The notes: generated from the sequence alone by a model not told the origin. Positions 1-64,000 are shown, counted from the first letter of the stretch. The stretch is 64,000 nucleotides of DNA from Ignavibacteriota bacterium (GCA_963776275.1 CAVZMI010000014.1:32001-96000); one strand, 5' to 3'. Program-made: numbers and translations.

Positions 1-1001
1 ACCTGATTTGGGTTCCACGTTTTGCGAAATGGAGTGAACCGCTGGATTCCTACTTCAGTGTAGATGAGAAACGGCGCCTACTGCCCGATGCGATGAAATC
101 GTGCGTGTATGAAGGAACGCTTGTGGCGATGCCGATGTATCTGGATGTAGGGCTTATGTATTATCGCCGGGATATCATTCACAGATTACCTGATGCAAGC
201 GCAGTCGAGAAGCGGCTCCAGGAATCAATTTCATGGAAAGAATTAGTGCGGCTGCGCAAGCGGCTTGGATATATGAATAAACCGTTCTTTCTGTTCCCGG
301 CAAAAGACTACGAAGGACTGGTATGTAATTTCTTTGAATTAGCCGTCGGTTATGAACCTGAATTTCTAAAATCCAATACCTTTCGTCTTCTTTCTCCGTC
401 TGCAGCGAAATCTCTTCAGATGATGGTCGATTTCGTGAAAAATGGGACGACTCCCCAGGTTGTGACGGACTTCGATGAATACCTGTGCGATACATACATG
501 CTTGATCACGATGCCGTGTTCATGCGTAGTTGGCCCGATTTTGTTCAGAACTTCCGTACATCTTACCCGGATACGGCAAAGCTCAAAAACATCGCGAAAG
601 CACCTTTACCCCATTTCGAAGGGAGACAATCGACCTCGGTATTCGGCGGCTGGAATTTGATGATATCGAAGTCTTCAACGAAAAAAGCGGCAGCAATTGA
701 ATTTATCCGGTTTTTTCAGAGTGAAGCAATTCAACGGATGATATTCGAACGTATGGGATATTTACCGGCAATTAATTCTGTTTATGAAGATAGTCTGTTC
801 CTGCGCACTCATAACGAGCTAATCTTTTTCCATAAATTGCTACGCCGCGGATTTCATCGACCTGCACTTATCGAATATACAAAGGTCTCGGATATTATTT
901 CCCATTATGCGCACCTGGCAATTAAACGGGAAATTACGGTCGAAGAAGCTCTTACCCGTTCCAATGAATTGATTCGTTCCAGCGAGGTGCTGATCAAATG
1001 A
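1..1001 (+). CDS. Extracellular sugar solute-binding protein (family 1), 5'-truncated by window edge
   Basis: The frame is open from base 3 (LIWVPRFAKW...) into ORF 93..1001. It carries SBP motifs AMPMYLDVGLMYYRRD, AVFMRSWP and GGWNLMISKSS. Its stop overlaps the kinase start. Confidence 0.85.
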   Translation, partial: LIWVPRFAKWSEPLDSYFSVDEKRRLLPDAMKSCVYEGTLVAMPMYLDVGLMYYRRDIIHRLPDASAVEKRLQESISWKELVRLRKRLGYMNKPFFLFPAKDYEGLVCNFFELAVGYEPEFLKSNTFRLLSPSAAKSLQMMVDFVKNGTTPQVVTDFDEYLCDTYMLDHDAVFMRSWPDFVQNFRTSYPDTAKLKNIAKAPLPHFEGRQSTSVFGGWNLMISKSSTKKAAAIEFIRFFQSEAIQRMIFERMGYLPAINSVYEDSLFLRTHNELIFFHKLLRRGFHRPALIEYTKVSDIISHYAHLAIKREITVEEALTRSNELIRSSEVLIK

Positions 1002-2500
1002 TGGGTACAATAATGAAATATCTTCGACTGTTCCGGGACAGATATCATGAGTATCGTTTCGAGATCCGGCACATTACAGTGCTTGCACTGGTATTAATTG
1101 TCTTCCAATTCTTCGTTCTTTTCATGAATCAGAATTCGCTCAGAAAAGTATTTGTGAAATCCCAGCAATGGTATCAGCAGGATGCTGCCGAGCGTATTGC
1201 CAATCTGACCGCCACTTCAATTGAAATGCTTTTCGAGTCCAAGAGTCCGAAGGCAAGGCTCTTGGAAAGCGAAGAACGAAAGATCATACAGGACTTTAAC
1301 ATCATTTTTAGTCAGCAGTTACTCGATAAGAACGTTCAAAGCGTCTGTATATTGATCCCGTATGAAAACACGATAGTATCAATCGATGATGGTAAACAAT
1401 TGTGTAACTATTTATTTGGAGATACAAAGAGTGTTCGGAATTCGGATAGTGCGCACGCCGAGGCGATTCGTTTGTTCCGATCGGTGCAGGACACAATTCG
1501 TAAGATAGAACAAAACTACACATTGGTGGAACAGCAGCATATATTTCATGTATTTATTCCATTCGTTCCCCGGGGAGAATTTGTCGGTGTAGTGTATATG
1601 AAAACATCTCCGGATCTTACATTTCTTACCGAGGAAATGTCGACCAATTACAATCAAACGGCATTGGTATATTCTGCTCTTATTATTATCGGATTACTGG
1701 CTATGTTTTATATCTCTACGCGGACACTCGCAGAACGCAACGAAGCGCAGCGATTATTGTTTGAAGAACAAAAACAACATCTGACAGAACAGATCAATCA
1801 CCAAAAGGAAATGCTTTTTACCAAGCGTATCTATCACACCCACCATAAGGCTGAAAAGATCGGAGGATTTATCAAAGAAGATTTACGGAATTTAACGGCA
1901 GATAATATTAATATCATCAAGAATCGTATCAGCAGGTATGCCAGTTTCATCGCACGAGTGATCTATGATATGAAGTGGTATGATCCTCCAATTCACACAA
2001 TACGCGGTCCAATGTTTAAAACAAATGTCAACGAGGTTATTAAATTCATTGTCGAAAATATCTTTCAGCGGCTGTCGGATAACCGGCCCGCAACGAAGTT
2101 CAATCTACAGCTTGATCCCCTGCTGCCTGATGTTGCCATCAATGAGTATGTCATCTGGGAGGTGTTTGAACCGATCATCCAGAACAGTATGGATCATGCA
2201 GGGGTGGATAAGAAAGAAATAACAATCAAGACGGAATTCAATCCCGTTCTGAGGCAATCGACTGTTATGATTGCTGATAATGGAAACGGAATCCCCCCCG
2301 GTCTTTTAGAAAGCGATGAGCACGGCGTTAAAAAAATATTCCAGGAACAGGTGACATCAGGCGATGTATCGGGCAAGGAACATTCCGGGTACGGTTGTTA
2401 CATTGCATATGAGATAGCCACGCAACGATTCGGCTGGAAGATAGATGCGGAGAATCTGCCCGAAGGGGGCTGCAGGTTCATGTTTATTATGCAACATTGA
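998..2500 (+). CDS. Membrane sensor histidine kinase (HATPase_c) with atypical H-box
   Basis: Two TM helices flank a periplasmic domain. N-box EPIIQNSMDHA, G1 DNGNGI and G2 SGYGCYIAY are present; the H-box region reads RIYHTHHKAEKI. Confidence 0.85.
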   Translation: MMGTIMKYLRLFRDRYHEYRFEIRHITVLALVLIVFQFFVLFMNQNSLRKVFVKSQQWYQQDAAERIANLTATSIEMLFESKSPKARLLESEERKIIQDFNIIFSQQLLDKNVQSVCILIPYENTIVSIDDGKQLCNYLFGDTKSVRNSDSAHAEAIRLFRSVQDTIRKIEQNYTLVEQQHIFHVFIPFVPRGEFVGVVYMKTSPDLTFLTEEMSTNYNQTALVYSALIIIGLLAMFYISTRTLAERNEAQRLLFEEQKQHLTEQINHQKEMLFTKRIYHTHHKAEKIGGFIKEDLRNLTADNINIIKNRISRYASFIARVIYDMKWYDPPIHTIRGPMFKTNVNEVIKFIVENIFQRLSDNRPATKFNLQLDPLLPDVAINEYVIWEVFEPIIQNSMDHAGVDKKEITIKTEFNPVLRQSTVMIADNGNGIPPGLLESDEHGVKKIFQEQVTSGDVSGKEHSGYGCYIAYEIATQRFGWKIDAENLPEGGCRFMFIMQH

Positions 2501-2523
2501 GAAGACGAAAAAACGGAGTAGAT

Positions 2524-3994
2524 ATGTTTACAGACGATGTTATAGGAGTTTTACTGATCGAGGATGAAGAGTTCGACGTCCGTCGAGTTCGTAGTACACT
2601 CAAACCGTTCGCAGATCAAATACAGATACGCGAAGTCGTCTCGAACGGCGACACGGCATTGGAACTGTTGGCGCAGCACAATGACCAATTCGATGTAATA
2701 ATAATGGATCTCCAGATTGCTGGTGGTGTTATGGGAGAAGCACTCATCCGGGCGATCAAGCGAGTGGCTCCATCGCTGCAAATCATTGTTATTACAAAAA
2801 TGACCGTGAATATTACAGACTTTGATTTTGCGAATCGACTCTTGCAGGCAGGGGCGTTTTGGTATTGTACAAAGTATCCGACTGATATTGAAGGCTATAT
2901 CTATCAGCCGACCGACTTCATATTGAGTATATTCAACGCCTATCAAAGGAAGAGGCTTGAGCGCGAACATTCGCGGTCCGAGAAGAAACTGCTGCACAAC
3001 GTTGAAGGCATGTTGTCACGTACTAGAATTCTTGGAATCTCAGAACAAATGCAAAAGGTTCGCGCACAGATCAAGCAACTGGCCGCGATCGATGCCACAG
3101 TCCTGATTTCGGGTGCTTCAGGCACAGGCAAAGAACTTGTCGCGATAAACATTCATTATGAAAGCAAGAGAAAGCTGGAAAATTTTATTCCCATTAACTG
3201 CGGGAGTATTCCTCATGATTTAATTGAGAGCGAATTATTCGGTTATGAGAAAGGTTCGTTTACGGGAGCAAGCACAAGCAAGCGGGGACTTTTTGAACAG
3301 GCTAATCACGGCACAATTTTCCTGGATGAAGTCGCCGAACTTCCCCTCTCTGCCCAGGTTAAATTACTTAGGGTCATCCAGGACGGTGAGATCGAGAAAA
3401 TTGGGAGGAGCCGAAAAAATCAAAGTGGACGTGCGTCTCATTGCCGCAACGAACAAGGTTCTACAAAAAGAGGTTGCAGCGGGGAGATTTCGTGAAGATC
3501 TATTCTATCGGTTGCATGTCGTGCCCCTTTACATACCTCCGCTTAAGGAAAGACCGGAGGATATTCTCGTGCTATGGGAACACTTTATGCGCCAAATGAG
3601 TATAGATATGATCAGACAGACTCCTACCACGGAAGAAAATGCTTTCAAAATCCTTAAAGAATATACATGGCCGGGTAATGTCAGGGAACTTATGAATGTG
3701 GTTCAACGACTTCTCCTTCGGGAGGAAAATATAATCACTTCGGATATAGTAAAAGAAATGTTTTCTCTTCACCCCTCACTTCAGCTGTCCGCTGGCGGCG
3801 ATGCAATACTATTTCGGGATTTTGAAAATACTCTCTCACTGCGAGAGATGGAACACATCATTCGAAAGAAGTACTTCACCTTTGTCCGCAAAAATTCTTC
3901 ATCAGATGCAGAGGCGGCACGAAAACTCGGCCTGGCTCCTCCGAATTATCATAGAATGTGCAAAGAACTTGGATTGAAAGGCCAATCAACTTAA
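2524..3994 (+). CDS. Sigma-54-dependent (NtrC-type) response regulator, split by a 1-nt frameshift near 3403-3405
   Basis: Receiver (LLIEDE, MDLQ), Walker A GASGTGKE, ESELFGYEKGSFTGA and LDEV lie in ORF 2497..3495. VDVRLIAATN, FREDLFYRL, WPGNVREL and the HTH lie in ORF 3224..3994. Removing one G gives IGGAEKIKVDVR. ATG 2524 follows GGAG. Confidence 0.9.
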
Positions 3995-4006
3995 TCTTCT
4001 TCTTGG

Positions 4007-4113
4007 ATTATCATAGCTGACAATAGGCTATTATTAGCATAATAATCATTCAAAAGTCGTATGATGATTTGCATGATAAAAAGCAGGTTTTTTAAAAATG
4101 GCATAGATGTTGT
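4007..4113 (+). promoter_or_regulatory. Two tandem palindromes plus an imperfect sigma-54 -24/-12 site
   Basis: ATTATCA-TAGC-TGACAAT (4007-4024) and ATTATTA-GCA-TAATAAT (4030-4046), then TGGCATAGATGTTGT (4099-4113), which has GT instead of the canonical GC at -12. Confidence 0.35.
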
Positions 4114-4194
4114 TGAAATTCAATGGATTATCGTATTTTAATGTAAAGTATGAATAGAAATGACGGACTATAGACATAAAAAAAGCGATAACTA

Positions 4195-4222
4195 TTGACA
4201 TTCAAAAAAAAAAGACTATGTT
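4195..4222 (+). promoter_or_regulatory. Sigma-70-type promoter upstream of TonB receptor operon
   Basis: TTGACA (4195-4200), a 16-nt A-rich spacer, then TATGTT. It resembles the promoter at 55048. Confidence 0.5.
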
Positions 4223-4602
4223 GGCTTCAAAGCCCGCCGAAATAAGTACCGGTAATAAATTATAAATATTGAGTATTGAATGAGAGGCTCTTTTATTATA
4301 GAAGATATATTTTATCATTCAATTTTTCTTAATTTTCTAATCCCCAATCGTGGATTTCGGTTCATGCCCAAAACTGTTTAACACCTTCACTTTTTTACTG
4401 CAACGATTTTCAACTGTTCGTGTGAGAGGTATGCTTGATTAAAATGTTTTTGCATGCCTTGTATACTGTGGATCCTGGACTAGATATTTCAAAGCAAAAA
4501 TAAAGGGAAATTTCAAATAACAGTTTTACCACTATATGTTACAATCGTCGTATCCAAAGTGTAAAAATTAGACAAGAAAGAATCTACCAAAGGAGAAATT
4601 CT

Positions 4603-7600
4603 ATGTCATCGGGTAAATACCGAATTCTTATTTTTTCTGCCCTATTATTTTCATTGATGGTAAGTGTTATTTTCGCGGGAACCACTGGAAAAATAGCAGG
4701 CAGAGTCGTGGATAAAGAGACTGGTGAACCGCTGATAGGTGTTAATGTCATTATTAAAGGAACAACCCTTGGCACGACCACGAATATAGATGGTTATTAT
4801 GCCATTCTGTATGTACCGCCGGGTGTGCAAACTGTCGTAGCAAGCATGGTTGGGTATTCTGCCGTGACTGTTACAAGAGTGCGTGTTCTTATAGATCAAA
4901 CAGCACCTGTTAATATTGAGATGACGCCACAGGCAATTGAAACAGGAGCCGTTATCATCGTCGCAGAACGAAGCCTCGTAAAAAAGGATGTATCCACAAG
5001 TATCGTTTCAGTTCAGTCGGATGAAATTGAAAGTCTTCCTGTCTCCTCGGTTGGTGATATGATGGGCTTTCAGGCGGGAGTTGATAAAAATTTTGTAGTG
5101 AGGGGTGGCAGTGCGGATCAGTTACTCTTTCAAATCGATGGTGCTACTTTACGTGATCCAAGAAATAACAAACCTATCACAATGGTTGCCCTGAGTTCAA
5201 TCCAGGAAGTTTCCGTAGAACGTGGAGGCTTTAACGCCGAGTACGGACAGGTACGCTCAGGAATAGTCAATATCATTGAAAAGGAAGGGGATATCGCCTC
5301 TTATTCCGGGTCGATAACGGTGAAATACAGCCCTGCACAGCAGAAAAATTTTGGTATTTCTGTGTACGATCCTAATTCCTGTTGGAACCGTCCGTATTTA
5401 GATCCTGATGTCTGCTGGGTGGGAACAAAAAACGGGACATGGAATGAATATACCCAGAGACAGTATCCTAAATTTGACGGCTGGAATTCTATTTCTGAGG
5501 GATTGATGGCAGACAGTGATCCTACCAACGATCTTACACCTGCCGGAGCTCAGCGTTACTGGGAATGGACACATAGAAGAAGGCCTGCGAAGGAGCCCGA
5601 TTATTATATTGACGGAAGCTTCGGCGGTCCAGTGCCGTTTTTAAGCGAAAAACTGGGTAATCTACGATTCTTTACCAGTTTTGTGATGAACAGAGAAATG
5701 CTTCTTATACCTCTCAGCCGCGATGATTATAAAGAATATAACTGGTCATTTAAGCTGAATTCTGATGTAAGAAAGAATATGAAACTGCAGTTAAGTGCCA
5801 CTATGGGTAAAACCTTTACGGTCCCCATCAACTCGGACGATAGACAATTTTGGAATCCTACATTCGGCATCACCGGCGTTCAATTTTGGAATCCCACAGA
5901 CTATATGCGCACACCCCTTGAGATCGCTGAGGTCACGAACGAGGCGAGACCCTCAAGGATTTTCTGTGATTCCTGGTATGGTAAAGCCGAAATCAGTCAC
6001 ATCACCTTTGCTGCGAAACTCACTTCGTTCGTGACTGCGTCGACCGTATATGAGATAAGCATAGAGAATGTTAATCGTAATTACCTTGTCGGCCCCATCC
6101 AGAATCGGGATACAACAAGGCGTTACGAAGTAGTCCCGGGTTATTTTGTCGATGAGGCTCCAAACGGGTATAATCCTTTGCCGAACGCTGATCTTTCAGG
6201 GATGTTCTTCGGCGGTCACAGTGCTACGGCACGTGATTCCAGCAAATTGAAATCATTCACACTAAAGGCAGATTTAACAAGCCAATTGACCAGCGTCCAC
6301 CTGATCAAGACAGGAATTGAATTCTCATATTACGACCTTGATTTGGATTATGGTTGGGTGAAGGTATTTTTCAATGATGTAAATTATGTGAAAGAAAACT
6401 GGAAGCCGTACCGTCTCTCCTTGTACGCTCAGGATAAGATAGAAGCATTAGGATTTATCGCCAATTTAGGCTTAAGAATGGATCTCAGCAATCCAAATAC
6501 TGAATGGGCGGATGTTAATCCTTTCGATAAATTATATTTCTCCAGTTCGTATAATTCGAGTGCCGATTATCTAAAAACAAAAGCAAAAGTCGACGTTGCC
6601 CTCAGCCCTCGTTTGGGCATATCGCACCCGATTACAGAGAATTCAAAATTGTACTTTAATTACGGGCACTTCAAACAAATGCCTGCATATGAGGAGATAT
6701 TCAGAGTGGGTCGCAGTGCGACAGGGGGTATGTCCAATTATGGCAATCCAAATTTAATTCAGGCAAAGACAGTCTCATATGAATTAGGTTATGATCACGC
6801 GTTGTTTGAGTCGTTCCTGCTGCAACTTTCCGCATTTTATCATGACATCACCGATCAACAGGCTTATACCGCTTATTTAAGCGATCAAAAAGGTATTGGT
6901 TACTACGCGGCGAATAACAACAGCTATGCGGATATCCGTGGATTTGAATTAACGTTCAGAAAATCTTCCGGCGACTGGATCCGTGGTTTTGCCAACTTCA
7001 CCTATCAGGTGGTAACCCAGGGTGCTTTTGGGAAACCAACGATCGATGAGGACCCGAGCAAGCAGAAAATTATAGACCAGAATACAGCCCTGCTGTACCA
7101 GCAAAAACCGGTTCCGCAGCCTCGTGCCAATGCAAGTATAACATTCTTGACGCCGAAGGATTTTGGGCCGCAGTTCGCTGCAATCCGTCCTCTTGGTGAC
7201 TGGACTCTGAACTTAATAGCAGAATGGAGAGCCGGTGGATATATTACATATCAACAGAGAGTCATCCCCGAAGAGATCAACAATGTTCAGTTATCGGACT
7301 ACTATAATATAGATCTTCGCCTCAACAAGACTTTCGATTTCAAGATGTTCTCGCTTATGTTCTTTATGGAAGTTCGGAATCTGTTGAATTCACAGTTCCT
7401 GTCGGGCAAGAGTTTTTACGATAGCTACGACTTCCAGTACTACATGGAATCGCTCCACTTACCCGAGAATCGTGCATATGACAATATACCGGGAACAGAT
7501 CGTGCAGGCTCCGTCCGGAAAGAAGGCGTAGAGTTCCAGCCGGTTGAACAAAGCGGAAACGTGAACGGTATGAATACAGCCAATATCAAGACAGGGGTCA

Positions 7601-7812
7601 TTTATTACGACAAACCGACAAAAGAATATATGGTGTATCTCGACAGCAAATGGGAAAAAATGAAGGACAACCCTGATCACCCTGAGTTAGGCAATCGTCT
7701 ACAGCAGGTTTTAGATGATAAAGCGTACATTGATATGCCGAATAATACATCATTCAGCTTCCTGAATCCAAGACAAATTTTTTATGGTATCAATTTATCA
7801 TTTAAATTTTAA
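4603..7812 (+). CDS. TonB-dependent receptor with N-terminal carboxypeptidase-regulatory-like domain
   Basis: Signal peptide; GTTGKIAGRVVDKETGEPLIGVNV; plug VRGG...GGFNAEYG...SGIVNI; SPRLGISHPI; C-terminal PRQIFYGINLSFKF ending in Phe. Confidence 0.92.
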   Translation: MSSGKYRILIFSALLFSLMVSVIFAGTTGKIAGRVVDKETGEPLIGVNVIIKGTTLGTTTNIDGYYAILYVPPGVQTVVASMVGYSAVTVTRVRVLIDQTAPVNIEMTPQAIETGAVIIVAERSLVKKDVSTSIVSVQSDEIESLPVSSVGDMMGFQAGVDKNFVVRGGSADQLLFQIDGATLRDPRNNKPITMVALSSIQEVSVERGGFNAEYGQVRSGIVNIIEKEGDIASYSGSITVKYSPAQQKNFGISVYDPNSCWNRPYLDPDVCWVGTKNGTWNEYTQRQYPKFDGWNSISEGLMADSDPTNDLTPAGAQRYWEWTHRRRPAKEPDYYIDGSFGGPVPFLSEKLGNLRFFTSFVMNREMLLIPLSRDDYKEYNWSFKLNSDVRKNMKLQLSATMGKTFTVPINSDDRQFWNPTFGITGVQFWNPTDYMRTPLEIAEVTNEARPSRIFCDSWYGKAEISHITFAAKLTSFVTASTVYEISIENVNRNYLVGPIQNRDTTRRYEVVPGYFVDEAPNGYNPLPNADLSGMFFGGHSATARDSSKLKSFTLKADLTSQLTSVHLIKTGIEFSYYDLDLDYGWVKVFFNDVNYVKENWKPYRLSLYAQDKIEALGFIANLGLRMDLSNPNTEWADVNPFDKLYFSSSYNSSADYLKTKAKVDVALSPRLGISHPITENSKLYFNYGHFKQMPAYEEIFRVGRSATGGMSNYGNPNLIQAKTVSYELGYDHALFESFLLQLSAFYHDITDQQAYTAYLSDQKGIGYYAANNNSYADIRGFELTFRKSSGDWIRGFANFTYQVVTQGAFGKPTIDEDPSKQKIIDQNTALLYQQKPVPQPRANASITFLTPKDFGPQFAAIRPLGDWTLNLIAEWRAGGYITYQQRVIPEEINNVQLSDYYNIDLRLNKTFDFKMFSLMFFMEVRNLLNSQFLSGKSFYDSYDFQYYMESLHLPENRAYDNIPGTDRAGSVRKEGVEFQPVEQSGNVNGMNTANIKTGVIYYDKPTKEYMVYLDSKWEKMKDNPDHPELGNRLQQVLDDKAYIDMPNNTSFSFLNPRQIFYGINLSFKF

Positions 7813-7838
7813 TTCTGAAAATGAAGGGTAGTATTCAC

Positions 7839-10017
7839 ATGATTAAAAAATATCTATTGAAAGTGATAATTGGTTTTTCGCTTTGCAGTGCATTCGGTAT
7901 TAATACAATATATGCTCAGGTTACAGGCCCTCAGGAGATCAAGTGGGTATGGGTAAGCCAGCTTCGAAACTGGTTTTCGAACGGCGGTGCTGAGATCGAA
8001 TACGGTAGACGTTCCAGGGCATTCACTACGACGGACCAGCTGGATGGATTAAAATGGCCGGCAGAAAACATCAATCAGGATGTCCTTGTCGGCCAGTCGG
8101 TCTGGATCGGAACGACGAATTTCGTCGATCCGGTTGACGGACGAACATATCCGCATAAGGTAGCCTGTTCGGGCCGTCTATTCACGTATATCGGCTCGGA
8201 GATATTTCCCGAATCATTCTCGCTGGTGGGTAAATTTAATCATCCGTCAGTCCTGGTTGATGGAATGCACGCATCTGATCTTGATCCCAACGATGTATTA
8301 GATGATGTCCAAGACACTTTGAAAGCGGACCGTATGATCTATAATAAGATCCATACCTCCATCGGTGTATCAATGACCAGAAAAGTGCTCGCATTCACAC
8401 AACAGTACAATGATAATTACTACATCTATGAATATGTCTTTAAAAATAACGGCATCATCGACGGCAGTGGTCAGAGGAAATTAAATAAAACACTTACCGG
8501 TGTGATATTCCACTTTCAGTTCCGTTTAGGATTTGCAGGTGAATCGTACCATCAGGGTTGGGCCCCGACAGGTGCCTCATGGGGATTGAATACTATTAAT
8601 GATGGATTCGGTCAGGATGCAGCTCATCCATGTCCATTCCCCGATGCATTCGCTGCTCAATGGGAATACTACGGCCCGGTTTCGGCATCTCCGGGAGTGT
8701 TGGTGGATATCGGACTTCCTCATTATACCGGTCAGGAAATCATGCCCGGATCAGTAATGGCTGGGACGAAGTTCGCAGGCGTTGCGGTTCTTTATGCCGA
8801 CAAATCGCCTCAGGAACATATCAATGATCCGGCACAACCTTTTGATACACAATATATGGGCTCGGATCAGGACGGTCAGGGTGTTAATCAGTATGATATG
8901 GCTTTGATGGACAGTAAGTATAAGTTCATGTCAAAAGGACATCCGGCCCAGACTCATGCTGAATATGTTGGAAAAGATGCAAATGGCTGGCCAGCACGTT
9001 TCCCCACAACGGTAGGATTGGGAGATCCGGGGGGGTATGCAAGTGCCCAGGGATACGGTCCGTATACACTGAACCCTGACGATAGTATTCGGATTGTCAT
9101 CGCAGAAGGAATCAACAGTATAAACCGACGCCTGAACAGAGAAATTATCAGGAATTACATCGCCAATACCCCTCCGTTCATACTGCCAAACGGATCCACG
9201 ACGACCGATAGAAATACTTATAAAAATACTTGGGTATTTTCCGGGAAAGATTCCTTATTCCAGACTTTTCGGAGAGCGAGAGACAACTATCAGAGCGGAT
9301 ATGCAATACCCGCCCCTCCACAGCCGCCAAAGACATTCCAGGTGACATCCGGTGGCAATAAGATTACTCTTATATGGGAACCCCCCGAGAAAATAGAGTC
9401 GAACTTCGACGGATACAGACTCTACAGGGCAGAAGGCAGAGCGGATACGACATACGATATGATCTTTGAGTGCAATAAAAATAATCTGGCGAATAGTTAC
9501 GAAGACAGGAATGCGCGACGAGGATTTAATTATTTTTATTATATACAGTCGAAAGATGACGGTACGACGAATCCCGGATCGGCCGCTCTGAATATCCCGG
9601 CCGGTGAACCTCTTGTCAGTAGTAAATTTTATACGATGACGAACCATGAGGCATTTTTAACACGTCCTTCCGAGAAGCAACTCTCAGAAATACGAGTGGT
9701 TCCTAATCCTTATAATATTAGAGCAAAGTGACCTCCAATTTGGGAAGGATACGCCTGACAGACTCGCCTTTTTGGGTCTGCCTGCGTATTGTGTGATAAA
9801 AATTTATACCGAAACCGGGGATTTGATACAGACAATAAATCATATCAGCGGAAGCGGCGATGAAATTTGGAATTCGGCGACTTCTTCCGAACAGATCGTG
9901 GTCAGTGGATTATATATTGCGTATTTCGAGGTTACACAAGACATCTATTCGGATTCAGGGGAATTGATCTTTAGGAAGGGCGACAATACCTTCCGGAAAT
10001 TTATAATCATCAGATGA
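7839..10017 (+). CDS. Secreted hypothetical protein with FN3-like domain and variant T9SS-type C-terminal domain; frameshift near 9725-9727
   Basis: Signal peptide and an FN3-like segment (PPQPP...ITLIWE...FDGYRLYR). Removing one A joins VVPNPYNIRA to SDLQFGKDTPDRLAFLGLPAYCVIKIYTETGDLI...W...VVSGLYI...KFIIIR (ORF 9772..10017). Confidence 0.75.
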
Positions 10018-10039
10018 CTTTAATCATTTGGAGAACGAA

Positions 10040-10729
10040 ATGTACCGACAATGTCAGAAAAAATATGCTTCTTTTTTAAAACTATTTCTGGTAGGAATTG
10101 TGGTAATGATCGGTATCGGGTGCGACAGCATCCTACCGGAAAAATTTAAAAATAAGGAATATACTATTGCGGATATCGATAGTAGGGCCTGTATAATTCT
10201 TTCCGATACGACAGGAAAGTCAATTCAGACAATGACTCTACAAGGTTTTGTGGACACTGCAACGTGGCGAAAATTTACACAGGATAGCCTGACCGAAAAT
10301 CAAGTTTTATATCCGAAATTCAGCGTGCTGGTCGATAGTCTGCCGCAACTTGTCCGGGACTCATTGATGGTGGTAGGATATCCTAAAGGCGAGAACACCA
10401 CGTACTCGGTATTAAGAGTATTACCCGGAGAATCGAAAGATATTTACATTTATACAAGCTTGTTCTATAACGCGGATAATGTCAACGAGTACATTTCGGT
10501 CCGGCTGATGAAAAGCGATACGATCGAAGTAAATTATTCGAATGATATGCTCGGCGAAACCGTCTCCGGCAGTACTCAGACGATCCTGGTGCAGTCTCAG
10601 GAACGTATTGTACCAACCATAAGATCGCGCAACAAGATTCATGTCGAAGAGGGTGTCTATCTCGTACGATTTGGGATGAGCAATCCCGTGACAATCAACA
10701 AATTTAAAATTCTAATTTTATCACTCTAA
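10040..10729 (+). CDS. Hypothetical lipoprotein
   Basis: ATG after GGAG; hydrophobic stretch ending in lipobox-like IGIGC; no recognised domain. Confidence 0.7.
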   Translation: MYRQCQKKYASFLKLFLVGIVVMIGIGCDSILPEKFKNKEYTIADIDSRACIILSDTTGKSIQTMTLQGFVDTATWRKFTQDSLTENQVLYPKFSVLVDSLPQLVRDSLMVVGYPKGENTTYSVLRVLPGESKDIYIYTSLFYNADNVNEYISVRLMKSDTIEVNYSNDMLGETVSGSTQTILVQSQERIVPTIRSRNKIHVEEGVYLVRFGMSNPVTINKFKILILSL

Positions 10730-10834
10730 TACAATTTAGTATAATGTCTTTGAGGTACTGTACCTCTTTATTTGTATAATTAATTAGTTGTGGGGGCGTC
10801 AGTAAGTGTGCAATTCCAAAAGGAGAATAAAAAA

Positions 10835-11854
10835 GTGAATCGGTTTATAATCACGTGCTTAACTGCAATTGTCATAATCGGGATGCTTTCATCTCTATCC
10901 TATTGTCAGGTAAAATGGGCACAAACGGGATTCAATTTTCTCAGTGTATCGTCTGATGCGAAGGCAGGTGCTATGGGCGATGCTGTAAACTCCCTTGTCG
11001 GCTATTCAGGCGCGTTGTACCATAATCCGGCAACCATGGCTGAAATGCCCTCTCTGCTCAACGCCAACTTCAGCATTAATTCCTGGATTGCCGATATTAA
11101 GTATCTCACTTTCAGCATGATTGTCTCACCGGCTTCCGGAAATTATGGTGTAGTTGGCATCAGTGTGCAATCGGTCGATTATGGCGATGTGCAGGGAACG
11201 ATGGTATGGAACAACAGTAAAGGTTATATCGATACCGAAGTGATGAAACCTTCAGCATTAGCCGTCGGTGTCGGTTATGCCATTATGCTTTCGAATCAAT
11301 TTGGTGTGGGCGGTCAAATCCGATTTGCATATCAATCACTGGGCAAGAGTGTTGTTCCGGTTACCGGCACCAATTCGTACACGACGAAACAAAATGTTGC
11401 CAACACGGTAGCGTATGATTTCGGGACTATCTATAAAACTGGTATAAAGAGTCTGGCTTTTGGTATGTCTATAAGGAATTTTTCTAAAGATGTAACCTAT
11501 GAACAAGAAGCGTTTCAAATCCCGTTGCTCTTTACATTGGGTATTTCGGCAGACCTTTTCGATTTCATAGGATCAGCCGGACCAAATCACTCGCTCATGC
11601 TCTTTTTGGACAGCACGCATCCACGGTCCCATCCGGAGCAAATTAAAATCGGGGCCGAATATCAATTTCATAAATTGATATCATTACGAGCAGGGTACAT
11701 CAGCAGCGACAGTGAGGATGGCGTTACGTATGGATTTGGCGTTTCTTCTTCCGGCCTTGGTGTTTCTCCCGTTAATTTTGATGTCGATTACTCCTACACG
11801 CCGTTCGGTGTGTTTAATAACGTTCATAGAATATCAGTAAGTCTTACAATGTAA
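10835..11854 (+). CDS. PorV/PorQ-family (UPF0164) outer-membrane beta-barrel
   Basis: TGFNFLSV...AGAMGDA...ALYHNPA, DFGTIYKTG, LRAGY, DYSYTPFGVFNNVHRIS. GTG start follows AGGAG. Confidence 0.85.
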   Translation: MNRFIITCLTAIVIIGMLSSLSYCQVKWAQTGFNFLSVSSDAKAGAMGDAVNSLVGYSGALYHNPATMAEMPSLLNANFSINSWIADIKYLTFSMIVSPASGNYGVVGISVQSVDYGDVQGTMVWNNSKGYIDTEVMKPSALAVGVGYAIMLSNQFGVGGQIRFAYQSLGKSVVPVTGTNSYTTKQNVANTVAYDFGTIYKTGIKSLAFGMSIRNFSKDVTYEQEAFQIPLLFTLGISADLFDFIGSAGPNHSLMLFLDSTHPRSHPEQIKIGAEYQFHKLISLRAGYISSDSEDGVTYGFGVSSSGLGVSPVNFDVDYSYTPFGVFNNVHRISVSLTM

Positions 11855-11873
11855 AATGATAGAGTGGACTACT

Positions 11874-13112
11874 ATGAAAAATAAAAAATCTGTTTATCAT
11901 CTTCTTACAGCAACTGTTATTATACTCTTCTCGATCAGTGCATGCAATGAGTATAATGAACCGGGGATCATTTATACCCCCGATGTATCATCGTACCCGG
12001 TAAATCCGATTATCACCAGTATCTCACCTTCTGATTCTATGATTGCCGGGATCAGGGAGTTTACGATTGCCGGACAGAATTTCACCACGAATACCGATTC
12101 ACTTCATGTATTCTTTGGTTCGCAGCAGGCGATGATAAAAACTGCTACACCTACGAGCTTAGTCGTCTATCGGCCGCCAAATTCCGGAAATCTTGTGGTC
12201 AAGGTCGAAATCCCCGCGGCCCTCGGAATACCGAAGGTACCTTACAAAGTCGAAGTTCCGATTGTGAAATTTGGCGACTTCAAACTCTTTGCACGTGCTT
12301 TTTATGCCATGGAAATAGATAAAAACGAATACCTATGGATAGGAAGCGCTAGATATCTCTATAAAGTAACACCGGATGGGCTCTACACAACCACATTTAT
12401 GAAAAACGACAAATCTGCCTTTAACGAACCAACAGACTTACGGTTCGGCCCCTCGGGATTACTATATATTGCTTTGAAAAATCAAAAAATTATCTATTCT
12501 ATTAACCCGGAAGACTCTACACAGGCACCTGTCGCCTATGCGACGTTTCCAAATAATGCGGAAAAGATGGATTTTGACGAAAATGGGAACCTATTTGCAG
12601 GGAAAGCCAACGGACTCTATAGGGTGGATCACGTGACGAAGGCTGTTACCGCCACGGGTCATTACATAAATAATTTTACAATAGTTGACATTCATATATT
12701 TAATCATTATGTTTACGTGGCAAGTGGTTCACGCATTTCGAAAACGATTATTAATACCGATGGTTCGTTGGGAAGTACCGATGAACTTGTTGTTGATATT
12801 CTTAGTAATCCCGCTGTTAGTCAGTGTACAATAAGCTCGTTTAGTATTGCTGTAGATGGTACGGTTTGTACGGTTTATTTATGTCTGAAAAACCATCCGC
12901 AATATTCAATTTTTGTTCTTGAGAACGACGGTTCAGTAACTCCATTCTATGTTGAAGACATATTACCTCAGAGAGTCGACCAGATGTTCTGGGGGAATGG
13001 AAGATATTTATTCCTCAATAAAGGTATGGGTCAGGCGAATGATTTACTCCGCGGCGTGTATAAAATGGGATTAGATAAGAATGGTGCGCCATATCTTGGA
13101 AGAACTCTTTAA
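11874..13112 (+). CDS. Lipoprotein with IPT/TIG domain and beta-propeller
   Basis: Lipobox ISAC; PIITSISP...TIAGQNF...VFFG IPT signature; NHL-like repeats (DLRFGPSGLLY, MDFDENGNLF). Confidence 0.75.
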   Translation: MKNKKSVYHLLTATVIILFSISACNEYNEPGIIYTPDVSSYPVNPIITSISPSDSMIAGIREFTIAGQNFTTNTDSLHVFFGSQQAMIKTATPTSLVVYRPPNSGNLVVKVEIPAALGIPKVPYKVEVPIVKFGDFKLFARAFYAMEIDKNEYLWIGSARYLYKVTPDGLYTTTFMKNDKSAFNEPTDLRFGPSGLLYIALKNQKIIYSINPEDSTQAPVAYATFPNNAEKMDFDENGNLFAGKANGLYRVDHVTKAVTATGHYINNFTIVDIHIFNHYVYVASGSRISKTIINTDGSLGSTDELVVDILSNPAVSQCTISSFSIAVDGTVCTVYLCLKNHPQYSIFVLENDGSVTPFYVEDILPQRVDQMFWGNGRYLFLNKGMGQANDLLRGVYKMGLDKNGAPYLGRTL

Positions 13113-13278
13113 TAGAATTTTTTTGGTATTAAAATATAAAGCAAGATGTACTTATACTAACTAATTGCTCGTAGTAAGTAATTCAAAATTTATTATTCAA
13201 AAAAGGAGGGATTCTATGTAAAGAAAAACAGCTATCTTTTTTACCAAACAATTTTTTATTTTTAAAAAGGAGGATGTA

Positions 13279-15033
13279 ATGAAAAAGCTCGTTACAATTC
13301 TTGTATTATTGTTGATAGTTGTCATCTGTCTCTCTTCGGTGTCGTTTGCGAAGGGTAAAAGAATCCGGACAATGGTCGGTAGTACCCTGCAAATACCGAA
13401 AGCTTCAGCAGCTCCTATCATTGATGGTGAGATGGATGATATATGGTTTAACGTTACAGCAGTTCCGTGCCTGAAAGTTGAATGCTCATTAACGGATCGG
13501 ACGACGGATTCAATGTGTGTGCGTGCTTATGACGATTTTGCTGTAACTGCCCGCACCATGTGGGATGCAGATAATTTCTATATATTTATTAATGTAGTCG
13601 ACGACTCATTATACGCGGCAAATGTGAGTTCACCATGGATGAACGATAACATTGAAATATTCTTCGACGGCGGTAACGATAAAGCCACCACCTATGATGA
13701 TAATGATCTCCAGGTTCACTGGAACTATGGTGAGACTCCGGAAAGTCATCCAATAACGGCCGGTTCAATAGGTACCTGGGTATGGAAGACAACTCAGGCT
13801 GGTTACAATTGGGAGATTGCGATACCTAATAGTCAACTTGTGAAAACAGTGGGGGGCGCACCTCTATTCGATTTTGTAGCTGACAAAGAAATCGGGTACG
13901 AAATTTCGGTTGGTGATGAGAATAGCGCTAGTAGTCCGCAGTATAATCTTCACTGGTGGACAAACAATAACCTCACATGGCAGCAGCCGAATACGTTTGG
14001 AACAGCGGTTTTATCTCCTATAGAAGTTAGCCCGACATTGGAGATTCCACACGTCGACAATGCACCTATCATTGATGGAGACATGACTGAAGGCGAAGGT
14101 TGGGAATTGGCTCCTGAAATCACCAATAACAAATGTGAAGGCCCTATGGCCACAACCGATATTTATGCTCAAAAGGGTTTCAATACTGATGGGACGAATT
14201 CAAAATTGTGGAATGACTTTATGATTTCCAGTTGGACATTGTGGGATGCAGATAATTTCTATGTGTTCATTAAAGCCACCGACGACTCATTATACGCGGC
14301 AAATGTGAGTTCACCGTGGATGAACGATAACATTGAATTATTCTTCGATGGCGGTAACGATAAAGCCACAACCTATGATGATAATGATCTCCAGGTTCAC
14401 TGGAACTATGGTGAGACTCCGGAAAGTCATCCAATAACGGCCGGTTCATTAGGTACCTGGGTTTATAAGCCATGGACGGACGCTGCTACCCAATCCAGTG
14501 GCTACAATTGGGAGATTGCGATACCTAATAGTCAACTTGTGAAAACAGTGGGGGGCGCGCCTATATTCACCTATGCAGCTGACAAAGAAATCGGGTACGA
14601 AATTTCAGTAGGTGATGAGGATAACGCTGCTCCTTCACGGCAGAAAAATCTTCACTGGTGGACACAAAATAACCTTACATGGCAGCAGCCGAATACATTT
14701 GGAACAGCAGTACTAGTTATGGCACGGACGGGTGCAAATGCAATTAACACACAGGATAACGGCGTAGTTACCAATTACAGACTTGAACAAAACTACCCGA
14801 ATCCATTCAATCCGTCAACACAGATTTCCTACTCCATTCCAAAGAGTGAGAGAGTAAAACTCACAGTGTATAATGTGCTGGGAAATCAAATTGCAACATT
14901 AGTTAATGAAACAAAGAGTGCCGGGACTTACCTGGTTAACTTCAACGGTCAGAATCTTGCAAGCGGCATCTATTTCTACAAATTAGAGGCCGGGAGTAAG
15001 ATGCTGGCGAAGAAGATGGTGTTGATCAAATAG
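13279..15033 (+). CDS. T9SS cargo with two tandem CBM9/DOMON-like sugar-binding domains
   Basis: Two copies of APIIDG.M..W...WDADNFY...DD...DNIE.FFD...YNWEIAIP...IGYEISVGDE; C-terminal LEQNYPNPFNP...SGIYFYKL...KKMVLIK. Confidence 0.85.
   Translation: MKKLVTILVLLLIVVICLSSVSFAKGKRIRTMVGSTLQIPKASAAPIIDGEMDDIWFNVTAVPCLKVECSLTDRTTDSMCVRAYDDFAVTARTMWDADNFYIFINVVDDSLYAANVSSPWMNDNIEIFFDGGNDKATTYDDNDLQVHWNYGETPESHPITAGSIGTWVWKTTQAGYNWEIAIPNSQLVKTVGGAPLFDFVADKEIGYEISVGDENSASSPQYNLHWWTNNNLTWQQPNTFGTAVLSPIEVSPTLEIPHVDNAPIIDGDMTEGEGWELAPEITNNKCEGPMATTDIYAQKGFNTDGTNSKLWNDFMISSWTLWDADNFYVFIKATDDSLYAANVSSPWMNDNIELFFDGGNDKATTYDDNDLQVHWNYGETPESHPITAGSLGTWVYKPWTDAATQSSGYNWEIAIPNSQLVKTVGGAPIFTYAADKEIGYEISVGDEDNAAPSRQKNLHWWTQNNLTWQQPNTFGTAVLVMARTGANAINTQDNGVVTNYRLEQNYPNPFNPSTQISYSIPKSERVKLTVYNVLGNQIATLVNETKSAGTYLVNFNGQNLASGIYFYKLEAGSKMLAKKMVLIK
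13561..14709 (+). repeat. Intragenic direct repeat (two CBM9-like modules, offset ~681 nt)
   Basis: 13600-13781 and 14281-14462 differ at only 5 positions by manual comparison; similarity continues to ~14006 and ~14709. Confidence 0.9.
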
Positions 15034-15054
15034 TCCCAATTCATGTTCACGTAC

Positions 15055-15091
15055 AGCGTCTGTGGCAGCAATGCTGCAGACGCTTTTTTTT
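15055..15091 (+). terminator. Rho-independent terminator
   Basis: AGCGTCTGTGGCA-GCAA-TGCTGCAGACGCT hairpin followed by a T-tract. Confidence 0.85.
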
Positions 15092-15131
15092 ACTAATTTA
15101 ACAGACATGCGGCCCATAGGAGCATTTCAGA

Positions 15132-17051
15132 ATGAATCTTCACATCATTGATATCGGAATTATTTTTTTGTATCTGGCTACGACAATTTTCATCGGGTTC
15201 TACATATCGAAAAGAGCTTCAAAAGATATTAGAAACTATTTTCTTGGAGGAAACACACTCCCATGGTATCTTCTTGGGATATCGAATGCTTCAGGGATGT
15301 TTGATATAGCAGGAACAATGCTCCTGGTCTACTGGCTTTCGGTCTACGGTTTAAAAAGTATATGGCTGCCCTGGGTATGGCCGGTGTTCAATCAAATATT
15401 CCTCATGGTCTATTTATCATCATGGCTCCGCAGGTCGAATGTCATGACCGGCGCCGAGTGGATTAAAACACGGTTCGGATCAGGAAAAGGCGCCGCTCTT
15501 TCGCATATTATAGTCGTCATATTTGCTCTCATCAGTGTCATTGGATTTCTTTCCTATGGCTTTAAAGGAATCGGAAAATTTGCGGTGGCTTTTCTTCCAC
15601 CGCTGATAACCGATCCGGTGACTCTTACTCAATACCCTCAGATTAATGCTAACCTTTATGCTCTGATATTGATGGGTCTGACAACGATCTATGTCGTTAA
15701 GGGTGGTATGTTCAGCGTTGTATTAACAGAAGTTGTACAATACGGTATTCTTACAATTTCTTCGATTGCGGTAGGTATTATCGCCATGTATCATGTTTCT
15801 CCTGAAATGATCCGAAGCGTCATCCCCGATGGCTGGACGAATATGTTCTTCGGATCGAGTATGAACCTGGATTGGTCGACCGTACATTCTGCTGTCGCAA
15901 CAAAAGTGGTCGCATTTAACCAATGGATAAAGACAGATGGGTATTCTCTCTTCGGATTATTTTTCGTGATGATGCTTTTTAAAGGAATATTCGTTTCCGC
16001 TGCCGGTCCTGCACCGAACTATGATATGCAGCGAATTCTCTCAACGCGCAATCCGAAAGAAGCGGCAAAAATGAGCTCATTGGTAAGTTTGGTACTTAAT
16101 CCCAGCCGGTATTTCTTGGTTGCCGGTTTAGCGGTTCTTGCGTTGACAAATTTTGATGTACTATATAAAAGCTCGATTGCCAGTCCTGATTTCGAAACGA
16201 TTTTACCTGAAGTTCTGGCTAATTATATGCCGGTCGGCCTTTTAGGCTTTTTGTTGGCCGGTCTGCTCGCTGCTTTTATGAGTAATTTTGCTGCAACGGT
16301 CAATGCGGCGCCTGCCTATATCGTCAATGATATTTATAAGAAATATATCAATCCCAATGCGGAACCCAAAAAATATGTTACCATGAGTTATATTGCTTCA
16401 ATTGCCGTTGTCGCTGTCGGTATAGCGACGGGATTCTTCGTAGAATCGATCAACCAGATCGTCCTCTGGATTGTTGCCTCGTTATGGGGCGGTTATACGG
16501 CGGCAAACGTGCTAAAATGGTACTGGTGGAGATTCAATGGATATGGATACTTCTGGGGAATGGTTTGCGGTATTGCCGCATCGCTGATCTTGCTTTTCCT
16601 GGATAAATTTGGCTTAATACCTTTCCTACAAAATTGGCCCCTGACCAGTAATCCCAGCATGAATTCTTTTCCTGTAATCCTGATTATCTCAATTTTTGGA
16701 TGTATCATTGCTACGTTAATGACTGAACCCGAGAGCGATGAAGTACTTATGAAATTTTACCATAATGTTCGTCCCTGGGGTTTCTGGAAGCCAATTCATG
16801 AAAAAGTCGTCGAAGTGAACCGGCAATTTGTAGCGAACAAAGATTTTAAGCGAGATATGTTCAATATCCTCGTCGGAATTGTATGGCAGATAACATTGGT
16901 CGCTTCGCCTGTATTTCTAGTGATCCGAGAATATAGTTCTTTAATAATTTGTGTTGTGTTGATGGTTGCGACATCAGTAATACTTAAATTCACCTGGTGG
17001 GATAAACTTGAAACCGCGTATGGTGAAAGAAATACCGAATTAAGGATTTAA
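15132..17051 (+). CDS. Sodium:solute symporter family sugar transporter
   Basis: Many TM helices; YFLGGNTLPWYLLGIS, MQRILST, GLLAAFMS, LKWYWWRFNGYG. Confidence 0.92.
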   Translation: MNLHIIDIGIIFLYLATTIFIGFYISKRASKDIRNYFLGGNTLPWYLLGISNASGMFDIAGTMLLVYWLSVYGLKSIWLPWVWPVFNQIFLMVYLSSWLRRSNVMTGAEWIKTRFGSGKGAALSHIIVVIFALISVIGFLSYGFKGIGKFAVAFLPPLITDPVTLTQYPQINANLYALILMGLTTIYVVKGGMFSVVLTEVVQYGILTISSIAVGIIAMYHVSPEMIRSVIPDGWTNMFFGSSMNLDWSTVHSAVATKVVAFNQWIKTDGYSLFGLFFVMMLFKGIFVSAAGPAPNYDMQRILSTRNPKEAAKMSSLVSLVLNPSRYFLVAGLAVLALTNFDVLYKSSIASPDFETILPEVLANYMPVGLLGFLLAGLLAAFMSNFAATVNAAPAYIVNDIYKKYINPNAEPKKYVTMSYIASIAVVAVGIATGFFVESINQIVLWIVASLWGGYTAANVLKWYWWRFNGYGYFWGMVCGIAASLILLFLDKFGLIPFLQNWPLTSNPSMNSFPVILIISIFGCIIATLMTEPESDEVLMKFYHNVRPWGFWKPIHEKVVEVNRQFVANKDFKRDMFNILVGIVWQITLVASPVFLVIREYSSLIICVVLMVATSVILKFTWWDKLETAYGERNTELRI

Positions 17052-17169
17052 TAGCCCGAAAAGCTGCTGCAATTGGTCTATCTTATAATAACTCGCTTTT
17101 TACATCGCTTGGCAATCAGAAGGAAGAGAAATAGAATTCATCAATATTATATACAAAAAAGGAAAAGTC

Positions 17170-19608
17170 ATGGGCTACGGATATTTTGACGACAAACAGA
17201 AAGAATATGTGATAACACGCCCCGATACGCCTCTGCCCTGGATAAATTACCTAGGTACGGAAAATTTTTATGGGATAATTTCCAATACCGCCGGGGGATA
17301 TTGCTTCTACCAGGATGCGAGGATGCGTCGATTGACGCGTTACCGTTACAACAATATTCCCATGGATAGCAACGGTCGTTATCTGTATGTTAAAGACGGT
17401 GATTCGATCTGGAATCCGATGTGGAAGCCTATGCGAACGGCTCTTGATCGATACGAATGCCGTCATGGTTTAGGATACACGAAGATAACCGGGATGAAGA
17501 ATGAGCTTGAGGTTTCTTCATTGTTTTTTATTCCGTTGGAGTCCAGGAATGAAATCTGGCATGTGCAGATAACAAATCGTTCAAAATCTCCGAAGAAAAT
17601 CAGATTGTGGAGTTTCGTCGAATGGTGCCTCTGGGAAGCTAATGATGACATGACCAATTTCCAGAGAAATTATTCTACAGGACAGGTCGAAATTGAGAAC
17701 GGCACTATTTTCCATATCACAGAATACAGGGAACGCAGAAATCATTATGCATATTTTACCTCGAGCGAACCCGTCTCCGGTTACGACAGCAGCCGTGATG
17801 CGTTCGTCGGCGTTCATCAGGGACTCGATGCACCCCAGGCCGTCATGCAGGGGAGCTGCAGGAATAGTACCGCGTACGGCTGGCTACCGATCGCCGTCCA
17901 TCAATTTGATATTGAGCTGAAAGCCGGTGAAACAAAGATTATAAATTTTTTATTGGGATACGGAGAAAATCCACCTGAAAAGAAATATCTCGATAATGGA
18001 AAAATCCGGAAGGATGAATTCGAAGCTGTTAGGTCAAAATATATACAAACCGCAGGTGTGCTGAGTGCATTTGAAGCTCACAAAAAATACTGGGATAATT
18101 TGCTTTCATCATATCAGGTTGACACGCCGGATACGATCGTGAACCGAATGGCGAATATATGGAATCAGTATCAGTGCATGGTTACCTTCAATATGTCGCG
18201 CTCAGCATCTCTGTATGAGTCAGGTATCGGCAGGGGATTTGGATATCGCGACAGCAACCAGGACATCCTGGGTTTTGTGCATATTATACCGGCACGCGCG
18301 CGTCAGAGGATTTTGGATCTGGCTGCGACTCAGCTCTCGAACGGTATGTGTTTTCATCAATATCAGCCGCTAACGAAAAAAGGAAACGCCGATATAGGCG
18401 GCGGGTTCAACGATGACCCGCTGTGGCTGATTCTATCCGTCGCGGCATATATAAAAGAAACAGGCGATTACACTATCTTGAGCGATAAAGCCGGTTTTGC
18501 CGATATTCAAAATTCAGAGGCAACCTTGCTCGATCACCTGTATATCTCTCTTCAATACACGCTGAATCACCGTGGACCGCATGGTTTGCCGTTAATCGGT
18601 CATGCCGACTGGAATGATTGCCTCAATCTGAATTGTTTCTCGACAACGCCGGGTGAAAGTTTTCAGTTAGCAGGACATATCGAAAATGATAAAGTTGCTG
18701 AATCAGTCATGATTGCCGGTTTGTTCTGTAAAGCCTGTGATGAGATGGCGGACATTCTTAAGAATATCGGAAAACCCGAGCACGTGAACGATTACCTCAA
18801 CCAGGCCGAAAATATGAGGAAAACGATTCTTGAACATGGATGGGATGGCGAATGGTTCCTCAGGGCTTATGATTCATATGGCAGAAAATTAGGTTCTGCC
18901 GAAAATGAAGAGGGTAAAATCTTCATTGAGAGCCAGGGGTGGGGAGTTCTGGGCAGCGTTGGATTAGAAAATGGTTATGCGTTGAAGGCTCTGGACAGTG
19001 TGCGGAAACATTTATTTACCCCGAACGGCATTATTTTGCAGCAACCGGCTTTTCATACATACTATGTACATCTGGGCGAGGTGAGTTCCTATCCACCCGG
19101 ATATAAGGAAAATGCCGGCATTTTTACACACAATAATACATGGATACAAATTGCCGAGACCATCATTGGCCGGGGAGATCAGGCAATGGAATATTACAAG
19201 AGTATATGCCCTCCGACCAAAGAAGATCAAATCGATATTTATCGTTCCGAGCCTTATGTATACAGTCAAATGACAGCCGGCAGAGACGCCCCGACACCCG
19301 GCGAAGGGAAAAATTCCTGGTTGACGGGTACTGTAGCCTGGTCTTTTGTCACTCTTTCTCAATTTATACTGGGCATCCGTCCCGATTTCGACGGATTAAT
19401 CGTAGATCCATGTATTCCGGGTTCCTGGAAAAAATTTACCGTTGTACGAAAATTTAGAAACAGTGTGTATACGATTACCGTCAATAATCCGAAGGGCGTC
19501 AGCAAAGGTGTAAAGAATCTCTTGCTGGATGGTAAATTAATAAGCGGCAATAGAATCCCGGATCTTCATGACGGAAAGAATCATATTATTGGAGTTGAAC
19601 TCGGTTAG
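17170..19608 (+). CDS. GH94 glycoside phosphorylase (cellobiose/chitobiose phosphorylase-like), cytoplasmic
   Basis: YGYFDD...EYVITRPDTPLPWINYLG, GRGFGYRDSNQD, ADWNDCL, PPGYKENAGIF, NSWLTGT. Confidence 0.93.
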   Translation: MGYGYFDDKQKEYVITRPDTPLPWINYLGTENFYGIISNTAGGYCFYQDARMRRLTRYRYNNIPMDSNGRYLYVKDGDSIWNPMWKPMRTALDRYECRHGLGYTKITGMKNELEVSSLFFIPLESRNEIWHVQITNRSKSPKKIRLWSFVEWCLWEANDDMTNFQRNYSTGQVEIENGTIFHITEYRERRNHYAYFTSSEPVSGYDSSRDAFVGVHQGLDAPQAVMQGSCRNSTAYGWLPIAVHQFDIELKAGETKIINFLLGYGENPPEKKYLDNGKIRKDEFEAVRSKYIQTAGVLSAFEAHKKYWDNLLSSYQVDTPDTIVNRMANIWNQYQCMVTFNMSRSASLYESGIGRGFGYRDSNQDILGFVHIIPARARQRILDLAATQLSNGMCFHQYQPLTKKGNADIGGGFNDDPLWLILSVAAYIKETGDYTILSDKAGFADIQNSEATLLDHLYISLQYTLNHRGPHGLPLIGHADWNDCLNLNCFSTTPGESFQLAGHIENDKVAESVMIAGLFCKACDEMADILKNIGKPEHVNDYLNQAENMRKTILEHGWDGEWFLRAYDSYGRKLGSAENEEGKIFIESQGWGVLGSVGLENGYALKALDSVRKHLFTPNGIILQQPAFHTYYVHLGEVSSYPPGYKENAGIFTHNNTWIQIAETIIGRGDQAMEYYKSICPPTKEDQIDIYRSEPYVYSQMTAGRDAPTPGEGKNSWLTGTVAWSFVTLSQFILGIRPDFDGLIVDPCIPGSWKKFTVVRKFRNSVYTITVNNPKGVSKGVKNLLLDGKLISGNRIPDLHDGKNHIIGVELG

Positions 19609-21537
19609 ATGAAGGATAGAAGGAAGAAAAAGAAGACAGTTAAACAGATTGCGATAACAGAATTTTCACCGGCAAAGAAGCGTGTTTTTTGGGGAATAAC
19701 GCTTTCACTGCCGCTGTTCCTATTACTCCTTCTAGAAATTGGTCTTCGTATTTTCAATTATGGTGGGAATTTAGATTTATTCATCGGCGGGCCGGAAGGA
19801 TATGAAGAATATCTTCGATGCAATCCTAACGTTGCCCGGCGCTATTTTTCTGTACAATCGATTATCCCGACCCCTCCGAAAAAATTATTTTTGAAACAAA
19901 AGCCCCCCAACGGGTACCGAATATTTGTATTGGGTGAATCCTCTACGGCGGGATTTCCTTTCGAGAATAATGCCTCCTTCCCCAATATTTTGGAGCGGAG
20001 CCTTTCCAGGGCTTTTCCTGATAGGAGGATCGAAGTTATTAATGTGGCTATGTCTGCAATCAACAGTTACGCTCTGTTGGATCTGGTTGATGAAATTTTC
20101 AAACAATCACCCGACGCTTTACTTATTTATACCGGTCACAATGAGTATTACGGTGCGTTGGGAGTAGGGTCTGTTCAATCATTAGGTAATTCGCGATGGT
20201 TGATCACCACATATATTAAACTTCGATCAATAAAAATTTTTATCCTGCTGCGTGATTTTATAGGATGGCTGAAAATTCAATTCACCACAATATTTTATAA
20301 AGGAAGCGAGCTTGATCCGTCGGCTACTCTTATGGAAGGAATTGTGGCTGAACAGACTATTCCATATGGCAGTCCGCTCTATGAAGCCGGGAAAAAACAA
20401 TTTGAGAAAAATATGGATGCCATTCTTCATAAAGCTGCTGAGAACGGTGTGCCTGTGGTTTTAAGTGAATTGGTCAGCAACGTCCGGGATCAAGAACCTT
20501 TTATTTCAGTAGGAGATAATGAGGGGCATTCGGCAAAGTCATTGTATAGTTTTGCTCGACGGTTGGAAGCAAACGATGAATTTGAAAAAGCAAAACAATA
20601 CTATGTTAAGGCGAAGGATCTGGACGCCTTACGTTTCCGGGCACCGGAGGAATTCAATGTCATCTTAAAGGAATTGGCCGGGAAATACTCTGTTACCCTT
20701 GTACCAACGTTATCATATTTCGAAAATGAATCCCCAAACGGAATTATTGGAAGTACCCTCATGATGGAACATCTGCATCCCAATATAAAAGGTTATTTTC
20801 TATTGGCCAAAGCTTTTTATGAGACAATGCAAGATGCACGTATGATTGATAATGTCTGGCCGCCGCCCTGCATTGAGCAAGAACGAAATCAGGGAATAAC
20901 CGAGCTGGATAGTGTCTATGGCACCCTGGTTATACGGCAATTAAAAGGTGGCTGGCCTTTTCAACCTAAATCTCTGCCCAATCGTTTTATACAAAATTTT
21001 CGACCGGCTAATAATGTTGAAGAAATTGCCTTTCGTGTTCTCCAGGGCCGTAATTTTAGCTTGGAATCGGGTCATCTAGCATTAGGTGAGTATTATGAAA
21101 AACAGGGTAATTTTGATAAAGCATTTGCCGAATATAATGCACTTATCACCTCGATCCCGACTGAGATGGATTTTTATCGGAAAGCTGTCACAGTTTTACT
21201 TTCGCAAAAAGAGAATGAGAAAGCTTCGCAGTTGTTACATAAATCTTTAGTCTATAAAGAAAACAATTTTGCTAACAAATGGCTGGGACTCATTGCATTG
21301 ATGAAAGAAAATTATAGAGAAGCTATTTCATGCCTGGTGAAAGCCGACCAAAAAGATATTCAAGTCATATTTAATTTGGGTCGTGCATATTATCTGGCAG
21401 ATCAATGGGTGAATGGAGAGCAATGCTATTTGCGATTGCAGAATTTAGCTCCACAATCCAACTACTTTGCCTCTCTGACACGATTGCGTGCTGCGATTCA
21501 ATCAAAAGGCAGTACGGTAAATCCCCAGTCCCACTAA
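19609..21537 (+). CDS. Membrane-anchored SGNH/GDSL-like protein with C-terminal TPR repeats
   Basis: N-terminal TM LLLEIGLR; block I LGESS; block III GHNEYYG; block V EHLHP; TPR-like helices. Confidence 0.8.
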   Translation: MKDRRKKKKTVKQIAITEFSPAKKRVFWGITLSLPLFLLLLLEIGLRIFNYGGNLDLFIGGPEGYEEYLRCNPNVARRYFSVQSIIPTPPKKLFLKQKPPNGYRIFVLGESSTAGFPFENNASFPNILERSLSRAFPDRRIEVINVAMSAINSYALLDLVDEIFKQSPDALLIYTGHNEYYGALGVGSVQSLGNSRWLITTYIKLRSIKIFILLRDFIGWLKIQFTTIFYKGSELDPSATLMEGIVAEQTIPYGSPLYEAGKKQFEKNMDAILHKAAENGVPVVLSELVSNVRDQEPFISVGDNEGHSAKSLYSFARRLEANDEFEKAKQYYVKAKDLDALRFRAPEEFNVILKELAGKYSVTLVPTLSYFENESPNGIIGSTLMMEHLHPNIKGYFLLAKAFYETMQDARMIDNVWPPPCIEQERNQGITELDSVYGTLVIRQLKGGWPFQPKSLPNRFIQNFRPANNVEEIAFRVLQGRNFSLESGHLALGEYYEKQGNFDKAFAEYNALITSIPTEMDFYRKAVTVLLSQKENEKASQLLHKSLVYKENNFANKWLGLIALMKENYREAISCLVKADQKDIQVIFNLGRAYYLADQWVNGEQCYLRLQNLAPQSNYFASLTRLRAAIQSKGSTVNPQSH

Positions 21538-21750
21538 AATAGCAGCACGTTGAAGCCGGGGTGCCACTAATTGTTGTCCTGCCGAAACCAAATGATGGTT
21601 CCATGTTTTCTGTCGTATTCCTTCTTATATTATCAGCGGGGATGATTATACTATATGGTTGTATATAAAAATAGCATGCTATTCAATAACGGCGTTTCTG
21701 ATATTCAGTCTGGTCCCGAATCTCTCAGCTCAACCATACCCTTATCAAAG

Positions 21751-22380
21751 TGACCTGCCCCTGAATTATGTACCAATGCAAAGTTAGTGATCTCATCAGG
21801 CATTGGCAAGCTGAAGAGGGTAAAAAGATTCTGGTGCCGGAGGACGATAGTCCAAAGCACTATGTGGCCGGATCGTGTTATAATGCTTTCTCCATTGTTC
21901 TGTAATTATTCTTGCTTCTATTATTGTATCAAAGATCTCTCCATTAAGTAATTCATCTTTGAACTTTCCGTTAAACGATTCAATATATCCGTTCTCCCAA
22001 GGACTGCCAGGTTCGATAAAGGCTGTCCGGACTCCCAAGCGCTGCAGCCATTCGCGTACAAGCTGTCCAACAAACTCCGGTCCATTATCCGATCGAATGA
22101 ACTGAGGCGTTCCACGTCTGATGAATATGTCGGCCAGTGTGTCAATAACATCATTGGTTGTGATCCTTCGATCCACGCGAATGGCTAAGCACTCTCTGGT
22201 GTATTCATCGATGATGTTTCAACATACGTATGGCTCGGCCATCACTGGTGCGTTCTGCAACAAAATCATAACTCCAGACGTGGTCTTTTGTGTGTCGTTT
22301 CTTGCCCATTGCTGCCTCCTTTGATCTTTATTATATTTTTCCCTAATATAACACTGGATCGCTTTAAAGGGGGCAGGTCA
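21751..22380 (-). mobile_element. IS3-family element, internally deleted (630 bp)
   Basis: Terminal inverted repeats TGACCTGCCCC (21751) and GGGGCAGGTCA (ending 22380); DDE/rve core with WSYDF, RSDNGPEF, PWENGYIESFNG, YNTIRPHSAL. Confidence 0.92.
21796..22309 (-). pseudogene. Truncated IS3 transposase: orfA start fused to orfB integrase core, frameshift near 22217-22219
   Basis: Minus strand AGGAGG RBS, then MGKKRHT-KDHVWSYDFVAERTSDGRAIRML; an extra A precedes NIIDEYTRECLAIRVDRR. Confidence 0.85.
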
Positions 22381-22514
22381 TTCTTTACTTCTTCTAATGT
22401 CTGGCTAGATTGGATCGTTGCGAACTTGCTACAGTTTATAAATATCACATCGTACGTGTATCACAATCAGCGATTCAATCATTCTCATAGGTATTCTAAG
22501 GAAAGTAGTTATAT

Positions 22515-25343
22515 ATGAAAATAGCAAGCTGCATTATGGTAGCGTTTCTGATATTCTGTGTAGTCCCATATCTATCGGCTCAAACATTCCCTTATCAAGA
22601 CTCCACCTTGTCAGTCGATCAACGTGTGAGCGATTTAATAAGCAGAATGACGATCGATGAAAAGATCGGGCAAATGATGCAAGTTGGATTGACTGATGTC
22701 CAATATGTTCCTTCCCTTCTCACGACGTATAATTTCGGCTCAGTGCTCAGTGCAGGATTCGAAAGTCCGGCCGCGGGTAACAGGCCATTAAATTGGGCAA
22801 ATATGTATGACACGTTGCAGACCTATGCTTTGAAGACTCGGCTAAAAATTCCGATAATCTACGGATTTGATGCTGTCCATGGAGCTAACAATGTGTATGG
22901 TGCTACGATCTTTCCGCACAACATTGGAATGGGATGCACAAGGAACCCTGAGTTAGCAAGAAAAGCCGCAAGAATAACTGCAATGGAAGTTGCAGCAACA
23001 GGTATAGATTGGACATTCGGTCCGTGCATTGCTGTTCCACGAGATGAACGATGGGGCAGGACGTACGAGGGATTTGGAGAAACTCCAGAATTAGCTCAAC
23101 TTTTTGGCTCGTCTGAAATACGAGGATTTCAAGGAGATTCATTATCGGATCCAACAAGTATCCTGGCGTGCGCAAAACATTATCTCGGAGATGGGGGAAC
23201 TACTGGTGGACTAGATCAAGGAGATACTCAAGGAGATAGTGCAACCATAAGAAAACTTTTTTTGCCGGGATATATTTCAGCCGTTGATTCAGGTGTAGGG
23301 AGTATCATGGTATCTTATAGTAGTATCAACGGACAAAAAATGAGTAGTAACAAGCATTGGATTACCGATGTTTTAAAAAATGAATTGGGATTTAAGGGAT
23401 TTGTCGTTTCAGATTGGGGTGCTATCGATCAATTAACAAACAATTATACTGATTGCGTTGAACAATCGATCAATGCAGGAATTGATATGGTAATGTTGCC
23501 CAGTCGATATATTGAATTTAAGAATGACATGGACAGTCTTATCAGCGAACGCAAAATCGATACCGCCCGTGTTGATGACGCTGTGAGAAGGATTCTTACT
23601 ATCAAATTTAAACTTGGATTATTTGAGAGGCCGTTTACTGACAGAACATTCATTGACTCTGTTGGCAGCGCTGGACATCGTGCAGTTGCCCGGCAATGTG
23701 TACGAGAGTCGTTGGTGCTGCTGAAGAAGAAAGACGGTATCCTCCCGCTGCGAAAAACAAATGCAAGAATCTTGGTCGCTGGTTCCAATGCAGATAATCT
23801 CGGAAATCAATGCGGTGGCTGGACTATTTTTGGGCTAGGATTCAGCGGCAATACTCTTACTACCGGTACAACAATCTTGCAAGGGATGAAAAACACAGCC
23901 CCGAGTGTAACGATAGAATATTCTGAAACTGGTACTTTCACAGATACTTCAGCCGATTATTCTGTTGTTGTGATTGGTGAAACACCGTATGCAGAATATT
24001 TTGGAGACAGAACAGACCTGAGTATCTCCCCAACCGATGTGAATTTAGTGAAAAAAATGAAAGGCTATGGTGCGCCTGTTGTCGTTATCCTTGTTTCAGG
24101 CAGACCTCTTATTCTCGAAAAAATATTACACTTTTCCGATGTCATCATTGCTGCTTGGCTGCCCGGAACGGAGGGTGATGGTTTAGCCGAAGTTTTATTT
24201 GGCGATTATCAGCCGAAGGGGCGATTGTCACATACGTGGCCTAAGAGTATGTCACAAATCCCAATCAATTTCGGTGATAATATTTATTCTCCCTTATATG
24301 AATATGGATTTGGAATTGATACTTTAGCGGACTCTCCGCCAGGATCACCGCCAGTGTGCTTGTCAGCTATCATAACCCCGGATGCAAAACATTTCGAACT
24401 GACATTTAATAAGCAGATGAAGGATCCGTCTCTTTCAAGTGCGACATTTGCTATCACCCAGAATCAACTTCCGCTTATGGCAGCGATCACAACCTCCTTA
24501 AAATCGCGCGACAGCACAACACTCATTATAGAATTAGATTCCACCTATTTTACCAAGGTTGATGTTGGTGCAGTATCATATGATGCAGGCAATATTGAAT
24601 CTGCGGATGGGGGAAGGCTTCAGCCTTTTAATCCTATTGATGCGTATAACTGGATAAAACCTGCCGCTGTAACCATCCCGGCGAGAATTGAAGCTGAACA
24701 TTGCAGCGATATGTTCGGTGTACAACGAGAGCCGACAAATGATGTTAACGGCGAATTTGATATCACAAGTTTTGATACTGGGGATTGGCTGGAGTATACA
24801 ATAAACGCGCCGACTGCTGGTAATTACTATTTATCGTTAAGATATGCAAGCGCATCTGCAGGCGGTTCAGTATTGATCTCTTGCGGAGGTAAAAACACAA
24901 CAAAAGCATTGTCAGGAACAGGCAGCTGGCAAACATTGAAAACAACGACGAGCACAAAGATTACACTTACTGCAGGAGAACAGACGCTTAGAATAAAAGC
25001 TATAACAGGTGGTTTCCATCTCAATTGGATATATATTGGTAGCAGTCCAACAGCTGTCGAAGAAGAAAGTCTGGTTCCTCTCGTCAACAAGCTGGACCAA
25101 AACTATCCTAATCCTTTCAATCCGACAACACGGATCAGTTATGAATTAGCGGCTCGCGACCATGTGACCCTCAAAGTGTATGATGTACTTGGAAGAGAGG
25201 TGGCGACTTTAGTAGACGAAGAAAAATCTGCCGGTTTTCATACCGTAATATGGGATGCGACGAATTTCTCGAGTGGAGTTTATTTGTATAAGCTTCAGGT
25301 CGGGAATTTCTGTGATGTAAGGAAGTTGATTTTTATGAAATAG
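22515..25343 (+). CDS. Secreted GH3 beta-glucosidase/exo-beta-glucanase with CBM6-like domain and T9SS CTD
   Basis: DAVHG, RWGRTYEGF, ACAKHYLGDGGT, GFVVSDW nucleophile, GETPYAE; IPARIEAE...GDWLEY CBM6-like; QNYPNPFNP tail. Confidence 0.92.
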   Translation: MKIASCIMVAFLIFCVVPYLSAQTFPYQDSTLSVDQRVSDLISRMTIDEKIGQMMQVGLTDVQYVPSLLTTYNFGSVLSAGFESPAAGNRPLNWANMYDTLQTYALKTRLKIPIIYGFDAVHGANNVYGATIFPHNIGMGCTRNPELARKAARITAMEVAATGIDWTFGPCIAVPRDERWGRTYEGFGETPELAQLFGSSEIRGFQGDSLSDPTSILACAKHYLGDGGTTGGLDQGDTQGDSATIRKLFLPGYISAVDSGVGSIMVSYSSINGQKMSSNKHWITDVLKNELGFKGFVVSDWGAIDQLTNNYTDCVEQSINAGIDMVMLPSRYIEFKNDMDSLISERKIDTARVDDAVRRILTIKFKLGLFERPFTDRTFIDSVGSAGHRAVARQCVRESLVLLKKKDGILPLRKTNARILVAGSNADNLGNQCGGWTIFGLGFSGNTLTTGTTILQGMKNTAPSVTIEYSETGTFTDTSADYSVVVIGETPYAEYFGDRTDLSISPTDVNLVKKMKGYGAPVVVILVSGRPLILEKILHFSDVIIAAWLPGTEGDGLAEVLFGDYQPKGRLSHTWPKSMSQIPINFGDNIYSPLYEYGFGIDTLADSPPGSPPVCLSAIITPDAKHFELTFNKQMKDPSLSSATFAITQNQLPLMAAITTSLKSRDSTTLIIELDSTYFTKVDVGAVSYDAGNIESADGGRLQPFNPIDAYNWIKPAAVTIPARIEAEHCSDMFGVQREPTNDVNGEFDITSFDTGDWLEYTINAPTAGNYYLSLRYASASAGGSVLISCGGKNTTKALSGTGSWQTLKTTTSTKITLTAGEQTLRIKAITGGFHLNWIYIGSSPTAVEEESLVPLVNKLDQNYPNPFNPTTRISYELAARDHVTLKVYDVLGREVATLVDEEKSAGFHTVIWDATNFSSGVYLYKLQVGNFCDVRKLIFMK

Positions 25344-25373
25344 TGTTAAAAATAATTGCCTATTGAAGATTAT

Positions 25374-25403
25374 GCCGGAGTCAGAAATGATTCCGGCTTT
25401 TTT
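25374..25403 (+). terminator. Rho-independent terminator
   Basis: GCCGGAGTCA-GAAA-TGATTCCGGC followed by TTTTTT. Confidence 0.85.
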
Positions 25404-25544
25404 ATGGTTATTATCGTTCGATAGGAGATTTATAATACACTGAAATAAGGCAATATATACAGGCTGGTCAGTCATTTTTCAGAAATTACATGACCGCAGG
25501 TATTGCCGAATGAGTTATTAATCTTCTGCCTGTAATTTTTTCCC

Positions 25545-25590
25545 TTGCCTTTTTGAAATTACCTTTTTATTATTGAAACGGTTCAATAAT
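25545..25590 (+). promoter_or_regulatory. Sigma-70-type promoter overlapped by a LacI-family-like operator
   Basis: TTGCCT-17nt-TATTAT; palindrome ATTATTGAAACGGTTCAATAAT (25569-25590) with central CG. A second copy occurs at 45858. Confidence 0.75.
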
Positions 25591-25743
25591 TCCTAAAATC
25601 GCTAAATATTGAGTAATATCAAGCATTATGCCCGTGGCGTTATATCATCAGGGGGTTTCTCTCTCTATATATATAGAGTAATGGTTGAATAATCCGACCG
25701 AGTGAATCCCCACCGGTTTTTTTGCAGTACAGAGATTACAATT

Positions 25744-27090
25744 ATGAGACATGGAAATATCATTATTCCAATTATCCTTATGAGTATATTCCTGTCTATT
25801 TTCCTGCTTGCCTTGCTTCCGCTTCAGCGAAGCGAGCCGGCAAGGCAGGTCTCTGAAGTATCTTCATCAGGCTTTATAGATTCTGCACAGTCAAAGCTGT
25901 CCGGCTCTTATTTTTCAGGAAAATACAGTAATCTCTTTACTGAGGTATTGAGTGAAGAAGAATCGGCAGTAAAAGCCAAAGTCGATAGTGCGTTTGACCA
26001 ATTATTTTATGGGGACAGTAGTACACAACGTATATATTGCCCTGTTGAGCCTGACATGGCATATATTTACAACATTCTCAATAATGATGTACGTACCGAG
26101 GGTATGTCGTACGGGATGATGATCTCTGTCCAGCTAAATAAGAAAAAAGAATTCGACCGATTGTGGAAGTGGTCAAAAACATACATGCAACAACAGAACG
26201 GACCACATAGAGGTTTTTTTGCATGGCATTGTAAGACAAACGGATCGGTTATCGACTCTAATGCTGCCTCCGATGGTGAGGAATGGTTTGTTATGGCTCT
26301 CTTTTTCGCGTCTGCGCGGTGGGGAAACGGGACAGGAATATACAATTATAGAGCAGAAGCTCAGGCAATTTTAGATGCAATGCTTCATAAAGAAGAAGAG
26401 CCGGATAACAATGGAAGAATAACAAATATGTTTAATAAAAAGGAGAAGCAGGTTGTTTTTGTTCCGATGGTTGGAGTTGCAGGTTTTACGGACCCCTCGT
26501 ATCATCTACCTCATTTTTATGAACTCTGGGCGCGATGGGCAGATAAAGATAACCGGTTTTGGTGCGATGCCGCATTTACAAGTCGTCAATTTCTAAAAAA
26601 AGCCGCCAATCCTTCCACGGGATTAATGCCGGATTATGCTCATTTTGACGGATCGCCTATAAATCCCTGGGGTGGGGGGAATAACGATTTCCGTTTCGAT
26701 GCCTGGCGTGTAGCTATGAATGTTGCCGTCGATTATGCATGGTTTGCTAGAGATGATTGGTCGGTAACTCAAAGTAATCGCCTTCTGAATTTCTTTTATT
26801 CCGAAGGAATGTACAAATACGGTGAGCTGTATACGTTAGACGGGAAAAGGTTAACGGACAATCACAGCAGCGGTTTGATAGCCATGAATGGTGTGGCCTG
26901 TCTTGTCTCTACGAATGAAAATAGGAAAGAATTTCTTAAGGAGTTTTGGAATACTCCCGTTCCAAGTGGGATATATCGATATTATAACGGTATGCTGTAC
27001 ATGCTGGGTCTGCTGCATGTCAGCGGCAATTTTAGAATTTATGATCCGACAGGTGGGCCGGTTCCGGCCTGTTCGGACGGACTACATTAA
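25744..27090 (+). CDS. GH8 reducing-end xylose-releasing exo-oligoxylanase (Rex)-like
   Basis: DVRTEGMSYGMM, AASDGEEW, FTDPSYHLPHFYELWA, FRFDAWR, RYYNGMLYMLGLL; N-terminal hydrophobic anchor. Start uncertain (25702 or 25744). Confidence 0.88.
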   Translation: MRHGNIIIPIILMSIFLSIFLLALLPLQRSEPARQVSEVSSSGFIDSAQSKLSGSYFSGKYSNLFTEVLSEEESAVKAKVDSAFDQLFYGDSSTQRIYCPVEPDMAYIYNILNNDVRTEGMSYGMMISVQLNKKKEFDRLWKWSKTYMQQQNGPHRGFFAWHCKTNGSVIDSNAASDGEEWFVMALFFASARWGNGTGIYNYRAEAQAILDAMLHKEEEPDNNGRITNMFNKKEKQVVFVPMVGVAGFTDPSYHLPHFYELWARWADKDNRFWCDAAFTSRQFLKKAANPSTGLMPDYAHFDGSPINPWGGGNNDFRFDAWRVAMNVAVDYAWFARDDWSVTQSNRLLNFFYSEGMYKYGELYTLDGKRLTDNHSSGLIAMNGVACLVSTNENRKEFLKEFWNTPVPSGIYRYYNGMLYMLGLLHVSGNFRIYDPTGGPVPACSDGLH

Positions 27091-27115
27091 AATTGAAATG
27101 AAATGGAGATCGCAT

Positions 27116-30112
27116 ATGCTTTTTATCAGGAATAAAAAACAGAAACAAAATCTGTATGTGCACAAATCATGCCCTCGGATTATGTCTGCCATTCTCATGG
27201 TATTTTTTGCGGTTTTCTTGTTTGCCTCGCCACGGAGTGGATATGCAAATGAAAATGCATTGTATATATCTAAACAAAAAGTGAAAGGGAGTTTTTCACT
27301 TTCCGTAGCTGGCAAAGCCGCTCCCTTATATATCAGTTCCCGGGATTTTCCCGGCGTGATTCGTGTTCTGAAGCACCTTCAGTCCGATATCGGCCGTGTA
27401 ACAAATGTCCTGCCCCGAATTTCGATCGATACCATCCCTGCATCAAAAGAGATTGTCATTGTCGGAACACTGGGTAAGAATTCTTTAATAGATAAATTGG
27501 TACAGCAAAAGAAACTCGACGTTGAGGGTATTACAGGTCGATGGGAGACATTTCTCATTCAGATCGTTGAAAAGCCGTTCCCCGATGTGGACCGCGCTCT
27601 GATAATTACGGGAAGCGATAAGCGGGGTACCATTTATGGTATGTACGACCTCTCGGAAAAGATTGGTGTGTCGCCCTGGTACTGGTGGGCGGATGTACCG
27701 GCAAAGAAAAAATCGAGTCTCTATGTATTGCCGGGACGTTACACACAGGGGGAGCCTAAAGTAAAATACAGAGGCATATTCCTTAACGATGAGGCGCCGG
27801 CATTATCAGGCATGGTCTATGAAAAGTTCGGTGGTTTCAACAGTAAATTCTATGAGCATGTATTCGAACTTATCTTACGATTAAAAGGGAATTATCTCTG
27901 GCCGGCTATGTGGAATAATTCATTCAGCACCGACGACACATTGAATCCCAAACTCGCGGATGCATACGGAGTTGTGATGGGTACTTCACATCACGAACCT
28001 ATGATGAGGGCGTGGAAAGAGTGGGAGTGGGCAGGGAATCGTAAAGGGAGCTGGGATTATTCAAAAAATGCCGATTCATTACGTAGATTCTGGAAAACAG
28101 GCATCCAGCGAACGAAAGATTATGAAAAGATCGTCACACTCGCGATGCGCGGTGATGGCGACGAACCGATGGCCGAAGGTGCCAATATATCCTTGCTCCA
28201 AAGCATTGTTTCAGATCAGCGTAAGATTCTCGGCGAGGTGACCGGAAAAGATGTTACTTCAATACCGCAGGTATGGGCGCTCTACAAAGAGGTACAGGAT
28301 TATTACGATAAAGGAATGCGGGTCCCGGATGATGTTACGTTAATATTGTGCGATGATAACTGGGGAAATATCCGGAGACTCCCGAAGTTGAACGAGAAAC
28401 CCCGCTCCGGCGGATATGGTATTTACTATCATTTCGATTTTGTGGGCGGACCGAGAAACTATAAATGGCTGAACACGACCCAGATCGAACGAGTATGGGA
28501 GCAGATGCATCTTGCCTATGAGTACGGGGCCAGACAGATCTGGATCGTCAATGTCGGTGATCTTAAACCAATGGAGTTTCCGATATCATTCTTCTTAGAG
28601 TATGCATGGGATCCCGGACAATGGCCTGTAGAACGTTTGCCCGAATATACCCGACTGTGGGCAGAACGGCAATTTGGAGCAAAGCATGCAAAGGATATCG
28701 CAGACATCTTGACGAAATACACAAAATATAATTCACGCCGAAAACCCGAAATGCTGGCCCCCGACACCTACAGTCTGGTCAATTACCGGGAAGCCGAAAT
28801 AATCGTTTCCGATTATAACACACTGGCGAAAAAAGCTCAACGTATCTATGAATTAATTCCTCATGAATACAGAGACGCATATTACCAGCTTGTTCTGCAT
28901 CCCGTGCTCGCTTGCTCAAACTTGAACGATCTCTATGTCACTGTCGGGAAAAATCTTCTTTATGCAAAGCAGGGTCGGACAGCGATAAACGCTCTCGCTG
29001 CAAAAGCAAAAAAACTCTTCGATAACGATAGTGCAATTACATACTATTATAATAGAGTAATGGCAAATGGTAAGTGGAACCATATGATGGATCAGACTCA
29101 TATCGGGTACACCTCCTGGCAGCAACCTGATGAGAATTCAATGCCCGAGGTGAAAAAGATTAATACTGACTCTATCAGCGCTGCATCGGAAATGGGTGTT
29201 GCCATAGAAGGCTCAACTGCATGGTGGCCGATGGAAAAGACCGAAGCCGTGCTCCCGGAATTCGATTCGTATAACCGGCAATCGTATTATTTCGAAATAT
29301 TCAATCGCGGGAAAGCTCCGTTTAAGTATTCGATTCAAACCGGAAAACCGTGGATTCAAATCAAACCTGGAAAGTCGGGAATAATTGAGGAAGAGAAACG
29401 GTTGTGGGTAAGTGTCGATTGGAAGAACGTACCGAAGCAAAGTAAGGGGAATGAAAGGATTCCAATCACCATTACAGGACCAAATAAAAGCCCCGTTGTT
29501 ATTCAAGCAGTGATTAATCTTCCTCAATTACCGCATGTAAAAGGTTTTATTGAGAGTAACGGATATGTTTCGATCGAGGCTGAACATTATAGCAAGGTCG
29601 TTGAAACTCCTAATATATCGTGGTTGCGAATTGCAAATTTAGGACGTACGCTATCGGCGATGACCCCTGTTCCTGTCACGGCGTCAACTCAATCTCCCGG
29701 CGGTAACAGTTCTCATATGGAATATCAAATGGTTTTATTCGATACAGGAGAAGTCAGGGTGAAGGCATATCTTTCTCCGACTATGAACCTTCTCGATGGG
29801 CAGGGTCTCCACTATGCCGTTTCTTTCGATGACGAACTGCCGTACATCGTGAATATATATGAAAACGATACAATGCCGGATTGGATATATCCGCCGCAAT
29901 GGTGTCAGGCAGTAGGCGATAATATAAAAATTAAAACCTCTACTCACTCCATCCATAAACCTGGAGAACATGTCCTGAAATTCTGGATGGTGGATCCGGG
30001 TGTGGTGCTGCAAAAATTGGTAATCGAAACCGGCAAAGTCAGGTCAAGTTATTTAGGACCGCCTGAAAGTATTCGTAGCGGATCAAAACCGATTAAGGGG
30101 AGTACAAAATGA
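27116..30112 (+). CDS. GH115 xylan alpha-(4-O-methyl)-glucuronidase
   Basis: GSDKRGTIYG, VKYRGIFLNDE, NYLWPAMW, GTSHHEPM, MRGDGD, DDNWGN, GIYYHFDFVGGPRNYKW, WIVNVGDLKPME. ATG 27116 follows GGAG. Confidence 0.93.
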   Translation: MLFIRNKKQKQNLYVHKSCPRIMSAILMVFFAVFLFASPRSGYANENALYISKQKVKGSFSLSVAGKAAPLYISSRDFPGVIRVLKHLQSDIGRVTNVLPRISIDTIPASKEIVIVGTLGKNSLIDKLVQQKKLDVEGITGRWETFLIQIVEKPFPDVDRALIITGSDKRGTIYGMYDLSEKIGVSPWYWWADVPAKKKSSLYVLPGRYTQGEPKVKYRGIFLNDEAPALSGMVYEKFGGFNSKFYEHVFELILRLKGNYLWPAMWNNSFSTDDTLNPKLADAYGVVMGTSHHEPMMRAWKEWEWAGNRKGSWDYSKNADSLRRFWKTGIQRTKDYEKIVTLAMRGDGDEPMAEGANISLLQSIVSDQRKILGEVTGKDVTSIPQVWALYKEVQDYYDKGMRVPDDVTLILCDDNWGNIRRLPKLNEKPRSGGYGIYYHFDFVGGPRNYKWLNTTQIERVWEQMHLAYEYGARQIWIVNVGDLKPMEFPISFFLEYAWDPGQWPVERLPEYTRLWAERQFGAKHAKDIADILTKYTKYNSRRKPEMLAPDTYSLVNYREAEIIVSDYNTLAKKAQRIYELIPHEYRDAYYQLVLHPVLACSNLNDLYVTVGKNLLYAKQGRTAINALAAKAKKLFDNDSAITYYYNRVMANGKWNHMMDQTHIGYTSWQQPDENSMPEVKKINTDSISAASEMGVAIEGSTAWWPMEKTEAVLPEFDSYNRQSYYFEIFNRGKAPFKYSIQTGKPWIQIKPGKSGIIEEEKRLWVSVDWKNVPKQSKGNERIPITITGPNKSPVVIQAVINLPQLPHVKGFIESNGYVSIEAEHYSKVVETPNISWLRIANLGRTLSAMTPVPVTASTQSPGGNSSHMEYQMVLFDTGEVRVKAYLSPTMNLLDGQGLHYAVSFDDELPYIVNIYENDTMPDWIYPPQWCQAVGDNIKIKTSTHSIHKPGEHVLKFWMVDPGVVLQKLVIETGKVRSSYLGPPESIRSGSKPIKGSTK

Positions 30113-30289
30113 ATGTAGTAATACGGCGTATTACGATTGGTTCGAGTATCAGGGGAATGACGAAGTGTACAAATAGTACGAATAAAATGGTGTACTGTGA
30201 ACACAAATAAATATACTTTTAAGGATATTGCTTCGTCAAATAATAATATATGAGAAATACATAAAAGCTAAAGGATAGGGAAATTAAAC

Positions 30290-31948
30290 ATGGCACAATT
30301 TATCAAGAAAAATGGACTGATAATCGCTCTTCTGATTTGTCTCCCGATCTTCAATCGAATGGATATTCTTGCAGCAGATGGAAGAGTGAAGGTAAGCGAG
30401 ACCCATCAGACAATGGAAGGCTTTGGAGCTTCGGTAGCATTCTATGTAAACTGGCTCACAAATCATCCGAATAGAGTAGATATTTATGATTTGGTCTGTA
30501 ATGATCTCGGATTGGATATTATCAGGCTTCAGAATGTCTATCGGGGTTCAGGGGGTGATTTTGATCCGGACGCAAAACAGATCGTCGAGCAGATGAATGC
30601 AATTGCGTTGGTCCCTCCTCTAGTCATGCTCTCTTCCTGGTCGCCGCCGGGAAATTTAAAGAGTAATGGGGTTCCTGAAAATGGCGGAACCTTGATTAAG
30701 GAAAACGGCAAATATGTCTATGGTGCCTTTGCACAGTATTGGGTCGATGCCCTGAACGCGTATGCGGCTGAGGGGGTCATACCGAATTATATCGGCATAC
30801 AAAATGAACCCGATTGGTCCTCGTCGTGGGCAACATGCCTCTTTGATGGTGCAGAGAATTCTACTCATGCCGGATATAATCGTGCGCTCGATTCCGTCTA
30901 TTTTGCTCTTCAACAAATGTCGTCGCCTCCGAAAATCATGGGTCCCGAAGTCCTTGGAATCGGATATAACCATTTCCAGAGTTATGCCAACCAATTCAAT
31001 CATGCCCATTTGGATGCATATGCATATCATTTGTATCACGGAGAATCTGACAATGTTAATGATAATCATAATCCGGACCTATTCATCCCGAATCTCTCGG
31101 GGATAGCAGCGAGTTATCCGGGAAAACCGATCTTTCAGACAGAATACGACCGGGGCGATTGGTTTAATACTGTCTGGTTGATAAACAATTGTCTGGTGAA
31201 TGGTAATGTTTCAGCATATTTATATTGGGAATTGACCTGGGATAAGGGCCCCGGGACAGCGTTGATCGGTCTGGAAAACCCTTGGAGCCCGGGAGGTTGG
31301 ACCACAACAGGGGGGTATATTTTAACCAACTATTACTGGGGATTCAGACAGTATTCAAAATATATCGATGCCGGATGGAAAAGAGTAACGACGGAGGTAG
31401 ATGTGGATAGTCTTCGAATGTCCGCTTTCATCAGTCCGGATGGAGATTATCTGACTGTCGTGATTCTGAATATTGCTAGTTCACCCAGGACGATGGCCGT
31501 TGATATTCAGGATTTCAACGTTATCGACGGAATAATTGTACGTACTTCCGACACAGAACAGGGTGTAATGATAAATGGTAGTTATGATGGTAAAGCAGCG
31601 ACAGAATTTCCCGCCCGCACGATTAGTACAATGGCATTTGCAGGTGCATCGACAAATAAGGCGAAAGAGGCGCCGTACAAACCTGCAGAATTCTCATTGT
31701 ATCAGAACTATCCGAATCCATTTAATCCTGTGACGGATATCGATTATTTGATAACGTCGCAAAGTTATGTCCAGATAAAAGTATATGATGTATTAGGACG
31801 TGAGGTAGCGATGTTGGTGAATGAAAAAATGCCGGCTGGAAGGCATACGGTTCATTTTGAAGCGAATGATTTGAATTCAGGAGTCTATTTATACCGGCTC
31901 AAGGCTGGAAACTTCATTCAAACGAAAAAGATGATTCTGATAAAATAG
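30290..31948 (+). CDS. Secreted GH30 (glucurono)xylanase-like hydrolase with T9SS CTD
   Basis: HQTMEGFGAS, SSWSPP, IQNEPD acid/base, YHLY, FQTEY nucleophile, AYLYW; QNYPNPFNP tail. Confidence 0.85.
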   Translation: MAQFIKKNGLIIALLICLPIFNRMDILAADGRVKVSETHQTMEGFGASVAFYVNWLTNHPNRVDIYDLVCNDLGLDIIRLQNVYRGSGGDFDPDAKQIVEQMNAIALVPPLVMLSSWSPPGNLKSNGVPENGGTLIKENGKYVYGAFAQYWVDALNAYAAEGVIPNYIGIQNEPDWSSSWATCLFDGAENSTHAGYNRALDSVYFALQQMSSPPKIMGPEVLGIGYNHFQSYANQFNHAHLDAYAYHLYHGESDNVNDNHNPDLFIPNLSGIAASYPGKPIFQTEYDRGDWFNTVWLINNCLVNGNVSAYLYWELTWDKGPGTALIGLENPWSPGGWTTTGGYILTNYYWGFRQYSKYIDAGWKRVTTEVDVDSLRMSAFISPDGDYLTVVILNIASSPRTMAVDIQDFNVIDGIIVRTSDTEQGVMINGSYDGKAATEFPARTISTMAFAGASTNKAKEAPYKPAEFSLYQNYPNPFNPVTDIDYLITSQSYVQIKVYDVLGREVAMLVNEKMPAGRHTVHFEANDLNSGVYLYRLKAGNFIQTKKMILIK

Positions 31949-32035
31949 GAATGCGACCAATAATTTGAAAAAGTAAGTAACGATAGCAATCGGGGAAAAT
32001 GTTCTTAAATAAAAAAAATATTTGAGGGTCTATCA

Positions 32036-32707
32036 ATGAATGATTTGGTTGAAAGAATTGGCCAAAGTGTTGAACGTGGAAAAATCAATAAGACATCGCC
32101 TTATCCGAGTGACATGAAGGGTCTGGACGGTGCCGATGAGTTGACGCGTCAGGCTTTGGATGCAGCTGTCGGCCCTGATTTAATCCTGCAGGCATGCAAC
32201 GATGGGATGAAGCGAATTGGAGCAAAATTCAGTAGAAATGAAGTATTTGTTCCGGAACTGTTGATGGCTGCCAAAGCCATGAAGGCAGTGATGGCCCACC
32301 TTAAACCATTTTTCCAATCGGGCAGTGTTAAAGCGAAAGGGAAATTTATCATCGGTACCGTTGCAGGCGACCTGCATGACATTGGTAAGAATCTTGTGGC
32401 AATGGTCGTAGAAGGCAATGGCTGGGAAGTCATAGATCTTGGCGTCGATGTTAAACCGACAAAATTCATTGAGACCATAAAAGAAAATCCCGGTTGTGCA
32501 GTCGGCCTGAGCGCCCTGCTGACGACGACCATGGCTAACATGTCGAAAACGGTCGAAGAAATCAGGGCTCAATTTCCTGCAATAAAAGTTATCGTTGGGG
32601 GCGCACCCGTTACTATGGAAGCCGCCTTGAAAATGGGTGCAAATGGATATTCGCCCAATCCGCAGGGTGCAGTTGCATTTCTTGATAAAGTTAATATTCC
32701 CGGATAA
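32036..32707 (+). CDS. Cobalamin-binding corrinoid protein (MtaC/MttC/MetH B12-domain-like)
   Basis: Cap domain FVPELLMAAKAM; DLHDIGKNLV (DxHxxG); DLGVDV; GLSALLTTTM; VIVGGAP. Confidence 0.95.
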   Translation: MNDLVERIGQSVERGKINKTSPYPSDMKGLDGADELTRQALDAAVGPDLILQACNDGMKRIGAKFSRNEVFVPELLMAAKAMKAVMAHLKPFFQSGSVKAKGKFIIGTVAGDLHDIGKNLVAMVVEGNGWEVIDLGVDVKPTKFIETIKENPGCAVGLSALLTTTMANMSKTVEEIRAQFPAIKVIVGGAPVTMEAALKMGANGYSPNPQGAVAFLDKVNIPG

Positions 32708-32724
32708 ATCATTATAGTGTAAAA

Positions 32725-33609
32725 ATGAGATCTCTGCTCGCAGCACTCAAAAATAGAAAAATTCTGGTCTCTGACGGGGCATGGGGTACTTTCCTGCATC
32801 AACGCGGGTTGCCGCCTGGAGAATGTCCGGAGTTATGGAATATCACGCATCGTGACGATGTCTTCGCAATTGCAAAAAGTTATATCGATGCGGGCGCTGA
32901 CATGATCCTGACAAACAGTTTTGGCGGCAGTCCATTGAAACTTGAACATTATGGCCTAAAAAATCGGGCTGCAGAGCTTAACGAAGTCGCCGCAGCAATC
33001 TCGAGAGGTGCGGCAGGAGAAAGCCATCTCGTGCTCGGCTCCATCGGGCCGACCGGCGCAGTGTTGATGATGGGGCAGGTTTCTGAACAAGAATTATATG
33101 ATGGTTTTTTTATTCAGGCTGAATCGCTGAAAAAAGGCGGGGTGGATGCAATATGCGTTGAGACTATGTCTGCAATTGATGAAGCGTGCCTGGCTATACG
33201 CGCAGCCAGAGAAGCCACCGGACTTGAAGTTGTCTGCACATTTACATTCGAAAGAACCGTCGCCGGTGAATACCGCACGATGATGGGCGTTTCTCCCGTT
33301 GAAATGGTGCATGCGGTTAAGGATGCGGGAGCTGCGATTATCGGGACCAACTGTGGTAATGGATTTGACCAGATGATTGATATTGTTAATGAAATCAGAG
33401 AAGTGGACCGGTCAACACCGGTGCTTGTTCATGCCAATGCCGGAAAACCCACGCTTAGTGATGGTAAAACAGTCTTTCCGGAAACACCGGAAATGATGGC
33501 GGCAAAAGTTCGAGACCTGATAAAAAGCGGAGCCAATATAATCGGCGGCTGTTGCGGTACAACGCCGGCTCATATCCGGGCGCTGGCGAACGAAATAAAA
33601 AAGTACTGA
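32725..33609 (+). CDS. Homocysteine S-methyltransferase family protein (stand-alone MetH Hcy-binding domain)
   Basis: DGAWGT, AGADMILTNSFG, GSIGPTG, VETM, GTNC and IIGGCCGTTP (three Zn-ligand Cys), NAGKP. Confidence 0.93.
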   Translation: MRSLLAALKNRKILVSDGAWGTFLHQRGLPPGECPELWNITHRDDVFAIAKSYIDAGADMILTNSFGGSPLKLEHYGLKNRAAELNEVAAAISRGAAGESHLVLGSIGPTGAVLMMGQVSEQELYDGFFIQAESLKKGGVDAICVETMSAIDEACLAIRAAREATGLEVVCTFTFERTVAGEYRTMMGVSPVEMVHAVKDAGAAIIGTNCGNGFDQMIDIVNEIREVDRSTPVLVHANAGKPTLSDGKTVFPETPEMMAAKVRDLIKSGANIIGGCCGTTPAHIRALANEIKKY

Positions 33610-34361
33610 TGAATATTATTATGCCTCAAGCCGAACGACCAGATGAGATTGTTGAAGTCCCAATAGACTTCAACGATCTTACAGTAAGCAAAAATGAGAT
33701 TGAGTTTTCACTTGGATATTCCGAAGATAAAATTCCATCGCATTTTGAAGAAATGATAGATGATATTCTATCGCAGTTATCGGGACGTTGTGAAATAAGT
33801 GCCGGATACCGGATCGTCGATGTCAAAAAGCCTGTTGACCGGTATGACGGTCTATATGTCGGAGGTAAGTTTTTCAAGATGCAAAAGATCGTTACCGGTC
33901 AGCTCAGGAAAGCCGAAAAGGCGGCGTTATTTGTCTGTACCATCGGACCAAAAATGGAAACATGGGCCAGACAACTTATGCAGAATGGTGATACTGTGGC
34001 AAGTCATATCGTTGATACAATCGCGTCGGAGGTAGTAGAAAGTGCGACCGATATATTGCATGATCGTATAGAGCAACAAATGCGGGTACATGGGATGAGC
34101 GTAACCAATAGATACAGCCCGGGTTATTGTGACTGGTCGGTATCTGAACAACATTTGCTCTTTTCATTTCTCCCGGCAAATTTTTGTGGCATAAAATTAA
34201 CGGAATCCGCACTGATGGTGCCGATTAAATCTATCAGTGGTATTATCGGAGTCGGTGCAACAGTCAAGCGTGCAGACTACATATGCGATCGATGTGGAAT
34301 AAAAGACTGCACTTATCGGGCGTTCCTTTTAGCGCGAAACCAGCGTATCATTCATAAATAA
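33609..34361 (+). CDS. Stand-alone B12-dependent methionine synthase reactivation (AdoMet-binding) domain protein
   Basis: ALFVCTIG, RYSPGYCDW, GIKLTESALMVPIKSISGIIG, C-terminal CxxCxxxxC. TGATG coupling with the upstream gene. Confidence 0.88.
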   Translation: MNIIMPQAERPDEIVEVPIDFNDLTVSKNEIEFSLGYSEDKIPSHFEEMIDDILSQLSGRCEISAGYRIVDVKKPVDRYDGLYVGGKFFKMQKIVTGQLRKAEKAALFVCTIGPKMETWARQLMQNGDTVASHIVDTIASEVVESATDILHDRIEQQMRVHGMSVTNRYSPGYCDWSVSEQHLLFSFLPANFCGIKLTESALMVPIKSISGIIGVGATVKRADYICDRCGIKDCTYRAFLLARNQRIIHK

Positions 34362-34395
34362 ATTCATATCGAATTATAGGGAAAGAACAAATAGA

Positions 34396-35420
34396 ATGAC
34401 AGATCGACAGTGGGAAATGCTGAAGAGCGTCATTAAAGGTGAAATTCTAGATCCTTTTCCAGTCGGCTTTATTATTGATTCTCCATGGTTGCCGAACTGG
34501 TGCGGGATCAGGATACTCGATTATTTTTCGAATGATGAATTATGGTTTGATGCAAATATGAAGGTGCTTACCAAGTTTCCGGATGTAATTTTTTTACCCG
34601 GATTCTGGTCGGAATTTGGTATGTGCACGGAACCGTCGGCTTTCGGGTCCGCTGCACGTTTCCATCGAACGAGTTCCCTCATCCACATAAATTAATCCAA
34701 TCAGTTGATGAGATCGATTCATTGCCTTTACCGAATCCCAGAACGGACGGTCTGTTGCCGTTTGTGCTGAATCGATTGAAACTTGCACAATCAAAAATTG
34801 AGAGAGCGGGTCACAGGATTCGCTTTGCCGTCGCCCGCGGACCCCTGAATATCGCCAGCTTCCTGATGGGTTCGACAGAATTTCTAACGACCATGATGAT
34901 GCAGCCGGAGAAAGCCGAAGAACTCATGAAAAAGGTTACCGCTTTTCTTAAAGACTGGCTGCATCTGCAAATGGAGACATTTCCTTCTATCGATGGTATT
35001 TTTTTGCTCGATGACATCATCGGTTTTTTAGGTGAAACGGAATTTTGCACATTCGGTTTGCCATTTTTTAAGGAATTATTTGATGTTAACGTTTCTCTAA
35101 AATTATTACATAACGACGCACACTGCAAAGTATCTGCACCGTATCTGCCTGAGATGGGCGTTAACATGTTTAACATGGGTTTTGATATCACACTCAACGA
35201 AATAAAACAATTGACAAAGAACAAAATAGCATTAATCGGGAACATTCCTCCGAGAGATGTTCTTGCAAGCGGTGATATCACCAAAATAACAAAGACGACC
35301 ATGGATCTGGTTGATTCTCTGAAGGATAAATCGAAAGTTATTTTTTCGTGTGGTGGCGGTATGCCGCCGGGTGTAAGTACTGAAAGTATAACGGCTTTCA
35401 TTAATGCGACCAGAAAATAA
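34396..35420 (+). CDS. Uroporphyrinogen-decarboxylase-fold (MtaA/CmuA-like) methyltransferase; frameshift near 34645-34651
   Basis: EPSAFG in ORF 34396..34695 continues as RCTFP...RGPLNIASFLMG...LDD...LHND...IGNIPP...FSCGGGMPPG in ORF 34623..35420. Confidence 0.82.
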
Positions 35421-35428
35421 GCAGGCAA

Positions 35429-37381
35429 ATGAAATCACAAATATTGAATATATCATTGGTAGTCGGGTTACTGATTTTAATAAATGTCGCTTGTGGTTAC
35501 AGTAAAGAAAACCGTATTGATAGTCCTAACGGCTTTGTCAGAGTTGAGCTGAATTTGAACGATCAGGGGACACCTGAATTCAACGTTTTGTTTTCAGAAA
35601 ACCCTGTTATGAAAAATAATCGTCTGGGTCTGATCAGGGACGATGGTGATTTTTCAAAAAACCTCCGCATGATATCGGTTTCATCGACAGAGGAAATTGA
35701 AGATCAATACACTCTCCTGTCGGGGAAAAAAAATAATTGTACATATCGGGGAAACAGAAAAGTCTTCCATTTTAAGAACAGGGAAGATGAAGAATTTGAT
35801 ATTATTTTTCAGGTTTCAAATGATGGCGTTGCATTCCGGTACTATTTCCCGGGGAAAAACGGTGAAATTAAAAGGATAAGCGACGAGCTCACACGCTTCA
35901 GTTTTGACGACAACACACATGCATGGATTCAACCGATGTCGGCAGCAAAGTCGGGATGGAATTCAGTGAATCCCTGTTACGAAGAGCATTACTTCCACGA
36001 TATCAATATCGTGAAGTTACCCGATAACGAACCCGGATGGGTATTTCCTGCATTATTTAAATCGGGAAATTACTGGATTGTGCTGGCTGAAACCGCTCCG
36101 GATCGCAATTATTGCGCATGCAGGCTAATCCACGATAGCACCGGTTTTAAGATCGGATTTCCACAAAAAGCTGAAGTCTTCCCGGGAGGTTCCCTTAACC
36201 CCGAATCGAAAATACCCTGGTATACGCCGTGGCGAATTATTACACTCGCCGACAATCTCAGGACTCTGGTAGAATCCACTCTGGGCACCGATCTAGCGAA
36301 ACCGTCTGTACTCTCGGATATTTCATTTGTAAAGCCCGGCAGATCATCGTGGAGCTGGGTATTGTTTAAGGATGATTCGACTGTTTTTCATGTGCAGAAA
36401 AGATTTGTCGATTATGCCGCCGATATGGGTTGGGAGTATTGTCTGGTTGATGCCGACTGGGACCGGAAAATCGGTTATGAAAAACTCGGTGAACTCTGTA
36501 ATTATGCGGCATCGAAGGGCATCGGTATTACTGCCTGGTACAATTCAGCCGGCAGTTGGAACACCACACCATATACACCGCGCGATAAATTGCTTACGAA
36601 AGTACTTCGTGATACCGAATTTAAAAAATTAAGAGGCCTTGGAGTAAAGGGAATAAAGGTTGATTTTTTTGGTGCCGACGGCCAGTCGATGATAGTCTAT
36701 TATCAGGATATTATCGAAGATGCAGCCCGGAACGGACTCATGATAAATTGCCATGGTTCTACCATACCACGAGGATGGCAGCGCACCTATCCAAATCTTG
36801 TTTCGATGGAGGCGATCAGAGGATTTGAGTATATCACCTTTGAACAGCTTAATGCCGACAGGGAGGCCGGTCATTGCACAGTAATTCCATTTACACGCAA
36901 TCTTTTTGATCCGATGGATTTCACGCCGGTCTGTTTCAGTGAGGTACCGAACATTCAAAGAAAGACCACCAACAGCTTTGAACTGGCACTCTCGGTTCTG
37001 TTTCTCTCCGGCGTTCAGCATTTTGCCGAGGTTCCCGAAGGTATGGCTAAAGTCCCGCCTGAAGTTCGGCAATTCTTGAAAGACATCCCCTCTGCATGGG
37101 ATGAATCGAGATTCGTCGATGGGTATCCGGGGAAACATGTGGTTATCGCACGACGGAAAGCAGATGTATGGTATATCGGAGGGATCAACGGTGAACGGAT
37201 TGAAAAAACTCTCGATCTCGATGTGAGTTTTATCCGCAATCCCGGGAAAAATATTCTCATCACGTGCGGCAAGGACAACCGCTCCTTTACACTACGCAAC
37301 GAGAATCTTGATGGCACCCGTCCGTTAAAAATTACTTTGAAGCCGGATGATGGTTTTGTCTTTCGTATTTCAGGAAAATAA
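35429..37381 (+). CDS. GH97 glycoside hydrolase
   Basis: SNDGVAFRY, TPWRII, KPGRSSWSW, LVDADW, GIKVDFF, NCHG, RTYPN, EAIRG.E, PMDFTP; signal peptide. Confidence 0.92.
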   Translation: MKSQILNISLVVGLLILINVACGYSKENRIDSPNGFVRVELNLNDQGTPEFNVLFSENPVMKNNRLGLIRDDGDFSKNLRMISVSSTEEIEDQYTLLSGKKNNCTYRGNRKVFHFKNREDEEFDIIFQVSNDGVAFRYYFPGKNGEIKRISDELTRFSFDDNTHAWIQPMSAAKSGWNSVNPCYEEHYFHDINIVKLPDNEPGWVFPALFKSGNYWIVLAETAPDRNYCACRLIHDSTGFKIGFPQKAEVFPGGSLNPESKIPWYTPWRIITLADNLRTLVESTLGTDLAKPSVLSDISFVKPGRSSWSWVLFKDDSTVFHVQKRFVDYAADMGWEYCLVDADWDRKIGYEKLGELCNYAASKGIGITAWYNSAGSWNTTPYTPRDKLLTKVLRDTEFKKLRGLGVKGIKVDFFGADGQSMIVYYQDIIEDAARNGLMINCHGSTIPRGWQRTYPNLVSMEAIRGFEYITFEQLNADREAGHCTVIPFTRNLFDPMDFTPVCFSEVPNIQRKTTNSFELALSVLFLSGVQHFAEVPEGMAKVPPEVRQFLKDIPSAWDESRFVDGYPGKHVVIARRKADVWYIGGINGERIEKTLDLDVSFIRNPGKNILITCGKDNRSFTLRNENLDGTRPLKITLKPDDGFVFRISGK

Positions 37382-38619
37382 TGGATAGAATTTTATACTC
37401 TGTTCTCCTTATCATCGTTCCGGTATTTTCTTCGTGCGGCATGCCTGTGATGACACAGGATTCGTCAGCCACCGAGGAAAAGCTCCGAACCATTGCCTCG
37501 ATGATACTCAGGGACGCGACATTCCAGTTTGTAGATCAGAAGAGCGGACAGCGATATCGCACTCCCCAAGATGCATCGCCGGATATTCAGATAGGGCTGG
37601 AAAGTCCCTATAACGATTGGCGGTACTGGAACGGCGTTCTGAATATCGCGATGATCAGACTGGCCGAAGTACTTCGTGAGCCGGCATATGCCGAATTTTC
37701 GTTCAGGAATATCGCTTTTAGCTTCGATCACTACCAATATTTTGAAAAGATGTATAAAGGCGAAGGGAAGTGGAACTATCCTTTCGGGCAGCGGTTCATC
37801 ATGGAAGAATTGGACGACTGCGGTGCTATGGGTGCAAGTGTCATTGAAGTGTACCGCCGTGATCCGCAGGATCGCTATCGCGCATATATCGATCAGGCTG
37901 CCGAACATATATCCGTAATACAAAATCGAATGGAGGATGGAACTCTTGTACGGTCGTTCCCGCGAAAATGGACACTCTGGGCGGATGATCTGTACATGGG
38001 ACTCTCGTTCCTGACTCGTATGGGTGAATTGACGGGTGAAAGCCGCTATTTCGACGATGCAGCCCGGCAGGTTATCAACTACCATAAATACCTTTTTGAC
38101 GGGGAGCTAGGACTCATGCATCATTGCTGGTATTCGGATCTCCAGCGTCCGGGTATTGCCTACTGGGGGCGTGCGAATGGGTGGGCACTGTTGGCACAAA
38201 TCGATTTACTCGATCGATTGCCGAACAATCATCCTCAGCGTGATACATTGCTCCTCCTTCTTCAACGACACATCAAAGGGATCGCACGGTATCAAAGCAG
38301 CGAAGGCCTGTGGCATCAACTGCTAGACAAACCAGATTCATTTCTGGAAACATCCTGCAGTGCGATGTTCACGTATGTGACGGCACGAGCCGTCAATAAA
38401 GGGTATATCGATGCGAGTTTTATTCCGGTCGCTCTGCAGGGATGGCAGGGAGTGATTTCGAAGATACATCCGGATGGACAGATCGAAGGTATTTGCACCG
38501 GAACCGGAGTCAGTGAGAATCTGCAATTCTACTATCAACGACCGACACCGCTCAATGATGTCCATGGTATTGGCGCGATATTGCTGGCCGGTACAGAGGT
38601 GCTGCAACTGCAAAAGTAA
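37381..38619 (+). CDS. GH105/GH88 unsaturated glycuronyl hydrolase, probable lipoprotein
   Basis: LDDCG, LWADDLYM, WGRANGW, GLWHQLLD, ETSCSAMF, ICTGT; FSSC lipobox. Confidence 0.9.
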   Translation: MDRILYSVLLIIVPVFSSCGMPVMTQDSSATEEKLRTIASMILRDATFQFVDQKSGQRYRTPQDASPDIQIGLESPYNDWRYWNGVLNIAMIRLAEVLREPAYAEFSFRNIAFSFDHYQYFEKMYKGEGKWNYPFGQRFIMEELDDCGAMGASVIEVYRRDPQDRYRAYIDQAAEHISVIQNRMEDGTLVRSFPRKWTLWADDLYMGLSFLTRMGELTGESRYFDDAARQVINYHKYLFDGELGLMHHCWYSDLQRPGIAYWGRANGWALLAQIDLLDRLPNNHPQRDTLLLLLQRHIKGIARYQSSEGLWHQLLDKPDSFLETSCSAMFTYVTARAVNKGYIDASFIPVALQGWQGVISKIHPDGQIEGICTGTGVSENLQFYYQRPTPLNDVHGIGAILLAGTEVLQLQK

Positions 38620-38663
38620 TCCGTTCAGCGGATATTACAGATGTATATCTTTATTAGTCACTT

Positions 38664-41195
38664 TTGGATATTATGATATTTACTCAAAGGCATCTATTGT
38701 TTTCCAAAGCAGGGAAATCGATTCTCCTTTTAATATCTAATCTTCTTTTTGTTGGATTCTGTCAAGCCCAAATTCCCGGAGTTGATCTGAAGTTAAATAA
38801 TCTCGGATATTTTGAAACACGTGGGCTCGATATACTGGTTTTCAATAACTGGTACGACAGCAATTTCGGCGATGCAAAAATGAGCGGAGTTGAAATTATC
38901 CATCATGGGGTGCGTACAGCAACCAACGGCGATGTGAGACTCAGCCCTACACCCGCACAATGGGATTCCATTCCGCGACTCGTAGAACGCAGAGTGAATA
39001 AAAAAGATAGTAGTATTGAAGTTTTTTTACAATATCCTGCATATGCCTTTGCTTACATGATCAAAGCCCAGGCACATGACGGAGGCATTCTTCTAAGCGT
39101 CAATCTTGAAAAACCGATACCTAAAGACCTTGAAGGTTGTGCCGGGTTCAATTTCGAATTTCTTCCTTCCGCGTATTTTGAAAAAACATATCTGGTGGAC
39201 GGTAAAAGCGGCATTTTCCCATTATATCCTACCGGACCCATGGAAGCAAAGGAGTCAGGTAAGGTTCAACCCTTGCCGATCGCCTCAGGGAAATCTTTTG
39301 TACTTGCCCCGGAAGATCCGGCTCGACGAATTACCATCAAAACCAAAGACAGCGAACTTCTTCTATATGATGGCCGCAACATGGCACAGAACGGCTGGTT
39401 TGTGATTCGCAGCCTTCTTCCTTCCGGAAAATCAGGTAAAGTAATCGAATGGTTTCTCGAAGCCGGTACAATTCCGGGCTGGACGCGGCCGCCGGTGATT
39501 GCGCATTCACAGATCGGATATCATCCCGATCAAATAAAAATTGCGGTGATTGAATTAGATAAAAACGATACTTCACTCCAGTCGGCGCGCTTGCTTCAGG
39601 TACGTGAGGATGGAGAATTCGTCGAAATATTTAAGGGCGATCTAAGAACTTGGGGCGGGTATCTCCGGTACAATTATTCTACCTTTGATTTCTCGTCCGT
39701 AAAAGAGAGCGGCCTGTACGTCATTGAATATAATTCAGTTCGAACAAAACCATTCAGAATAGCAGCCGACATTTATAAAAATGCATGGCACCCGACACTC
39801 GATATTTTTTTCCCGGTTCAGATGGATCATATGAGAGTCAGGGAAGCTTACCGGATTTGGCATGGTGCATCTCATCTTGACGATGCGTTACAGGCTCCGG
39901 TGAATCATGAACATTTCGATCTATATGCGCAGGGTCCGACAACGGATTCTCCGTATAAACCGGGCGAGCATATTCCCGGTTTAAATATCGGAGGCTGGTA
40001 TGATGCCGGCGATCACGATATCCGGACTCAGACTCAATATTATACAGTATTAAATCTGGTCCATGTGTGGGAGACTTTCGGTTTACGGCGGGATGAAACA
40101 ACAATAGACCAGAAAAAACGCTATGTGGAAATACATCATCCAGATGGAATTCCCGACCTTCTACAACAGATAGAGCATGGCGCGCTTGCTCTCATAGCTC
40201 AACATCGGGCTGTCGGTCACGCAATTCCAGGTATCATAGTGCCCGATCTCTCACAATATACGCATCTGGGCGACGCGGCATCAATTACGGACAATCTCGT
40301 ATACAATTCCAAGCTGAAACCGCTCGAGACCGATGGATTCACTAGCGGTACGTTCGATGATCGATGGGCATTTACCAGCAAATCTACTCCGTTGAATTAT
40401 GGCTCAATTGCTGCACTCGCCGCGGCGAGTCGCGCCCTTCATGGATACAATGACACGCTGGCTGATGAATGTCTGGCAACAGCAAGAAAAGCGTGGGACG
40501 AAGAACACAGCCATGAGCCGGATATTTTTTATCACGGGAACACCGCCGGAGGTTTGTTGGAGATAGAGGAAATGCAGGCGAGTGTCGAACTTTTACTCTG
40601 CACGAAAGAAACCAAGTACGCAGATAGAATAAACGAGCTGCTGCCAAAAATTGAAAATAGATTCGGTTTCATTGCCGGGATGGTTGTTCGCGCCATACCT
40701 TATATGGATGTGGCATATTCAAAAAATATTGAAGATCTTGTAAGGGACTACAAATATACTCTCGATAAGTTGAACGAACAGAATCCCTTCGGTGTCCCTA
40801 TTACCGCCGGTAACTGGGGAGGAGTAGGAGCAGTTATGGGATTTTCATTGACGAATTATTTTTTGCATAAATCTTTTCCCCAGATTATTGGAAAGGAATA
40901 TGTTTTTAATGGATTGAACTATATTTTTGGATGCCACCCGGGTTCCGACATTTCGTTCGTCTCGGGTATAGGAACTCAATCGAAGAGAATCGCCTATGGG
41001 AACAACCGTGCTGATTATTCATTCATTGCCGGCGGCATAGTTCCGGGAGTCCTTATTCTTAAGCCGGATTTCCCCGAAAATAAAGAAGATTGGCCCTTCC
41101 TGTGGGGAGAGAATGAATATGTAATCAGTATGGGATCAATTTATATTTATCTGGTAAATGCAGCAAACGAATTATTGAACAGTACTGGGGATTGA
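38664..41195 (+). CDS. GH9-family glycoside hydrolase with N-terminal extension and Ig-like domain
   Basis: SQIGYHP...K.AV, GGWYDAGDH, LNYIFGCHP...SFVSGIG, WGENEY. Start uncertain. Confidence 0.85.
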   Translation: MDIMIFTQRHLLFSKAGKSILLLISNLLFVGFCQAQIPGVDLKLNNLGYFETRGLDILVFNNWYDSNFGDAKMSGVEIIHHGVRTATNGDVRLSPTPAQWDSIPRLVERRVNKKDSSIEVFLQYPAYAFAYMIKAQAHDGGILLSVNLEKPIPKDLEGCAGFNFEFLPSAYFEKTYLVDGKSGIFPLYPTGPMEAKESGKVQPLPIASGKSFVLAPEDPARRITIKTKDSELLLYDGRNMAQNGWFVIRSLLPSGKSGKVIEWFLEAGTIPGWTRPPVIAHSQIGYHPDQIKIAVIELDKNDTSLQSARLLQVREDGEFVEIFKGDLRTWGGYLRYNYSTFDFSSVKESGLYVIEYNSVRTKPFRIAADIYKNAWHPTLDIFFPVQMDHMRVREAYRIWHGASHLDDALQAPVNHEHFDLYAQGPTTDSPYKPGEHIPGLNIGGWYDAGDHDIRTQTQYYTVLNLVHVWETFGLRRDETTIDQKKRYVEIHHPDGIPDLLQQIEHGALALIAQHRAVGHAIPGIIVPDLSQYTHLGDAASITDNLVYNSKLKPLETDGFTSGTFDDRWAFTSKSTPLNYGSIAALAAASRALHGYNDTLADECLATARKAWDEEHSHEPDIFYHGNTAGGLLEIEEMQASVELLLCTKETKYADRINELLPKIENRFGFIAGMVVRAIPYMDVAYSKNIEDLVRDYKYTLDKLNEQNPFGVPITAGNWGGVGAVMGFSLTNYFLHKSFPQIIGKEYVFNGLNYIFGCHPGSDISFVSGIGTQSKRIAYGNNRADYSFIAGGIVPGVLILKPDFPENKEDWPFLWGENEYVISMGSIYIYLVNAANELLNSTGD

Positions 41196-41281
41196 CAATA
41201 AAAATAAAAGAGAAGTTCTGCCAGGGAAAAATAAAATTTCTATTGGGGGAGAACAACCTGACAAGAGAAGGGGAGATTAAC

Positions 41282-44179
41282 GTGACGCAGATAAATCGTT
41301 ATAGAATATTAACTAGTATAGTCATCATGGCCGTTTTATTTGTAATGAGTGCTCTTGGCCAGAATGCGCGGGATCTGGTGAAGGGCAATTTAATTCAATT
41401 CAATGACAACGGCGCCTGGTGCTGGTATCAGGATGAGCGGGCAGTTGTCGATATCGCGGGCGGTAAGATAATTATTGGTTCGGATGCAAGCGGATCTGGT
41501 GTAGGTGGGTCGGACCGCAATGGGGAGATAGACGCGGTTATCTTCGATCTTCAGACTGGATTGATGCAGAAGTCTGTTCTTATGGCGGCTAAAGTACTGG
41601 GCTGCGATGATCATAATGCACCAGCTTTTCTAGTCCATCCCGACGGATCGGGAAAATATCTGGTAATGTATACCGGGCACAATAATAATAACCTCACATA
41701 CTACCGTACATACGATGGCGGTGTCTGGGGGGCGCAGCATACATTCGATTGGAATACTCAACCCGGCGGTACCGATTTTGCCACAACATATTCGAATATC
41801 CATTACCTTTCTGCGGAAGGTCGCATTTACAACAATGCCAGAGGAAACGGTCATGGTGGCCAGAATCTCATGATTTCAAGTAATCTGGGAGATACATGGT
41901 CGTATGGTGGATTCCTCACGAATAATGCGAACATCGGATATGTCAATGGATACTTTAAATATTGCGATAACGGCGTCGATCGTATTGATTTTACTTGTAC
42001 CGAATATCATCCACGCGACTATAACACAAGCATTTATCATGGCTACGTTAAAAATGGCCAGACATTCAAATCAGATGGAACACTCGTCGACAGTACAATT
42101 TTTGACAAAGTTCCCACAACACCTCAGAGTTATACACCGGTTTTTATTACCGGTACCGTGGTCAACGGTATGACTATGACACGTTGCTGGAATATAGATG
42201 TCCAGAGATATGCCGATAGCACGATTACAGCTCTCATCAAAGCACGCGTGAATGATAATCCAAGTAGTCCTTCGCAGGATCCGGACCATTGTTATCTTTA
42301 TTGCCGCTATGATGGCCAGAGCTGGACTTATACATATCTCGGCAAAGCCGGTAAAAAACTTTATTCCAGTGAGCAGGATTATACAGGTTTGGGAGCGTTG
42401 TGCCCTAATGACCCGAATACCATCTACATATCAACACCCTACGATCCCCGAAATGATTCTGACCTGATCGTTCATGAAATATATAAAGGAGTCACTTCTG
42501 ATCATGGAGCAACGTGGACGTGGACACCGATCACGCAGAAATCTGTCCGCGATAACCTTCGGCCGATCGTCCCTGCATGGGACACAAATAATACCGCCTT
42601 ACTCTGGTGGAGGGGAACGTATACCGCCGCTCAAAGTTATAATGCAGCAATTGTCGGCATTCTGGATCGGCCTTCGGAAACGTTGAGTAAAATGACCTAT
42701 GTAGATGCCACAACCGCAAACACAATTCTTTCCACGGGTGAACCATTGACAACCACCGGACCTGATACGAGTGCATGACCAGCGGACAACCAATGGCATC
42801 AACGAACGGATCGCGGCAACGGCGGTTCTGTTTTCACATCGTCAGAGGTTAACCGTGAAAATGCACCTATGCTCAAGACGCAGGTTACAATACCGGTCAC
42901 GGGGGTTTATGATATCTGGGTCAACTTCTGGGGAAATCCTACTAAGAGTACAGACTGGCGGATCAAGGCAGGACTCGATACCAGTCATATGCAAATATTC
43001 CGGCAAATGGCGTGTAAGGAAGTTGAAAATGGCGACCATGAAAGCACACTCGTTCTCTCCGGCAGCGACAATACATTCCTCTATCAGGCGTATGTCGGAC
43101 GCGTCCAGGTATTGGCAAACAACACCTTTGATGTTTTCGTCGACGATGACACGATCAGAACAGGCGCACTAATTCCTCCCACAGGAAGCGTCCGCACTTG
43201 GTATGACGGTGTTAGTTATGCCATCGTGAATGGTTCCAGTACTGCACCAGTGTTCGCTCTGTCGGCACCTGAAATCAATTTCGGAACGATACGAAATGAC
43301 TCTACAAAGAAGGACAGTGTGCTTGTTTCCAATCCTGGAAACGATACACTGCGGATCACGGCAATCTCATCAACCAATGCGCGCTTTATCTTTGCACCTG
43401 CGACAATGACACTTGCACCGTTGGGAAGTGCTTATCTGGTAGTAACGTTTGCACCTCAGGATACGTCGAGTCAGTTCGGACTCATCATTTTTACACATAA
43501 TGCATTGAGTTCACCGGATACACTCGCCATCAGCGGAAAGGGAAGCGCCGTGCCTGTACCGGTGTTCTCTCTTTCGGGAACTGCAATCAATTTCACGACG
43601 GTATCAATTGGTTCTACAAAGAAAGACAGCGTTCTTGTTTCCAACCCCGGCACCGATACACTAAAAATCACGGCAATCTCATCAACCAATGCACGCTTTA
43701 CCTTTATACCTGCGACGATGACACTCGCACCATCGGGAGGTACATATCTGGTAGTAACGTTTGCACCTCAGGATACGTCGAACCAATCCGGCCTCATCAT
43801 TTTTACGCATAATGCATTGGGTTCGCCGGATACGCTTTCCGTCAGCGGGAAGGGGAGCGCTGCGGTTGCGGTTGAACATGATAAAACACAAATCCCGACC
43901 GAGTACGTGCTCAATCAGAATTATCCCAATCCGTTTAATCCCTCGACTGAGATCAGATTCGCCGTTCCGGTTGCTTCTCACGCATCGCTGGTTGTGTACG
44001 ACATCCTCGGGAGAGAAGTCGCCGCTCTGGTAAATGGGAATATTGAAGCCGGATATTATACGGCAATATGGAATGCATCATCGATGTCAGGTGGTATCTA
44101 CTTTGCGAAGTTCACTGCGAATGGCGAGGCCGGGAAACTCAAATACAGCAAGGTGAATAAAATGTTGCTCATGAAATAA
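41282..44179 (+). CDS. Secreted BNR_4-type beta-propeller protein with two Ig-like domains and T9SS CTD; interrupted by in-frame TGA at 42776-42778
   Basis: NGAWCWYQDERA, DDHNAPA, Asp-boxes S.NLGDTW and TSDHGATW, NLRP. ORFs 41192..42778 and 42869..44179 share one frame, reading SA*PADNQWH. QNYPNPFNP tail. Confidence 0.8.
43248..43860 (+). repeat. Tandem duplicated Ig-like (ASH/choice-of-anchor D-like) domains
   Basis: PVF.LS...INF...STKKDSVLVSNPG.DTL.ITAISSTNARF...VVTFAPQDTS...SGKGSA occurs twice and is similar at DNA level. Confidence 0.85.
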
Positions 44180-44248
44180 ACCGGATCGCGTTTTCCAACA
44201 AAATGGGAACGTTTTAACGGATAAATATTAATTGACAGATAATAAAAT

Positions 44249-45626
44249 ATGATGTATCGTAAACTAACAATCGAAAAAGCGGAGGACCTGATTTTTGGGT
44301 ATGCTCCGCATCCTGTTACAACTCCACGGGGATTAGTCATCGGAGGCGGATTTGTATATCCCGAATTGAATTTTACTTTACCCCCGATGCAAATAAATAA
44401 TGAAACCTTATCAGAGGTGAAAGGCCACTATCGCCAGATAGTTACAGATGCGCTCGAGCATGCCGTGCATCTTCATTCGAGAGGAGTAATACTCGAGTTT
44501 GAGACCCTGACCGAAATGACACAAACGCCCGATATAGGTGTTGAACTGATAAAAATCATGAATGAAATCTGTGAAAATTATTATGTGCAGCATGGTTTGA
44601 AAAGCGAAATCAGATTGACTCCGAACGATCTGCGTGAGTTTGAAAGGCCGCCCAGGCAGAGGACATCCCATCTGCTGCAACCAATGCTGGAGTTATTCGA
44701 GAGAGGAGCCCGGGCCGGAGGAGATATGTTGTCGATCGAATCAACCGGAGGGAAAGAAATTTCCGATGACGCGCTTATGATGTGTGATATGAAACAATTT
44801 ATATTCAGCCAGTCGGTATTGGGGGTGCGCGACATGCAGATGCTCTGGGGAAAAATAGTAGAGATTGCTTCCCGTACGGGGAAAATCGCCGGAGGTGATA
44901 CGGCATGTGCATTCGGCAATACGGCTATGGTACTGGCCGAGAGAAAATATATCCCTAAGATTTTTGCTGCGATCGCAAGGGTAGCCACTGTCGTACGGAC
45001 GCTGGTGGCAGTCGAGAAAGGAGCGCGAGGTGCCGAATAAGGACTGCGCATACGAAGGACCGTACCTGAAGGCGATTACAGGCATTCCGATTTCAATGGA
45101 AGGAAAAACTTCCGCCTGTGCTCATTTCAGTCCCCTGGGAAATATCGCCGCAGCCTGTGCTGATCTGTGGAGCAACGAAACGGTTCAAAATATTAAATTG
45201 CTCTCAGGGATGGCGCCTACAGTATACCTTGAACAACTTGAATATGACACAAGGCTTATGAACCAGGCAGTTATATGTGGAAAGGGCGAGATACTTCAAC
45301 TCCAAAAACTCTTTGTCAATTCGGATGTTTATTTCGATCCGCAGGCATTTGTGCTTTCGCCCGATAATGTCATAGAAATCTCGAAAGAAATTGTGAAGGG
45401 TGAAAGCTATATCGACGCAACGAAGCGGGGCTGCCTGAAAGCGTTGGCTCTCGTTGCGGAGGCAATAAAAACGGGCCGGGTGATCCGCGATCCTAAGGAA
45501 GACGAATGGTTCATCATTCTCCGACAGGATATTGAAATGATACCTGTTAATGAATCGGATTTCGTGGAGCTGGTTCTACCCACTTTAGATCAAACGAAGC
45601 TACTCTTAAATGAGTATGGCTTATGA
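44249..45626 (+). CDS. mtaB: Methanol:corrinoid methyltransferase MtaB; frameshift near 45032
   Basis: DLIFGYAPHPVTT..GLVIGGG.VYPELNF, LSIESTGGKE, GDTACAFGNTAM. Removing one G gives GARGPNKDCAYEG...ITGIPISMEGKTSACAH.SPLGN...DLWSNE.VQN. Putative Zn ligands Glu/Cys/Cys are retained. Confidence 0.92.
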
Positions 45627-45832
45627 ACTAAATTGCGAATATTCATGACTTTATTCGAATCGATTGGAGTTGAATGGTACAGAAAAGTTGATTTGGAAGA
45701 CATTTGAACGTCACGTACTTCAAACAGGGAAGAGGAATCTAATACTGATTATTAAGACTATGTGAGCATTTGAGTTAAGGCCATCCGGGTATTTTTCAAT
45801 AAAAACATCAACCTGCGCGACGGATTTTTGGC

Positions 45833-45877
45833 TTGACATTTAGAATGATTTCTTATTATATTGAAACGATTCAATAT
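45833..45877 (+). promoter_or_regulatory. Sigma-70-type promoter overlapped by a second LacI-family-like operator
   Basis: TTGACA (45833-45838), -10 TATTAT or TATATT; palindrome ATATTGAAACGATTCAATAT (45858-45877). Confidence 0.78.
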
Positions 45878-46171
45878 CATTTGAACCGATATAAATCTCA
45901 GAGGGCAATACCAAGCTATATGAACAAGAGCAACTGCGTGACGTTTCTCTTGAGGGTGGAATTTTTGTAAAATTGGAAGAAAAGGTGTGCTCGCATTGGG
46001 AGGACTAAAATACTTACTCCGCAGGCGCTAATTTCGACTGGCATCTCCAGATCGATGTTGGAACACTATATTTCTTGATCATCGTCTGAATTTCTGTCTA
46101 CAAACCTCAGAATGAATGGAGATTAATTACGAAGCCGATAGGCAGTGCAAGAAGAAGTGCCTGAACATAAA

Positions 46172-47385
46172 ATGAAAACCCGAATACAAACATCTTTTAC
46201 TTCTTTTTTTTCAAAACTCCTTGGGTCTGCTACTGCGGTCGGTGCTAAAAACGACAACCAGCCTGTTTTGAAAGATTTGTTTAAGAATGACTTTTATGTC
46301 GGTGTTGCTCTCAATTTAAATCAGATTTCGGGAAATGAACCATACTCCCTCGACCTTGTGAAAAAACATTTTAACAGCATCTCACCCGAGAATATTTTAA
46401 AATGGGAAGAGGTTCATCCAGAACCGGACAGATATAATTTCGATGCAGCGACCGTTATGTGGCTTTTGGTGAAGAGCACAAAATGCATATAATCGGCCAC
46501 ACTCTTGTCTGGTTTTATCAAACGCCGGACTGGGTGTTCCAGGACGAGTCGGGCAAACCCATAAGCCGCGAGATGCTGCTTGAACGGATGAAAGATCACA
46601 TATTCACGGTGATGGGCCGTTACAAAGGCCGAATCCATGGCTGGGATGTAGTCAACGAAGCGATCACACCTGATGGCCAATTCAGAAAATGCAAATGGCT
46701 CGAAATTATCGGCGAAGATTATGTGCTCAAGGCTTTTGAATATGCCCGTCAGGCCGATCCTGACGCCCAGCTCTATTACAATGATTATAATTTGTGGAAG
46801 GAACATCAATGCGACGGCGTCGTCCGGTTGATCCAGAATTTGCAGTCGAAAGGCGTTCGCATAGATGGCATCGGCATACAAGGACACTGGGGTCTGGACT
46901 ATCCGAGTTTCGAACAGATTGAGACCTTCATAAGGGCTCTTTCCAAATTGGGAGTCAAGTTAATGATTACGGAGATGGACTTAACCGTACTTCCTTTTGC
47001 TGAAGATCACATGAACAAGGGGCTTTCATCCCTGGATTCAAAATTACAGAAGAAGCTAAATCCGTACACCGATGTCCTACCTAACTCTGTTCAAAAAGAT
47101 CTGGCAAATCGATACGCCGAATTATTTTCGTTTTTTCGTAAGCACCGGGATAAATTTAGCCGGGTGACTATATGGGGAGTTCACGATGGACAATCATGGC
47201 GCAATGACATGCCTGTCATTGGACGCACCGATTATCCGCTGTTGTTCGACCGTCAATTTAAACAAAAACCCGCCTTTGATGCAGTCGTTAAAATAGTTCA
47301 AGACCGTAGTTTCAGAACACAGATGTTTAGATTAAATAACGTTTTGGGAGAATATCAATATAGAAATCCTGCACTGTCGATTTAG
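46172..47385 (+). CDS. GH10 endo-1,4-beta-xylanase; frameshift near 46448-46450
   Basis: FNSISPENILKWE in ORF 46145..46492; GHTLVW, WDVVNEA, YYNDYN, GIQGH, ITEMD, TIWGV.D..SW, YPLLFDR in ORF 46459..47385. Confidence 0.92.
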
Positions 47386-47444
47386 TAACGCCAAAAAGAC
47401 ATGCAGAATTATTTCACGTAAAATTGTATTATAAGGAACTTAGT

Positions 47445-48662
47445 GTGGTGAATAAAAAAGATATCGAAATCGTAGCTGCCGGGCATACCTGCCTCGACTT
47501 AATACCTGCTTTTACAATTGACGGTAAGGTGGATAACCTTACAGACGTCCTTGTACCCGGCAAAATGATTAACATGGGTGAATGCGTCGTTGTGGGGGGA
47601 GGTCCTGTTACAAATGCCGGCGTATCGATCCGCCGGCTCGGCGTAAAAACTGAATTAATCGGCAAGATTGGGGATGATGATTTTGGTAAAGAGATCCTTA
47701 GCTGGTATGAAGAGCACGAAGGGCATTTTAAGGGGATCAAAATGGTTGACGGTGAATCCACATCATATACCATTGCTATATGCATACCCGGCATAGATCG
47801 TTTTTATCTTCATCATTGTGGAGCCAACGACACATTCGGCTATGACGATATGGATTTCGATCTTGTTCGGCGTTCAAAACTGATGCTATTTGGTTATCCG
47901 CCCTGGATGAGAAAGCTGTATGAAAATACAGGTCGTGAATTAACAAAAATTCTCAAAGAGACCAAAGAATTAGAAACAACAACTGCGCTCGATCTTTCGC
48001 TTCCTGATGTAAATAGTTATGCAGGTCAAATCGACTGGTTTGCAATTCTTAAAGATTGGGTGCCTCTGTCGGATTTTATGGTTCCCAGCGCGGAAGAGAT
48101 ATTTTATTTTCTTTATAAAGAAAAATTTCTTGAAAAAAAGGCGAAGCTCGGGCCCAAAGAGAGCGTACTTGACCATATGACCGTAAAAGAGATTTCCACG
48201 ATGGGGAGTGATTTAATAAGAATGGGGACGGCAGTAGCAATGATCAAATGCGGCCACAGAGGCTTATATGTCAGGACCGCCGACCAGGACCGGCTTAAGA
48301 AGATGGGTGCGGCAGGATGTTCCGATCTTGAAAACTGGGCTAATCGCGAGCTCTGGTTCCCTGTTTATCAGGAGGAAAAATTTGTAGGAGCACTGGGTTC
48401 CGGTGATTCGGCAATTGCGGGATTCCTTTCCGCGTTTGTGTGGAACCATACAATCGAATCATGCTTAAGGTATGCAAACGCTGCCGGAAGTATGAACGTT
48501 ACCGTTCCTGATGGTCTTACCTGGAATAAAGGGTTCGACGATTTGACAAGGCGTATTAAGGCGGGGTGGAAAACGAAAGATCTGAAAATTGACGAGACCG
48601 GCTGGAAGAACGAACGCGGATTCTGGGTGGGGCCCTCTAACCGGGGCAAATGGGAATCATAA
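47445..48662 (+). CDS. PfkB-family carbohydrate kinase
   Basis: GGGPVTNAG...LG...IGKIGDDDFG; GALGSGDSAIAGFL. Start approximate. Confidence 0.88.
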   Translation: MVNKKDIEIVAAGHTCLDLIPAFTIDGKVDNLTDVLVPGKMINMGECVVVGGGPVTNAGVSIRRLGVKTELIGKIGDDDFGKEILSWYEEHEGHFKGIKMVDGESTSYTIAICIPGIDRFYLHHCGANDTFGYDDMDFDLVRRSKLMLFGYPPWMRKLYENTGRELTKILKETKELETTTALDLSLPDVNSYAGQIDWFAILKDWVPLSDFMVPSAEEIFYFLYKEKFLEKKAKLGPKESVLDHMTVKEISTMGSDLIRMGTAVAMIKCGHRGLYVRTADQDRLKKMGAAGCSDLENWANRELWFPVYQEEKFVGALGSGDSAIAGFLSAFVWNHTIESCLRYANAAGSMNVTVPDGLTWNKGFDDLTRRIKAGWKTKDLKIDETGWKNERGFWVGPSNRGKWES

Positions 48663-48685
48663 ACGAAAAAAACAGGAGATAGAAA

Positions 48686-50512
48686 ATGGTAAAGAAAAGC
48701 AATGCGAAAAGAGATGCATTTATCAGTAAAAAATTGTCAAAAATGAGTTTGGAAGAAAAGATCGGCCAACTTTTAACGTTTACCAGGCGCGGCGCAATGA
48801 TAACGCCGAGCGGAATCGAACAAATCACAAGGTTGCAGTGCGGAGGTCTTTGCCTCGAACCATACGCGGTCGAAACCTGCAAAAACCTTTACTGGGGTAA
48901 TTCCCAGATAGATCAGAATTTTAAAAAGCCGCCGGGTTATTTTACCATATCAAATACCTATTTTGCCGGCAAATCCTTTGGCATCAGCATAACACCGGAA
49001 GATTATACGAAGGACTTGAATAAATTACAGAAAATCGCAATGAGCAGGCGTTCCGGGATTCCTCTCCATATGACCATTGATTTCGAAGGCGATTTTAAAA
49101 ACGATTACATGGCAGGTGGCATAAGACAGTTTCCGCCTCCAATGGGTATGGCAGCCATCGGTGATGAAAAGCTGACTTATAAAATCGGTTTAACCATTGC
49201 CAAACAATTAAGTGCTATTGGCGTTACGCAAATGTATTCACCGGTCTGCGATGTAAATATCAATCCCAAGAACCCTGAAATTGGAATCAGGTCTTTTAGT
49301 GACGATCCTGAGACTTGTGCAAAACACGCCGTCGCTTTATTGAAAGGTTTTCAGGACGGCGGCATAGCGGCAACCGCAAAACATTTTCCCGGAAGAGGTG
49401 ATTCGGCAACCGACGCTCATGATGTACTGGATGTAATCAGAGCCGACAAACAAAGAATGCAGGAAGTCGAATTGTATCCGTTCAAAGCTGCAATAGCCGC
49501 GGGAGTTCAAGCCATTATGACGGGGCATTCCGTTTATCCCGCCTATGACGATAAATTCCCTACGACTCTGTCAGAAAAAATCCTTACCGGTCTTTTAAGA
49601 GAGGAACTTGGATTCGATGGCGTTATTGTGTCCGACGCTATCGGTATGGCTGCAATCCTCAAACAATGGCCCCTTCCGAGGGCTTGCGCGTTAGCGATTA
49701 AGGCGGGGTGCGATACGATACTCCTAAAAGCTGATGATGAATCGAGATCGCAGTGCTTCTTTGGAGTCAAGCAGGCCGTCGAATCGGGTGAACTCTCTGA
49801 AGAGAGGATCGATGAAGCCGTGACACATCTTTTAAGGATGAAGTACGACCAGGGCCTGTTTGAGACGGCCGGAAAGAGGGATCCGAAAAAAGCTCAGGCC
49901 TATGCAATGAGCAAACAGGTCGTAGATTTTTCCTGGGATGTTGCCAAGAAAGCCCTGATCGTGATGCGCGATGATCAAAAAATGCTGCCTTTGAGTCCTA
50001 AGGAGAAAATGCTGGTTATCGAGCAGCGTATTCCCTATGAATTCTGCGGAAAAGATCCTTATATGCACCAACATATGTTCGCCGAGGATATGGTGGAGTA
50101 TACGCAAAATATGATTCTGGTCGATACCGACTTTGCGGCAACCGAAGATGAGTTTGCAGAGTGCCTCGAACTTGCCAAACAGGTGGACCTTGTCGTTATG
50201 ACAAATTATTACGCCCGAATCGTAAAGACGGGCAATAACCGGCTGCTTGTCAAGAAGCTCAAAGAAGCGGGTAAAAAAGTAGTCGTTGTGACAAACTACC
50301 CGTATGTGGAAGGCACGACAAATGAGGCCGACGTCGCGGTCTGCAATTTCAGCGGAACGCCTGATTCTATAAAGGCCGCAGTCGGAGTGCTTTTTGGGAA
50401 AATCAAACCCTCGCCTAAAACGAAGTTGCCCGTAGCGCTTGGTGTTCAACAGGAAAGTGCTGTAAAAAAACCGGCGCCCCAGAAGAAAACTCTGGACTTA
50501 TCGTATTGTTAA
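48686..50512 (+). CDS. Cytoplasmic two-domain GH3 of the NagZ-like clade
   Basis: IDFEG, IGIRSFSDD, KHFPGRGDSATDAH, IMTGH, LREELGFDGVIVSDAIGM; no signal peptide. Confidence 0.88.
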   Translation: MVKKSNAKRDAFISKKLSKMSLEEKIGQLLTFTRRGAMITPSGIEQITRLQCGGLCLEPYAVETCKNLYWGNSQIDQNFKKPPGYFTISNTYFAGKSFGISITPEDYTKDLNKLQKIAMSRRSGIPLHMTIDFEGDFKNDYMAGGIRQFPPPMGMAAIGDEKLTYKIGLTIAKQLSAIGVTQMYSPVCDVNINPKNPEIGIRSFSDDPETCAKHAVALLKGFQDGGIAATAKHFPGRGDSATDAHDVLDVIRADKQRMQEVELYPFKAAIAAGVQAIMTGHSVYPAYDDKFPTTLSEKILTGLLREELGFDGVIVSDAIGMAAILKQWPLPRACALAIKAGCDTILLKADDESRSQCFFGVKQAVESGELSEERIDEAVTHLLRMKYDQGLFETAGKRDPKKAQAYAMSKQVVDFSWDVAKKALIVMRDDQKMLPLSPKEKMLVIEQRIPYEFCGKDPYMHQHMFAEDMVEYTQNMILVDTDFAATEDEFAECLELAKQVDLVVMTNYYARIVKTGNNRLLVKKLKEAGKKVVVVTNYPYVEGTTNEADVAVCNFSGTPDSIKAAVGVLFGKIKPSPKTKLPVALGVQQESAVKKPAPQKKTLDLSYC

Positions 50513-50569
50513 TGACCCTGGTAACTGCTTAACAGAAATTTAAATAACTTAGTAAAGAGAAAATATCAT

Positions 50570-53146
50570 ATGCCGAAACCTTCCAGTTTAAAAATAAAAG
50601 ATATTTATACAATATCAGGATCGCAAATAAGTAAGATTTATGTTGATAATAAAATGGCGGTCCATTTTCAGGGAATGTCAAAAACTCTTCTATTTCCTCA
50701 TACCATTGCGCTTCAGGGTGCGCCTACTTGTTCGATAGGCATATCTCCATATGGTTTATACAATAGACTTAATAATGCCGGTAGACTGATCTTGATAAAT
50801 CAAAACGCAATTCAATTGGGCTCTGCACCGTTTATCCGTGTTCCTGCCCGCCAGGGCTTGGCAGGCGGGGGTGATAAATTTGTTATGCTCACGACAAGAG
50901 ATCCCAAGGCGGTTGAAGGTCCTGATGATGTGCCTGCTTTGAAGAATTATTATCATCCTGCAATATCCGAAAAGCAAACTTCTATTTCTATTGCTACACC
51001 TTTGGCGGAAATGACGTATAAAGTGGGGAAGGTTAAAGTGACAAGAAGAATGATTTCTCCCTTCTTATCTGGAAATGTCCCGGCCCTGATGCCTATCGGT
51101 GTAGAGGAATATGAGGTCGAGAATACTTCAAGCCAGGATCAACAAATTACTCTGGTATTCCCCAGACCATCCCTTGCAAATCTTCAAGAAAAAGAATTAA
51201 AGCCAAAGGATCAGGACACTGTCTATTTATGTTCGACACCGGTGAAAGACCATGTCCATGAAGATTTTAGATCTGCAGCCATCAGGGGAGTGGTCATGGG
51301 AAGCAAGGAATGCGCGGACAGGATGGTCATTGCCGTACCGGAAATAAACGGCGTGACAATAGATACACAACCTTACTTTTGCTTAAACAGACTTAAACAG
51401 GATTTATTGTTGAATGATGATGGAAGCTTTTATGAAAAGAGAGCACCAATATTGAATCAAGATTATGGGTCGGCCATCAGTGTTACTTTTACATTGAAGC
51501 CGAAAGCAATCATAACGATACCGCTTGCCATCGTTTTAGATTTCCCTCAACAGCGGTTTATTGATGGGAAAAATTTTGAACGTAAATATGTAAAAAGTTT
51601 CAAGAATAAAGAAACCAGGGCTGTGGATATGGCAAAATTCGCCCTGGATAATTATTCTGAATGGCTGAACCGTGCTCTAACAATCCAAAGCAGGATTTTT
51701 GATTATATACGGAAAAGTCCTTCTTATAAGAACGATAAAAATGGTGCTTTGAGATTAACCCGGTTGATATTAAACGAATTTAGTTTTCCACTGTCAAATG
51801 CTGCGGTCTGGGTTGAAGACGATGATGGCAATGATAGAGCCCGGTTCCTGGAATGTTTTGATTACGCTTATATTAATCCCTCTGATGTTGATTGGTATTC
51901 GATGGTGCTGCTTGTACTATTTCCCAATGTAGAACGAGAACTCTGCCAGCGGTTCATTGACTCGATTCTGGCGGAAGATCTTACACAGCGGTTTTATCAT
52001 CTCCATGGGTCATTTGTCGAAGCCAGAAAGCATTTTCAAGAGCATCCAGAAGAATACGAAGGCAAATCACTGACCCAGATAAGAGATACTTTCAAGATTA
52101 AAGGCAGTGTGGCGCATGATTTAGGTGCTTTGGTGAAAGGTCATGCCCTGCGCAACGTCAGTGATTATGCCTGGTATAATAATAACTACTGGGTGGATCT
52201 TTTCCCCAAGCTGGCAATCAGGGTACTGCGCAACGTTAAATTCATGGGTGATGCAGAATTTCTAAAAAAGAATTGGCAGACGCTGAAATTTGGATTGGAA
52301 TATCTGCAAACACTTGATATAGACGGAGACGGTATCCCCGAGGGTAATCCCCATGAAGTTAAAAATACATTTGATAATTTAACATTGTTCGGCCTAGATA
52401 GCTACGATGCGACTACCTTCATGGCCGGCTGTCAAGCAATGATAATAATGGCCGGTATGATGGAGGATGAGCCGGCAAAAAAACAATATGAAGCGAGTTT
52501 TGAAAAAGCTTCTGCGGCTTTTGAGAAATTATGGAGAGATAAGAAAAACAAAAAAGGCAGAAGATTGCAGTATTACGTCACCTGTTATGACACTATTACA
52601 AAAAAAACAAACACAGATGTATGGACTAATCAGTTGGATGCCCTGTGGTATCTAATTGCAATAGGAGAGAAGCCCTTTGTTTCGGACGAGAGAGCAATAA
52701 AAATCCTCAAGACAATTTATAAGAATAACCGGACCACCATGGGCTGGGCTATGTGCCGGACGGAAGACGGGGAAGCAGTAGAATCGGAACAGGGACAAGA
52801 CGTCTATACAACATCCAATTATGTTTTTGCACAGCTTCTTGATTATTACGGATTGGTAAAAGAGAGTAAAGAAGTATATAAGGCGATGGATAAGGTTATC
52901 TTCCAGCATGCTAATTCTTTGATATCACCCGACAATCTGAGAGCAGAATTAGAAAAAGAAGCGGGAGAATTAACCGCTGGGTCCCATTATATTGTAGCTG
53001 CTTATCCCAGGCCGGGTGCGGTATTGACACAGATAGTGCTGCAATTTATAAAAGAACTTCAAGAACGTGCAGGTAAAACAAAAATAGATTCTCAGCAATT
53101 GAAATCTTTTGTCACGGATTTATTTCTGAAATTTGATCAGAGTTAA
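50570..53146 (+). CDS. GH116-like (DUF608/GBA2-type) glycoside hydrolase, cytoplasmic
   Basis: FLECFDY, DVDWY, VAHDLG, WVDL.PK, DIDGDGIPE, NTFDN, NQLDALWY, YPRPGA pattern of the (alpha/alpha)6 catalytic domain. Confidence 0.75.
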   Translation: MPKPSSLKIKDIYTISGSQISKIYVDNKMAVHFQGMSKTLLFPHTIALQGAPTCSIGISPYGLYNRLNNAGRLILINQNAIQLGSAPFIRVPARQGLAGGGDKFVMLTTRDPKAVEGPDDVPALKNYYHPAISEKQTSISIATPLAEMTYKVGKVKVTRRMISPFLSGNVPALMPIGVEEYEVENTSSQDQQITLVFPRPSLANLQEKELKPKDQDTVYLCSTPVKDHVHEDFRSAAIRGVVMGSKECADRMVIAVPEINGVTIDTQPYFCLNRLKQDLLLNDDGSFYEKRAPILNQDYGSAISVTFTLKPKAIITIPLAIVLDFPQQRFIDGKNFERKYVKSFKNKETRAVDMAKFALDNYSEWLNRALTIQSRIFDYIRKSPSYKNDKNGALRLTRLILNEFSFPLSNAAVWVEDDDGNDRARFLECFDYAYINPSDVDWYSMVLLVLFPNVERELCQRFIDSILAEDLTQRFYHLHGSFVEARKHFQEHPEEYEGKSLTQIRDTFKIKGSVAHDLGALVKGHALRNVSDYAWYNNNYWVDLFPKLAIRVLRNVKFMGDAEFLKKNWQTLKFGLEYLQTLDIDGDGIPEGNPHEVKNTFDNLTLFGLDSYDATTFMAGCQAMIIMAGMMEDEPAKKQYEASFEKASAAFEKLWRDKKNKKGRRLQYYVTCYDTITKKTNTDVWTNQLDALWYLIAIGEKPFVSDERAIKILKTIYKNNRTTMGWAMCRTEDGEAVESEQGQDVYTTSNYVFAQLLDYYGLVKESKEVYKAMDKVIFQHANSLISPDNLRAELEKEAGELTAGSHYIVAAYPRPGAVLTQIVLQFIKELQERAGKTKIDSQQLKSFVTDLFLKFDQS

Positions 53147-53288
53147 AGACTGCACCTGTACAATTTGCTTTTCATAATTTAAATATGGAACATATGGTAA
53201 AATGGGGTCAATTTGAGTTTGTAGTAAATAATTCTTCTCGGAATCAGAATTTGGAAAAAATTATCTTACATGTAATATAAAATAATCT

Positions 53289-54794
53289 TTGGAGCAGATA
53301 GTGCAGACGACGACGGGTAAACTTACTGTACGAGAAAAAATTGGTTACGGCTTTGGAGACGCAGCCGCTAACTTCGTGTTTCAAACGATGCTGATCTTTC
53401 AGCTGGGATTCTACACGGATGTCTTCGGCATTACTGCGGCGGCTGCAGGCACACTGCTGCTGGTAGGACGCTTTTGGGATGCAATTTTTGACCCGTTCAT
53501 GGGCGTTGTTGCAGATCGCACGAATACAAGATGGGGAAAATTCCGCCCATGGGTTCTGTGGTCGGCGATACCGTTTGCACTCATGTTCTTCTTAACCTTT
53601 ACAACTCCGAATTTCGGCGGGACGGGAAAACTTATTTATGCTTATGTCACCTATATTCTTCTGATGACGGTCTATTCCGTAAATAACCTGCCATACTCGG
53701 CCCTCAATGGCGTGATGACCGGCGACGTAAATGAACGCACCAGTCTCTCTTCCTATCGCTTCTTCTTTGCCATGACGGCGGCGTTGGTGGTGCAAGGTTT
53801 GACTTTGCCTATGGTCGCCAAGTTAGGACAAGGCGACAACGCTAAAGGCTGGTCGTTGACGATTGGGCTATTTGGGATTCTCAGTATCATATTCATCGTC
53901 ATCACTTTCTTGAGTGCCCGTGAACGCATTCACCCGGATCCGAAGCAGAAATCGTCGGCAAAGAAAGACTTCGCCGCCCTTATAAAAAACGTACCATGGA
54001 TCGCAATGTTTGTTTTGACCCTGTTCCTTTTCAGTACGCTCGCCTTGTGGGGCAGCGGCATGTTCTACTATTTTACTTACTTCGTGGACAAAAACCAATT
54101 GTTCAATTTCCTGCAATCATGGGGGTTGGTAACCTCCTCTACCGATGCGCTGGGCCAGTCGGGCTGGTGGCATAATCTTCTCAATACCTTCGGACTCATT
54201 GCGACAGAAAGCCGCACAAATGTCTCATCGGTAGGATTCAGCCTATTTAATATGTGTGGTATGCTGGCGAATATCATTGGTGTGCTATTCTCAAAAGCAT
54301 TAGCGGTTCGGTTCGGTAAAAAGAAAGTCTTTATCGTAGGTTTATCTCTAACGGCGCTCTTTACCGGACTTTTCTTTGCATTACCGGCGGAAGCAGTTGG
54401 GCTCACGTTTGTATTGAACATTCTTAAATCTCTGGCTTATGGCCCAACGATTCCGTTACTGTGGGCGATGATGGCCGATGTAGCCGATTATGCTGAATGG
54501 AAAACTATGCGCCGTGCCACCGGCGTTGTCTTCGCGGGTATTGTGTTTGCACTAAAAGCGGGGTTAGGACTCGGCGGTGCTATCTGCGGGTGGCTGCTCA
54601 CGGGGTACGGATATATCCCCAATGTCGCTCAAGCAGAAAATGCTCTATTCGGTATCCGCATGACGGCAAGCATCTACCCGTGTATCACGTTCTTCATTGG
54701 AGTTATTGCCTTATTATTCTACGGGATAGACAAGAAACTCAATCTTCAGATTCAAGACGAATTGGCTGAGCGCCGGAAACAATTCGCGTCTTGA
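53289..54794 (+). CDS. GPH-family (glycoside-pentoside-hexuronide) MFS symporter
   Basis: EKIGYGFGD, WDAIFDPFMG..ADRT.TRWGKFRPW, NLPYSAL, MMADVADY.EWK..RRATG. Confidence 0.93.
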   Translation: MEQIVQTTTGKLTVREKIGYGFGDAAANFVFQTMLIFQLGFYTDVFGITAAAAGTLLLVGRFWDAIFDPFMGVVADRTNTRWGKFRPWVLWSAIPFALMFFLTFTTPNFGGTGKLIYAYVTYILLMTVYSVNNLPYSALNGVMTGDVNERTSLSSYRFFFAMTAALVVQGLTLPMVAKLGQGDNAKGWSLTIGLFGILSIIFIVITFLSARERIHPDPKQKSSAKKDFAALIKNVPWIAMFVLTLFLFSTLALWGSGMFYYFTYFVDKNQLFNFLQSWGLVTSSTDALGQSGWWHNLLNTFGLIATESRTNVSSVGFSLFNMCGMLANIIGVLFSKALAVRFGKKKVFIVGLSLTALFTGLFFALPAEAVGLTFVLNILKSLAYGPTIPLLWAMMADVADYAEWKTMRRATGVVFAGIVFALKAGLGLGGAICGWLLTGYGYIPNVAQAENALFGIRMTASIYPCITFFIGVIALLFYGIDKKLNLQIQDELAERRKQFAS

Positions 54795-55047
54795 ATTTAA
54801 ATTGTCAGAGCTCTATGGTGTGTAACGCATGGAGACTTATGGCTTAATAATTGGCTTCTAAAAGGCAGAACCATTAACACCCTGCTGGTTTGGTTGCAGC
54901 AGGGGCAACAAACCGGCATTAGGTATAGTTGTGAAATTAGTGGAGAAATCGGCTGGAAATTAGAATAAATCGGGTACTATCACGAAGTCATCTACATGGT
55001 TGGTTTTGCGCGGGGTAAATTTAATAGCGATTTTTGGGACGACTGTA

Positions 55048-55076
55048 TTGACAGCAAGATAAAAAAAACGTACTAT
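55048..55076 (+). promoter_or_regulatory. Sigma-70-type promoter for second TonB receptor unit
   Basis: TTGACA-17nt-TACTAT. Confidence 0.6.
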
Positions 55077-55239
55077 TCATGTATCAGGCAATTTACAACA
55101 TCCGAGGCCCCAAAATTATTTTAATAGCGGTATTAAGCTATGAGTGTGCTGAACTCCTGAACAAAAATTGATGTCAAAAAAAGTTTGGATGACAAAATAT
55201 CATTAATAAAATATTGAGAAAACTCAAGAGGAGGGCAAA

Positions 55240-58200
55240 ATGTCTCTTGGATATACTTACAGAAGATTGTTGGGTGTATGTTTATTTTTGTCAATCTTCA
55301 TAGTCCAATCGTCGTTGGCACAAGGATCCGGGACAATCAAAGGTCAGGTGGTTGATCAAGCAACCGGTGACCCACTTCCGGGTGCAAATATTGTAGTCGT
55401 AAATACGAGCATTGGTTCTCCTGCTGATCTGGATGGAAACTACACTTTACGCTTAGTTCCGACAGGAAAATGTAAGGTGAAGGCGTCGTATATCGGCTAT
55501 GATCCGATCACTCGAGAGGTGACTGTTACCGAAAATGCAACGCTGCACGAAACCTTTCGCTTAACACCTCATGCAATAATGGGTATAGAGGTAGTAATTA
55601 CAGCGCAAGCAAGGGGTCAACAAGCTGCCATTAACCAGCAATTAACGGCAAATACTATTATGAATGTGGTCTCTGAAGAAAGAATCCAGGAATTGCCGGA
55701 CTTCAACGCGGCAGCGGCAATAAGTCGCCTGCCAGGTGTCTCGACTCTTCAGAGTTCAGGCGAAGCCAACAAAGTTGTGATCAGGGGATTAGCTCCTCAG
55801 TTCAACACGGTCTCTGTTGGTGGAATTAAACTCGCGTCTACAGGAAGCACTCAGATCGGTGCGACTTCACTGCCGGGCCTGACATCCGGTTCAATCAATC
55901 AGGACAGAAGCGTTGACCTTTCCATGATAACTCCCTATATGATCAAAACGATCCAGGTCTATAAATCGCTCACTCCTGATATGAACGCCAATGCTATCGG
56001 TGGTATTGTGAATATGGAACTGAGGGAAGCACCGTCGGAATTTCACGGTGACATCTTGTGGCAATCCGGCTATACACAGAAGAGCAATACATACGGGAAT
56101 TACAGAGCGGTGGCATCTGGAAGCGGTCGTTTCTTCGATGACGCTCTTGGTGTGTATCTTCTCGTAAACGCGGAACAGTACGACCGTAGTGCAGATAACA
56201 TGAATGCCGGATATACTCCGCCTACCAATAGCGCGATCGATTCAATAACCGGCTATAAACCTGTCCAGGTAACAAGTGTAACGCTACAGCGCCATATTGA
56301 AACAAGAAACCGTTACGGCGGTAACTTAATCCTTGACTACAAACTGCCTTCCGGCACCATTAAGTCTATCAATATGTTGAGCAGGTTGAACTCTGATTAT
56401 CAAGATTATCAAACGATCTTAGATTATTATTATGATCACAATATTAACTTCACATACAGGAAAGGGAATGCAAATACAGATATCGCAGTGAATACATTAG
56501 AATTTACAAACGATTTCGGATTTATGTCAGTCGTTTTGAAAGCCGCTAATACTTATTCCCAAAACAACAATCCTAGATCACCCTACTACCAATTCTTTCA
56601 AACAGGAGGAACCCCTCCTGATCAGGACAATACAGTTCCTGAAGACTTTGCACATAATGTAAAGTATAACGGTGATAGCGCGTCTTATTTGGCCAACGTA
56701 AATCTATTTAGTGCTAATTATAAGGAAAATGACCAGCTGTATAAGGGGGATTTCAAGATTCCTTTCAATGTACAGTCAAACGTATCAGGTTTCTTTAAAT
56801 TTGGCGGGGAGTATGACTACAATCTCCACACTAACGATCAGAATACGCCTTATATTACAATAAGCGGCCGTGCAGGTCTAACGTCACCTGATATTAATGG
56901 CAGAGTGATTGATGCTCTTTTTGCGCGTTACCCCCAATTACAAATGGGTAATTCCAACCGTTTCCCGGCATTTAATTTTACGAACACCGACTCGAAACTT
57001 TATTCGAGCTTCTTGGATGATCGATTCGGTCGGATGTTTTGGGTGGCCGACCCGAATTGGCTGAATTCGATAACTGATTTTTTATCGAATGACCCTGCAT
57101 TCGCCGCAACAAACAGTACCGGAGGATGGTTCGAAGGTGTTTATCAAAAACTCCCCAACGATTATAAATACATTGAGAAATATTATGCTGCATACTTGAT
57201 GGCAGAATTGGATTTAGGTCAGAACCTTATTATAGTCGGCGGCGCCCGTTATGAAGATGTTAAGTCATTATACGAAGCATACAATATGGTAGATCTCCGC
57301 AATCAACCTCCAAATCAACCATATTATCCGATTACAGCATATCCGCAGAATCATTACTTGCTGCCGATGGTACAAACAAAGTATAACCTGACTGAATGGA
57401 GCGACATACGTTATTCCTATAGTCAAACCCTTGCACGTCCCGATTATCATCAACTTTCACCTCATTATAATATCAATTCCGATTACACACAGCTCTATGC
57501 AGGAAATCCTGACCTTAAACCCGCACAAGCATATAACCACGACGTTGGAATTACATTTCACAGCAACGAATTAGGTCTTCTCTCTATTGGAGGCTTCTAC
57601 AAAACCATATCGCACTTTACGTATTACACTCAATACAAACTATATTCTGCTCCTGCTATAATTCCGCCAGGATATGATTCGGTCGGGACATACCCTCTCC
57701 TCGCGCAGCAAGGGGGCACAGTCTCAGGTAAAGCATTGTTAAACACTTACGTCAATAGTCCTTACAATGCTTATGTGAAGGGTGTCGAGGCAGATTTTCA
57801 AACGTCGTTCTGGTATTTACCATTTCCGTTAAATGGAGTTGTTCTCGGCATCAATTACACGCATATTTGGTCGTCTGCCACGTATCCCTACTTGTTAACT
57901 CGTAATGTTCCCGATCCTAATGACCCCAGACACATAAAGTCCATACCCAAATTAGTTGATAGTTCACGGGCTGGGCGTCTGATTTACCAGCCGAACAATA
58001 TATTGAACGCATATATAGGTTACGATTACCTGGGGTTTTCAGTTCGAGTGTCCTTCCTGTTCCAGGGGAATTCTGTTACGTATGTTGGAGGCGAACAGGA
58101 GCAAGACGGATTTAGTAAAGACTATTTTCGATTAGACGCTTCAGCGAGATATAAACTACCATGGTTTACGCAAGTACAACTTTTCTTAGACATAAATAAT

Positions 58201-58305
58201 ATCAACCAGCGGGCAAATATTTCAGCTCAGAAGACGATAGGCGGTTTTACGAATGAACAATTCTATGGTCTTACGGCAAACCTCGGCGTTAGATATACAT
58301 TATAA
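55240..58305 (+). CDS. TonB-dependent receptor
   Basis: Signal peptide; GTIKGQVVD..TGDPLPGANI; AQARGQQAAINQQ; IQELPD.NAA; VYKSLTPDM.ANAIGG.VN; GNPDLKP; C-terminal LGVRYTL. Confidence 0.93.
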   Translation: MSLGYTYRRLLGVCLFLSIFIVQSSLAQGSGTIKGQVVDQATGDPLPGANIVVVNTSIGSPADLDGNYTLRLVPTGKCKVKASYIGYDPITREVTVTENATLHETFRLTPHAIMGIEVVITAQARGQQAAINQQLTANTIMNVVSEERIQELPDFNAAAAISRLPGVSTLQSSGEANKVVIRGLAPQFNTVSVGGIKLASTGSTQIGATSLPGLTSGSINQDRSVDLSMITPYMIKTIQVYKSLTPDMNANAIGGIVNMELREAPSEFHGDILWQSGYTQKSNTYGNYRAVASGSGRFFDDALGVYLLVNAEQYDRSADNMNAGYTPPTNSAIDSITGYKPVQVTSVTLQRHIETRNRYGGNLILDYKLPSGTIKSINMLSRLNSDYQDYQTILDYYYDHNINFTYRKGNANTDIAVNTLEFTNDFGFMSVVLKAANTYSQNNNPRSPYYQFFQTGGTPPDQDNTVPEDFAHNVKYNGDSASYLANVNLFSANYKENDQLYKGDFKIPFNVQSNVSGFFKFGGEYDYNLHTNDQNTPYITISGRAGLTSPDINGRVIDALFARYPQLQMGNSNRFPAFNFTNTDSKLYSSFLDDRFGRMFWVADPNWLNSITDFLSNDPAFAATNSTGGWFEGVYQKLPNDYKYIEKYYAAYLMAELDLGQNLIIVGGARYEDVKSLYEAYNMVDLRNQPPNQPYYPITAYPQNHYLLPMVQTKYNLTEWSDIRYSYSQTLARPDYHQLSPHYNINSDYTQLYAGNPDLKPAQAYNHDVGITFHSNELGLLSIGGFYKTISHFTYYTQYKLYSAPAIIPPGYDSVGTYPLLAQQGGTVSGKALLNTYVNSPYNAYVKGVEADFQTSFWYLPFPLNGVVLGINYTHIWSSATYPYLLTRNVPDPNDPRHIKSIPKLVDSSRAGRLIYQPNNILNAYIGYDYLGFSVRVSFLFQGNSVTYVGGEQEQDGFSKDYFRLDASARYKLPWFTQVQLFLDINNINQRANISAQKTIGGFTNEQFYGLTANLGVRYTL

Positions 58306-58326
58306 TTAATAATAAGGAGATATTCT

Positions 58327-60090
58327 ATGAAGAACCGTATCTACATGTTACTGATTATAGCGGTTATTTTTTCGGTGCAAGTATATGCCCAGAATATTGT
58401 ACTTGTCCACAGTGACGTTTCCCCTAATGAAGGGGGACTTAATGTCGCTATCCAAGCCGCCATTGACGCGGGCACTCTATCCAATACTATATTCCAATTA
58501 GATCCCTGGGGCTATTACATCCTCAGCGGCACAGTGACTGTCCCACCTAATCAACACCTTACAATAGTGGCACCGGAACCGGGTTACACACAGGAAACGG
58601 CTCCGCCTCAAATATTTTTGAGTTCGCAAATAGCGAATTGGAGATATAACTTCGATATCTACGGAGATGTTACTATGAAAAACGTTTGGTTAATATATGC
58701 AAACACGGGCGGCGCGCAACAGAGTTGTAGTCTGGATATTGATGACGACACTCTTAGGCATACGAATACTGCTGAATTCGAGGGAGTAATTTTTGACTAT
58801 GCACCTATCAACGGATCTGTGGAGGTAAGATGTACGAATTTCACCGCAAAATTCACTAATTGTTATTGGCGGAACAACATCGATCCACACTACAGGTATT
58901 ATGGAAGATCTGTCTCTTACCCTTATCAAAGCACGACCTGGCATACCAATAAAATTTCATTTGTGAATTGTACGATGGCAAATATGGGATACGCTTATAT
59001 GGGATACAATCCTGGTGAAGATACCCCTGAAACTGCAGATACTGTATCGTTTAACCATTGCACGTTCTTTAATATGATGATGCATTCACTTGAGCCATCG
59101 TTTTGGGAATGGCTTTCTGTCACAAACTGCGTTTACGTGAATCCGTGGATGTATGGAGATATACCATCGGGACGGGGAGGAGTCACCGGAATTCCTCCTG
59201 GCGGTGCATTGTACATCGATAGCCTGAGCTTGGCAAAACCAGCAGCTTTTCCAGGAGGACTACGGATCACCGAAGCTGAGCGCCATATACTATTCATAAA
59301 TAACAGCTATTTCATAGAGCAGTGGATTAGAGATTACATGGATCATGGCAATGCATACAGTGATACTGCCAGTGAATTGTACAAACCGTTACCTACGCCT
59401 ATGCTAAATATAACTGCCCTTCGTTTCTTCGATTCGGTTGATGCGGGGACTGGATTGAAAGCATGGCCGTATATAAATAAGGCTAATCTATACGATGGAG
59501 ATGATCCGGGCTTTATTCTTGAACCGACTAACAAAGACGCTATTAAGGCCTTCTTGTTAGGCAGATGGGCAACCGGCGCTAATGTTGACTGGGCGTACGA
59601 TATTCAATCTGATTTGCAGGGATCATGGCCAATGAATGAAGACTTATCGTACACGAACAGTACATTACAGACTGCCGGGTTGGGTGGCTTCCCGTTGGGA
59701 GACCTCTACCACTGGTGGCCGACGCAGTATACTACGTGGAAAGCTCAGGAAGCGACGGAAAATCAAACAATTTCGAGCTTGCTTACTAATGGTCTTGTCG
59801 GCGTTAAAATGCAACCCGGAATTCCTGCAAAATATGAGCTTACTCAGAACTATCCGAATCCGTTCAACCCGACGACTCAGATCGACTACTCGGTTCCGCA
59901 AAGCGGCTACGTGTCGCTGAAAGTATATAATCTTCTTGGACAGGAAGTGACGACATTATTCAACGGCGTACTGCAACCCGGGAATTATACTGCTACTTTT
60001 AACGGCAAAGGACTTGCGAGCGGCGTTTACTTATACCGATTGCAGGCAGGGAGTGTCTCTATTACCAGGAAATTGGTACTTATGAAGTAA
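58327..60090 (+). CDS. Secreted T9SS cargo protein, probable beta-helix fold
   Basis: Signal peptide; repeated F.NC.. / F.HCTF.N motifs; GFPLGDL.WW; QNYPNPFNP tail. Confidence 0.75.
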   Translation: MKNRIYMLLIIAVIFSVQVYAQNIVLVHSDVSPNEGGLNVAIQAAIDAGTLSNTIFQLDPWGYYILSGTVTVPPNQHLTIVAPEPGYTQETAPPQIFLSSQIANWRYNFDIYGDVTMKNVWLIYANTGGAQQSCSLDIDDDTLRHTNTAEFEGVIFDYAPINGSVEVRCTNFTAKFTNCYWRNNIDPHYRYYGRSVSYPYQSTTWHTNKISFVNCTMANMGYAYMGYNPGEDTPETADTVSFNHCTFFNMMMHSLEPSFWEWLSVTNCVYVNPWMYGDIPSGRGGVTGIPPGGALYIDSLSLAKPAAFPGGLRITEAERHILFINNSYFIEQWIRDYMDHGNAYSDTASELYKPLPTPMLNITALRFFDSVDAGTGLKAWPYINKANLYDGDDPGFILEPTNKDAIKAFLLGRWATGANVDWAYDIQSDLQGSWPMNEDLSYTNSTLQTAGLGGFPLGDLYHWWPTQYTTWKAQEATENQTISSLLTNGLVGVKMQPGIPAKYELTQNYPNPFNPTTQIDYSVPQSGYVSLKVYNLLGQEVTTLFNGVLQPGNYTATFNGKGLASGVYLYRLQAGSVSITRKLVLMK

Positions 60091-60506
60091 TACTTATCCT
60101 CAAGTGTCTCCTGTCCTGGCTGAGAAGCCAGGGCAGCATGCACTTGTTGATGCAATGCCGGCTTTTTGGAAACGAAAAGGGCGGTTTTAGTTCAAAGCGG
60201 GATTTATTGTGCGGCGAGTGCGCCAGAGGCGCGCCAGCGGCGTCCGTAAACGCATCAGCCAAAGGGCTGAATTTATTTTTTACCCGGGAATAATAATGCT
60301 GTACTTTAGTTATGATAGTTCTTAAATTAGGTGGCGTTCCACTTTGTGGGAATCCTTAGCAACTTGGAATTGCAGCCTTTAAAATAATAGTTGCAGAAAT
60401 TATCAAGTGCGCGACTTTTCCCGAAGATCACAAAGAACTCCTTCGGAGGATATTTCGGATATTAATTAACAATTACTCCACTAATAGAAAAAACTTTGGA
60501 GGAAAC

Positions 60507-63500
60507 ATGAAAACTTTCGTACGTTTAATTACAGTCGGAGTACTCTTCGTCTTGCTGGGGGCAAGTACATTGACAGCACAGGGAGTGACGTACTCTACCG
60601 GTCCGGCAGTTCCCATAGCATTAGCCGGAGCTAACGGCGGCTTTTCGTGGGGAGACGTGAATGGAGATGGTTATCTGGATGCCCTTATCCGTCAAAATAA
60701 CTTGTTGATAAACCAGGTTACATCTTTCACTCCATTGACTAACACGGGTCTTCCAAGCGGACAAGACGGATGCGGTTTAGGTCTTGCCGATTTTAACGGC
60801 GATGGTTACCTTGACGCTTTTGGTATCGCGCAGAACACTTGGGTTCCGTGGTTATATATCGATAGCGTTGGAGTATCGTTTAAGGCAGCAACAGGGACTG
60901 GAGATCTTGTAACCGCTGGAGGCACTGGAGTTGCCAGTGGTTTCGGTGGAATGACAGTAGCTGACTATGACAGGGATAATAATCTGGATATGGCTTGGAC
61001 CGGTGCCCATGGGATTTGGCTCTTAAAAGGAAGTGCCAGTGGCGCTTTTACACATAAGGGCAATAGCTCTTCAGCTCCGGCAATAGATACATCCCTATCC
61101 TATGAATCGTGGGAAATGTCTTTCCTCGATGCAAATAATGATGGTTATTCCGATTTGTTAGCGGCAAGTTTCAGACAAGGATATCAGAAGTTTAATACTG
61201 GAACAGCAGCTTATAGAAAAGGATGCGTTTTCTTCGTGAACGATGGAAACGGTAAATTTTATGTTCCAACCGCGGCAAAACTTGGACGCACAATTTATGA
61301 ACTCGATTCTATCTCGGCTGGAGTAATTTATGCCGGTACGAAGGCCGATACTGGAATTATTGTAGACGATACAGTGCGCCACTTTGAAGCCATCGCACAT
61401 GCAGTGGGTGATTTTAACAATGATGGCATCATGGATTTGTATATCGCATCGAATAGTTCAAATAACCTGGATGCACGCGACACTGCAAGGTTTATTGTTC
61501 TCGTGTATGGAAAAGGAGATGGCACATTCACGTACAAATGGAATGGAACATCAACCGTTGCTAATAATGGATTAACTCAGAATGGAGGCTCACGGTCATT
61601 AAATGTGGGCGATTATAACAATGACGGAAATTTAGATGTAGTGGTAGGCTGCTTCGGAGCTGGTGTATACTCCCAATATCTCTATAGAAACAACGGCGAT
61701 GGAACATTCACCGACGTATCAACAGCTTCTGGCATAAACACTAGTGGCACAAGGAGCGTAGCCTTTGTTGAATATAATAACGACGGCTTCCTCGATATTT
61801 ATACCTATACCAATACCACTACTGTTTTAATGAAGAACAGCGGCAACTCTAACCATTGGATTGGCTTCAAACCCATAGGCACTGGCAATAACAAGTCGGC
61901 TGTTGGAGCAGTTCTCACGATTTATACAGGATTGAAGAAGCAAATCCGAGCCATCAGAGCAGACGCTGGCTCAGCAGCTTCAGGTGAAGGATTACGGGCC
62001 AACTTCGGTCTCGGAACAGCCACAGCTATTGATAGTTTAGTTGTACAGTGGCCCGATGGTGTAAGGCAGAAAGTCACCGGTATTCCTTCTGTGAACAGGT
62101 ACTGGACGGTAAAGGAGGGTGTGGATGTCCCGGCAGTTCCAGTGCTTGTTGGCCCGGCAAACGGTGTAGACGGTGTGCCGATCGATACCACCTTAAGCTG
62201 GAATACTGCAGTCGGCGCTGTCGCTTATCAGTGTCAGGTTTCACTTGATTCTACATTCGCGACGGGTATAAATGTTAACGATACGTTGACCGGCACGACC
62301 AAGCAGCTTACCGGACTCGGGAACAGCTCAACGTATTACTGGCGCGTCCGTTCAATTGGCACCATCACCAACGGATTCGTGAGCGCATACGCAACGCGTC
62401 ATTTCACGACAATTGCCCATATTCCGGATGTACCCGTGCTTGCTTTACCGGCGGATAACGCTTTGGATCTGGAGTATATGGTTACACTGACTAGTTACAA
62501 AACTAAGGGTGCAGCCCATTATCATTGGCAACTCTCTACCGCCCTGGCATTCTCTTCACTTGCAGTCAATGACTCAACAACAGATTCGGTAAGAGTTGTA
62601 GGACCATTGGCGTCCGGCACGAAGTATTATTGGAAGGTACGGGCCGTTAATCCCGGTGGCCCGAGTGAGTTTTCAGCCCCCGATTCCTTCACGGTCATGG
62701 CTGCTCCGGGTGCAACTACGCTTGCATACCCCACAAGCAACCAAAAAAGCGTGAGTGCAGATAACCTGAAACTGAAATGGCATCCGGCATCCATAGCTTC
62801 AGGTTACGAGTGCCAGATCTCACTGAGCAAGTCATTCTCCACGTTGGCCGTTGCCAGTGACTCGACGGCTGATACGACTTTCACAGCTACACTGGATCAT
62901 ATAACGAAATATTACTGGCGTGTACGCGGCTTCACTGTCGGTGGAAATGGCCCATTTACTGCGATAGATTCGTTTACCACGATTGTGCCAATTCCTGCCG
63001 CGCCAACGCTTGTTTCACCTCGTTCGGTAGTGAACGTGCCGAGAAATCCAACCATTATCTGGCATGCTTCAACATACGCGACACGATATCGTCTTCAGAT
63101 TGCGACAAACAGTTCGTTCATTGCAATAGTCTTAGACACCACGGTAGCAGACACGACAGTCTGGTTGAGGACCGATGCTGGATGCGAACAAGTTATACTA
63201 CTGGCAGGTCAGTGCAACAGATACGTTGGGGACAAGTGCGTACTCCACTCCGGCGCATTTCACGACGGGGACAACCAGTATCGATCAAGCTGCTGAAATT
63301 CCAAAAGAGTTCGCACTCTTGCAGAATTATCCGAACCCATTCAATCCTTCAACGACAATTGGCTATGATCTTCCGAAAAACGCTTATGTGAAGATCATTA
63401 TCTACGACATGCTTGGAAAAGTTGTAGCCAATTTAGTAGACGGGATGCAGGCCGCGAATAGATACACTATTGAATGGAATCCATCACATTTGAGCAGTGG

Positions 63501-63585
63501 AATCTATTTCTATCGAATTGAGGCTCGGAGTCAGGATGGATCAGCAAACTTTACTGCAGTGAAAAAACTTCTTTTCATGAAGTAA
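60507..63585 (+). CDS. FG-GAP/VCBS-repeat protein with ASPIC/UnbV domain, FN3-like repeats and T9SS CTD; frameshift near 63160-63175
   Basis: Repeats GD.N.DG..D; NHWI...GNNKSAVGA...FGLG...IDSL.V.WPDG; four P.L..P...W...YYW.V repeats. ORF 63175..63585 supplies YYWQV and the QNYPNPFNP tail. Confidence 0.85.
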
Positions 63586-63600
63586 TATTTTCCTAGTTAC

Positions 63601-63640
63601 GAGTGCGACTCACCTTGAAAGTGAGTCGCACTTGTTTTTG
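63601..63640 (+). terminator. Rho-independent terminator
   Basis: GAGTGCGACTCAC-CTTGAAA-GTGAGTCGCACTT followed by GTTTTT. Confidence 0.85.
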
Positions 63641-63797
63641 TATATGGTGTTGGTGAAATAAGGATATTTTATCCTCCCACTTTATAAGTCCATCGTATTT
63701 TCGATCGTTTTCTTGTCACTTGAGAAAAGGGTGAATTGGTGATATAAATTTTGGCGAGGAAGAATTATATATTTAGAAAAAGGAAGGATTCGTATTG

Positions 63798-64000
63798 ATG
63801 GAAAATAAATATTTTCCAAAAGTCGATAAAACAATTTCCTATGAAGGTAAAAAATCCAAAATCAAAATTGAAACTCCAAGTGTGAAGTTCTTCTCGGTTC
63901 TTTTTGTATTATTATCGTTGCTCCTTCCTGCGAACGCACAGATCAGAAGTACTGATGGCGTATCCGGCATTCCTCATTTAAGGACACAAGGCACTGCCAC
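63798..64000 (+). CDS. 5' end of a secreted protein, possibly GH35/DUF5597-type (truncated by window)
   Basis: Open frame MENKYF...FFSVLFVLLSLLLPANAQ...IPHLRTQGTA after AGGAAGGA. IPHL..QG.A resembles the start of GH35-like enzymes; only 67 codons are visible. Confidence 0.45.
   Translation, partial: MENKYFPKVDKTISYEGKKSKIKIETPSVKFFSVLFVLLSLLLPANAQIRSTDGVSGIPHLRTQGTA

Follow-up and report, generated by a model that had tools for sequence, protein, structure and literature searches.

Why should genes for cobalamin-dependent methyl transfer lie among the glycoside hydrolases of a xylan locus? An earlier note on this DNA proposed that the methyl group of 4-O-methyl-glucuronate (MeGlcA), or methanol, is passed by way of a corrinoid protein to homocysteine. 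Here we report that the route from MeGlcA remains the best-fitting reading, in view of conserved linkage and co-occurrence with GH115, and that the weight placed on MtaB should be moved to a URO-D-fold protein. We suggest, with a probability of about one half, that a corrinoid relay O-demethylates MeGlcA, in which this URO-D-fold protein would serve as donor-side methyltransferase and homocysteine would accept the methyl group. A literature search found no description of such a system. The gene set accompanies GH115 in many anaerobic bacterial lineages, and this suggests an undescribed route by which the methyl group of a wood sugar may be stripped off and turned into methionine.

The gene unit and its operator

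Pfam annotation and an operator scan confirmed a string of co-oriented, closely spaced genes behind a LacI-type operator at positions 25,572-45,626 of the window (the whole 64-kb stretch of DNA analysed). Intergenic gaps within this unit run from -4 to 177 nt, inside the limit of about 180 nt given in the earlier note. The shared orientation is also as described, but it is a weak argument: every gene in the 64-kb window of at least 150 aa with a family match or conserved synteny is on the + strand, and the listed - strand ORFs are all nested in + strand genes, so that co-orientation by itself tells us little. The absence of an internal terminator agrees with our count, the terminator-like sites inside the unit being weak and numbering 23 against 17.9 +/- 3.8 expected from shuffles.

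The 5' boundary is an intrinsic-terminator-like hairpin with a T-run (25374-25397, + strand; 10-bp stem with 6 GC pairs, TTTTTT tail) that ends the upstream GH3-CBM6 gene. A sigma-70-like promoter match (25545-25573, + strand; TTGCCT, 17 nt, TATTAT) overlaps the operator and is a match to consensus only, promoter-like sites showing no enrichment (48 versus 42.3 expected from shuffles). The LacI-family operator itself is a near-palindromic 16-mer (25572-25587) whose exact sequence has two copies in the 3.7-Mb genome, the other lying about 70 nt 5' of a LacI-xylB-xylA cluster on contig C28. A further copy with one mismatch (45860-45875) lies in the 518-nt gap between MtaB and GH10, where the next regulated unit opens, and its position is kept in a same-genus genome, G001, which we used as the reference for intact frames. 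The motif is also present in G001, and in other species it lies between LacI and GH8/GH115; its 38 matches in 1.36 Mb of related loci fall mostly in LacI-GH8/GH115 intervals or before xylA/GH3. The operator claim is thereby borne out, and a predicted operator common to the regulator gene and its target operons places the unit in a LacI-regulated xylan/xylose regulon. We put at about even odds the full reading, in which the genes running from GH8 to MtaB form a hemicellulose operon under LacI control and include a cytoplasmic, cobalamin-dependent relay for methyl transfer.

The glycan side of the unit is as previously listed, with GH8, GH115, GH30, GH97, GH88/105 and GH9 found by Pfam together with the methyl-transfer genes, all on the + strand. 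The Rex-like GH8 (25702-27090; PF01270, 1.7e-29), which has a hydrophobic signal or anchor segment at its N-terminus, precedes GH115 as it does in 15 of 80 related loci. The GH115 alpha-(4-O-methyl)-glucuronidase (27098-30112; PF15979 at 3e-157, GH115_C at 5e-60) has a hydrophobic N-terminus and is single-copy in the genome; its ORF is listed from 26888 (26888-30112), with 27098 the likely start. The GH30-like protein (30290-31948) shows weak GH30/GH30C matches and a weak XynC-like match, and carries a signal peptide as well as a sorting tail of the T9SS type (Por_Secre_tail). On the far side of most of the methyl-transfer genes, Pfam identifies a GH97 (35429-37381; in 4/80 related loci) and a GH88/GH105-type unsaturated uronyl hydrolase-like protein (37381-38619; PF07470, 2e-79, the Glyco_hydro_88 model covering both GH88 and GH105), each with a lipoprotein-like N-terminus; the latter type is present in 13 of the 80 loci and stands immediately 3' of the URO-D gene in six. 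They are followed by a GH9 with a CelD_N Ig-like domain and signal peptide (38664-41195; Pfam; 8/80 loci) and by a secreted T9SS protein (41192-44179; homologues in 7/80 loci) in which an N-terminal domain of unknown family precedes ASH/choice-of-anchor-D Ig domains. An in-frame TGA at 42776-42778 interrupts the T9SS protein here, and in G001 it is one fused protein of 995 aa. Its first part (41192-42778), previously called a BNR_4 protein, has no Pfam match even at E<=10; a language-model look-alike search alone points to BNR_4.

The methyl-transfer proteins

The corrinoid protein (32036-32707, + strand; B12-binding_2 and B12-binding, PF02607 and PF02310) has the make-up of a carrier, a cap domain joined to a Rossmann B12 domain with a DxHxxG motif, and the motif region (G111-D112-L113-H114-D115-I116-G117) is invariant in 34 sequences. 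No signal peptide was found in it. The adjoining stand-alone homocysteine S-methyltransferase (HcyMT; 32725-33609, + strand; S-methyl_trans PF02574, 3e-68) keeps C210, C276 and C277 in all 34 sequences. We take these to be the zinc ligands of the Hcy domain, and such a metal-thiolate site is what an acceptor-side methyltransferase (MT2), the role proposed for the protein, calls for.

The next gene encodes a MetH-activation-domain-like protein (33609-34361, + strand; Met_synt_B12-like PF02965, 1e-12), whose ORF opens at 33552 and probably starts at 33609. The RxxxGY motif (R187..G191-Y192) and four cysteines (C193, C245, C248 and C253) are invariant in 30 sequences, and the protein matches T. 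maritima 1J6R. We propose it as a putative reductive reactivator of the corrinoid protein. Known O-demethylase systems use an ATP-dependent activase for this step; as far as the available descriptions of those systems go, the four-cysteine, MetH-activation-like protein encoded here is not of that type.

The URO-D-fold protein (34396-35420, + strand; PF01208), our candidate donor-side methyltransferase (MT1), is encoded in a frame that is broken in this assembly; its C-terminal fragment scores 101.7 bits against a PF01208 gathering threshold of 23.9, which places it in the URO-D superfamily. Its structural model (pLDDT 91.7) is a TIM barrel that Foldseek aligns with HemE and MtaA structures at TM 0.75-0.81. 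By TM-score and rmsd together the model comes closest to MtaA, the methylcobalamin:CoM methyltransferase (4AY7; TM 0.80, 3.2 A); true decarboxylases give TM 0.75-0.79 and 3.6-4.0 A. C244, an invariant residue, falls opposite the Cys of the MtaA H-x-C motif; His239 stands five residues before it, versus two in MtaA, and C319, which paralogues lack, is two positions off MtaA's second Cys. Scores against the MtaA/CmuA family model (TIGR01463; 54.6 bits, cut-off 235.4) and the MtaA model (41 bits, cut-off 400) lie well below their thresholds. An identity as HemE was considered and rejected: the TIGR01464 score is 55.8 bits against a cut-off of 302.95, the column of the catalytic Asp (human D86) holds Ser81, and the setting is a sugar operon, not a haem one.

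Modelled as a complex, the corrinoid protein and the URO-D-fold protein scored 0.81, versus 0.00 for the best of three controls; 58 of 80 solved complexes attain the mark used, as do 2 of 110 mismatched pairs. At least 73% of contacts are shared between runs, the partner pLDDT is at least 92, and the predicted interface contains URO-D residues 245-246, adjoining C244. The prediction may partly mirror a resemblance to solved methyltransferase/corrinoid complexes. The proposed assignment as a methyltransferase draws on the fold and a single aligned Cys, together with gene context and this predicted complex.

Conservation of the linkage and the place of MtaB

The gene-neighbourhood check that the earlier note had called for was run, and the linkage held: the URO-D gene, usually with corrinoid, HcyMT and activator genes, lies in xylan or glucuronate loci of many species. 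Relatives at 64-81% identity define 80 loci from 80 species in several phyla, among them, to go by record titles, Ignavibacteriota, Calditrichota, Kryptoniota, Neomarinimicrobiota, Chitinispirillaceae, KSB1, Lentisphaerae, Verrucomicrobiota, Spirochaetaceae and Bacteroidales. The usual order is LacI, GH8, GH115, GH43, corrinoid protein, HcyMT, activator, URO-D, esterase, sugar-acid MFS, UxuA and mannonate oxidoreductase, and the segment from corrinoid protein to URO-D retains its order in different phyla, its genes separated by very short gaps. Among 76 scored loci, the gene immediately 5' of URO-D is the activator in 34 and encodes HcyMT in 7. Where the upstream flank spans at least 7 kb (57 loci), GH115 is present in 27 and at least two of the corrinoid, HcyMT and activator genes in 31; this cassette stands without GH115 nearby in 13 and is absent from the examined flank in 26. 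Xylan or uronate genes are present in 42 of 46 loci with at least 7 kb on both flanks, and hexuronate transport or catabolism genes in 30/80; in one locus (L103) a TRAP transporter-UxaC cluster immediately adjoins the URO-D gene. Carbohydrate context is absent at a few loci (L073, L074).

The association extends to whole genomes. In a class-level sample of 201 genomes, the URO-D ortholog and GH115 each occur in 19 and together in 16, with the two genes at most 12 kb apart in 8 of those 16, and two of the three genomes with URO-D only have GH67. All 16 URO-D carriers in a phylum-level sample of 401 genomes have GH115, and 41 of the 57 GH115 genomes there, including all 38 outside this class, have no URO-D-fold protein. 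Stand-alone HcyMT is found in 17/19 URO-D carriers versus 15/182 non-carriers. Judged from these gene neighbourhoods, the linkage is real and conserved, though not universal, and its core is not MtaB.

These patterns bear on whether the URO-D-fold protein is a methyltransferase at all. It could be a decarboxylase- or isomerase-like enzyme acting on (methyl)glucuronate, beside a trio that forms a co-located but independent split methionine synthase; by sequence its closest solved relatives are true uroporphyrinogen decarboxylases, and the loci missing the cassette, together with five in which PurU adjoins the URO-D gene, would suit such a role. We find this improbable. The catalytic Asp of the decarboxylases is replaced, the order of trio and URO-D gene persists across phyla, HcyMT accompanies the gene in nearly all carrier genomes, and the corrinoid-protein interface is predicted far above its controls. 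The PurU adjacency itself suggests one-carbon metabolism, and a trio with neither a donor-side enzyme nor a pterin-binding domain (none is in the locus) could not make methionine.

The MtaB-family methanol:corrinoid methyltransferase (44249-45626, + strand; PF12176, 2e-86 and 1e-60 for its two halves) is split here over two frames covering Pfam positions 4-263 and 264-452, and scores 391 bits against the 720-bit cut-off of the NCBIfam equivalog; in G001 it is intact at 458 aa. No MtaC adjoins it, the sole corrinoid protein being 11.5 kb upstream. MtaB-corrinoid-HcyMT coupling recurs, as three-gene CorrP-HcyMT-MtaB modules, found in other Ignavibacteria and, at L107 and L111, without any URO-D gene, and as MtaB-CorrP-URO2-activator-HcyMT clusters in other genomes. 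It is not part of the conserved core, since a full MtaB lies near the URO-D gene in 2/80 loci, with a partial copy in a third (L037); MtaB is present in 6/19 URO-D carriers versus 8/182 non-carriers, and 13 of the 19 carrier genomes have none. By these counts MtaB is accessory, a gene that the conserved module can do without, and the URO-D-fold protein stands as the conserved candidate for the donor side, the sole one beside carrier, MT2 and activator in the other 77 loci.

The position of MtaB in the operon, its intact frame in G001, its enrichment in carriers, the modules that do without a URO-D gene and the structural match to MtaA, an MT2 enzyme, could together be taken to mean that the unit is a methionine synthase for methanol or free C1 within a xylan regulon. 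MtaB or another enzyme would then load the corrinoid, and the URO-D-fold protein would act like MtaA for a second thiol, or as a methylthiol-type transferase, unlinked to MeGlcA. We regard this as quite unlikely, because the relay would usually be left without a donor-side enzyme, and the tight link of the URO-D gene to GH115 and hexuronate genes, including at loci without the cassette, would go unexplained.

Compared with G001, one G is missing from the URO-D frame near 34644 and one extra base is present in the MtaB frame near 45032; both frameshifts are also seen against contigs of a relative about 95% identical, and both frames are intact in G001 and in an independent peat data set. With two of five methyl genes broken, and all genes in the 64 kb co-oriented regardless, the linkage might be accidental or the module a decaying, non-working remnant in this strain. 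This is highly improbable given linkage kept in dozens of species and the intact frames elsewhere. In this assembly breaks also affect a sigma-54 activator, the housekeeping metH and GH10, a pattern that speaks for assembly errors and not for targeted decay. Were the frameshifts real, the relay would be dead in this strain.

The proposed relay and known systems

Based on these observations, we suggest the following relay. From what is known of their families, secreted or periplasmic GH10, GH30 and GH8 enzymes together with GH115 would free MeGlcA from glucuronoxylan, and the sugar would be imported into the cell; sugar-acid transporters adjoin the module in other species and are encoded elsewhere in this genome. 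The URO-D-fold protein, as MT1, would move the ether methyl to Co(I) of the corrinoid protein, leaving glucuronate that could enter the UxaC/UxuB/UxuA pathway. HcyMT, by homology and its conserved zinc-site cysteines, would act as MT2 and make methionine, and the activation-like protein with its four invariant Cys would restore corrinoid oxidised to Co(II). Where MtaB is present, as in this genus and a few other lineages, it may load the same carrier with a second supply of methyl groups, from methanol.

To our knowledge, the established substrates of corrinoid O-demethylases are aryl methyl ethers and methanol; none is known to act on an aliphatic sugar ether, whose leaving group is poorer. 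If MeGlcA is used as a carbon source, its methyl flux would, we infer, far exceed methionine demand, and a further methyl sink or homocysteine recycling would therefore be needed. Nor is the module required merely for making methionine, since the genome has a canonical metH on contig C7, which carries its only PF00809 (pterin-binding) match.

The proposed division of labour between MT1, carrier, MT2 and reactivator is that of the three-component O-demethylases with which anaerobes attack aryl methyl ethers (MtvABC of Moorella, MtoABCD of Methermicoccus, and the Acetobacterium and Desulfitobacterium systems). There a substrate-specific MT1 methylates the corrinoid protein, which carries DxHxxG; MT2 removes the methyl group, and reactivation of Co(II) falls to a separate protein (PMC8630106). 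The acceptor-side enzyme differs, being a MetH-type homocysteine domain here and a THF or H4MPT methyltransferase there, and so would the donor, here a sugar methyl ether, with the genes in a glycoside-hydrolase operon under a LacI-family operator.

It is conceivable that the same relay, still with homocysteine as acceptor, takes its methyl from an aryl methyl ether associated with xylan (ferulate, sinapate, or lignin fragments that a neighbouring esterase releases), the URO-D-fold protein then being MtvB/MtoB-like. Such chemistry has precedent, and aryl O-demethylase MT1 enzymes are treated as MtaA/CmuA family relatives (PMC8630106). A PF00756 esterase, present in 18/80 loci and, as a CE1-type/PF00756 enzyme, immediately 3' of the URO-D gene in 11, would fit ferulate. 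There is also a weak profile match to CdmB of Acetobacterium (9RUI; E 1.6e-5), a marginal similarity to one aryl O-demethylase structure that covers only about 130 residues. An aryl donor nonetheless seems unlikely to us: GH115 is the commoner partner (30/80 loci), minimal loci such as GH115-URO-MFS1 and GH115-GH43-URO-GH88 have no esterase, the neighbours are sugar-acid transporters and UxaC/UxuA/UxuB instead of aromatic-acid genes, and co-occurrence at genome level is with GH115 or GH67.

With MeGlcA as the preferred donor, the relay also shares parts with better-known corrinoid enzymes. Like the MtaB/MtaC/MtaA system, the locus has MtaB, a cognate-type corrinoid protein and a URO-D-fold protein structurally closest to MtaA; it differs in the lack of an MtaC beside MtaB, in the dispensability of MtaB, and in its acceptor, which would be homocysteine in place of CoM or THF. 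Three of the five module types of MetH are present as separate proteins (Hcy domain, cap + B12 domain, activation domain), each far below the 1010-bit cut-off of the MetH model (TIGR02082). The pterin-binding (methyl-THF) module of MetH is absent from the locus, the donor module being replaced by the URO-D-fold protein and MtaB, and the activation-like protein is set apart by its four cysteines.

A precedent for a modular corrinoid system that joins nutrient demethylation to methionine synthesis is MtgBCD of Ruegeria pomeroyi, in which glycine-betaine demethylation and methionine synthesis are reported to use one common cobalamin-binding protein (PMC12478193). That system differs in its glycine betaine donor, MttB-family MT1, aerobic marine host and lack of glycan context, and the corrinoid protein of our locus reaches 162 bits with the MtgC model, whose cut-off is 370 bits. 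In marine polysaccharide loci a cytochrome P450 is reported to demethylate 6-O-methyl-galactose; there too the methylated-sugar demethylase is encoded in a polysaccharide-utilisation locus and lets the sugar enter catabolism, by an oxygen-dependent, oxidative route with unrelated enzymes (PMC6292453). If our reading is true, the relay would be an oxygen-free, methyl-conserving counterpart of the P450 route, for a different sugar.

Gene content and regulation of the GH8-to-MtaB string

The window lies on contig C14 of a MAG of 3.7 Mb in 38 contigs (96% complete, 5.3% contamination), and Pfam scans of the window agree with the gene list that the earlier note had given from GH8 to MtaB. The methyl-transfer genes encode a corrinoid protein (B12-binding_2 plus B12-binding), a homocysteine S-methyltransferase present as a stand-alone domain of 294 aa, a protein resembling the activation domain of MetH (hereafter the activator), a URO-D-fold protein and MtaB. 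The hydrolase genes of the same string encode GH8, GH115, GH30, GH97, GH88/105-type and GH9 enzymes, together with a secreted T9SS protein. Signal or lipoprotein-like N-termini are found on the glycoside hydrolases and are lacking from the five methyl-transfer proteins. Intergenic gaps between 25702 and 45626 run from -4 to 177 nt. Co-orientation alone is weak evidence for an operon, because throughout the 64-kb window the genes of at least 150 aa that match a family or sit in conserved synteny are all on the + strand; the - strand ORFs listed fall inside + strand genes.

A clean terminator at 25374-25397, the sole strong one used here, ends the upstream GH3-CBM6 gene, and is followed at 25572-25587 by a near-palindromic 16-mer overlapping a promoter-like site. 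Only two exact copies of this 16-mer occur in the whole genome, the second, on another contig (C28), preceding by about 70 nt a LacI-family gene at the head of an xylB-xylA cluster; the product of that gene is 62% identical to the LacI encoded divergently upstream of GH8/GH115 in other species. A copy with one mismatch is found at 45860, inside the 518-nt gap between MtaB and GH10, the latter belonging to the next unit downstream (GH10, PfkB kinase, GH3, GH116 and an MFS_2 transporter). A genome of the same genus, G001, carries the motif at the same two positions, and 38 occurrences were counted in 1.36 Mb of related loci, most of them separating LacI from GH8/GH115 or standing before xylA, GH3 or aldose epimerase genes. 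The LacI-type operator proposed in the earlier note is thus supported, through the 16-mer shared with LacI-xylBA and its recurrence elsewhere. Promoter and terminator scans inside the unit did not rise above shuffled expectation, and on sequence grounds the GH8-to-MtaB string appears to form a single regulated unit within a xylose/xylan regulon.

Several reading frames in this assembly are broken. Compared with G001, whose nucleotide sequence is collinear with window positions 14848-55596 at 93-95% identity, there are four disruptions: one G is missing from a G-run in the URO-D gene (near 34644), MtaB has one extra base (near 45032), GH10 (46145-47385) lacks one G near 46449, and the T9SS protein, a single 995-aa ORF in G001, is interrupted by an in-frame TGA at 42776-42778. 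Contigs of a relative about 95% identical to the window, drawn from an independent data set on peat, have the same intact forms as G001 at the three frameshift sites. Also split are a sigma-54 activator (2497-3994) and the housekeeping metH on contig C7 (1471-4958, with frame breaks). As the breaks are many and affect a housekeeping gene, they are probably assembly (consensus) errors.

Conservation of the URO-D-fold protein with xylan genes

The earlier note had placed a B12-dependent methyl-salvage relay inside a glucuronoxylan operon, and conservation of this linkage in relatives was set as a test beforehand. The linkage held for the URO-D-fold protein but not for MtaB alone. At 75-81% identity, the URO-D-fold protein has relatives in over 120 protein clusters, and a scan of one genome per species yielded 501 relatives, of which the best 80 (64-81% identity) were analysed by mapping the window proteins onto their loci and clustering 1,021 ORFs, with clusters named by Pfam and NCBIfam. 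These best 80 come from MAGs and isolates labelled, among others, Ignavibacteriota, Melioribacteraceae, Rosettibacter, Calditrichota, Kryptoniota, Neomarinimicrobiota, Chitinispirillaceae, Fibrobacteres, KSB1, Lentisphaerae, Verrucomicrobiota, Opitutaceae, Spirochaetaceae and Bacteroidales.

The recurrent gene order is a divergent LacI, then GH8, GH115, GH43, corrinoid protein, homocysteine methyltransferase, activator and URO-D, followed by a PF00756 esterase and a sugar-acid MFS transporter of the anion:cation-symporter type (TIGR00893). UxuA and a D-mannonate oxidoreductase are encoded divergently, and UxaC, a KDG-kinase-like PfkB, a nickel-dependent hexonate epimerase, xylA and xylB are often present. 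GH115 occurs in 30 of the 80 loci; the count for hexuronate transport or catabolism genes is also 30. Where at least 7 kb of upstream sequence was available (57 loci), 27 loci have GH115 and 31 have at least two members of the cassette (corrinoid protein, homocysteine methyltransferase, activator); both are found in 18, GH115 without the cassette in nine, the cassette without GH115 in 13 and neither in 17. With at least 7 kb on both flanks, 42 of 46 loci contain some xylan or uronate gene. Among the 76 loci scored, the gene next upstream of URO-D encodes the activator in 34 cases and the homocysteine methyltransferase in seven. Two loci (L073, L074) show no sugar context, two (L082, L087) have another sugar context, and two more (L096, L099) have GH94 with an MFS_2 transporter.

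MtaB is near the URO-D gene in two of the 80 loci, with a partial copy in a third (L037), which rules it out as a conserved core. In other families of the same order its homologues (42-48% identical) sit beside an MtaC-like gene without any GH genes.

Some of the 80 loci encode a second URO-D-fold paralogue, URO2, only 20-24% identical to the first but with C244 kept. It is placed either directly after the first copy or within its own cassette in the order corrinoid protein-URO2-activator-homocysteine methyltransferase (examples are L064:11069-12088, L067:11042-12067, L054:13729-14775 and L043:15432-16436). In a further genome (G467:C28:2050-5409), a relative only 33% identical to the URO-D-fold protein directly adjoins a GH115 gene, so the GH115 association may extend beyond the 64-81% identity clade.

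At the level of whole genomes, we sampled 201 members of the class, including the window's own, with an ortholog cut-off of E<=1e-60 for the URO-D-fold protein. The ortholog and GH115 are each found in 19 genomes and together in 16, spanning nine genera; because the genomes are related to one another, the counts in this sample and in the phylum sample below overstate independence. Three genomes have only the ortholog (G087, G114, G215; the last two have GH67), three only GH115, and 179 neither. Where both are present, they share a contig in 14 of 16 genomes and lie less than 12 kb apart in eight. Stand-alone homocysteine methyltransferase-like genes (E<=1e-70) are found in 17/19 carriers of the ortholog against 15/182 non-carriers, and MtaB in 6/19 against 8/182. 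A phylum sample of 401 genomes gave GH115 in all 16 URO-D carriers; the URO-D-fold protein is absent from 41 of 57 GH115-bearing genomes, including all 38 outside this class. That many owners of GH115 lack the module is a weak point of the reading in which the substrate is 4-O-methyl-glucuronate (MeGlcA).

A candidate O-demethylase for 4-O-methyl-glucuronate

An invariant DxHxxG motif marks the corrinoid protein of the cassette, three invariant cysteines of the homocysteine methyltransferase are putative zinc ligands like those in the Hcy domain of MetH, and a conserved RxxxGY in the activator is presumably the AdoMet motif of MetH. Four invariant cysteines of the activator (window 33609-34361, alignment A3), namely C193 and a C-x2-C-x4-C near the C-terminus, have to our knowledge no counterpart in the MetH activation domain; they suggest a metal or iron-sulfur site, which may serve electron input. 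The activator matches PF02965 and the T. maritima activation-domain protein 1J6R.

The model of the URO-D-fold protein (pLDDT 91.7) superposes best on MtaA, the methylcobalamin:CoM methyltransferase (TM 0.80-0.81, rmsd 3.2 A), with decarboxylases close behind. By profile it is about equally distant from HemE and MtaA and weakly matches the structure of Acetobacterium CdmB. Invariant C244 aligns with the Cys of the MtaA H-x-C motif, and the catalytic Asp of the decarboxylases aligns with Ser; the latter substitution and the profile distance rule out a real hemE, and genes of xylan loci annotated as “uroporphyrinogen decarboxylase family” should not be read as haem enzymes. The predicted complex between the corrinoid and URO-D-fold proteins scored 0.81, against 0.00 for the best of three controls, passing a mark reached by 58/80 solved complexes and 2/110 mismatched pairs, although part of this pass may reflect likeness to other methyltransferase/corrinoid-protein complexes already solved. 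Runs share at least 73% of contacts, partner pLDDT is at least 92, and the interface includes URO-D-fold residues 245-246, adjoining C244. The modelling supports binding between the two proteins.

A carrier, a homocysteine acceptor enzyme and a reactivator call for a donor-side enzyme, and given the scarcity of MtaB the URO-D-fold protein is the only candidate for this role in 77 loci. We propose the methyl group of MeGlcA as donor because the companions of the URO-D gene include hexuronate genes and an enzyme liberating (4-O-methyl)glucuronate, and because the 4-O-methyl ether is the only methyl group in glucuronoxylan. The URO-D-fold protein would pass this methyl group to Co(I), freeing glucuronate for UxaC/UxuB/UxuA, and the homocysteine methyltransferase would pass it on to homocysteine. 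We put at slightly below even odds (about 0.45) the reading that the URO-D-fold protein is the founding member of a new clade of O-demethylases that depend on cobalamin and act on MeGlcA, an aliphatic carbohydrate methyl ether; homocysteine would accept the methyl group, and reactivation would fall to a MetH-activation-like protein with iron-sulfur or zinc. We know of no precedent for corrinoid demethylation of an aliphatic ether, and the donor may instead be a ferulate-type aryl methyl ether released by the esterase encoded next to the URO-D gene.

In this genus, MtaB would give the carrier a second input, methanol. This is backed by compact modules of corrinoid protein, homocysteine methyltransferase and MtaB (L107:2295-5169, L111:9651-11237) and by an MtaB-corrinoid protein-URO2-activator-homocysteine methyltransferase cluster (L106:8164-13056), all in Ignavibacteria with no xylan genes nearby, which look like a methanol:homocysteine methyltransferase, that is, a methanol-driven methionine synthase. 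A more speculative role for MtaB would be to capture methanol lost from MeGlcA by beta-elimination, the resulting hexenuronate going to the GH88/105 enzyme; MtaB is rare, however, and no lyase making unsaturated uronate from xylan is evident in these xylan loci.

Demethylation of MeGlcA would supply more methyl groups than methionine synthesis demands, and the genome already has a canonical metH (contig C7), so a further methyl sink or recycling of homocysteine would be needed. The same metH rules out the module as the organism's only methionine synthase; MetE was not found in this 96% complete genome. In five loci (L035, L038, L043, L053, L060), four of them without the cassette nearby, a gene for PurU (formyltetrahydrofolate deformylase; Formyl_trans_N plus ACT) immediately precedes that for URO-D. 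This is a hint that those lineages may have a folate-linked outlet, with the methyl group oxidised to formate.

Few polymers on land are as abundant as glucuronoxylan, and we know of no description of how the 4-O-methyl group of its glucuronate is disposed of anaerobically to let the uronate into the isomerase pathway. If correct, our proposal would supply this missing anoxic route, which would occur widely among glycan degraders of peat, soil and sediment (Ignavibacteria, Calditrichota, Kryptoniota, Marinisomatota and others). Hemicellulose decay would be tied directly to methionine, one-carbon pools and B12 demand, implying that communities in these habitats need cobalamin for full hemicellulose use, and some lineages would use the same carrier for the methyl group of methanol as well, via MtaB, as a methanol:homocysteine methyltransferase. 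Beside GH115, the module would extend corrinoid O-demethylation from aryl ethers to sugars and give such systems a methionine-forming outlet. As cultured carriers exist, for example Rosettibacter primus (L065), the proposal is directly testable.

The module has the same architecture as known three-component corrinoid methyltransferase systems (PMC8630106) but differs in its acceptor (a MetH Hcy domain), reactivator type, inferred substrate class and glycan-operon context. MtgBCD, which couples nutrient demethylation with methionine synthesis on one carrier, is a partial precedent (PMC12478193), and an oxygen-dependent P450 route is a functional analogue for methylated sugars (PMC6292453). Searches of the main texts of openly accessible papers found none in which corrinoid, cobalamin or URO-D-family genes are linked to GH115 or MeGlcA; the sole paper with both “MeGlcA” and “demethylat” concerns a glucuronoyl-esterase methanol assay (PMC13425298).

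Other features of the island

The GH88/105-type unsaturated uronyl hydrolase (window 37381-38619) has counterparts in 13 of the 80 loci and directly follows the URO-D gene in six; recurrence is seen in L045, L049, L052, L086, L090 and L091. The T9SS-secreted protein of about 1,000 aa (window 41192-44179; also L011:11423-14410) has homologues beside the URO-D gene in 7/80 loci. Its N-terminal domain of about 520 aa (ORF 41192-42778), labelled BNR_4 in the earlier note, has no Pfam match even at E<=10, and an ESM-feature search is the one line pointing to that family (score 0.92); we keep the assignment as a lead. Since the protein recurs beside the URO-D gene, this domain may be an undescribed carbohydrate-active one.

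The window neighbourhood is a large mixed glucan/xylan degradation island. Its upstream part (4603-21537, + strand) encodes a SusC-like TonB receptor and several proteins of no known family, then a CBM9/T9SS protein, an SSF symporter, a GH94 phosphorylase and a GDSL/TPR protein. At 21650-22600 there is an 850-bp insertion relative to G001, the start of which repeats, at 84-87% identity, the opening ~90 bases of the GH3-CBM6 gene, covering its start codon and signal peptide. The GH3-CBM6 gene shares only 72% identity with its counterpart in G001, compared with more than 90% for its neighbours, and together the insertion and the divergent gene look like a scar of recombination or gene replacement.

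What the first reader, a model, noticed from the sequence alone, without database searches (positions are those of the whole stretch)
32036..35420. Split methionine synthase lacking the methyl-THF (pterin-binding) module
Seen: three of the four MetH modules (B12-binding, Hcy-binding, reactivation) are separate adjacent genes, and no pterin-binding domain appears in the 64 kb. The next gene is a UroD/MtaA-fold protein. Inference: the folate donor module is replaced by substrate-specific methyltransferases (the UroD-fold protein and/or MtaB), giving a folate-independent methionine synthase. The reactivation protein also ends in a CxxCxxxxC motif, a possible metal site.
Basis: partly seen in the sequence, partly recalled or inferred. 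Interest (0 to 1): 0.8.

Follow-up and report, generated by a model that had tools for sequence, protein, structure and literature searches.

The report
B12 methyl-transfer genes inside a xylan locus
Four neighbouring genes look like a vitamin-B12 relay that strips a methyl group from a xylan breakdown product (probably 4-O-methyl-glucuronic acid) and uses it to make methionine, a route not yet described for plant-fibre-degrading bacteria.

Summary
At 32036-35420 lie a corrinoid protein, a homocysteine S-methyltransferase, a stand-alone MetH-type reactivation protein with a conserved Cys motif, and a UroD/MtaA-fold protein. The last is split by a one-base deletion in this assembly and intact in two close relatives. 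No pterin module lies in the window. The genome does carry a canonical four-module metH and metF, so this is not the housekeeping methionine synthase.

The four genes sit without a convincing terminator inside a glucuronoxylan operon (GH8-GH115-GH30-...-GH97-GH88-GH9). The UroD-like protein belongs to a tight family (64-81% identity) found in at least 554 species genomes of many phyla. It is usually preceded by the same Corr-Hcy-React block, by GH115/GH43, or by both. In 5 of 80 loci it is paired with a pterin-binding protein and MTHFR instead. In a 151-genome sample, all 7 carriers also have GH115.

Relatives combine the same trio with an MttB-family methyltransferase. A complex model supports UroD-like/corrinoid-protein binding (0.79 against 0.00 for controls).

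Best reading: a modular corrinoid system in which the UroD-like enzyme takes the methyl from a xylan-derived methyl ether, most likely 4-O-methyl-glucuronate, and passes it to homocysteine. The substrate is inferred, not shown. New variant of a known kind.

The parts
32036..32707 (+). Corrinoid (B12-binding) carrier protein, 223 aa, with cap and Rossmann domains and a DxHxxG loop
   Evidence: PF02607 and PF02310. The nearest NCBIfam models are MtgC, the pyl_corrinoid subfamily and MtbC, all below their cut-offs. Residues G111-K118 are invariant in 28 homologues.
32725..33609 (+). Homocysteine S-methyltransferase module (methyl-corrinoid:homocysteine, MT2), 294 aa
   Evidence: PF02574 E 3.2e-68 over the full model. 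The best solved relative is the T. maritima MetH Hcy module 1q7m, E 8.5e-46, with conserved GTNC and GGCCGTTP.
33609..34361 (+). Stand-alone MetH-type reactivation (AdoMet) domain protein, 250 aa, with four invariant Cys (C174, C226, C229, C234)
   Evidence: PF02965 E 9.8e-13. Solved relative 1j6r E 1.4e-7. Alignment A3. The start codon overlaps the upstream stop by one base.
34396..35420 (+). UroD/MtaA-fold protein, predicted substrate:corrinoid methyltransferase (MT1). It is in two frames here because of a one-base deletion at about 34645; the orthologue is 341 aa when intact
   Evidence: PF01208. Frameshift compared with G001 and with a metagenome contig. AF2 pLDDT 96.8. Foldseek matches UroD and MtaA. 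Complex model with the corrinoid protein.
44249..45626 (+). MtaB-family methanol:corrinoid methyltransferase, in two frames here because of one extra base at 45032; a possible second donor module
   Evidence: PF12176 E 2.3e-86 and 1e-60. One continuous frame in G001.
26888..30112 (+). GH115 xylan alpha-(4-O-methyl)glucuronidase; the context gene most often linked to the UroD-like gene
   Evidence: PF15979 E 3e-157. Present in 24 of 50 related loci with at least 8 kb upstream. 7 of 7 UroD-like genomes in a 151-genome sample have GH115.
25702..42778 (+). Same-strand gene array GH8-GH115-GH30-Corr-Hcy-React-UroD-GH97-GH88-GH9-unknown, a putative operon
   Evidence: Gene gaps run from -1 to 87 nt around the four genes. 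The scan's only intergenic + strand terminator-like sites near the array lie outside it, at 25374-25397 and 42808-42828.

Best explanation
This is a modular corrinoid (B12) methyl-transfer system built into a glucuronoxylan utilisation operon.

Proposed steps:
1. The cytoplasmic UroD-fold enzyme acts as the donor-side methyltransferase (MT1). It takes the methyl group from a xylan-derived methyl ether and puts it on Co(I) of the 223-aa corrinoid protein. The most likely substrate is 4-O-methyl-D-glucuronate, released by GH115.
2. The stand-alone MetH-like Hcy module (MT2) moves the methyl from methyl-Co(III) to homocysteine, giving methionine and freeing glucuronate for uronate catabolism.
3. 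The MetH-type activation-domain protein rescues oxidised Co(II) by reductive methylation with S-adenosylmethionine. Its four invariant cysteines probably hold a metal or Fe-S site for electron entry.
4. MtaB, 9 kb downstream, may feed methanol into the same carrier.

Shown here: domain identities, conserved gene order, linkage to GH115 and xylan genes at locus and genome level, exchangeability of donor and acceptor modules, and a modelled UroD-like/corrinoid-protein interface.

Inferred: the direction of transfer, the substrate, homocysteine as the physiological acceptor, and the role of the Cys motif.
For: 1. Domains are as stated.

2. The four genes are translationally tight and embedded between GH genes.

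3. The UroD-like family is narrow and widespread.
- The best 120 database hits are 75-81% identical.
They come from Ignavibacteriota/Melioribacter, Bacteroidota, Chitinispirillaceae, Calditrichota, KSB1, Marinimicrobia/Fidelibacterota, Opitutaceae and Spirochaetales.
- The next relatives drop to 53% identity and below.

4. Neighbourhood of the 80 best loci.
- Of 61 loci with at least 3 kb upstream, 31 have Corr+Hcy upstream, and 26 of these also have React, always in the order Corr-Hcy-React-UroD.
- Of 50 loci with at least 8 kb upstream, 24 have GH115: 11 with both blocks, 14 with the trio only, 13 with GH115 only, 12 with neither.
- Other recurrent neighbours, in number of loci: GH43 beta-xylosidase 26, LacI 16, GH88 14, MFS 14, esterase 12, GH10 11, xylulokinase 10, SDR 10, UxuA 8, xylose isomerase 8, UxaC 4.

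5. In 5 of 80 loci the same orthologue is next to a pterin-binding protein, and in 4 of these also MTHFR; in 3 a corrinoid-protein match lies downstream of the UroD-like gene. In relative G005 a more distant UroD-like gene sits with Corr, Hcy-MT, MTHFR and Pterin_bind in a GH115/GH10 locus. A protein that pairs with either of two acceptor-side methyltransferases is most simply the donor-side one.

6. Relatives G028 and G003 have MTTB(PF06253)-React-Corr-HcyMT clusters. The trio is therefore a reusable acceptor core.

7. Genome-level co-occurrence in a 151-genome sample of the phylum: 7 genomes have the orthologue and all 7 have GH115, against 14 of the other 144. One-sided Fisher P = 3.8e-7, overstated because the genomes are related.

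8. It is not HemE.
- The conserved IPDALG stretch of the solved UroD 4zr8 is aligned to TEPSAFG here.
- The hemE model scores 51 bits against a cut-off of 303.
- A separate hemE lies on contig C12.

9. Complex model of the corrinoid protein with the UroD-like protein.
- Score 0.79; best of 3 controls 0.00.
- This mark was reached by 58 of 80 solved complexes and 2 of 110 mismatched pairs. The counts hold only roughly, because my own alignments were used.
- The runs agree in at least 78% of contacts, and the partner's pLDDT is at least 93.
- The interface involves the cap helix 68-80 and the His-loop 115-120 of the carrier, and residues 159-171, 210-216 and 243-246 around invariant C244 of the barrel.

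10. UroD-superfamily enzymes are known corrinoid O-demethylases (OdmB, VdmB), as stated in the Results of bioRxiv 10.1101/2023.07.31.551370.

11. A split MetH whose corrinoid protein is shared with a substrate demethylase has been shown genetically in Ruegeria (PMC12478193; abstract and Results part 1 read).
Against: - No biochemical or expression data exist. No RNA run was available.
- In this assembly both candidate donor genes (UroD-like and MtaB) are frameshifted, so the system could be dead in this strain. However, metH, hemE and uxaC are also in pieces, which points to assembly indels.
- 30 of 61 loci with enough upstream DNA lack an adjacent Corr+Hcy. 12 of 50 have neither the trio nor GH115.
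- Five genomes with GH115-UroD but no adjacent trio were searched. All five have a stand-alone corrinoid protein elsewhere, but at only 45-58% identity. React was matched in only 3 of them: one close, one distant, and one only as part of a full-length MetH.
- A CE1-type esterase lies immediately downstream of the UroD-like gene in 8 loci. A methoxylated phenolic such as ferulate fits about as well as 4-O-methyl-glucuronate.
- An alkyl methyl ether is chemically harder to demethylate than an aryl one. The possible Zn ligands C244 and C319 are invariant only within the narrow family, not in distant relatives.
- Homocysteine is a poor bulk sink. Methyl released from xylan would far exceed the need for methionine (my inference), and no stand-alone pterin-binding protein exists in this genome to drain it.
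- UxuA was not found in this 96%-complete genome.
- Foldseek cannot tell UroD from MtaA here.
- The complex score is a model's confidence and may reflect general likeness to known methyltransferase-corrinoid pairs.
Confidence: 0.55

Rival explanations
1. Same machinery, different substrate. The UroD-like enzyme demethylates methoxylated phenolics (ferulate, sinapate, vanillate) that esterases release from arabinoxylan or lignin-carbohydrate complexes, like the aromatic O-demethylases of acetogens. The methyl again goes to homocysteine or tetrahydrofolate.
For: The characterised UroD-superfamily O-demethylases (OdmB, VdmB) act on phenyl methyl ethers. A PF00756 esterase is immediately downstream of the UroD-like gene in 8 loci and present in 12 of 80. 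Other alpha/beta-hydrolase esterases flank it in L101 and L107. Aryl methyl ethers are the chemically easier substrate (general knowledge).
Against: The commonest non-corrinoid neighbours are GH115 and GH43, not esterases. 7 of 7 carrier genomes have GH115. Uronate-catabolism genes (UxaC, UxuA, SDR) and an MFS transporter recur in the loci. No genes for aromatic-ring catabolism were seen among the recurrent neighbours that I scanned. The family is only 22-53% identical to its nearest relatives, so it is a distinct lineage.
Confidence: 0.2
2. A bacterial MtaABC-like methanol system. MtaB methylates the corrinoid protein from methanol (from pectin or xylan methyl esters). The UroD-like protein is an MtaA-type MT2 that passes the methyl to an unknown thiol, while the Hcy module is a parallel outlet.
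For: MtaB is present in the window and in 3 of 80 related loci. The UroD-like protein matches the MtaA/CmuA subfamily models weakly. MtaA 4ay7 is as good a structural match as UroD. H239, C244 and C319 resemble, from recall, the His/Cys/Cys zinc site of MtaA.
Against: 77 of 80 loci have no MtaB, so most systems would lack a methyl donor. The UroD-like gene pairs with one of two established MT2 types, Hcy-MT or Pterin_bind, which would make it a redundant second MT2. The MtaA equivalog score is 43.7 bits against a cut-off of 400.
Confidence: 0.08
3. An ordinary split methionine synthase (or a spare copy) that takes its methyl from methyl-THF through a pterin module acting in trans. The UroD-fold gene is an unrelated neighbour.
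For: Split MetH systems with separately encoded modules exist (PMC12478193). The genome makes methyl-THF, since metF is present. The Hcy and B12 modules are MetH-like.
Against: The only pterin-binding domain in the genome is inside a full-length MetH that has its own B12, Hcy and activation modules. The order Corr-Hcy-React-UroD is conserved across phyla. The cluster sits inside a glycoside-hydrolase operon. No cobalamin or SAM riboswitch, typical of methionine genes, was found in the window.
Confidence: 0.07
4. The UroD-like protein is not a corrinoid enzyme. It is a cofactor-free decarboxylase or similar enzyme acting on a xylan-derived acid, and the corrinoid trio is a separate unit that happens to travel with it.
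For: The fold and the best sequence matches are to true decarboxylases. Half of the loci have no adjacent corrinoid genes. 2 of 5 such genomes gave no React match.
Against: The catalytic-Asp motif of UroD is not kept. The gene order with the trio is fixed in 31 loci from several phyla. The alternative pairing with Pterin_bind/MTHFR/Corr is again a methyl-transfer set. All 5 tested genomes have a stand-alone corrinoid protein. The complex model passes its controls.
Confidence: 0.07

Closest known systems
Split methionine synthase / glycine-betaine methyltransferase MtgBCDE of Ruegeria pomeroyi and Phaeobacter inhibens (PMC12478193; abstract and Results part 1 read)
   Same: The B12, Hcy and donor modules are separate proteins. 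One corrinoid protein serves both a substrate-specific demethylase and methionine formation.
   Different: There the donor enzyme is MttB-family (MtgB). A pterin-binding MtgD is essential, and reactivation is ascribed to RamA/DUF1638. Here the donor is UroD-fold, this genome has no stand-alone pterin protein, reactivation is by a MetH-type AdoMet domain, and the setting is a polysaccharide locus.
Aromatic O-demethylases of anaerobes (OdmB/VdmB-type MT1, corrinoid protein, pterin-binding MT2, ATP-dependent activator); family statement from bioRxiv 10.1101/2023.07.31.551370 Results, the rest recalled
   Same: A UroD-superfamily MT1, a small corrinoid carrier and a separate MT2. 5 of 80 related loci have exactly the pterin-type MT2 plus MTHFR.
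   Different: The acceptor here is homocysteine. The activator is a MetH-type activation domain with a Cys4 site. The hosts are non-acetogenic fibre degraders. The predicted substrate is a sugar methyl ether.
MtaABC methanol:coenzyme M methyltransferase of Methanosarcina
   Same: An MtaB homologue, an MtaC-like carrier and a UroD-fold protein are all present in the window.
   Different: All NCBIfam equivalog scores are far below their cut-offs. There is no coenzyme M context. MtaB is absent from 77 of 80 related loci.
Thermotoga maritima TM0269 (PDB 1j6r), stand-alone MetH activation domain
   Same: It is the closest solved relative of the reactivation protein and is likewise a separate gene.
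   Different: In the alignment 1j6r has G where this family has the invariant C174. The match ends before the C-terminal CxxCxxxxC, which lies beyond the aligned part of the 214-residue chain.
Type 1 mlp gene clusters (Kountz and Balskus, bioRxiv 10.1101/2023.07.31.551370; abstract and Results part 1 read)
   Same: Widespread bacterial clusters of UroD-superfamily methyltransferase homologues with a corrinoid protein and no folate methyltransferase.
   Different: Those have two or three Mlp paralogues plus a Ram/RACE activase and are linked to methyl-sulfur or methyl-selenide metabolism. Here there is one UroD-like gene, an Hcy-MT, a MetH-type activator and a xylan context.
Cytochrome P450 6-O-methyl-galactose demethylase of marine porphyran loci (Reisky et al. 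2018; seen only as a reference-list entry, content recalled)
   Same: A sugar O-demethylase encoded inside a polysaccharide utilisation locus.
   Different: That enzyme is oxidative and O2-dependent and releases formaldehyde. The system here would be O2-independent and would conserve the methyl group.

Membership tests
Cobalamin-dependent methionine synthase MetH (as a split enzyme) | Homocysteine-binding barrel with the zinc Cys triad | tested here: met
   PF02574 over the full model, E 3.2e-68. C210 and C276/C277 align with the GxNC and GGCCG motifs of T. maritima MetH 1q7m. Their role as zinc ligands is recalled.
Cobalamin-dependent methionine synthase MetH (as a split enzyme) | Pterin-binding module that takes the methyl from methyl-tetrahydrofolate | tested here: not met
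   PF00809 matches the whole genome only inside the canonical metH on contig C7. tblastn with a relative's stand-alone pterin protein finds nothing in the genome.
Cobalamin-dependent methionine synthase MetH (as a split enzyme) | B12 cap and Rossmann domain with DxHxxG | tested here: met
   PF02607 and PF02310. G111-D-L-H-D-I-G-K118 is invariant in 28 sequences.
Cobalamin-dependent methionine synthase MetH (as a split enzyme) | AdoMet-binding reactivation domain (RxxxGY motif; the motif's role is recalled) | tested here: met
   PF02965 E 9.8e-13. Solved relative 1j6r E 1.4e-7. R168-Y-S-P-G172 is invariant.
Three-component corrinoid O-demethylase/methyltransferase systems (MT1, carrier, MT2, activator) | Substrate-specific MT1 that docks on the carrier | tested here: inconclusive
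   UroD-superfamily fold. Conserved adjacency. The complex model passes, 0.79 against 0.00 for controls. Activity cannot be tested with these tools.
Three-component corrinoid O-demethylase/methyltransferase systems (MT1, carrier, MT2, activator) | MT2 that transfers the methyl to tetrahydrofolate (pterin-binding) | tested here: not met
   In this locus the MT2 is an Hcy module. A pterin-type MT2 occurs next to the orthologue in 5 of 80 other loci.
Three-component corrinoid O-demethylase/methyltransferase systems (MT1, carrier, MT2, activator) | ATP-dependent Ram/RACE activating enzyme | not tested
   No such family appeared among the 30 window ORFs scanned with Pfam. The whole genome was not searched for it. 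A MetH-type activation protein is present instead.
MtaABC methanol:CoM methyltransferase | MtaB, MtaC and MtaA at equivalog level | tested here: not met
   MtaB scores 215 and 154 bits against a cut-off of 720. MtaC scores 88-92 bits against 420-450. MtaA scores 43.7 bits against 400. The MtaB Pfam domain itself is clearly present.
Uroporphyrinogen decarboxylase HemE | Equivalog-level score and the conserved catalytic Asp motif | tested here: not met
   TIGR01464 scores 51.4 bits against a cut-off of 303. IPDALG of the solved UroD 4zr8 aligns with TEPSAFG. A separate hemE is on C12.

The most novel reading that the evidence does not exclude
A widespread, oxygen-independent, B12-dependent sugar O-demethylase. 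The UroD-like enzyme removes the 4-O-methyl group of glucuronic acid side chains of plant xylan. It hands the methyl, through a dedicated corrinoid protein, directly to homocysteine, or in some lineages to tetrahydrofolate. Fibre-degrading anaerobes of many phyla would thereby turn plant cell-wall methyl ethers into methionine and unlock 4-O-methyl-glucuronate as a carbon source. It would be the first corrinoid methyltransferase acting on a carbohydrate, and the missing step in anaerobic glucuronoxylan catabolism.
Probability: 0.4. Interest if true: 0.85.

Novelty: new variant of a known kind. Interest (0 to 1): 0.68.

Why it matters
[quoted passage not shown] In my six searches aimed at this question I found no paper that says how anaerobic bacteria dispose of that methyl.

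A conserved, uncharacterised four-gene module lies next to the enzyme that releases 4-O-methyl-glucuronate, in at least 554 species-level genomes of peat, sediment and digester lineages. That makes the question directly testable.

If the reading is right:
- It adds carbohydrates to the substrates of corrinoid methyltransferases.
- It links B12 availability to plant-fibre degradation.
- It shows a folate-independent route from plant methyl ethers to methionine.
- It offers an O2-free demethylase for biomass conversion.

If the substrate turns out to be a phenolic, it still extends O-demethylase systems with a homocysteine acceptor to non-acetogenic polysaccharide degraders.

Tried and rejected
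- Uroporphyrinogen decarboxylase: rejected.
- Sole methionine synthase of the cell: rejected. A canonical metH and metF are present, and metE was not found.
- Programmed frameshift in the UroD-like gene: rejected as unnecessary. The same-genus genome and a roughly 95%-identical metagenome contig have one more G and a single frame. metH, hemE, uxaC and mtaB of this assembly are also in pieces.
- Riboswitch control: no Rfam family reached its threshold in the window.
- The promoter scan was uninformative: 45 sites found against 40.3 expected.
- Sequence and fold searches could not separate a UroD-type from an MtaA-type relationship.
- Literature: searches found no paper linking 4-O-methyl-glucuronate to corrinoid or UroD-type enzymes. 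The one paper with many 'MeGlcA' and 'demethyl' hits (PMC13425298; passages read) concerns a glucuronoyl esterase assay only. Subscription journals are not covered, and supplements were closed and not consulted.
- Expression: the look-up of sequencing runs listed one DNA holder and no RNA holder. Nothing can be said about expression.
- I did not use the second structure job on the reactivation protein, because no coordinates are returned and the clustering of the cysteines could not be checked.
- I did not test the whole genome for Ram/RACE activators, flavodoxin or cobalamin uptake.

Full report
**What is there**

The window is G000:C14:32001-96000 of a 3.70-Mb, 38-contig, 96%-complete genome. 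On the + strand at 32036-35420 lie four genes.

- A 223-aa corrinoid protein (PF02607 and PF02310). Its D-x-H-x-x-G loop is invariant in 28 homologues.
- A 294-aa homocysteine S-methyltransferase (PF02574, E 3.2e-68). Its closest solved relative is the Hcy module of T. maritima MetH (1q7m, E 8.5e-46), and it keeps the GxNC and GGCCG cysteines.
- A 250-aa protein with the MetH activation domain (PF02965, E 9.8e-13). Its closest solved relative is the stand-alone T. maritima protein 1j6r (E 1.4e-7).
- A UroD-fold protein (PF01208).

The activation protein most likely starts at the ATG at 33609, which shares one base with the TGA of the Hcy gene. Its RYSPG motif, the cysteine that follows it (C174) and the C-terminal C226-x2-C229-x4-C234 are invariant in 19 aligned homologues. 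These include three distant ones at 26-38% identity.

**Frameshifts**

The UroD-fold gene is in two frames in this assembly (34396-34695 and 34623-35420). Against the syntenic locus of the same-genus genome G001 (proteins 90-99% identical), the only indel is a missing G in a G-run at about 34645. G001 encodes one 341-aa protein. Contigs of a peat metagenome run, about 95% identical, also carry the extra G.

MtaB (44249-45626) is likewise broken by one extra base at 45032 and is continuous in G001. The canonical metH (contig C7), hemE (C12, three pieces) and uxaC (C21, three pieces) of this genome are also split. I read the frameshifts as probable assembly indels, but inactivation in this strain is not excluded.

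**Is it the cell's methionine synthase?**

No. PF00809 (pterin binding) matches the genome only twice, both within a metH on C7. That gene also carries S-methyl_trans, B12-binding and an activation-domain-like C-terminus. metF is on C3. metE was not found. So 'no pterin domain in the window' is true, and no stand-alone pterin partner exists elsewhere. But the organism has the ordinary folate route.

**Setting**

The four genes are embedded in a same-strand array: GH8, GH115, GH30 (with a T9SS tail), Corr, Hcy, React, UroD, GH97, GH88, GH9 and an unknown 528-aa protein. Gaps around the four genes run from -1 to 87 nt. On the + strand, the scan's only intergenic terminator-like sites near the array lie outside it, at 25374-25397 and 42808-42828. 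The rest of the window holds:

- a SusC-like receptor;
- GH94;
- two GH3 genes;
- GH10 and GH116;
- a PfkB kinase;
- sugar transporters.

No Rfam family, and so no B12 or SAM riboswitch, was detected.

**The UroD-like family**

The best 120 database hits are 75-81% identical. A 50%-clustered library gives nothing above 53% for full-length relatives, and only 110 representatives at E of 1e-30 or better. The family is therefore narrow and strongly constrained.

The named records belong to:

- Ignavibacteriota/Melioribacteraceae, including Melioribacter roseus;
- Bacteroidota;
- Chitinispirillaceae;
- Calditrichota;
- KSB1;
- Marinimicrobia/Fidelibacterota;
- Opitutaceae/Verrucomicrobia;
- Spirochaetales.

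AlphaFold gives a confident TIM barrel (pLDDT 96.8). It matches both UroD (4wsh, E 6e-17) and the methanogen methyltransferase MtaA (4ay7, E 3e-14, TM 0.79/0.80).

It is not HemE. The conserved IPDALG stretch of the solved UroD 4zr8 aligns with TEPSAFG. The hemE model scores 51 bits against a cut-off of 303.

Within the family C77, C87, H140, H239, C244 and C319 are invariant. Across distant relatives only H239 and G282 are.

**Neighbourhoods**

I compared the 80 best loci with the window's proteins and clustered their ORFs.

- Of 61 loci with at least 3 kb upstream, 31 have Corr+Hcy upstream and 26 of these also have React. The order is always Corr-Hcy-React-UroD.
- Of 50 loci with at least 8 kb upstream, 24 have GH115: 11 with both, 14 with the trio only, 13 with GH115 only, 12 with neither.
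- Recurrent neighbours, in number of loci:
  - GH43 beta-xylosidase 26
  - LacI regulator 16
  - GH88 14
  - MFS_1 transporter 14
  - PF00756 esterase 12 (immediately downstream in 8)
  - GH10 11
  - GH8 10-14, depending on the method
  - xylulokinase 10
  - SDR 10
  - UxuA 8
  - xylose isomerase 8
  - UxaC 4
  - a PurU-like formyl-THF deformylase 4
- MtaB occurs in only 3.
- 18 of 48 loci of at least 15 kb showed none of my seven xylan/uronate marker families (GH115, GH43, GH10, GH8, xylulokinase, xylose isomerase, UxuA).

**Exchangeable modules**

In 5 of 80 loci the same orthologue is followed by a Pterin_bind protein, and in 4 of these also MTHFR. In 3 a corrinoid-protein match lies downstream of the UroD-like gene.

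In relative G005 a more distant UroD-like gene lies with Corr, Hcy-MT, MTHFR and Pterin_bind, beside GH88, GH115, GH10 and the PfkB kinase.

In relatives G028 and G003 the trio React-Corr-HcyMT is attached to an MttB-family (PF06253) methyltransferase.

In G040 Corr-React is followed by a PfkB kinase and two UroD-family genes.

The simplest reading is a donor-carrier-acceptor logic. The UroD-like protein is a donor-side enzyme that can be coupled to either acceptor, homocysteine or tetrahydrofolate. The trio is an acceptor core that can be coupled to different donors.

**Genome-level test**

In a sample of 151 genomes of the phylum (G000 included), 7 carry the orthologue at E of 1e-60 or better, and 21 carry GH115. 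All 7 carriers have GH115, against 14 of the other 144. One-sided Fisher P is 3.8e-7, which is overstated because the genomes are related (6 genera). In 5 of the 6 other carriers the two genes lie within 25 kb on one contig.

Twelve GH115 genomes outside the window's class have no orthologue. The module is therefore not a universal companion of GH115.

**Genomes with GH115-UroD but no adjacent trio (5 tested)**

All five have a stand-alone corrinoid protein elsewhere, at 45-58% identity to the window's. In one it sits next to React, and in another next to an Hcy-MT. React was matched in 3 of 5, but only one match is close, and one is merely the activation domain of a full-length MetH.

**Binding model**

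The corrinoid protein (alignment A4) with the UroD-like protein (A2) scored 0.79, with 0.00 for the best of 3 controls. This mark was reached by 58 of 80 solved complexes and 2 of 110 mismatched pairs. The counts hold only roughly, because my own alignments were used. The runs agree in at least 78% of contacts, and the partner's pLDDT is at least 93.

The contacts join the cap helix (68-80) and the loop after the cobalt-ligand histidine (115-120) of the carrier to residues 159-171, 210-216 and 243-246 of the barrel, next to invariant C244. This supports binding but does not show it.

**Mechanism proposed**

1. GH115, which has an apparent signal peptide, releases 4-O-methyl-glucuronate, which is then imported.
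2. The UroD-like MT1 transfers its methyl to Co(I) of the carrier. This may be helped by a Lewis-acid site at H239/C244/C319 (inference).
3. The Hcy module forms methionine.
4. Glucuronate enters the isomerase pathway. uxaC is present, but UxuA was not found.
5. The activation protein repairs Co(II) with SAM and an electron that may enter through its Cys4 site (inference).
6. MtaB could add methanol-derived methyl.

Weak points:

- An alkyl methyl ether is a harder substrate than the aryl ethers of known O-demethylases.
- A feruloyl-type esterase is a frequent neighbour.
- Homocysteine cannot absorb all the methyl that xylan would supply unless methionine or its methyl is turned over (my inference).

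**Comparison with what is known**

- Split MetH with a corrinoid protein shared with a substrate demethylase is established in Ruegeria (PMC12478193).

New here:

- the combination of a UroD-fold donor, a homocysteine acceptor and a MetH-type activator with a Cys4 motif;
- its constant home in glucuronoxylan loci of non-acetogenic fibre degraders;
- the implied carbohydrate substrate.

Six literature searches aimed at this link found nothing. The library lacks most subscription journals, and supplements were closed.

**Verdict**

This is a new variant of a known kind. Interest is 0.68. Confidence in the general mechanism with 4-O-methyl-glucuronate as the preferred substrate is 0.55.

Noticed in passing
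G000:C7:1517-4991, C12:26651-27670, C21:271229-272621; window 34645 and 45032: Many conserved genes of this assembly (metH, hemE, uxaC, the UroD-like gene, mtaB) are split into two or three frames by single-base indels. This suggests systematic assembly errors rather than pseudogenes.
   Followed up: partly
whole genome G000: PF00809 matched only inside metH. No dihydropteroate synthase (folP) was detected in a 96%-complete genome, so the organism may depend on external folate.
   Followed up: no
window 41192-42778 (+): A 528-aa protein with no Pfam or NCBIfam match. It is conserved next to GH88 in G001 (90% identity), in G005 (59%) and in 4 of the 80 related loci. It may be an unrecognised carbohydrate-active enzyme of the same pathway.
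   Followed up: partly
L024:7587-12034 (G028) and L025:8142-11511 (G003): Relatives carry MttB-family (PF06253)-React-Corr-HcyMT clusters. These look like a corrinoid-dependent quaternary-amine:homocysteine methyltransferase, built on the same acceptor trio.
   Followed up: partly
L020:8997-14220 (G040): A cluster Corr-React-PfkB sugar kinase-UroD family-small ORF-UroD family. It is another corrinoid set linked to a sugar kinase and has no Hcy-MT within the part examined.
   Followed up: no
L039:9093-9983 and three other loci: A PurU-like formyl-THF deformylase (Formyl_trans_N plus ACT) lies immediately upstream of the UroD-like gene, with UxaC, UxuA and an aldo/keto reductase downstream. This hints at folate-linked oxidation of the methyl group in some lineages.
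   Followed up: partly
window 7821-9731, 10028-10729, 10790-11854 (+): Three ORFs after the SusC-like receptor have no Pfam match. The first (636 aa) is in the position of a SusD-like lipoprotein.
   Followed up: no
G000:C23:331829-332818: A third, stand-alone S-methyl_trans gene (347-aa ORF, E 3.4e-33) of unknown partner.
   Followed up: no
window 37381-38619 (+) and 14 related loci: A GH88/GH105-type unsaturated uronyl hydrolase recurs beside the UroD-like gene in xylan loci. This raises the question whether 4,5-unsaturated (hexenuronic-type) side chains, which would arise by loss of methanol from 4-O-methyl-glucuronate, are also processed here.
   Followed up: no
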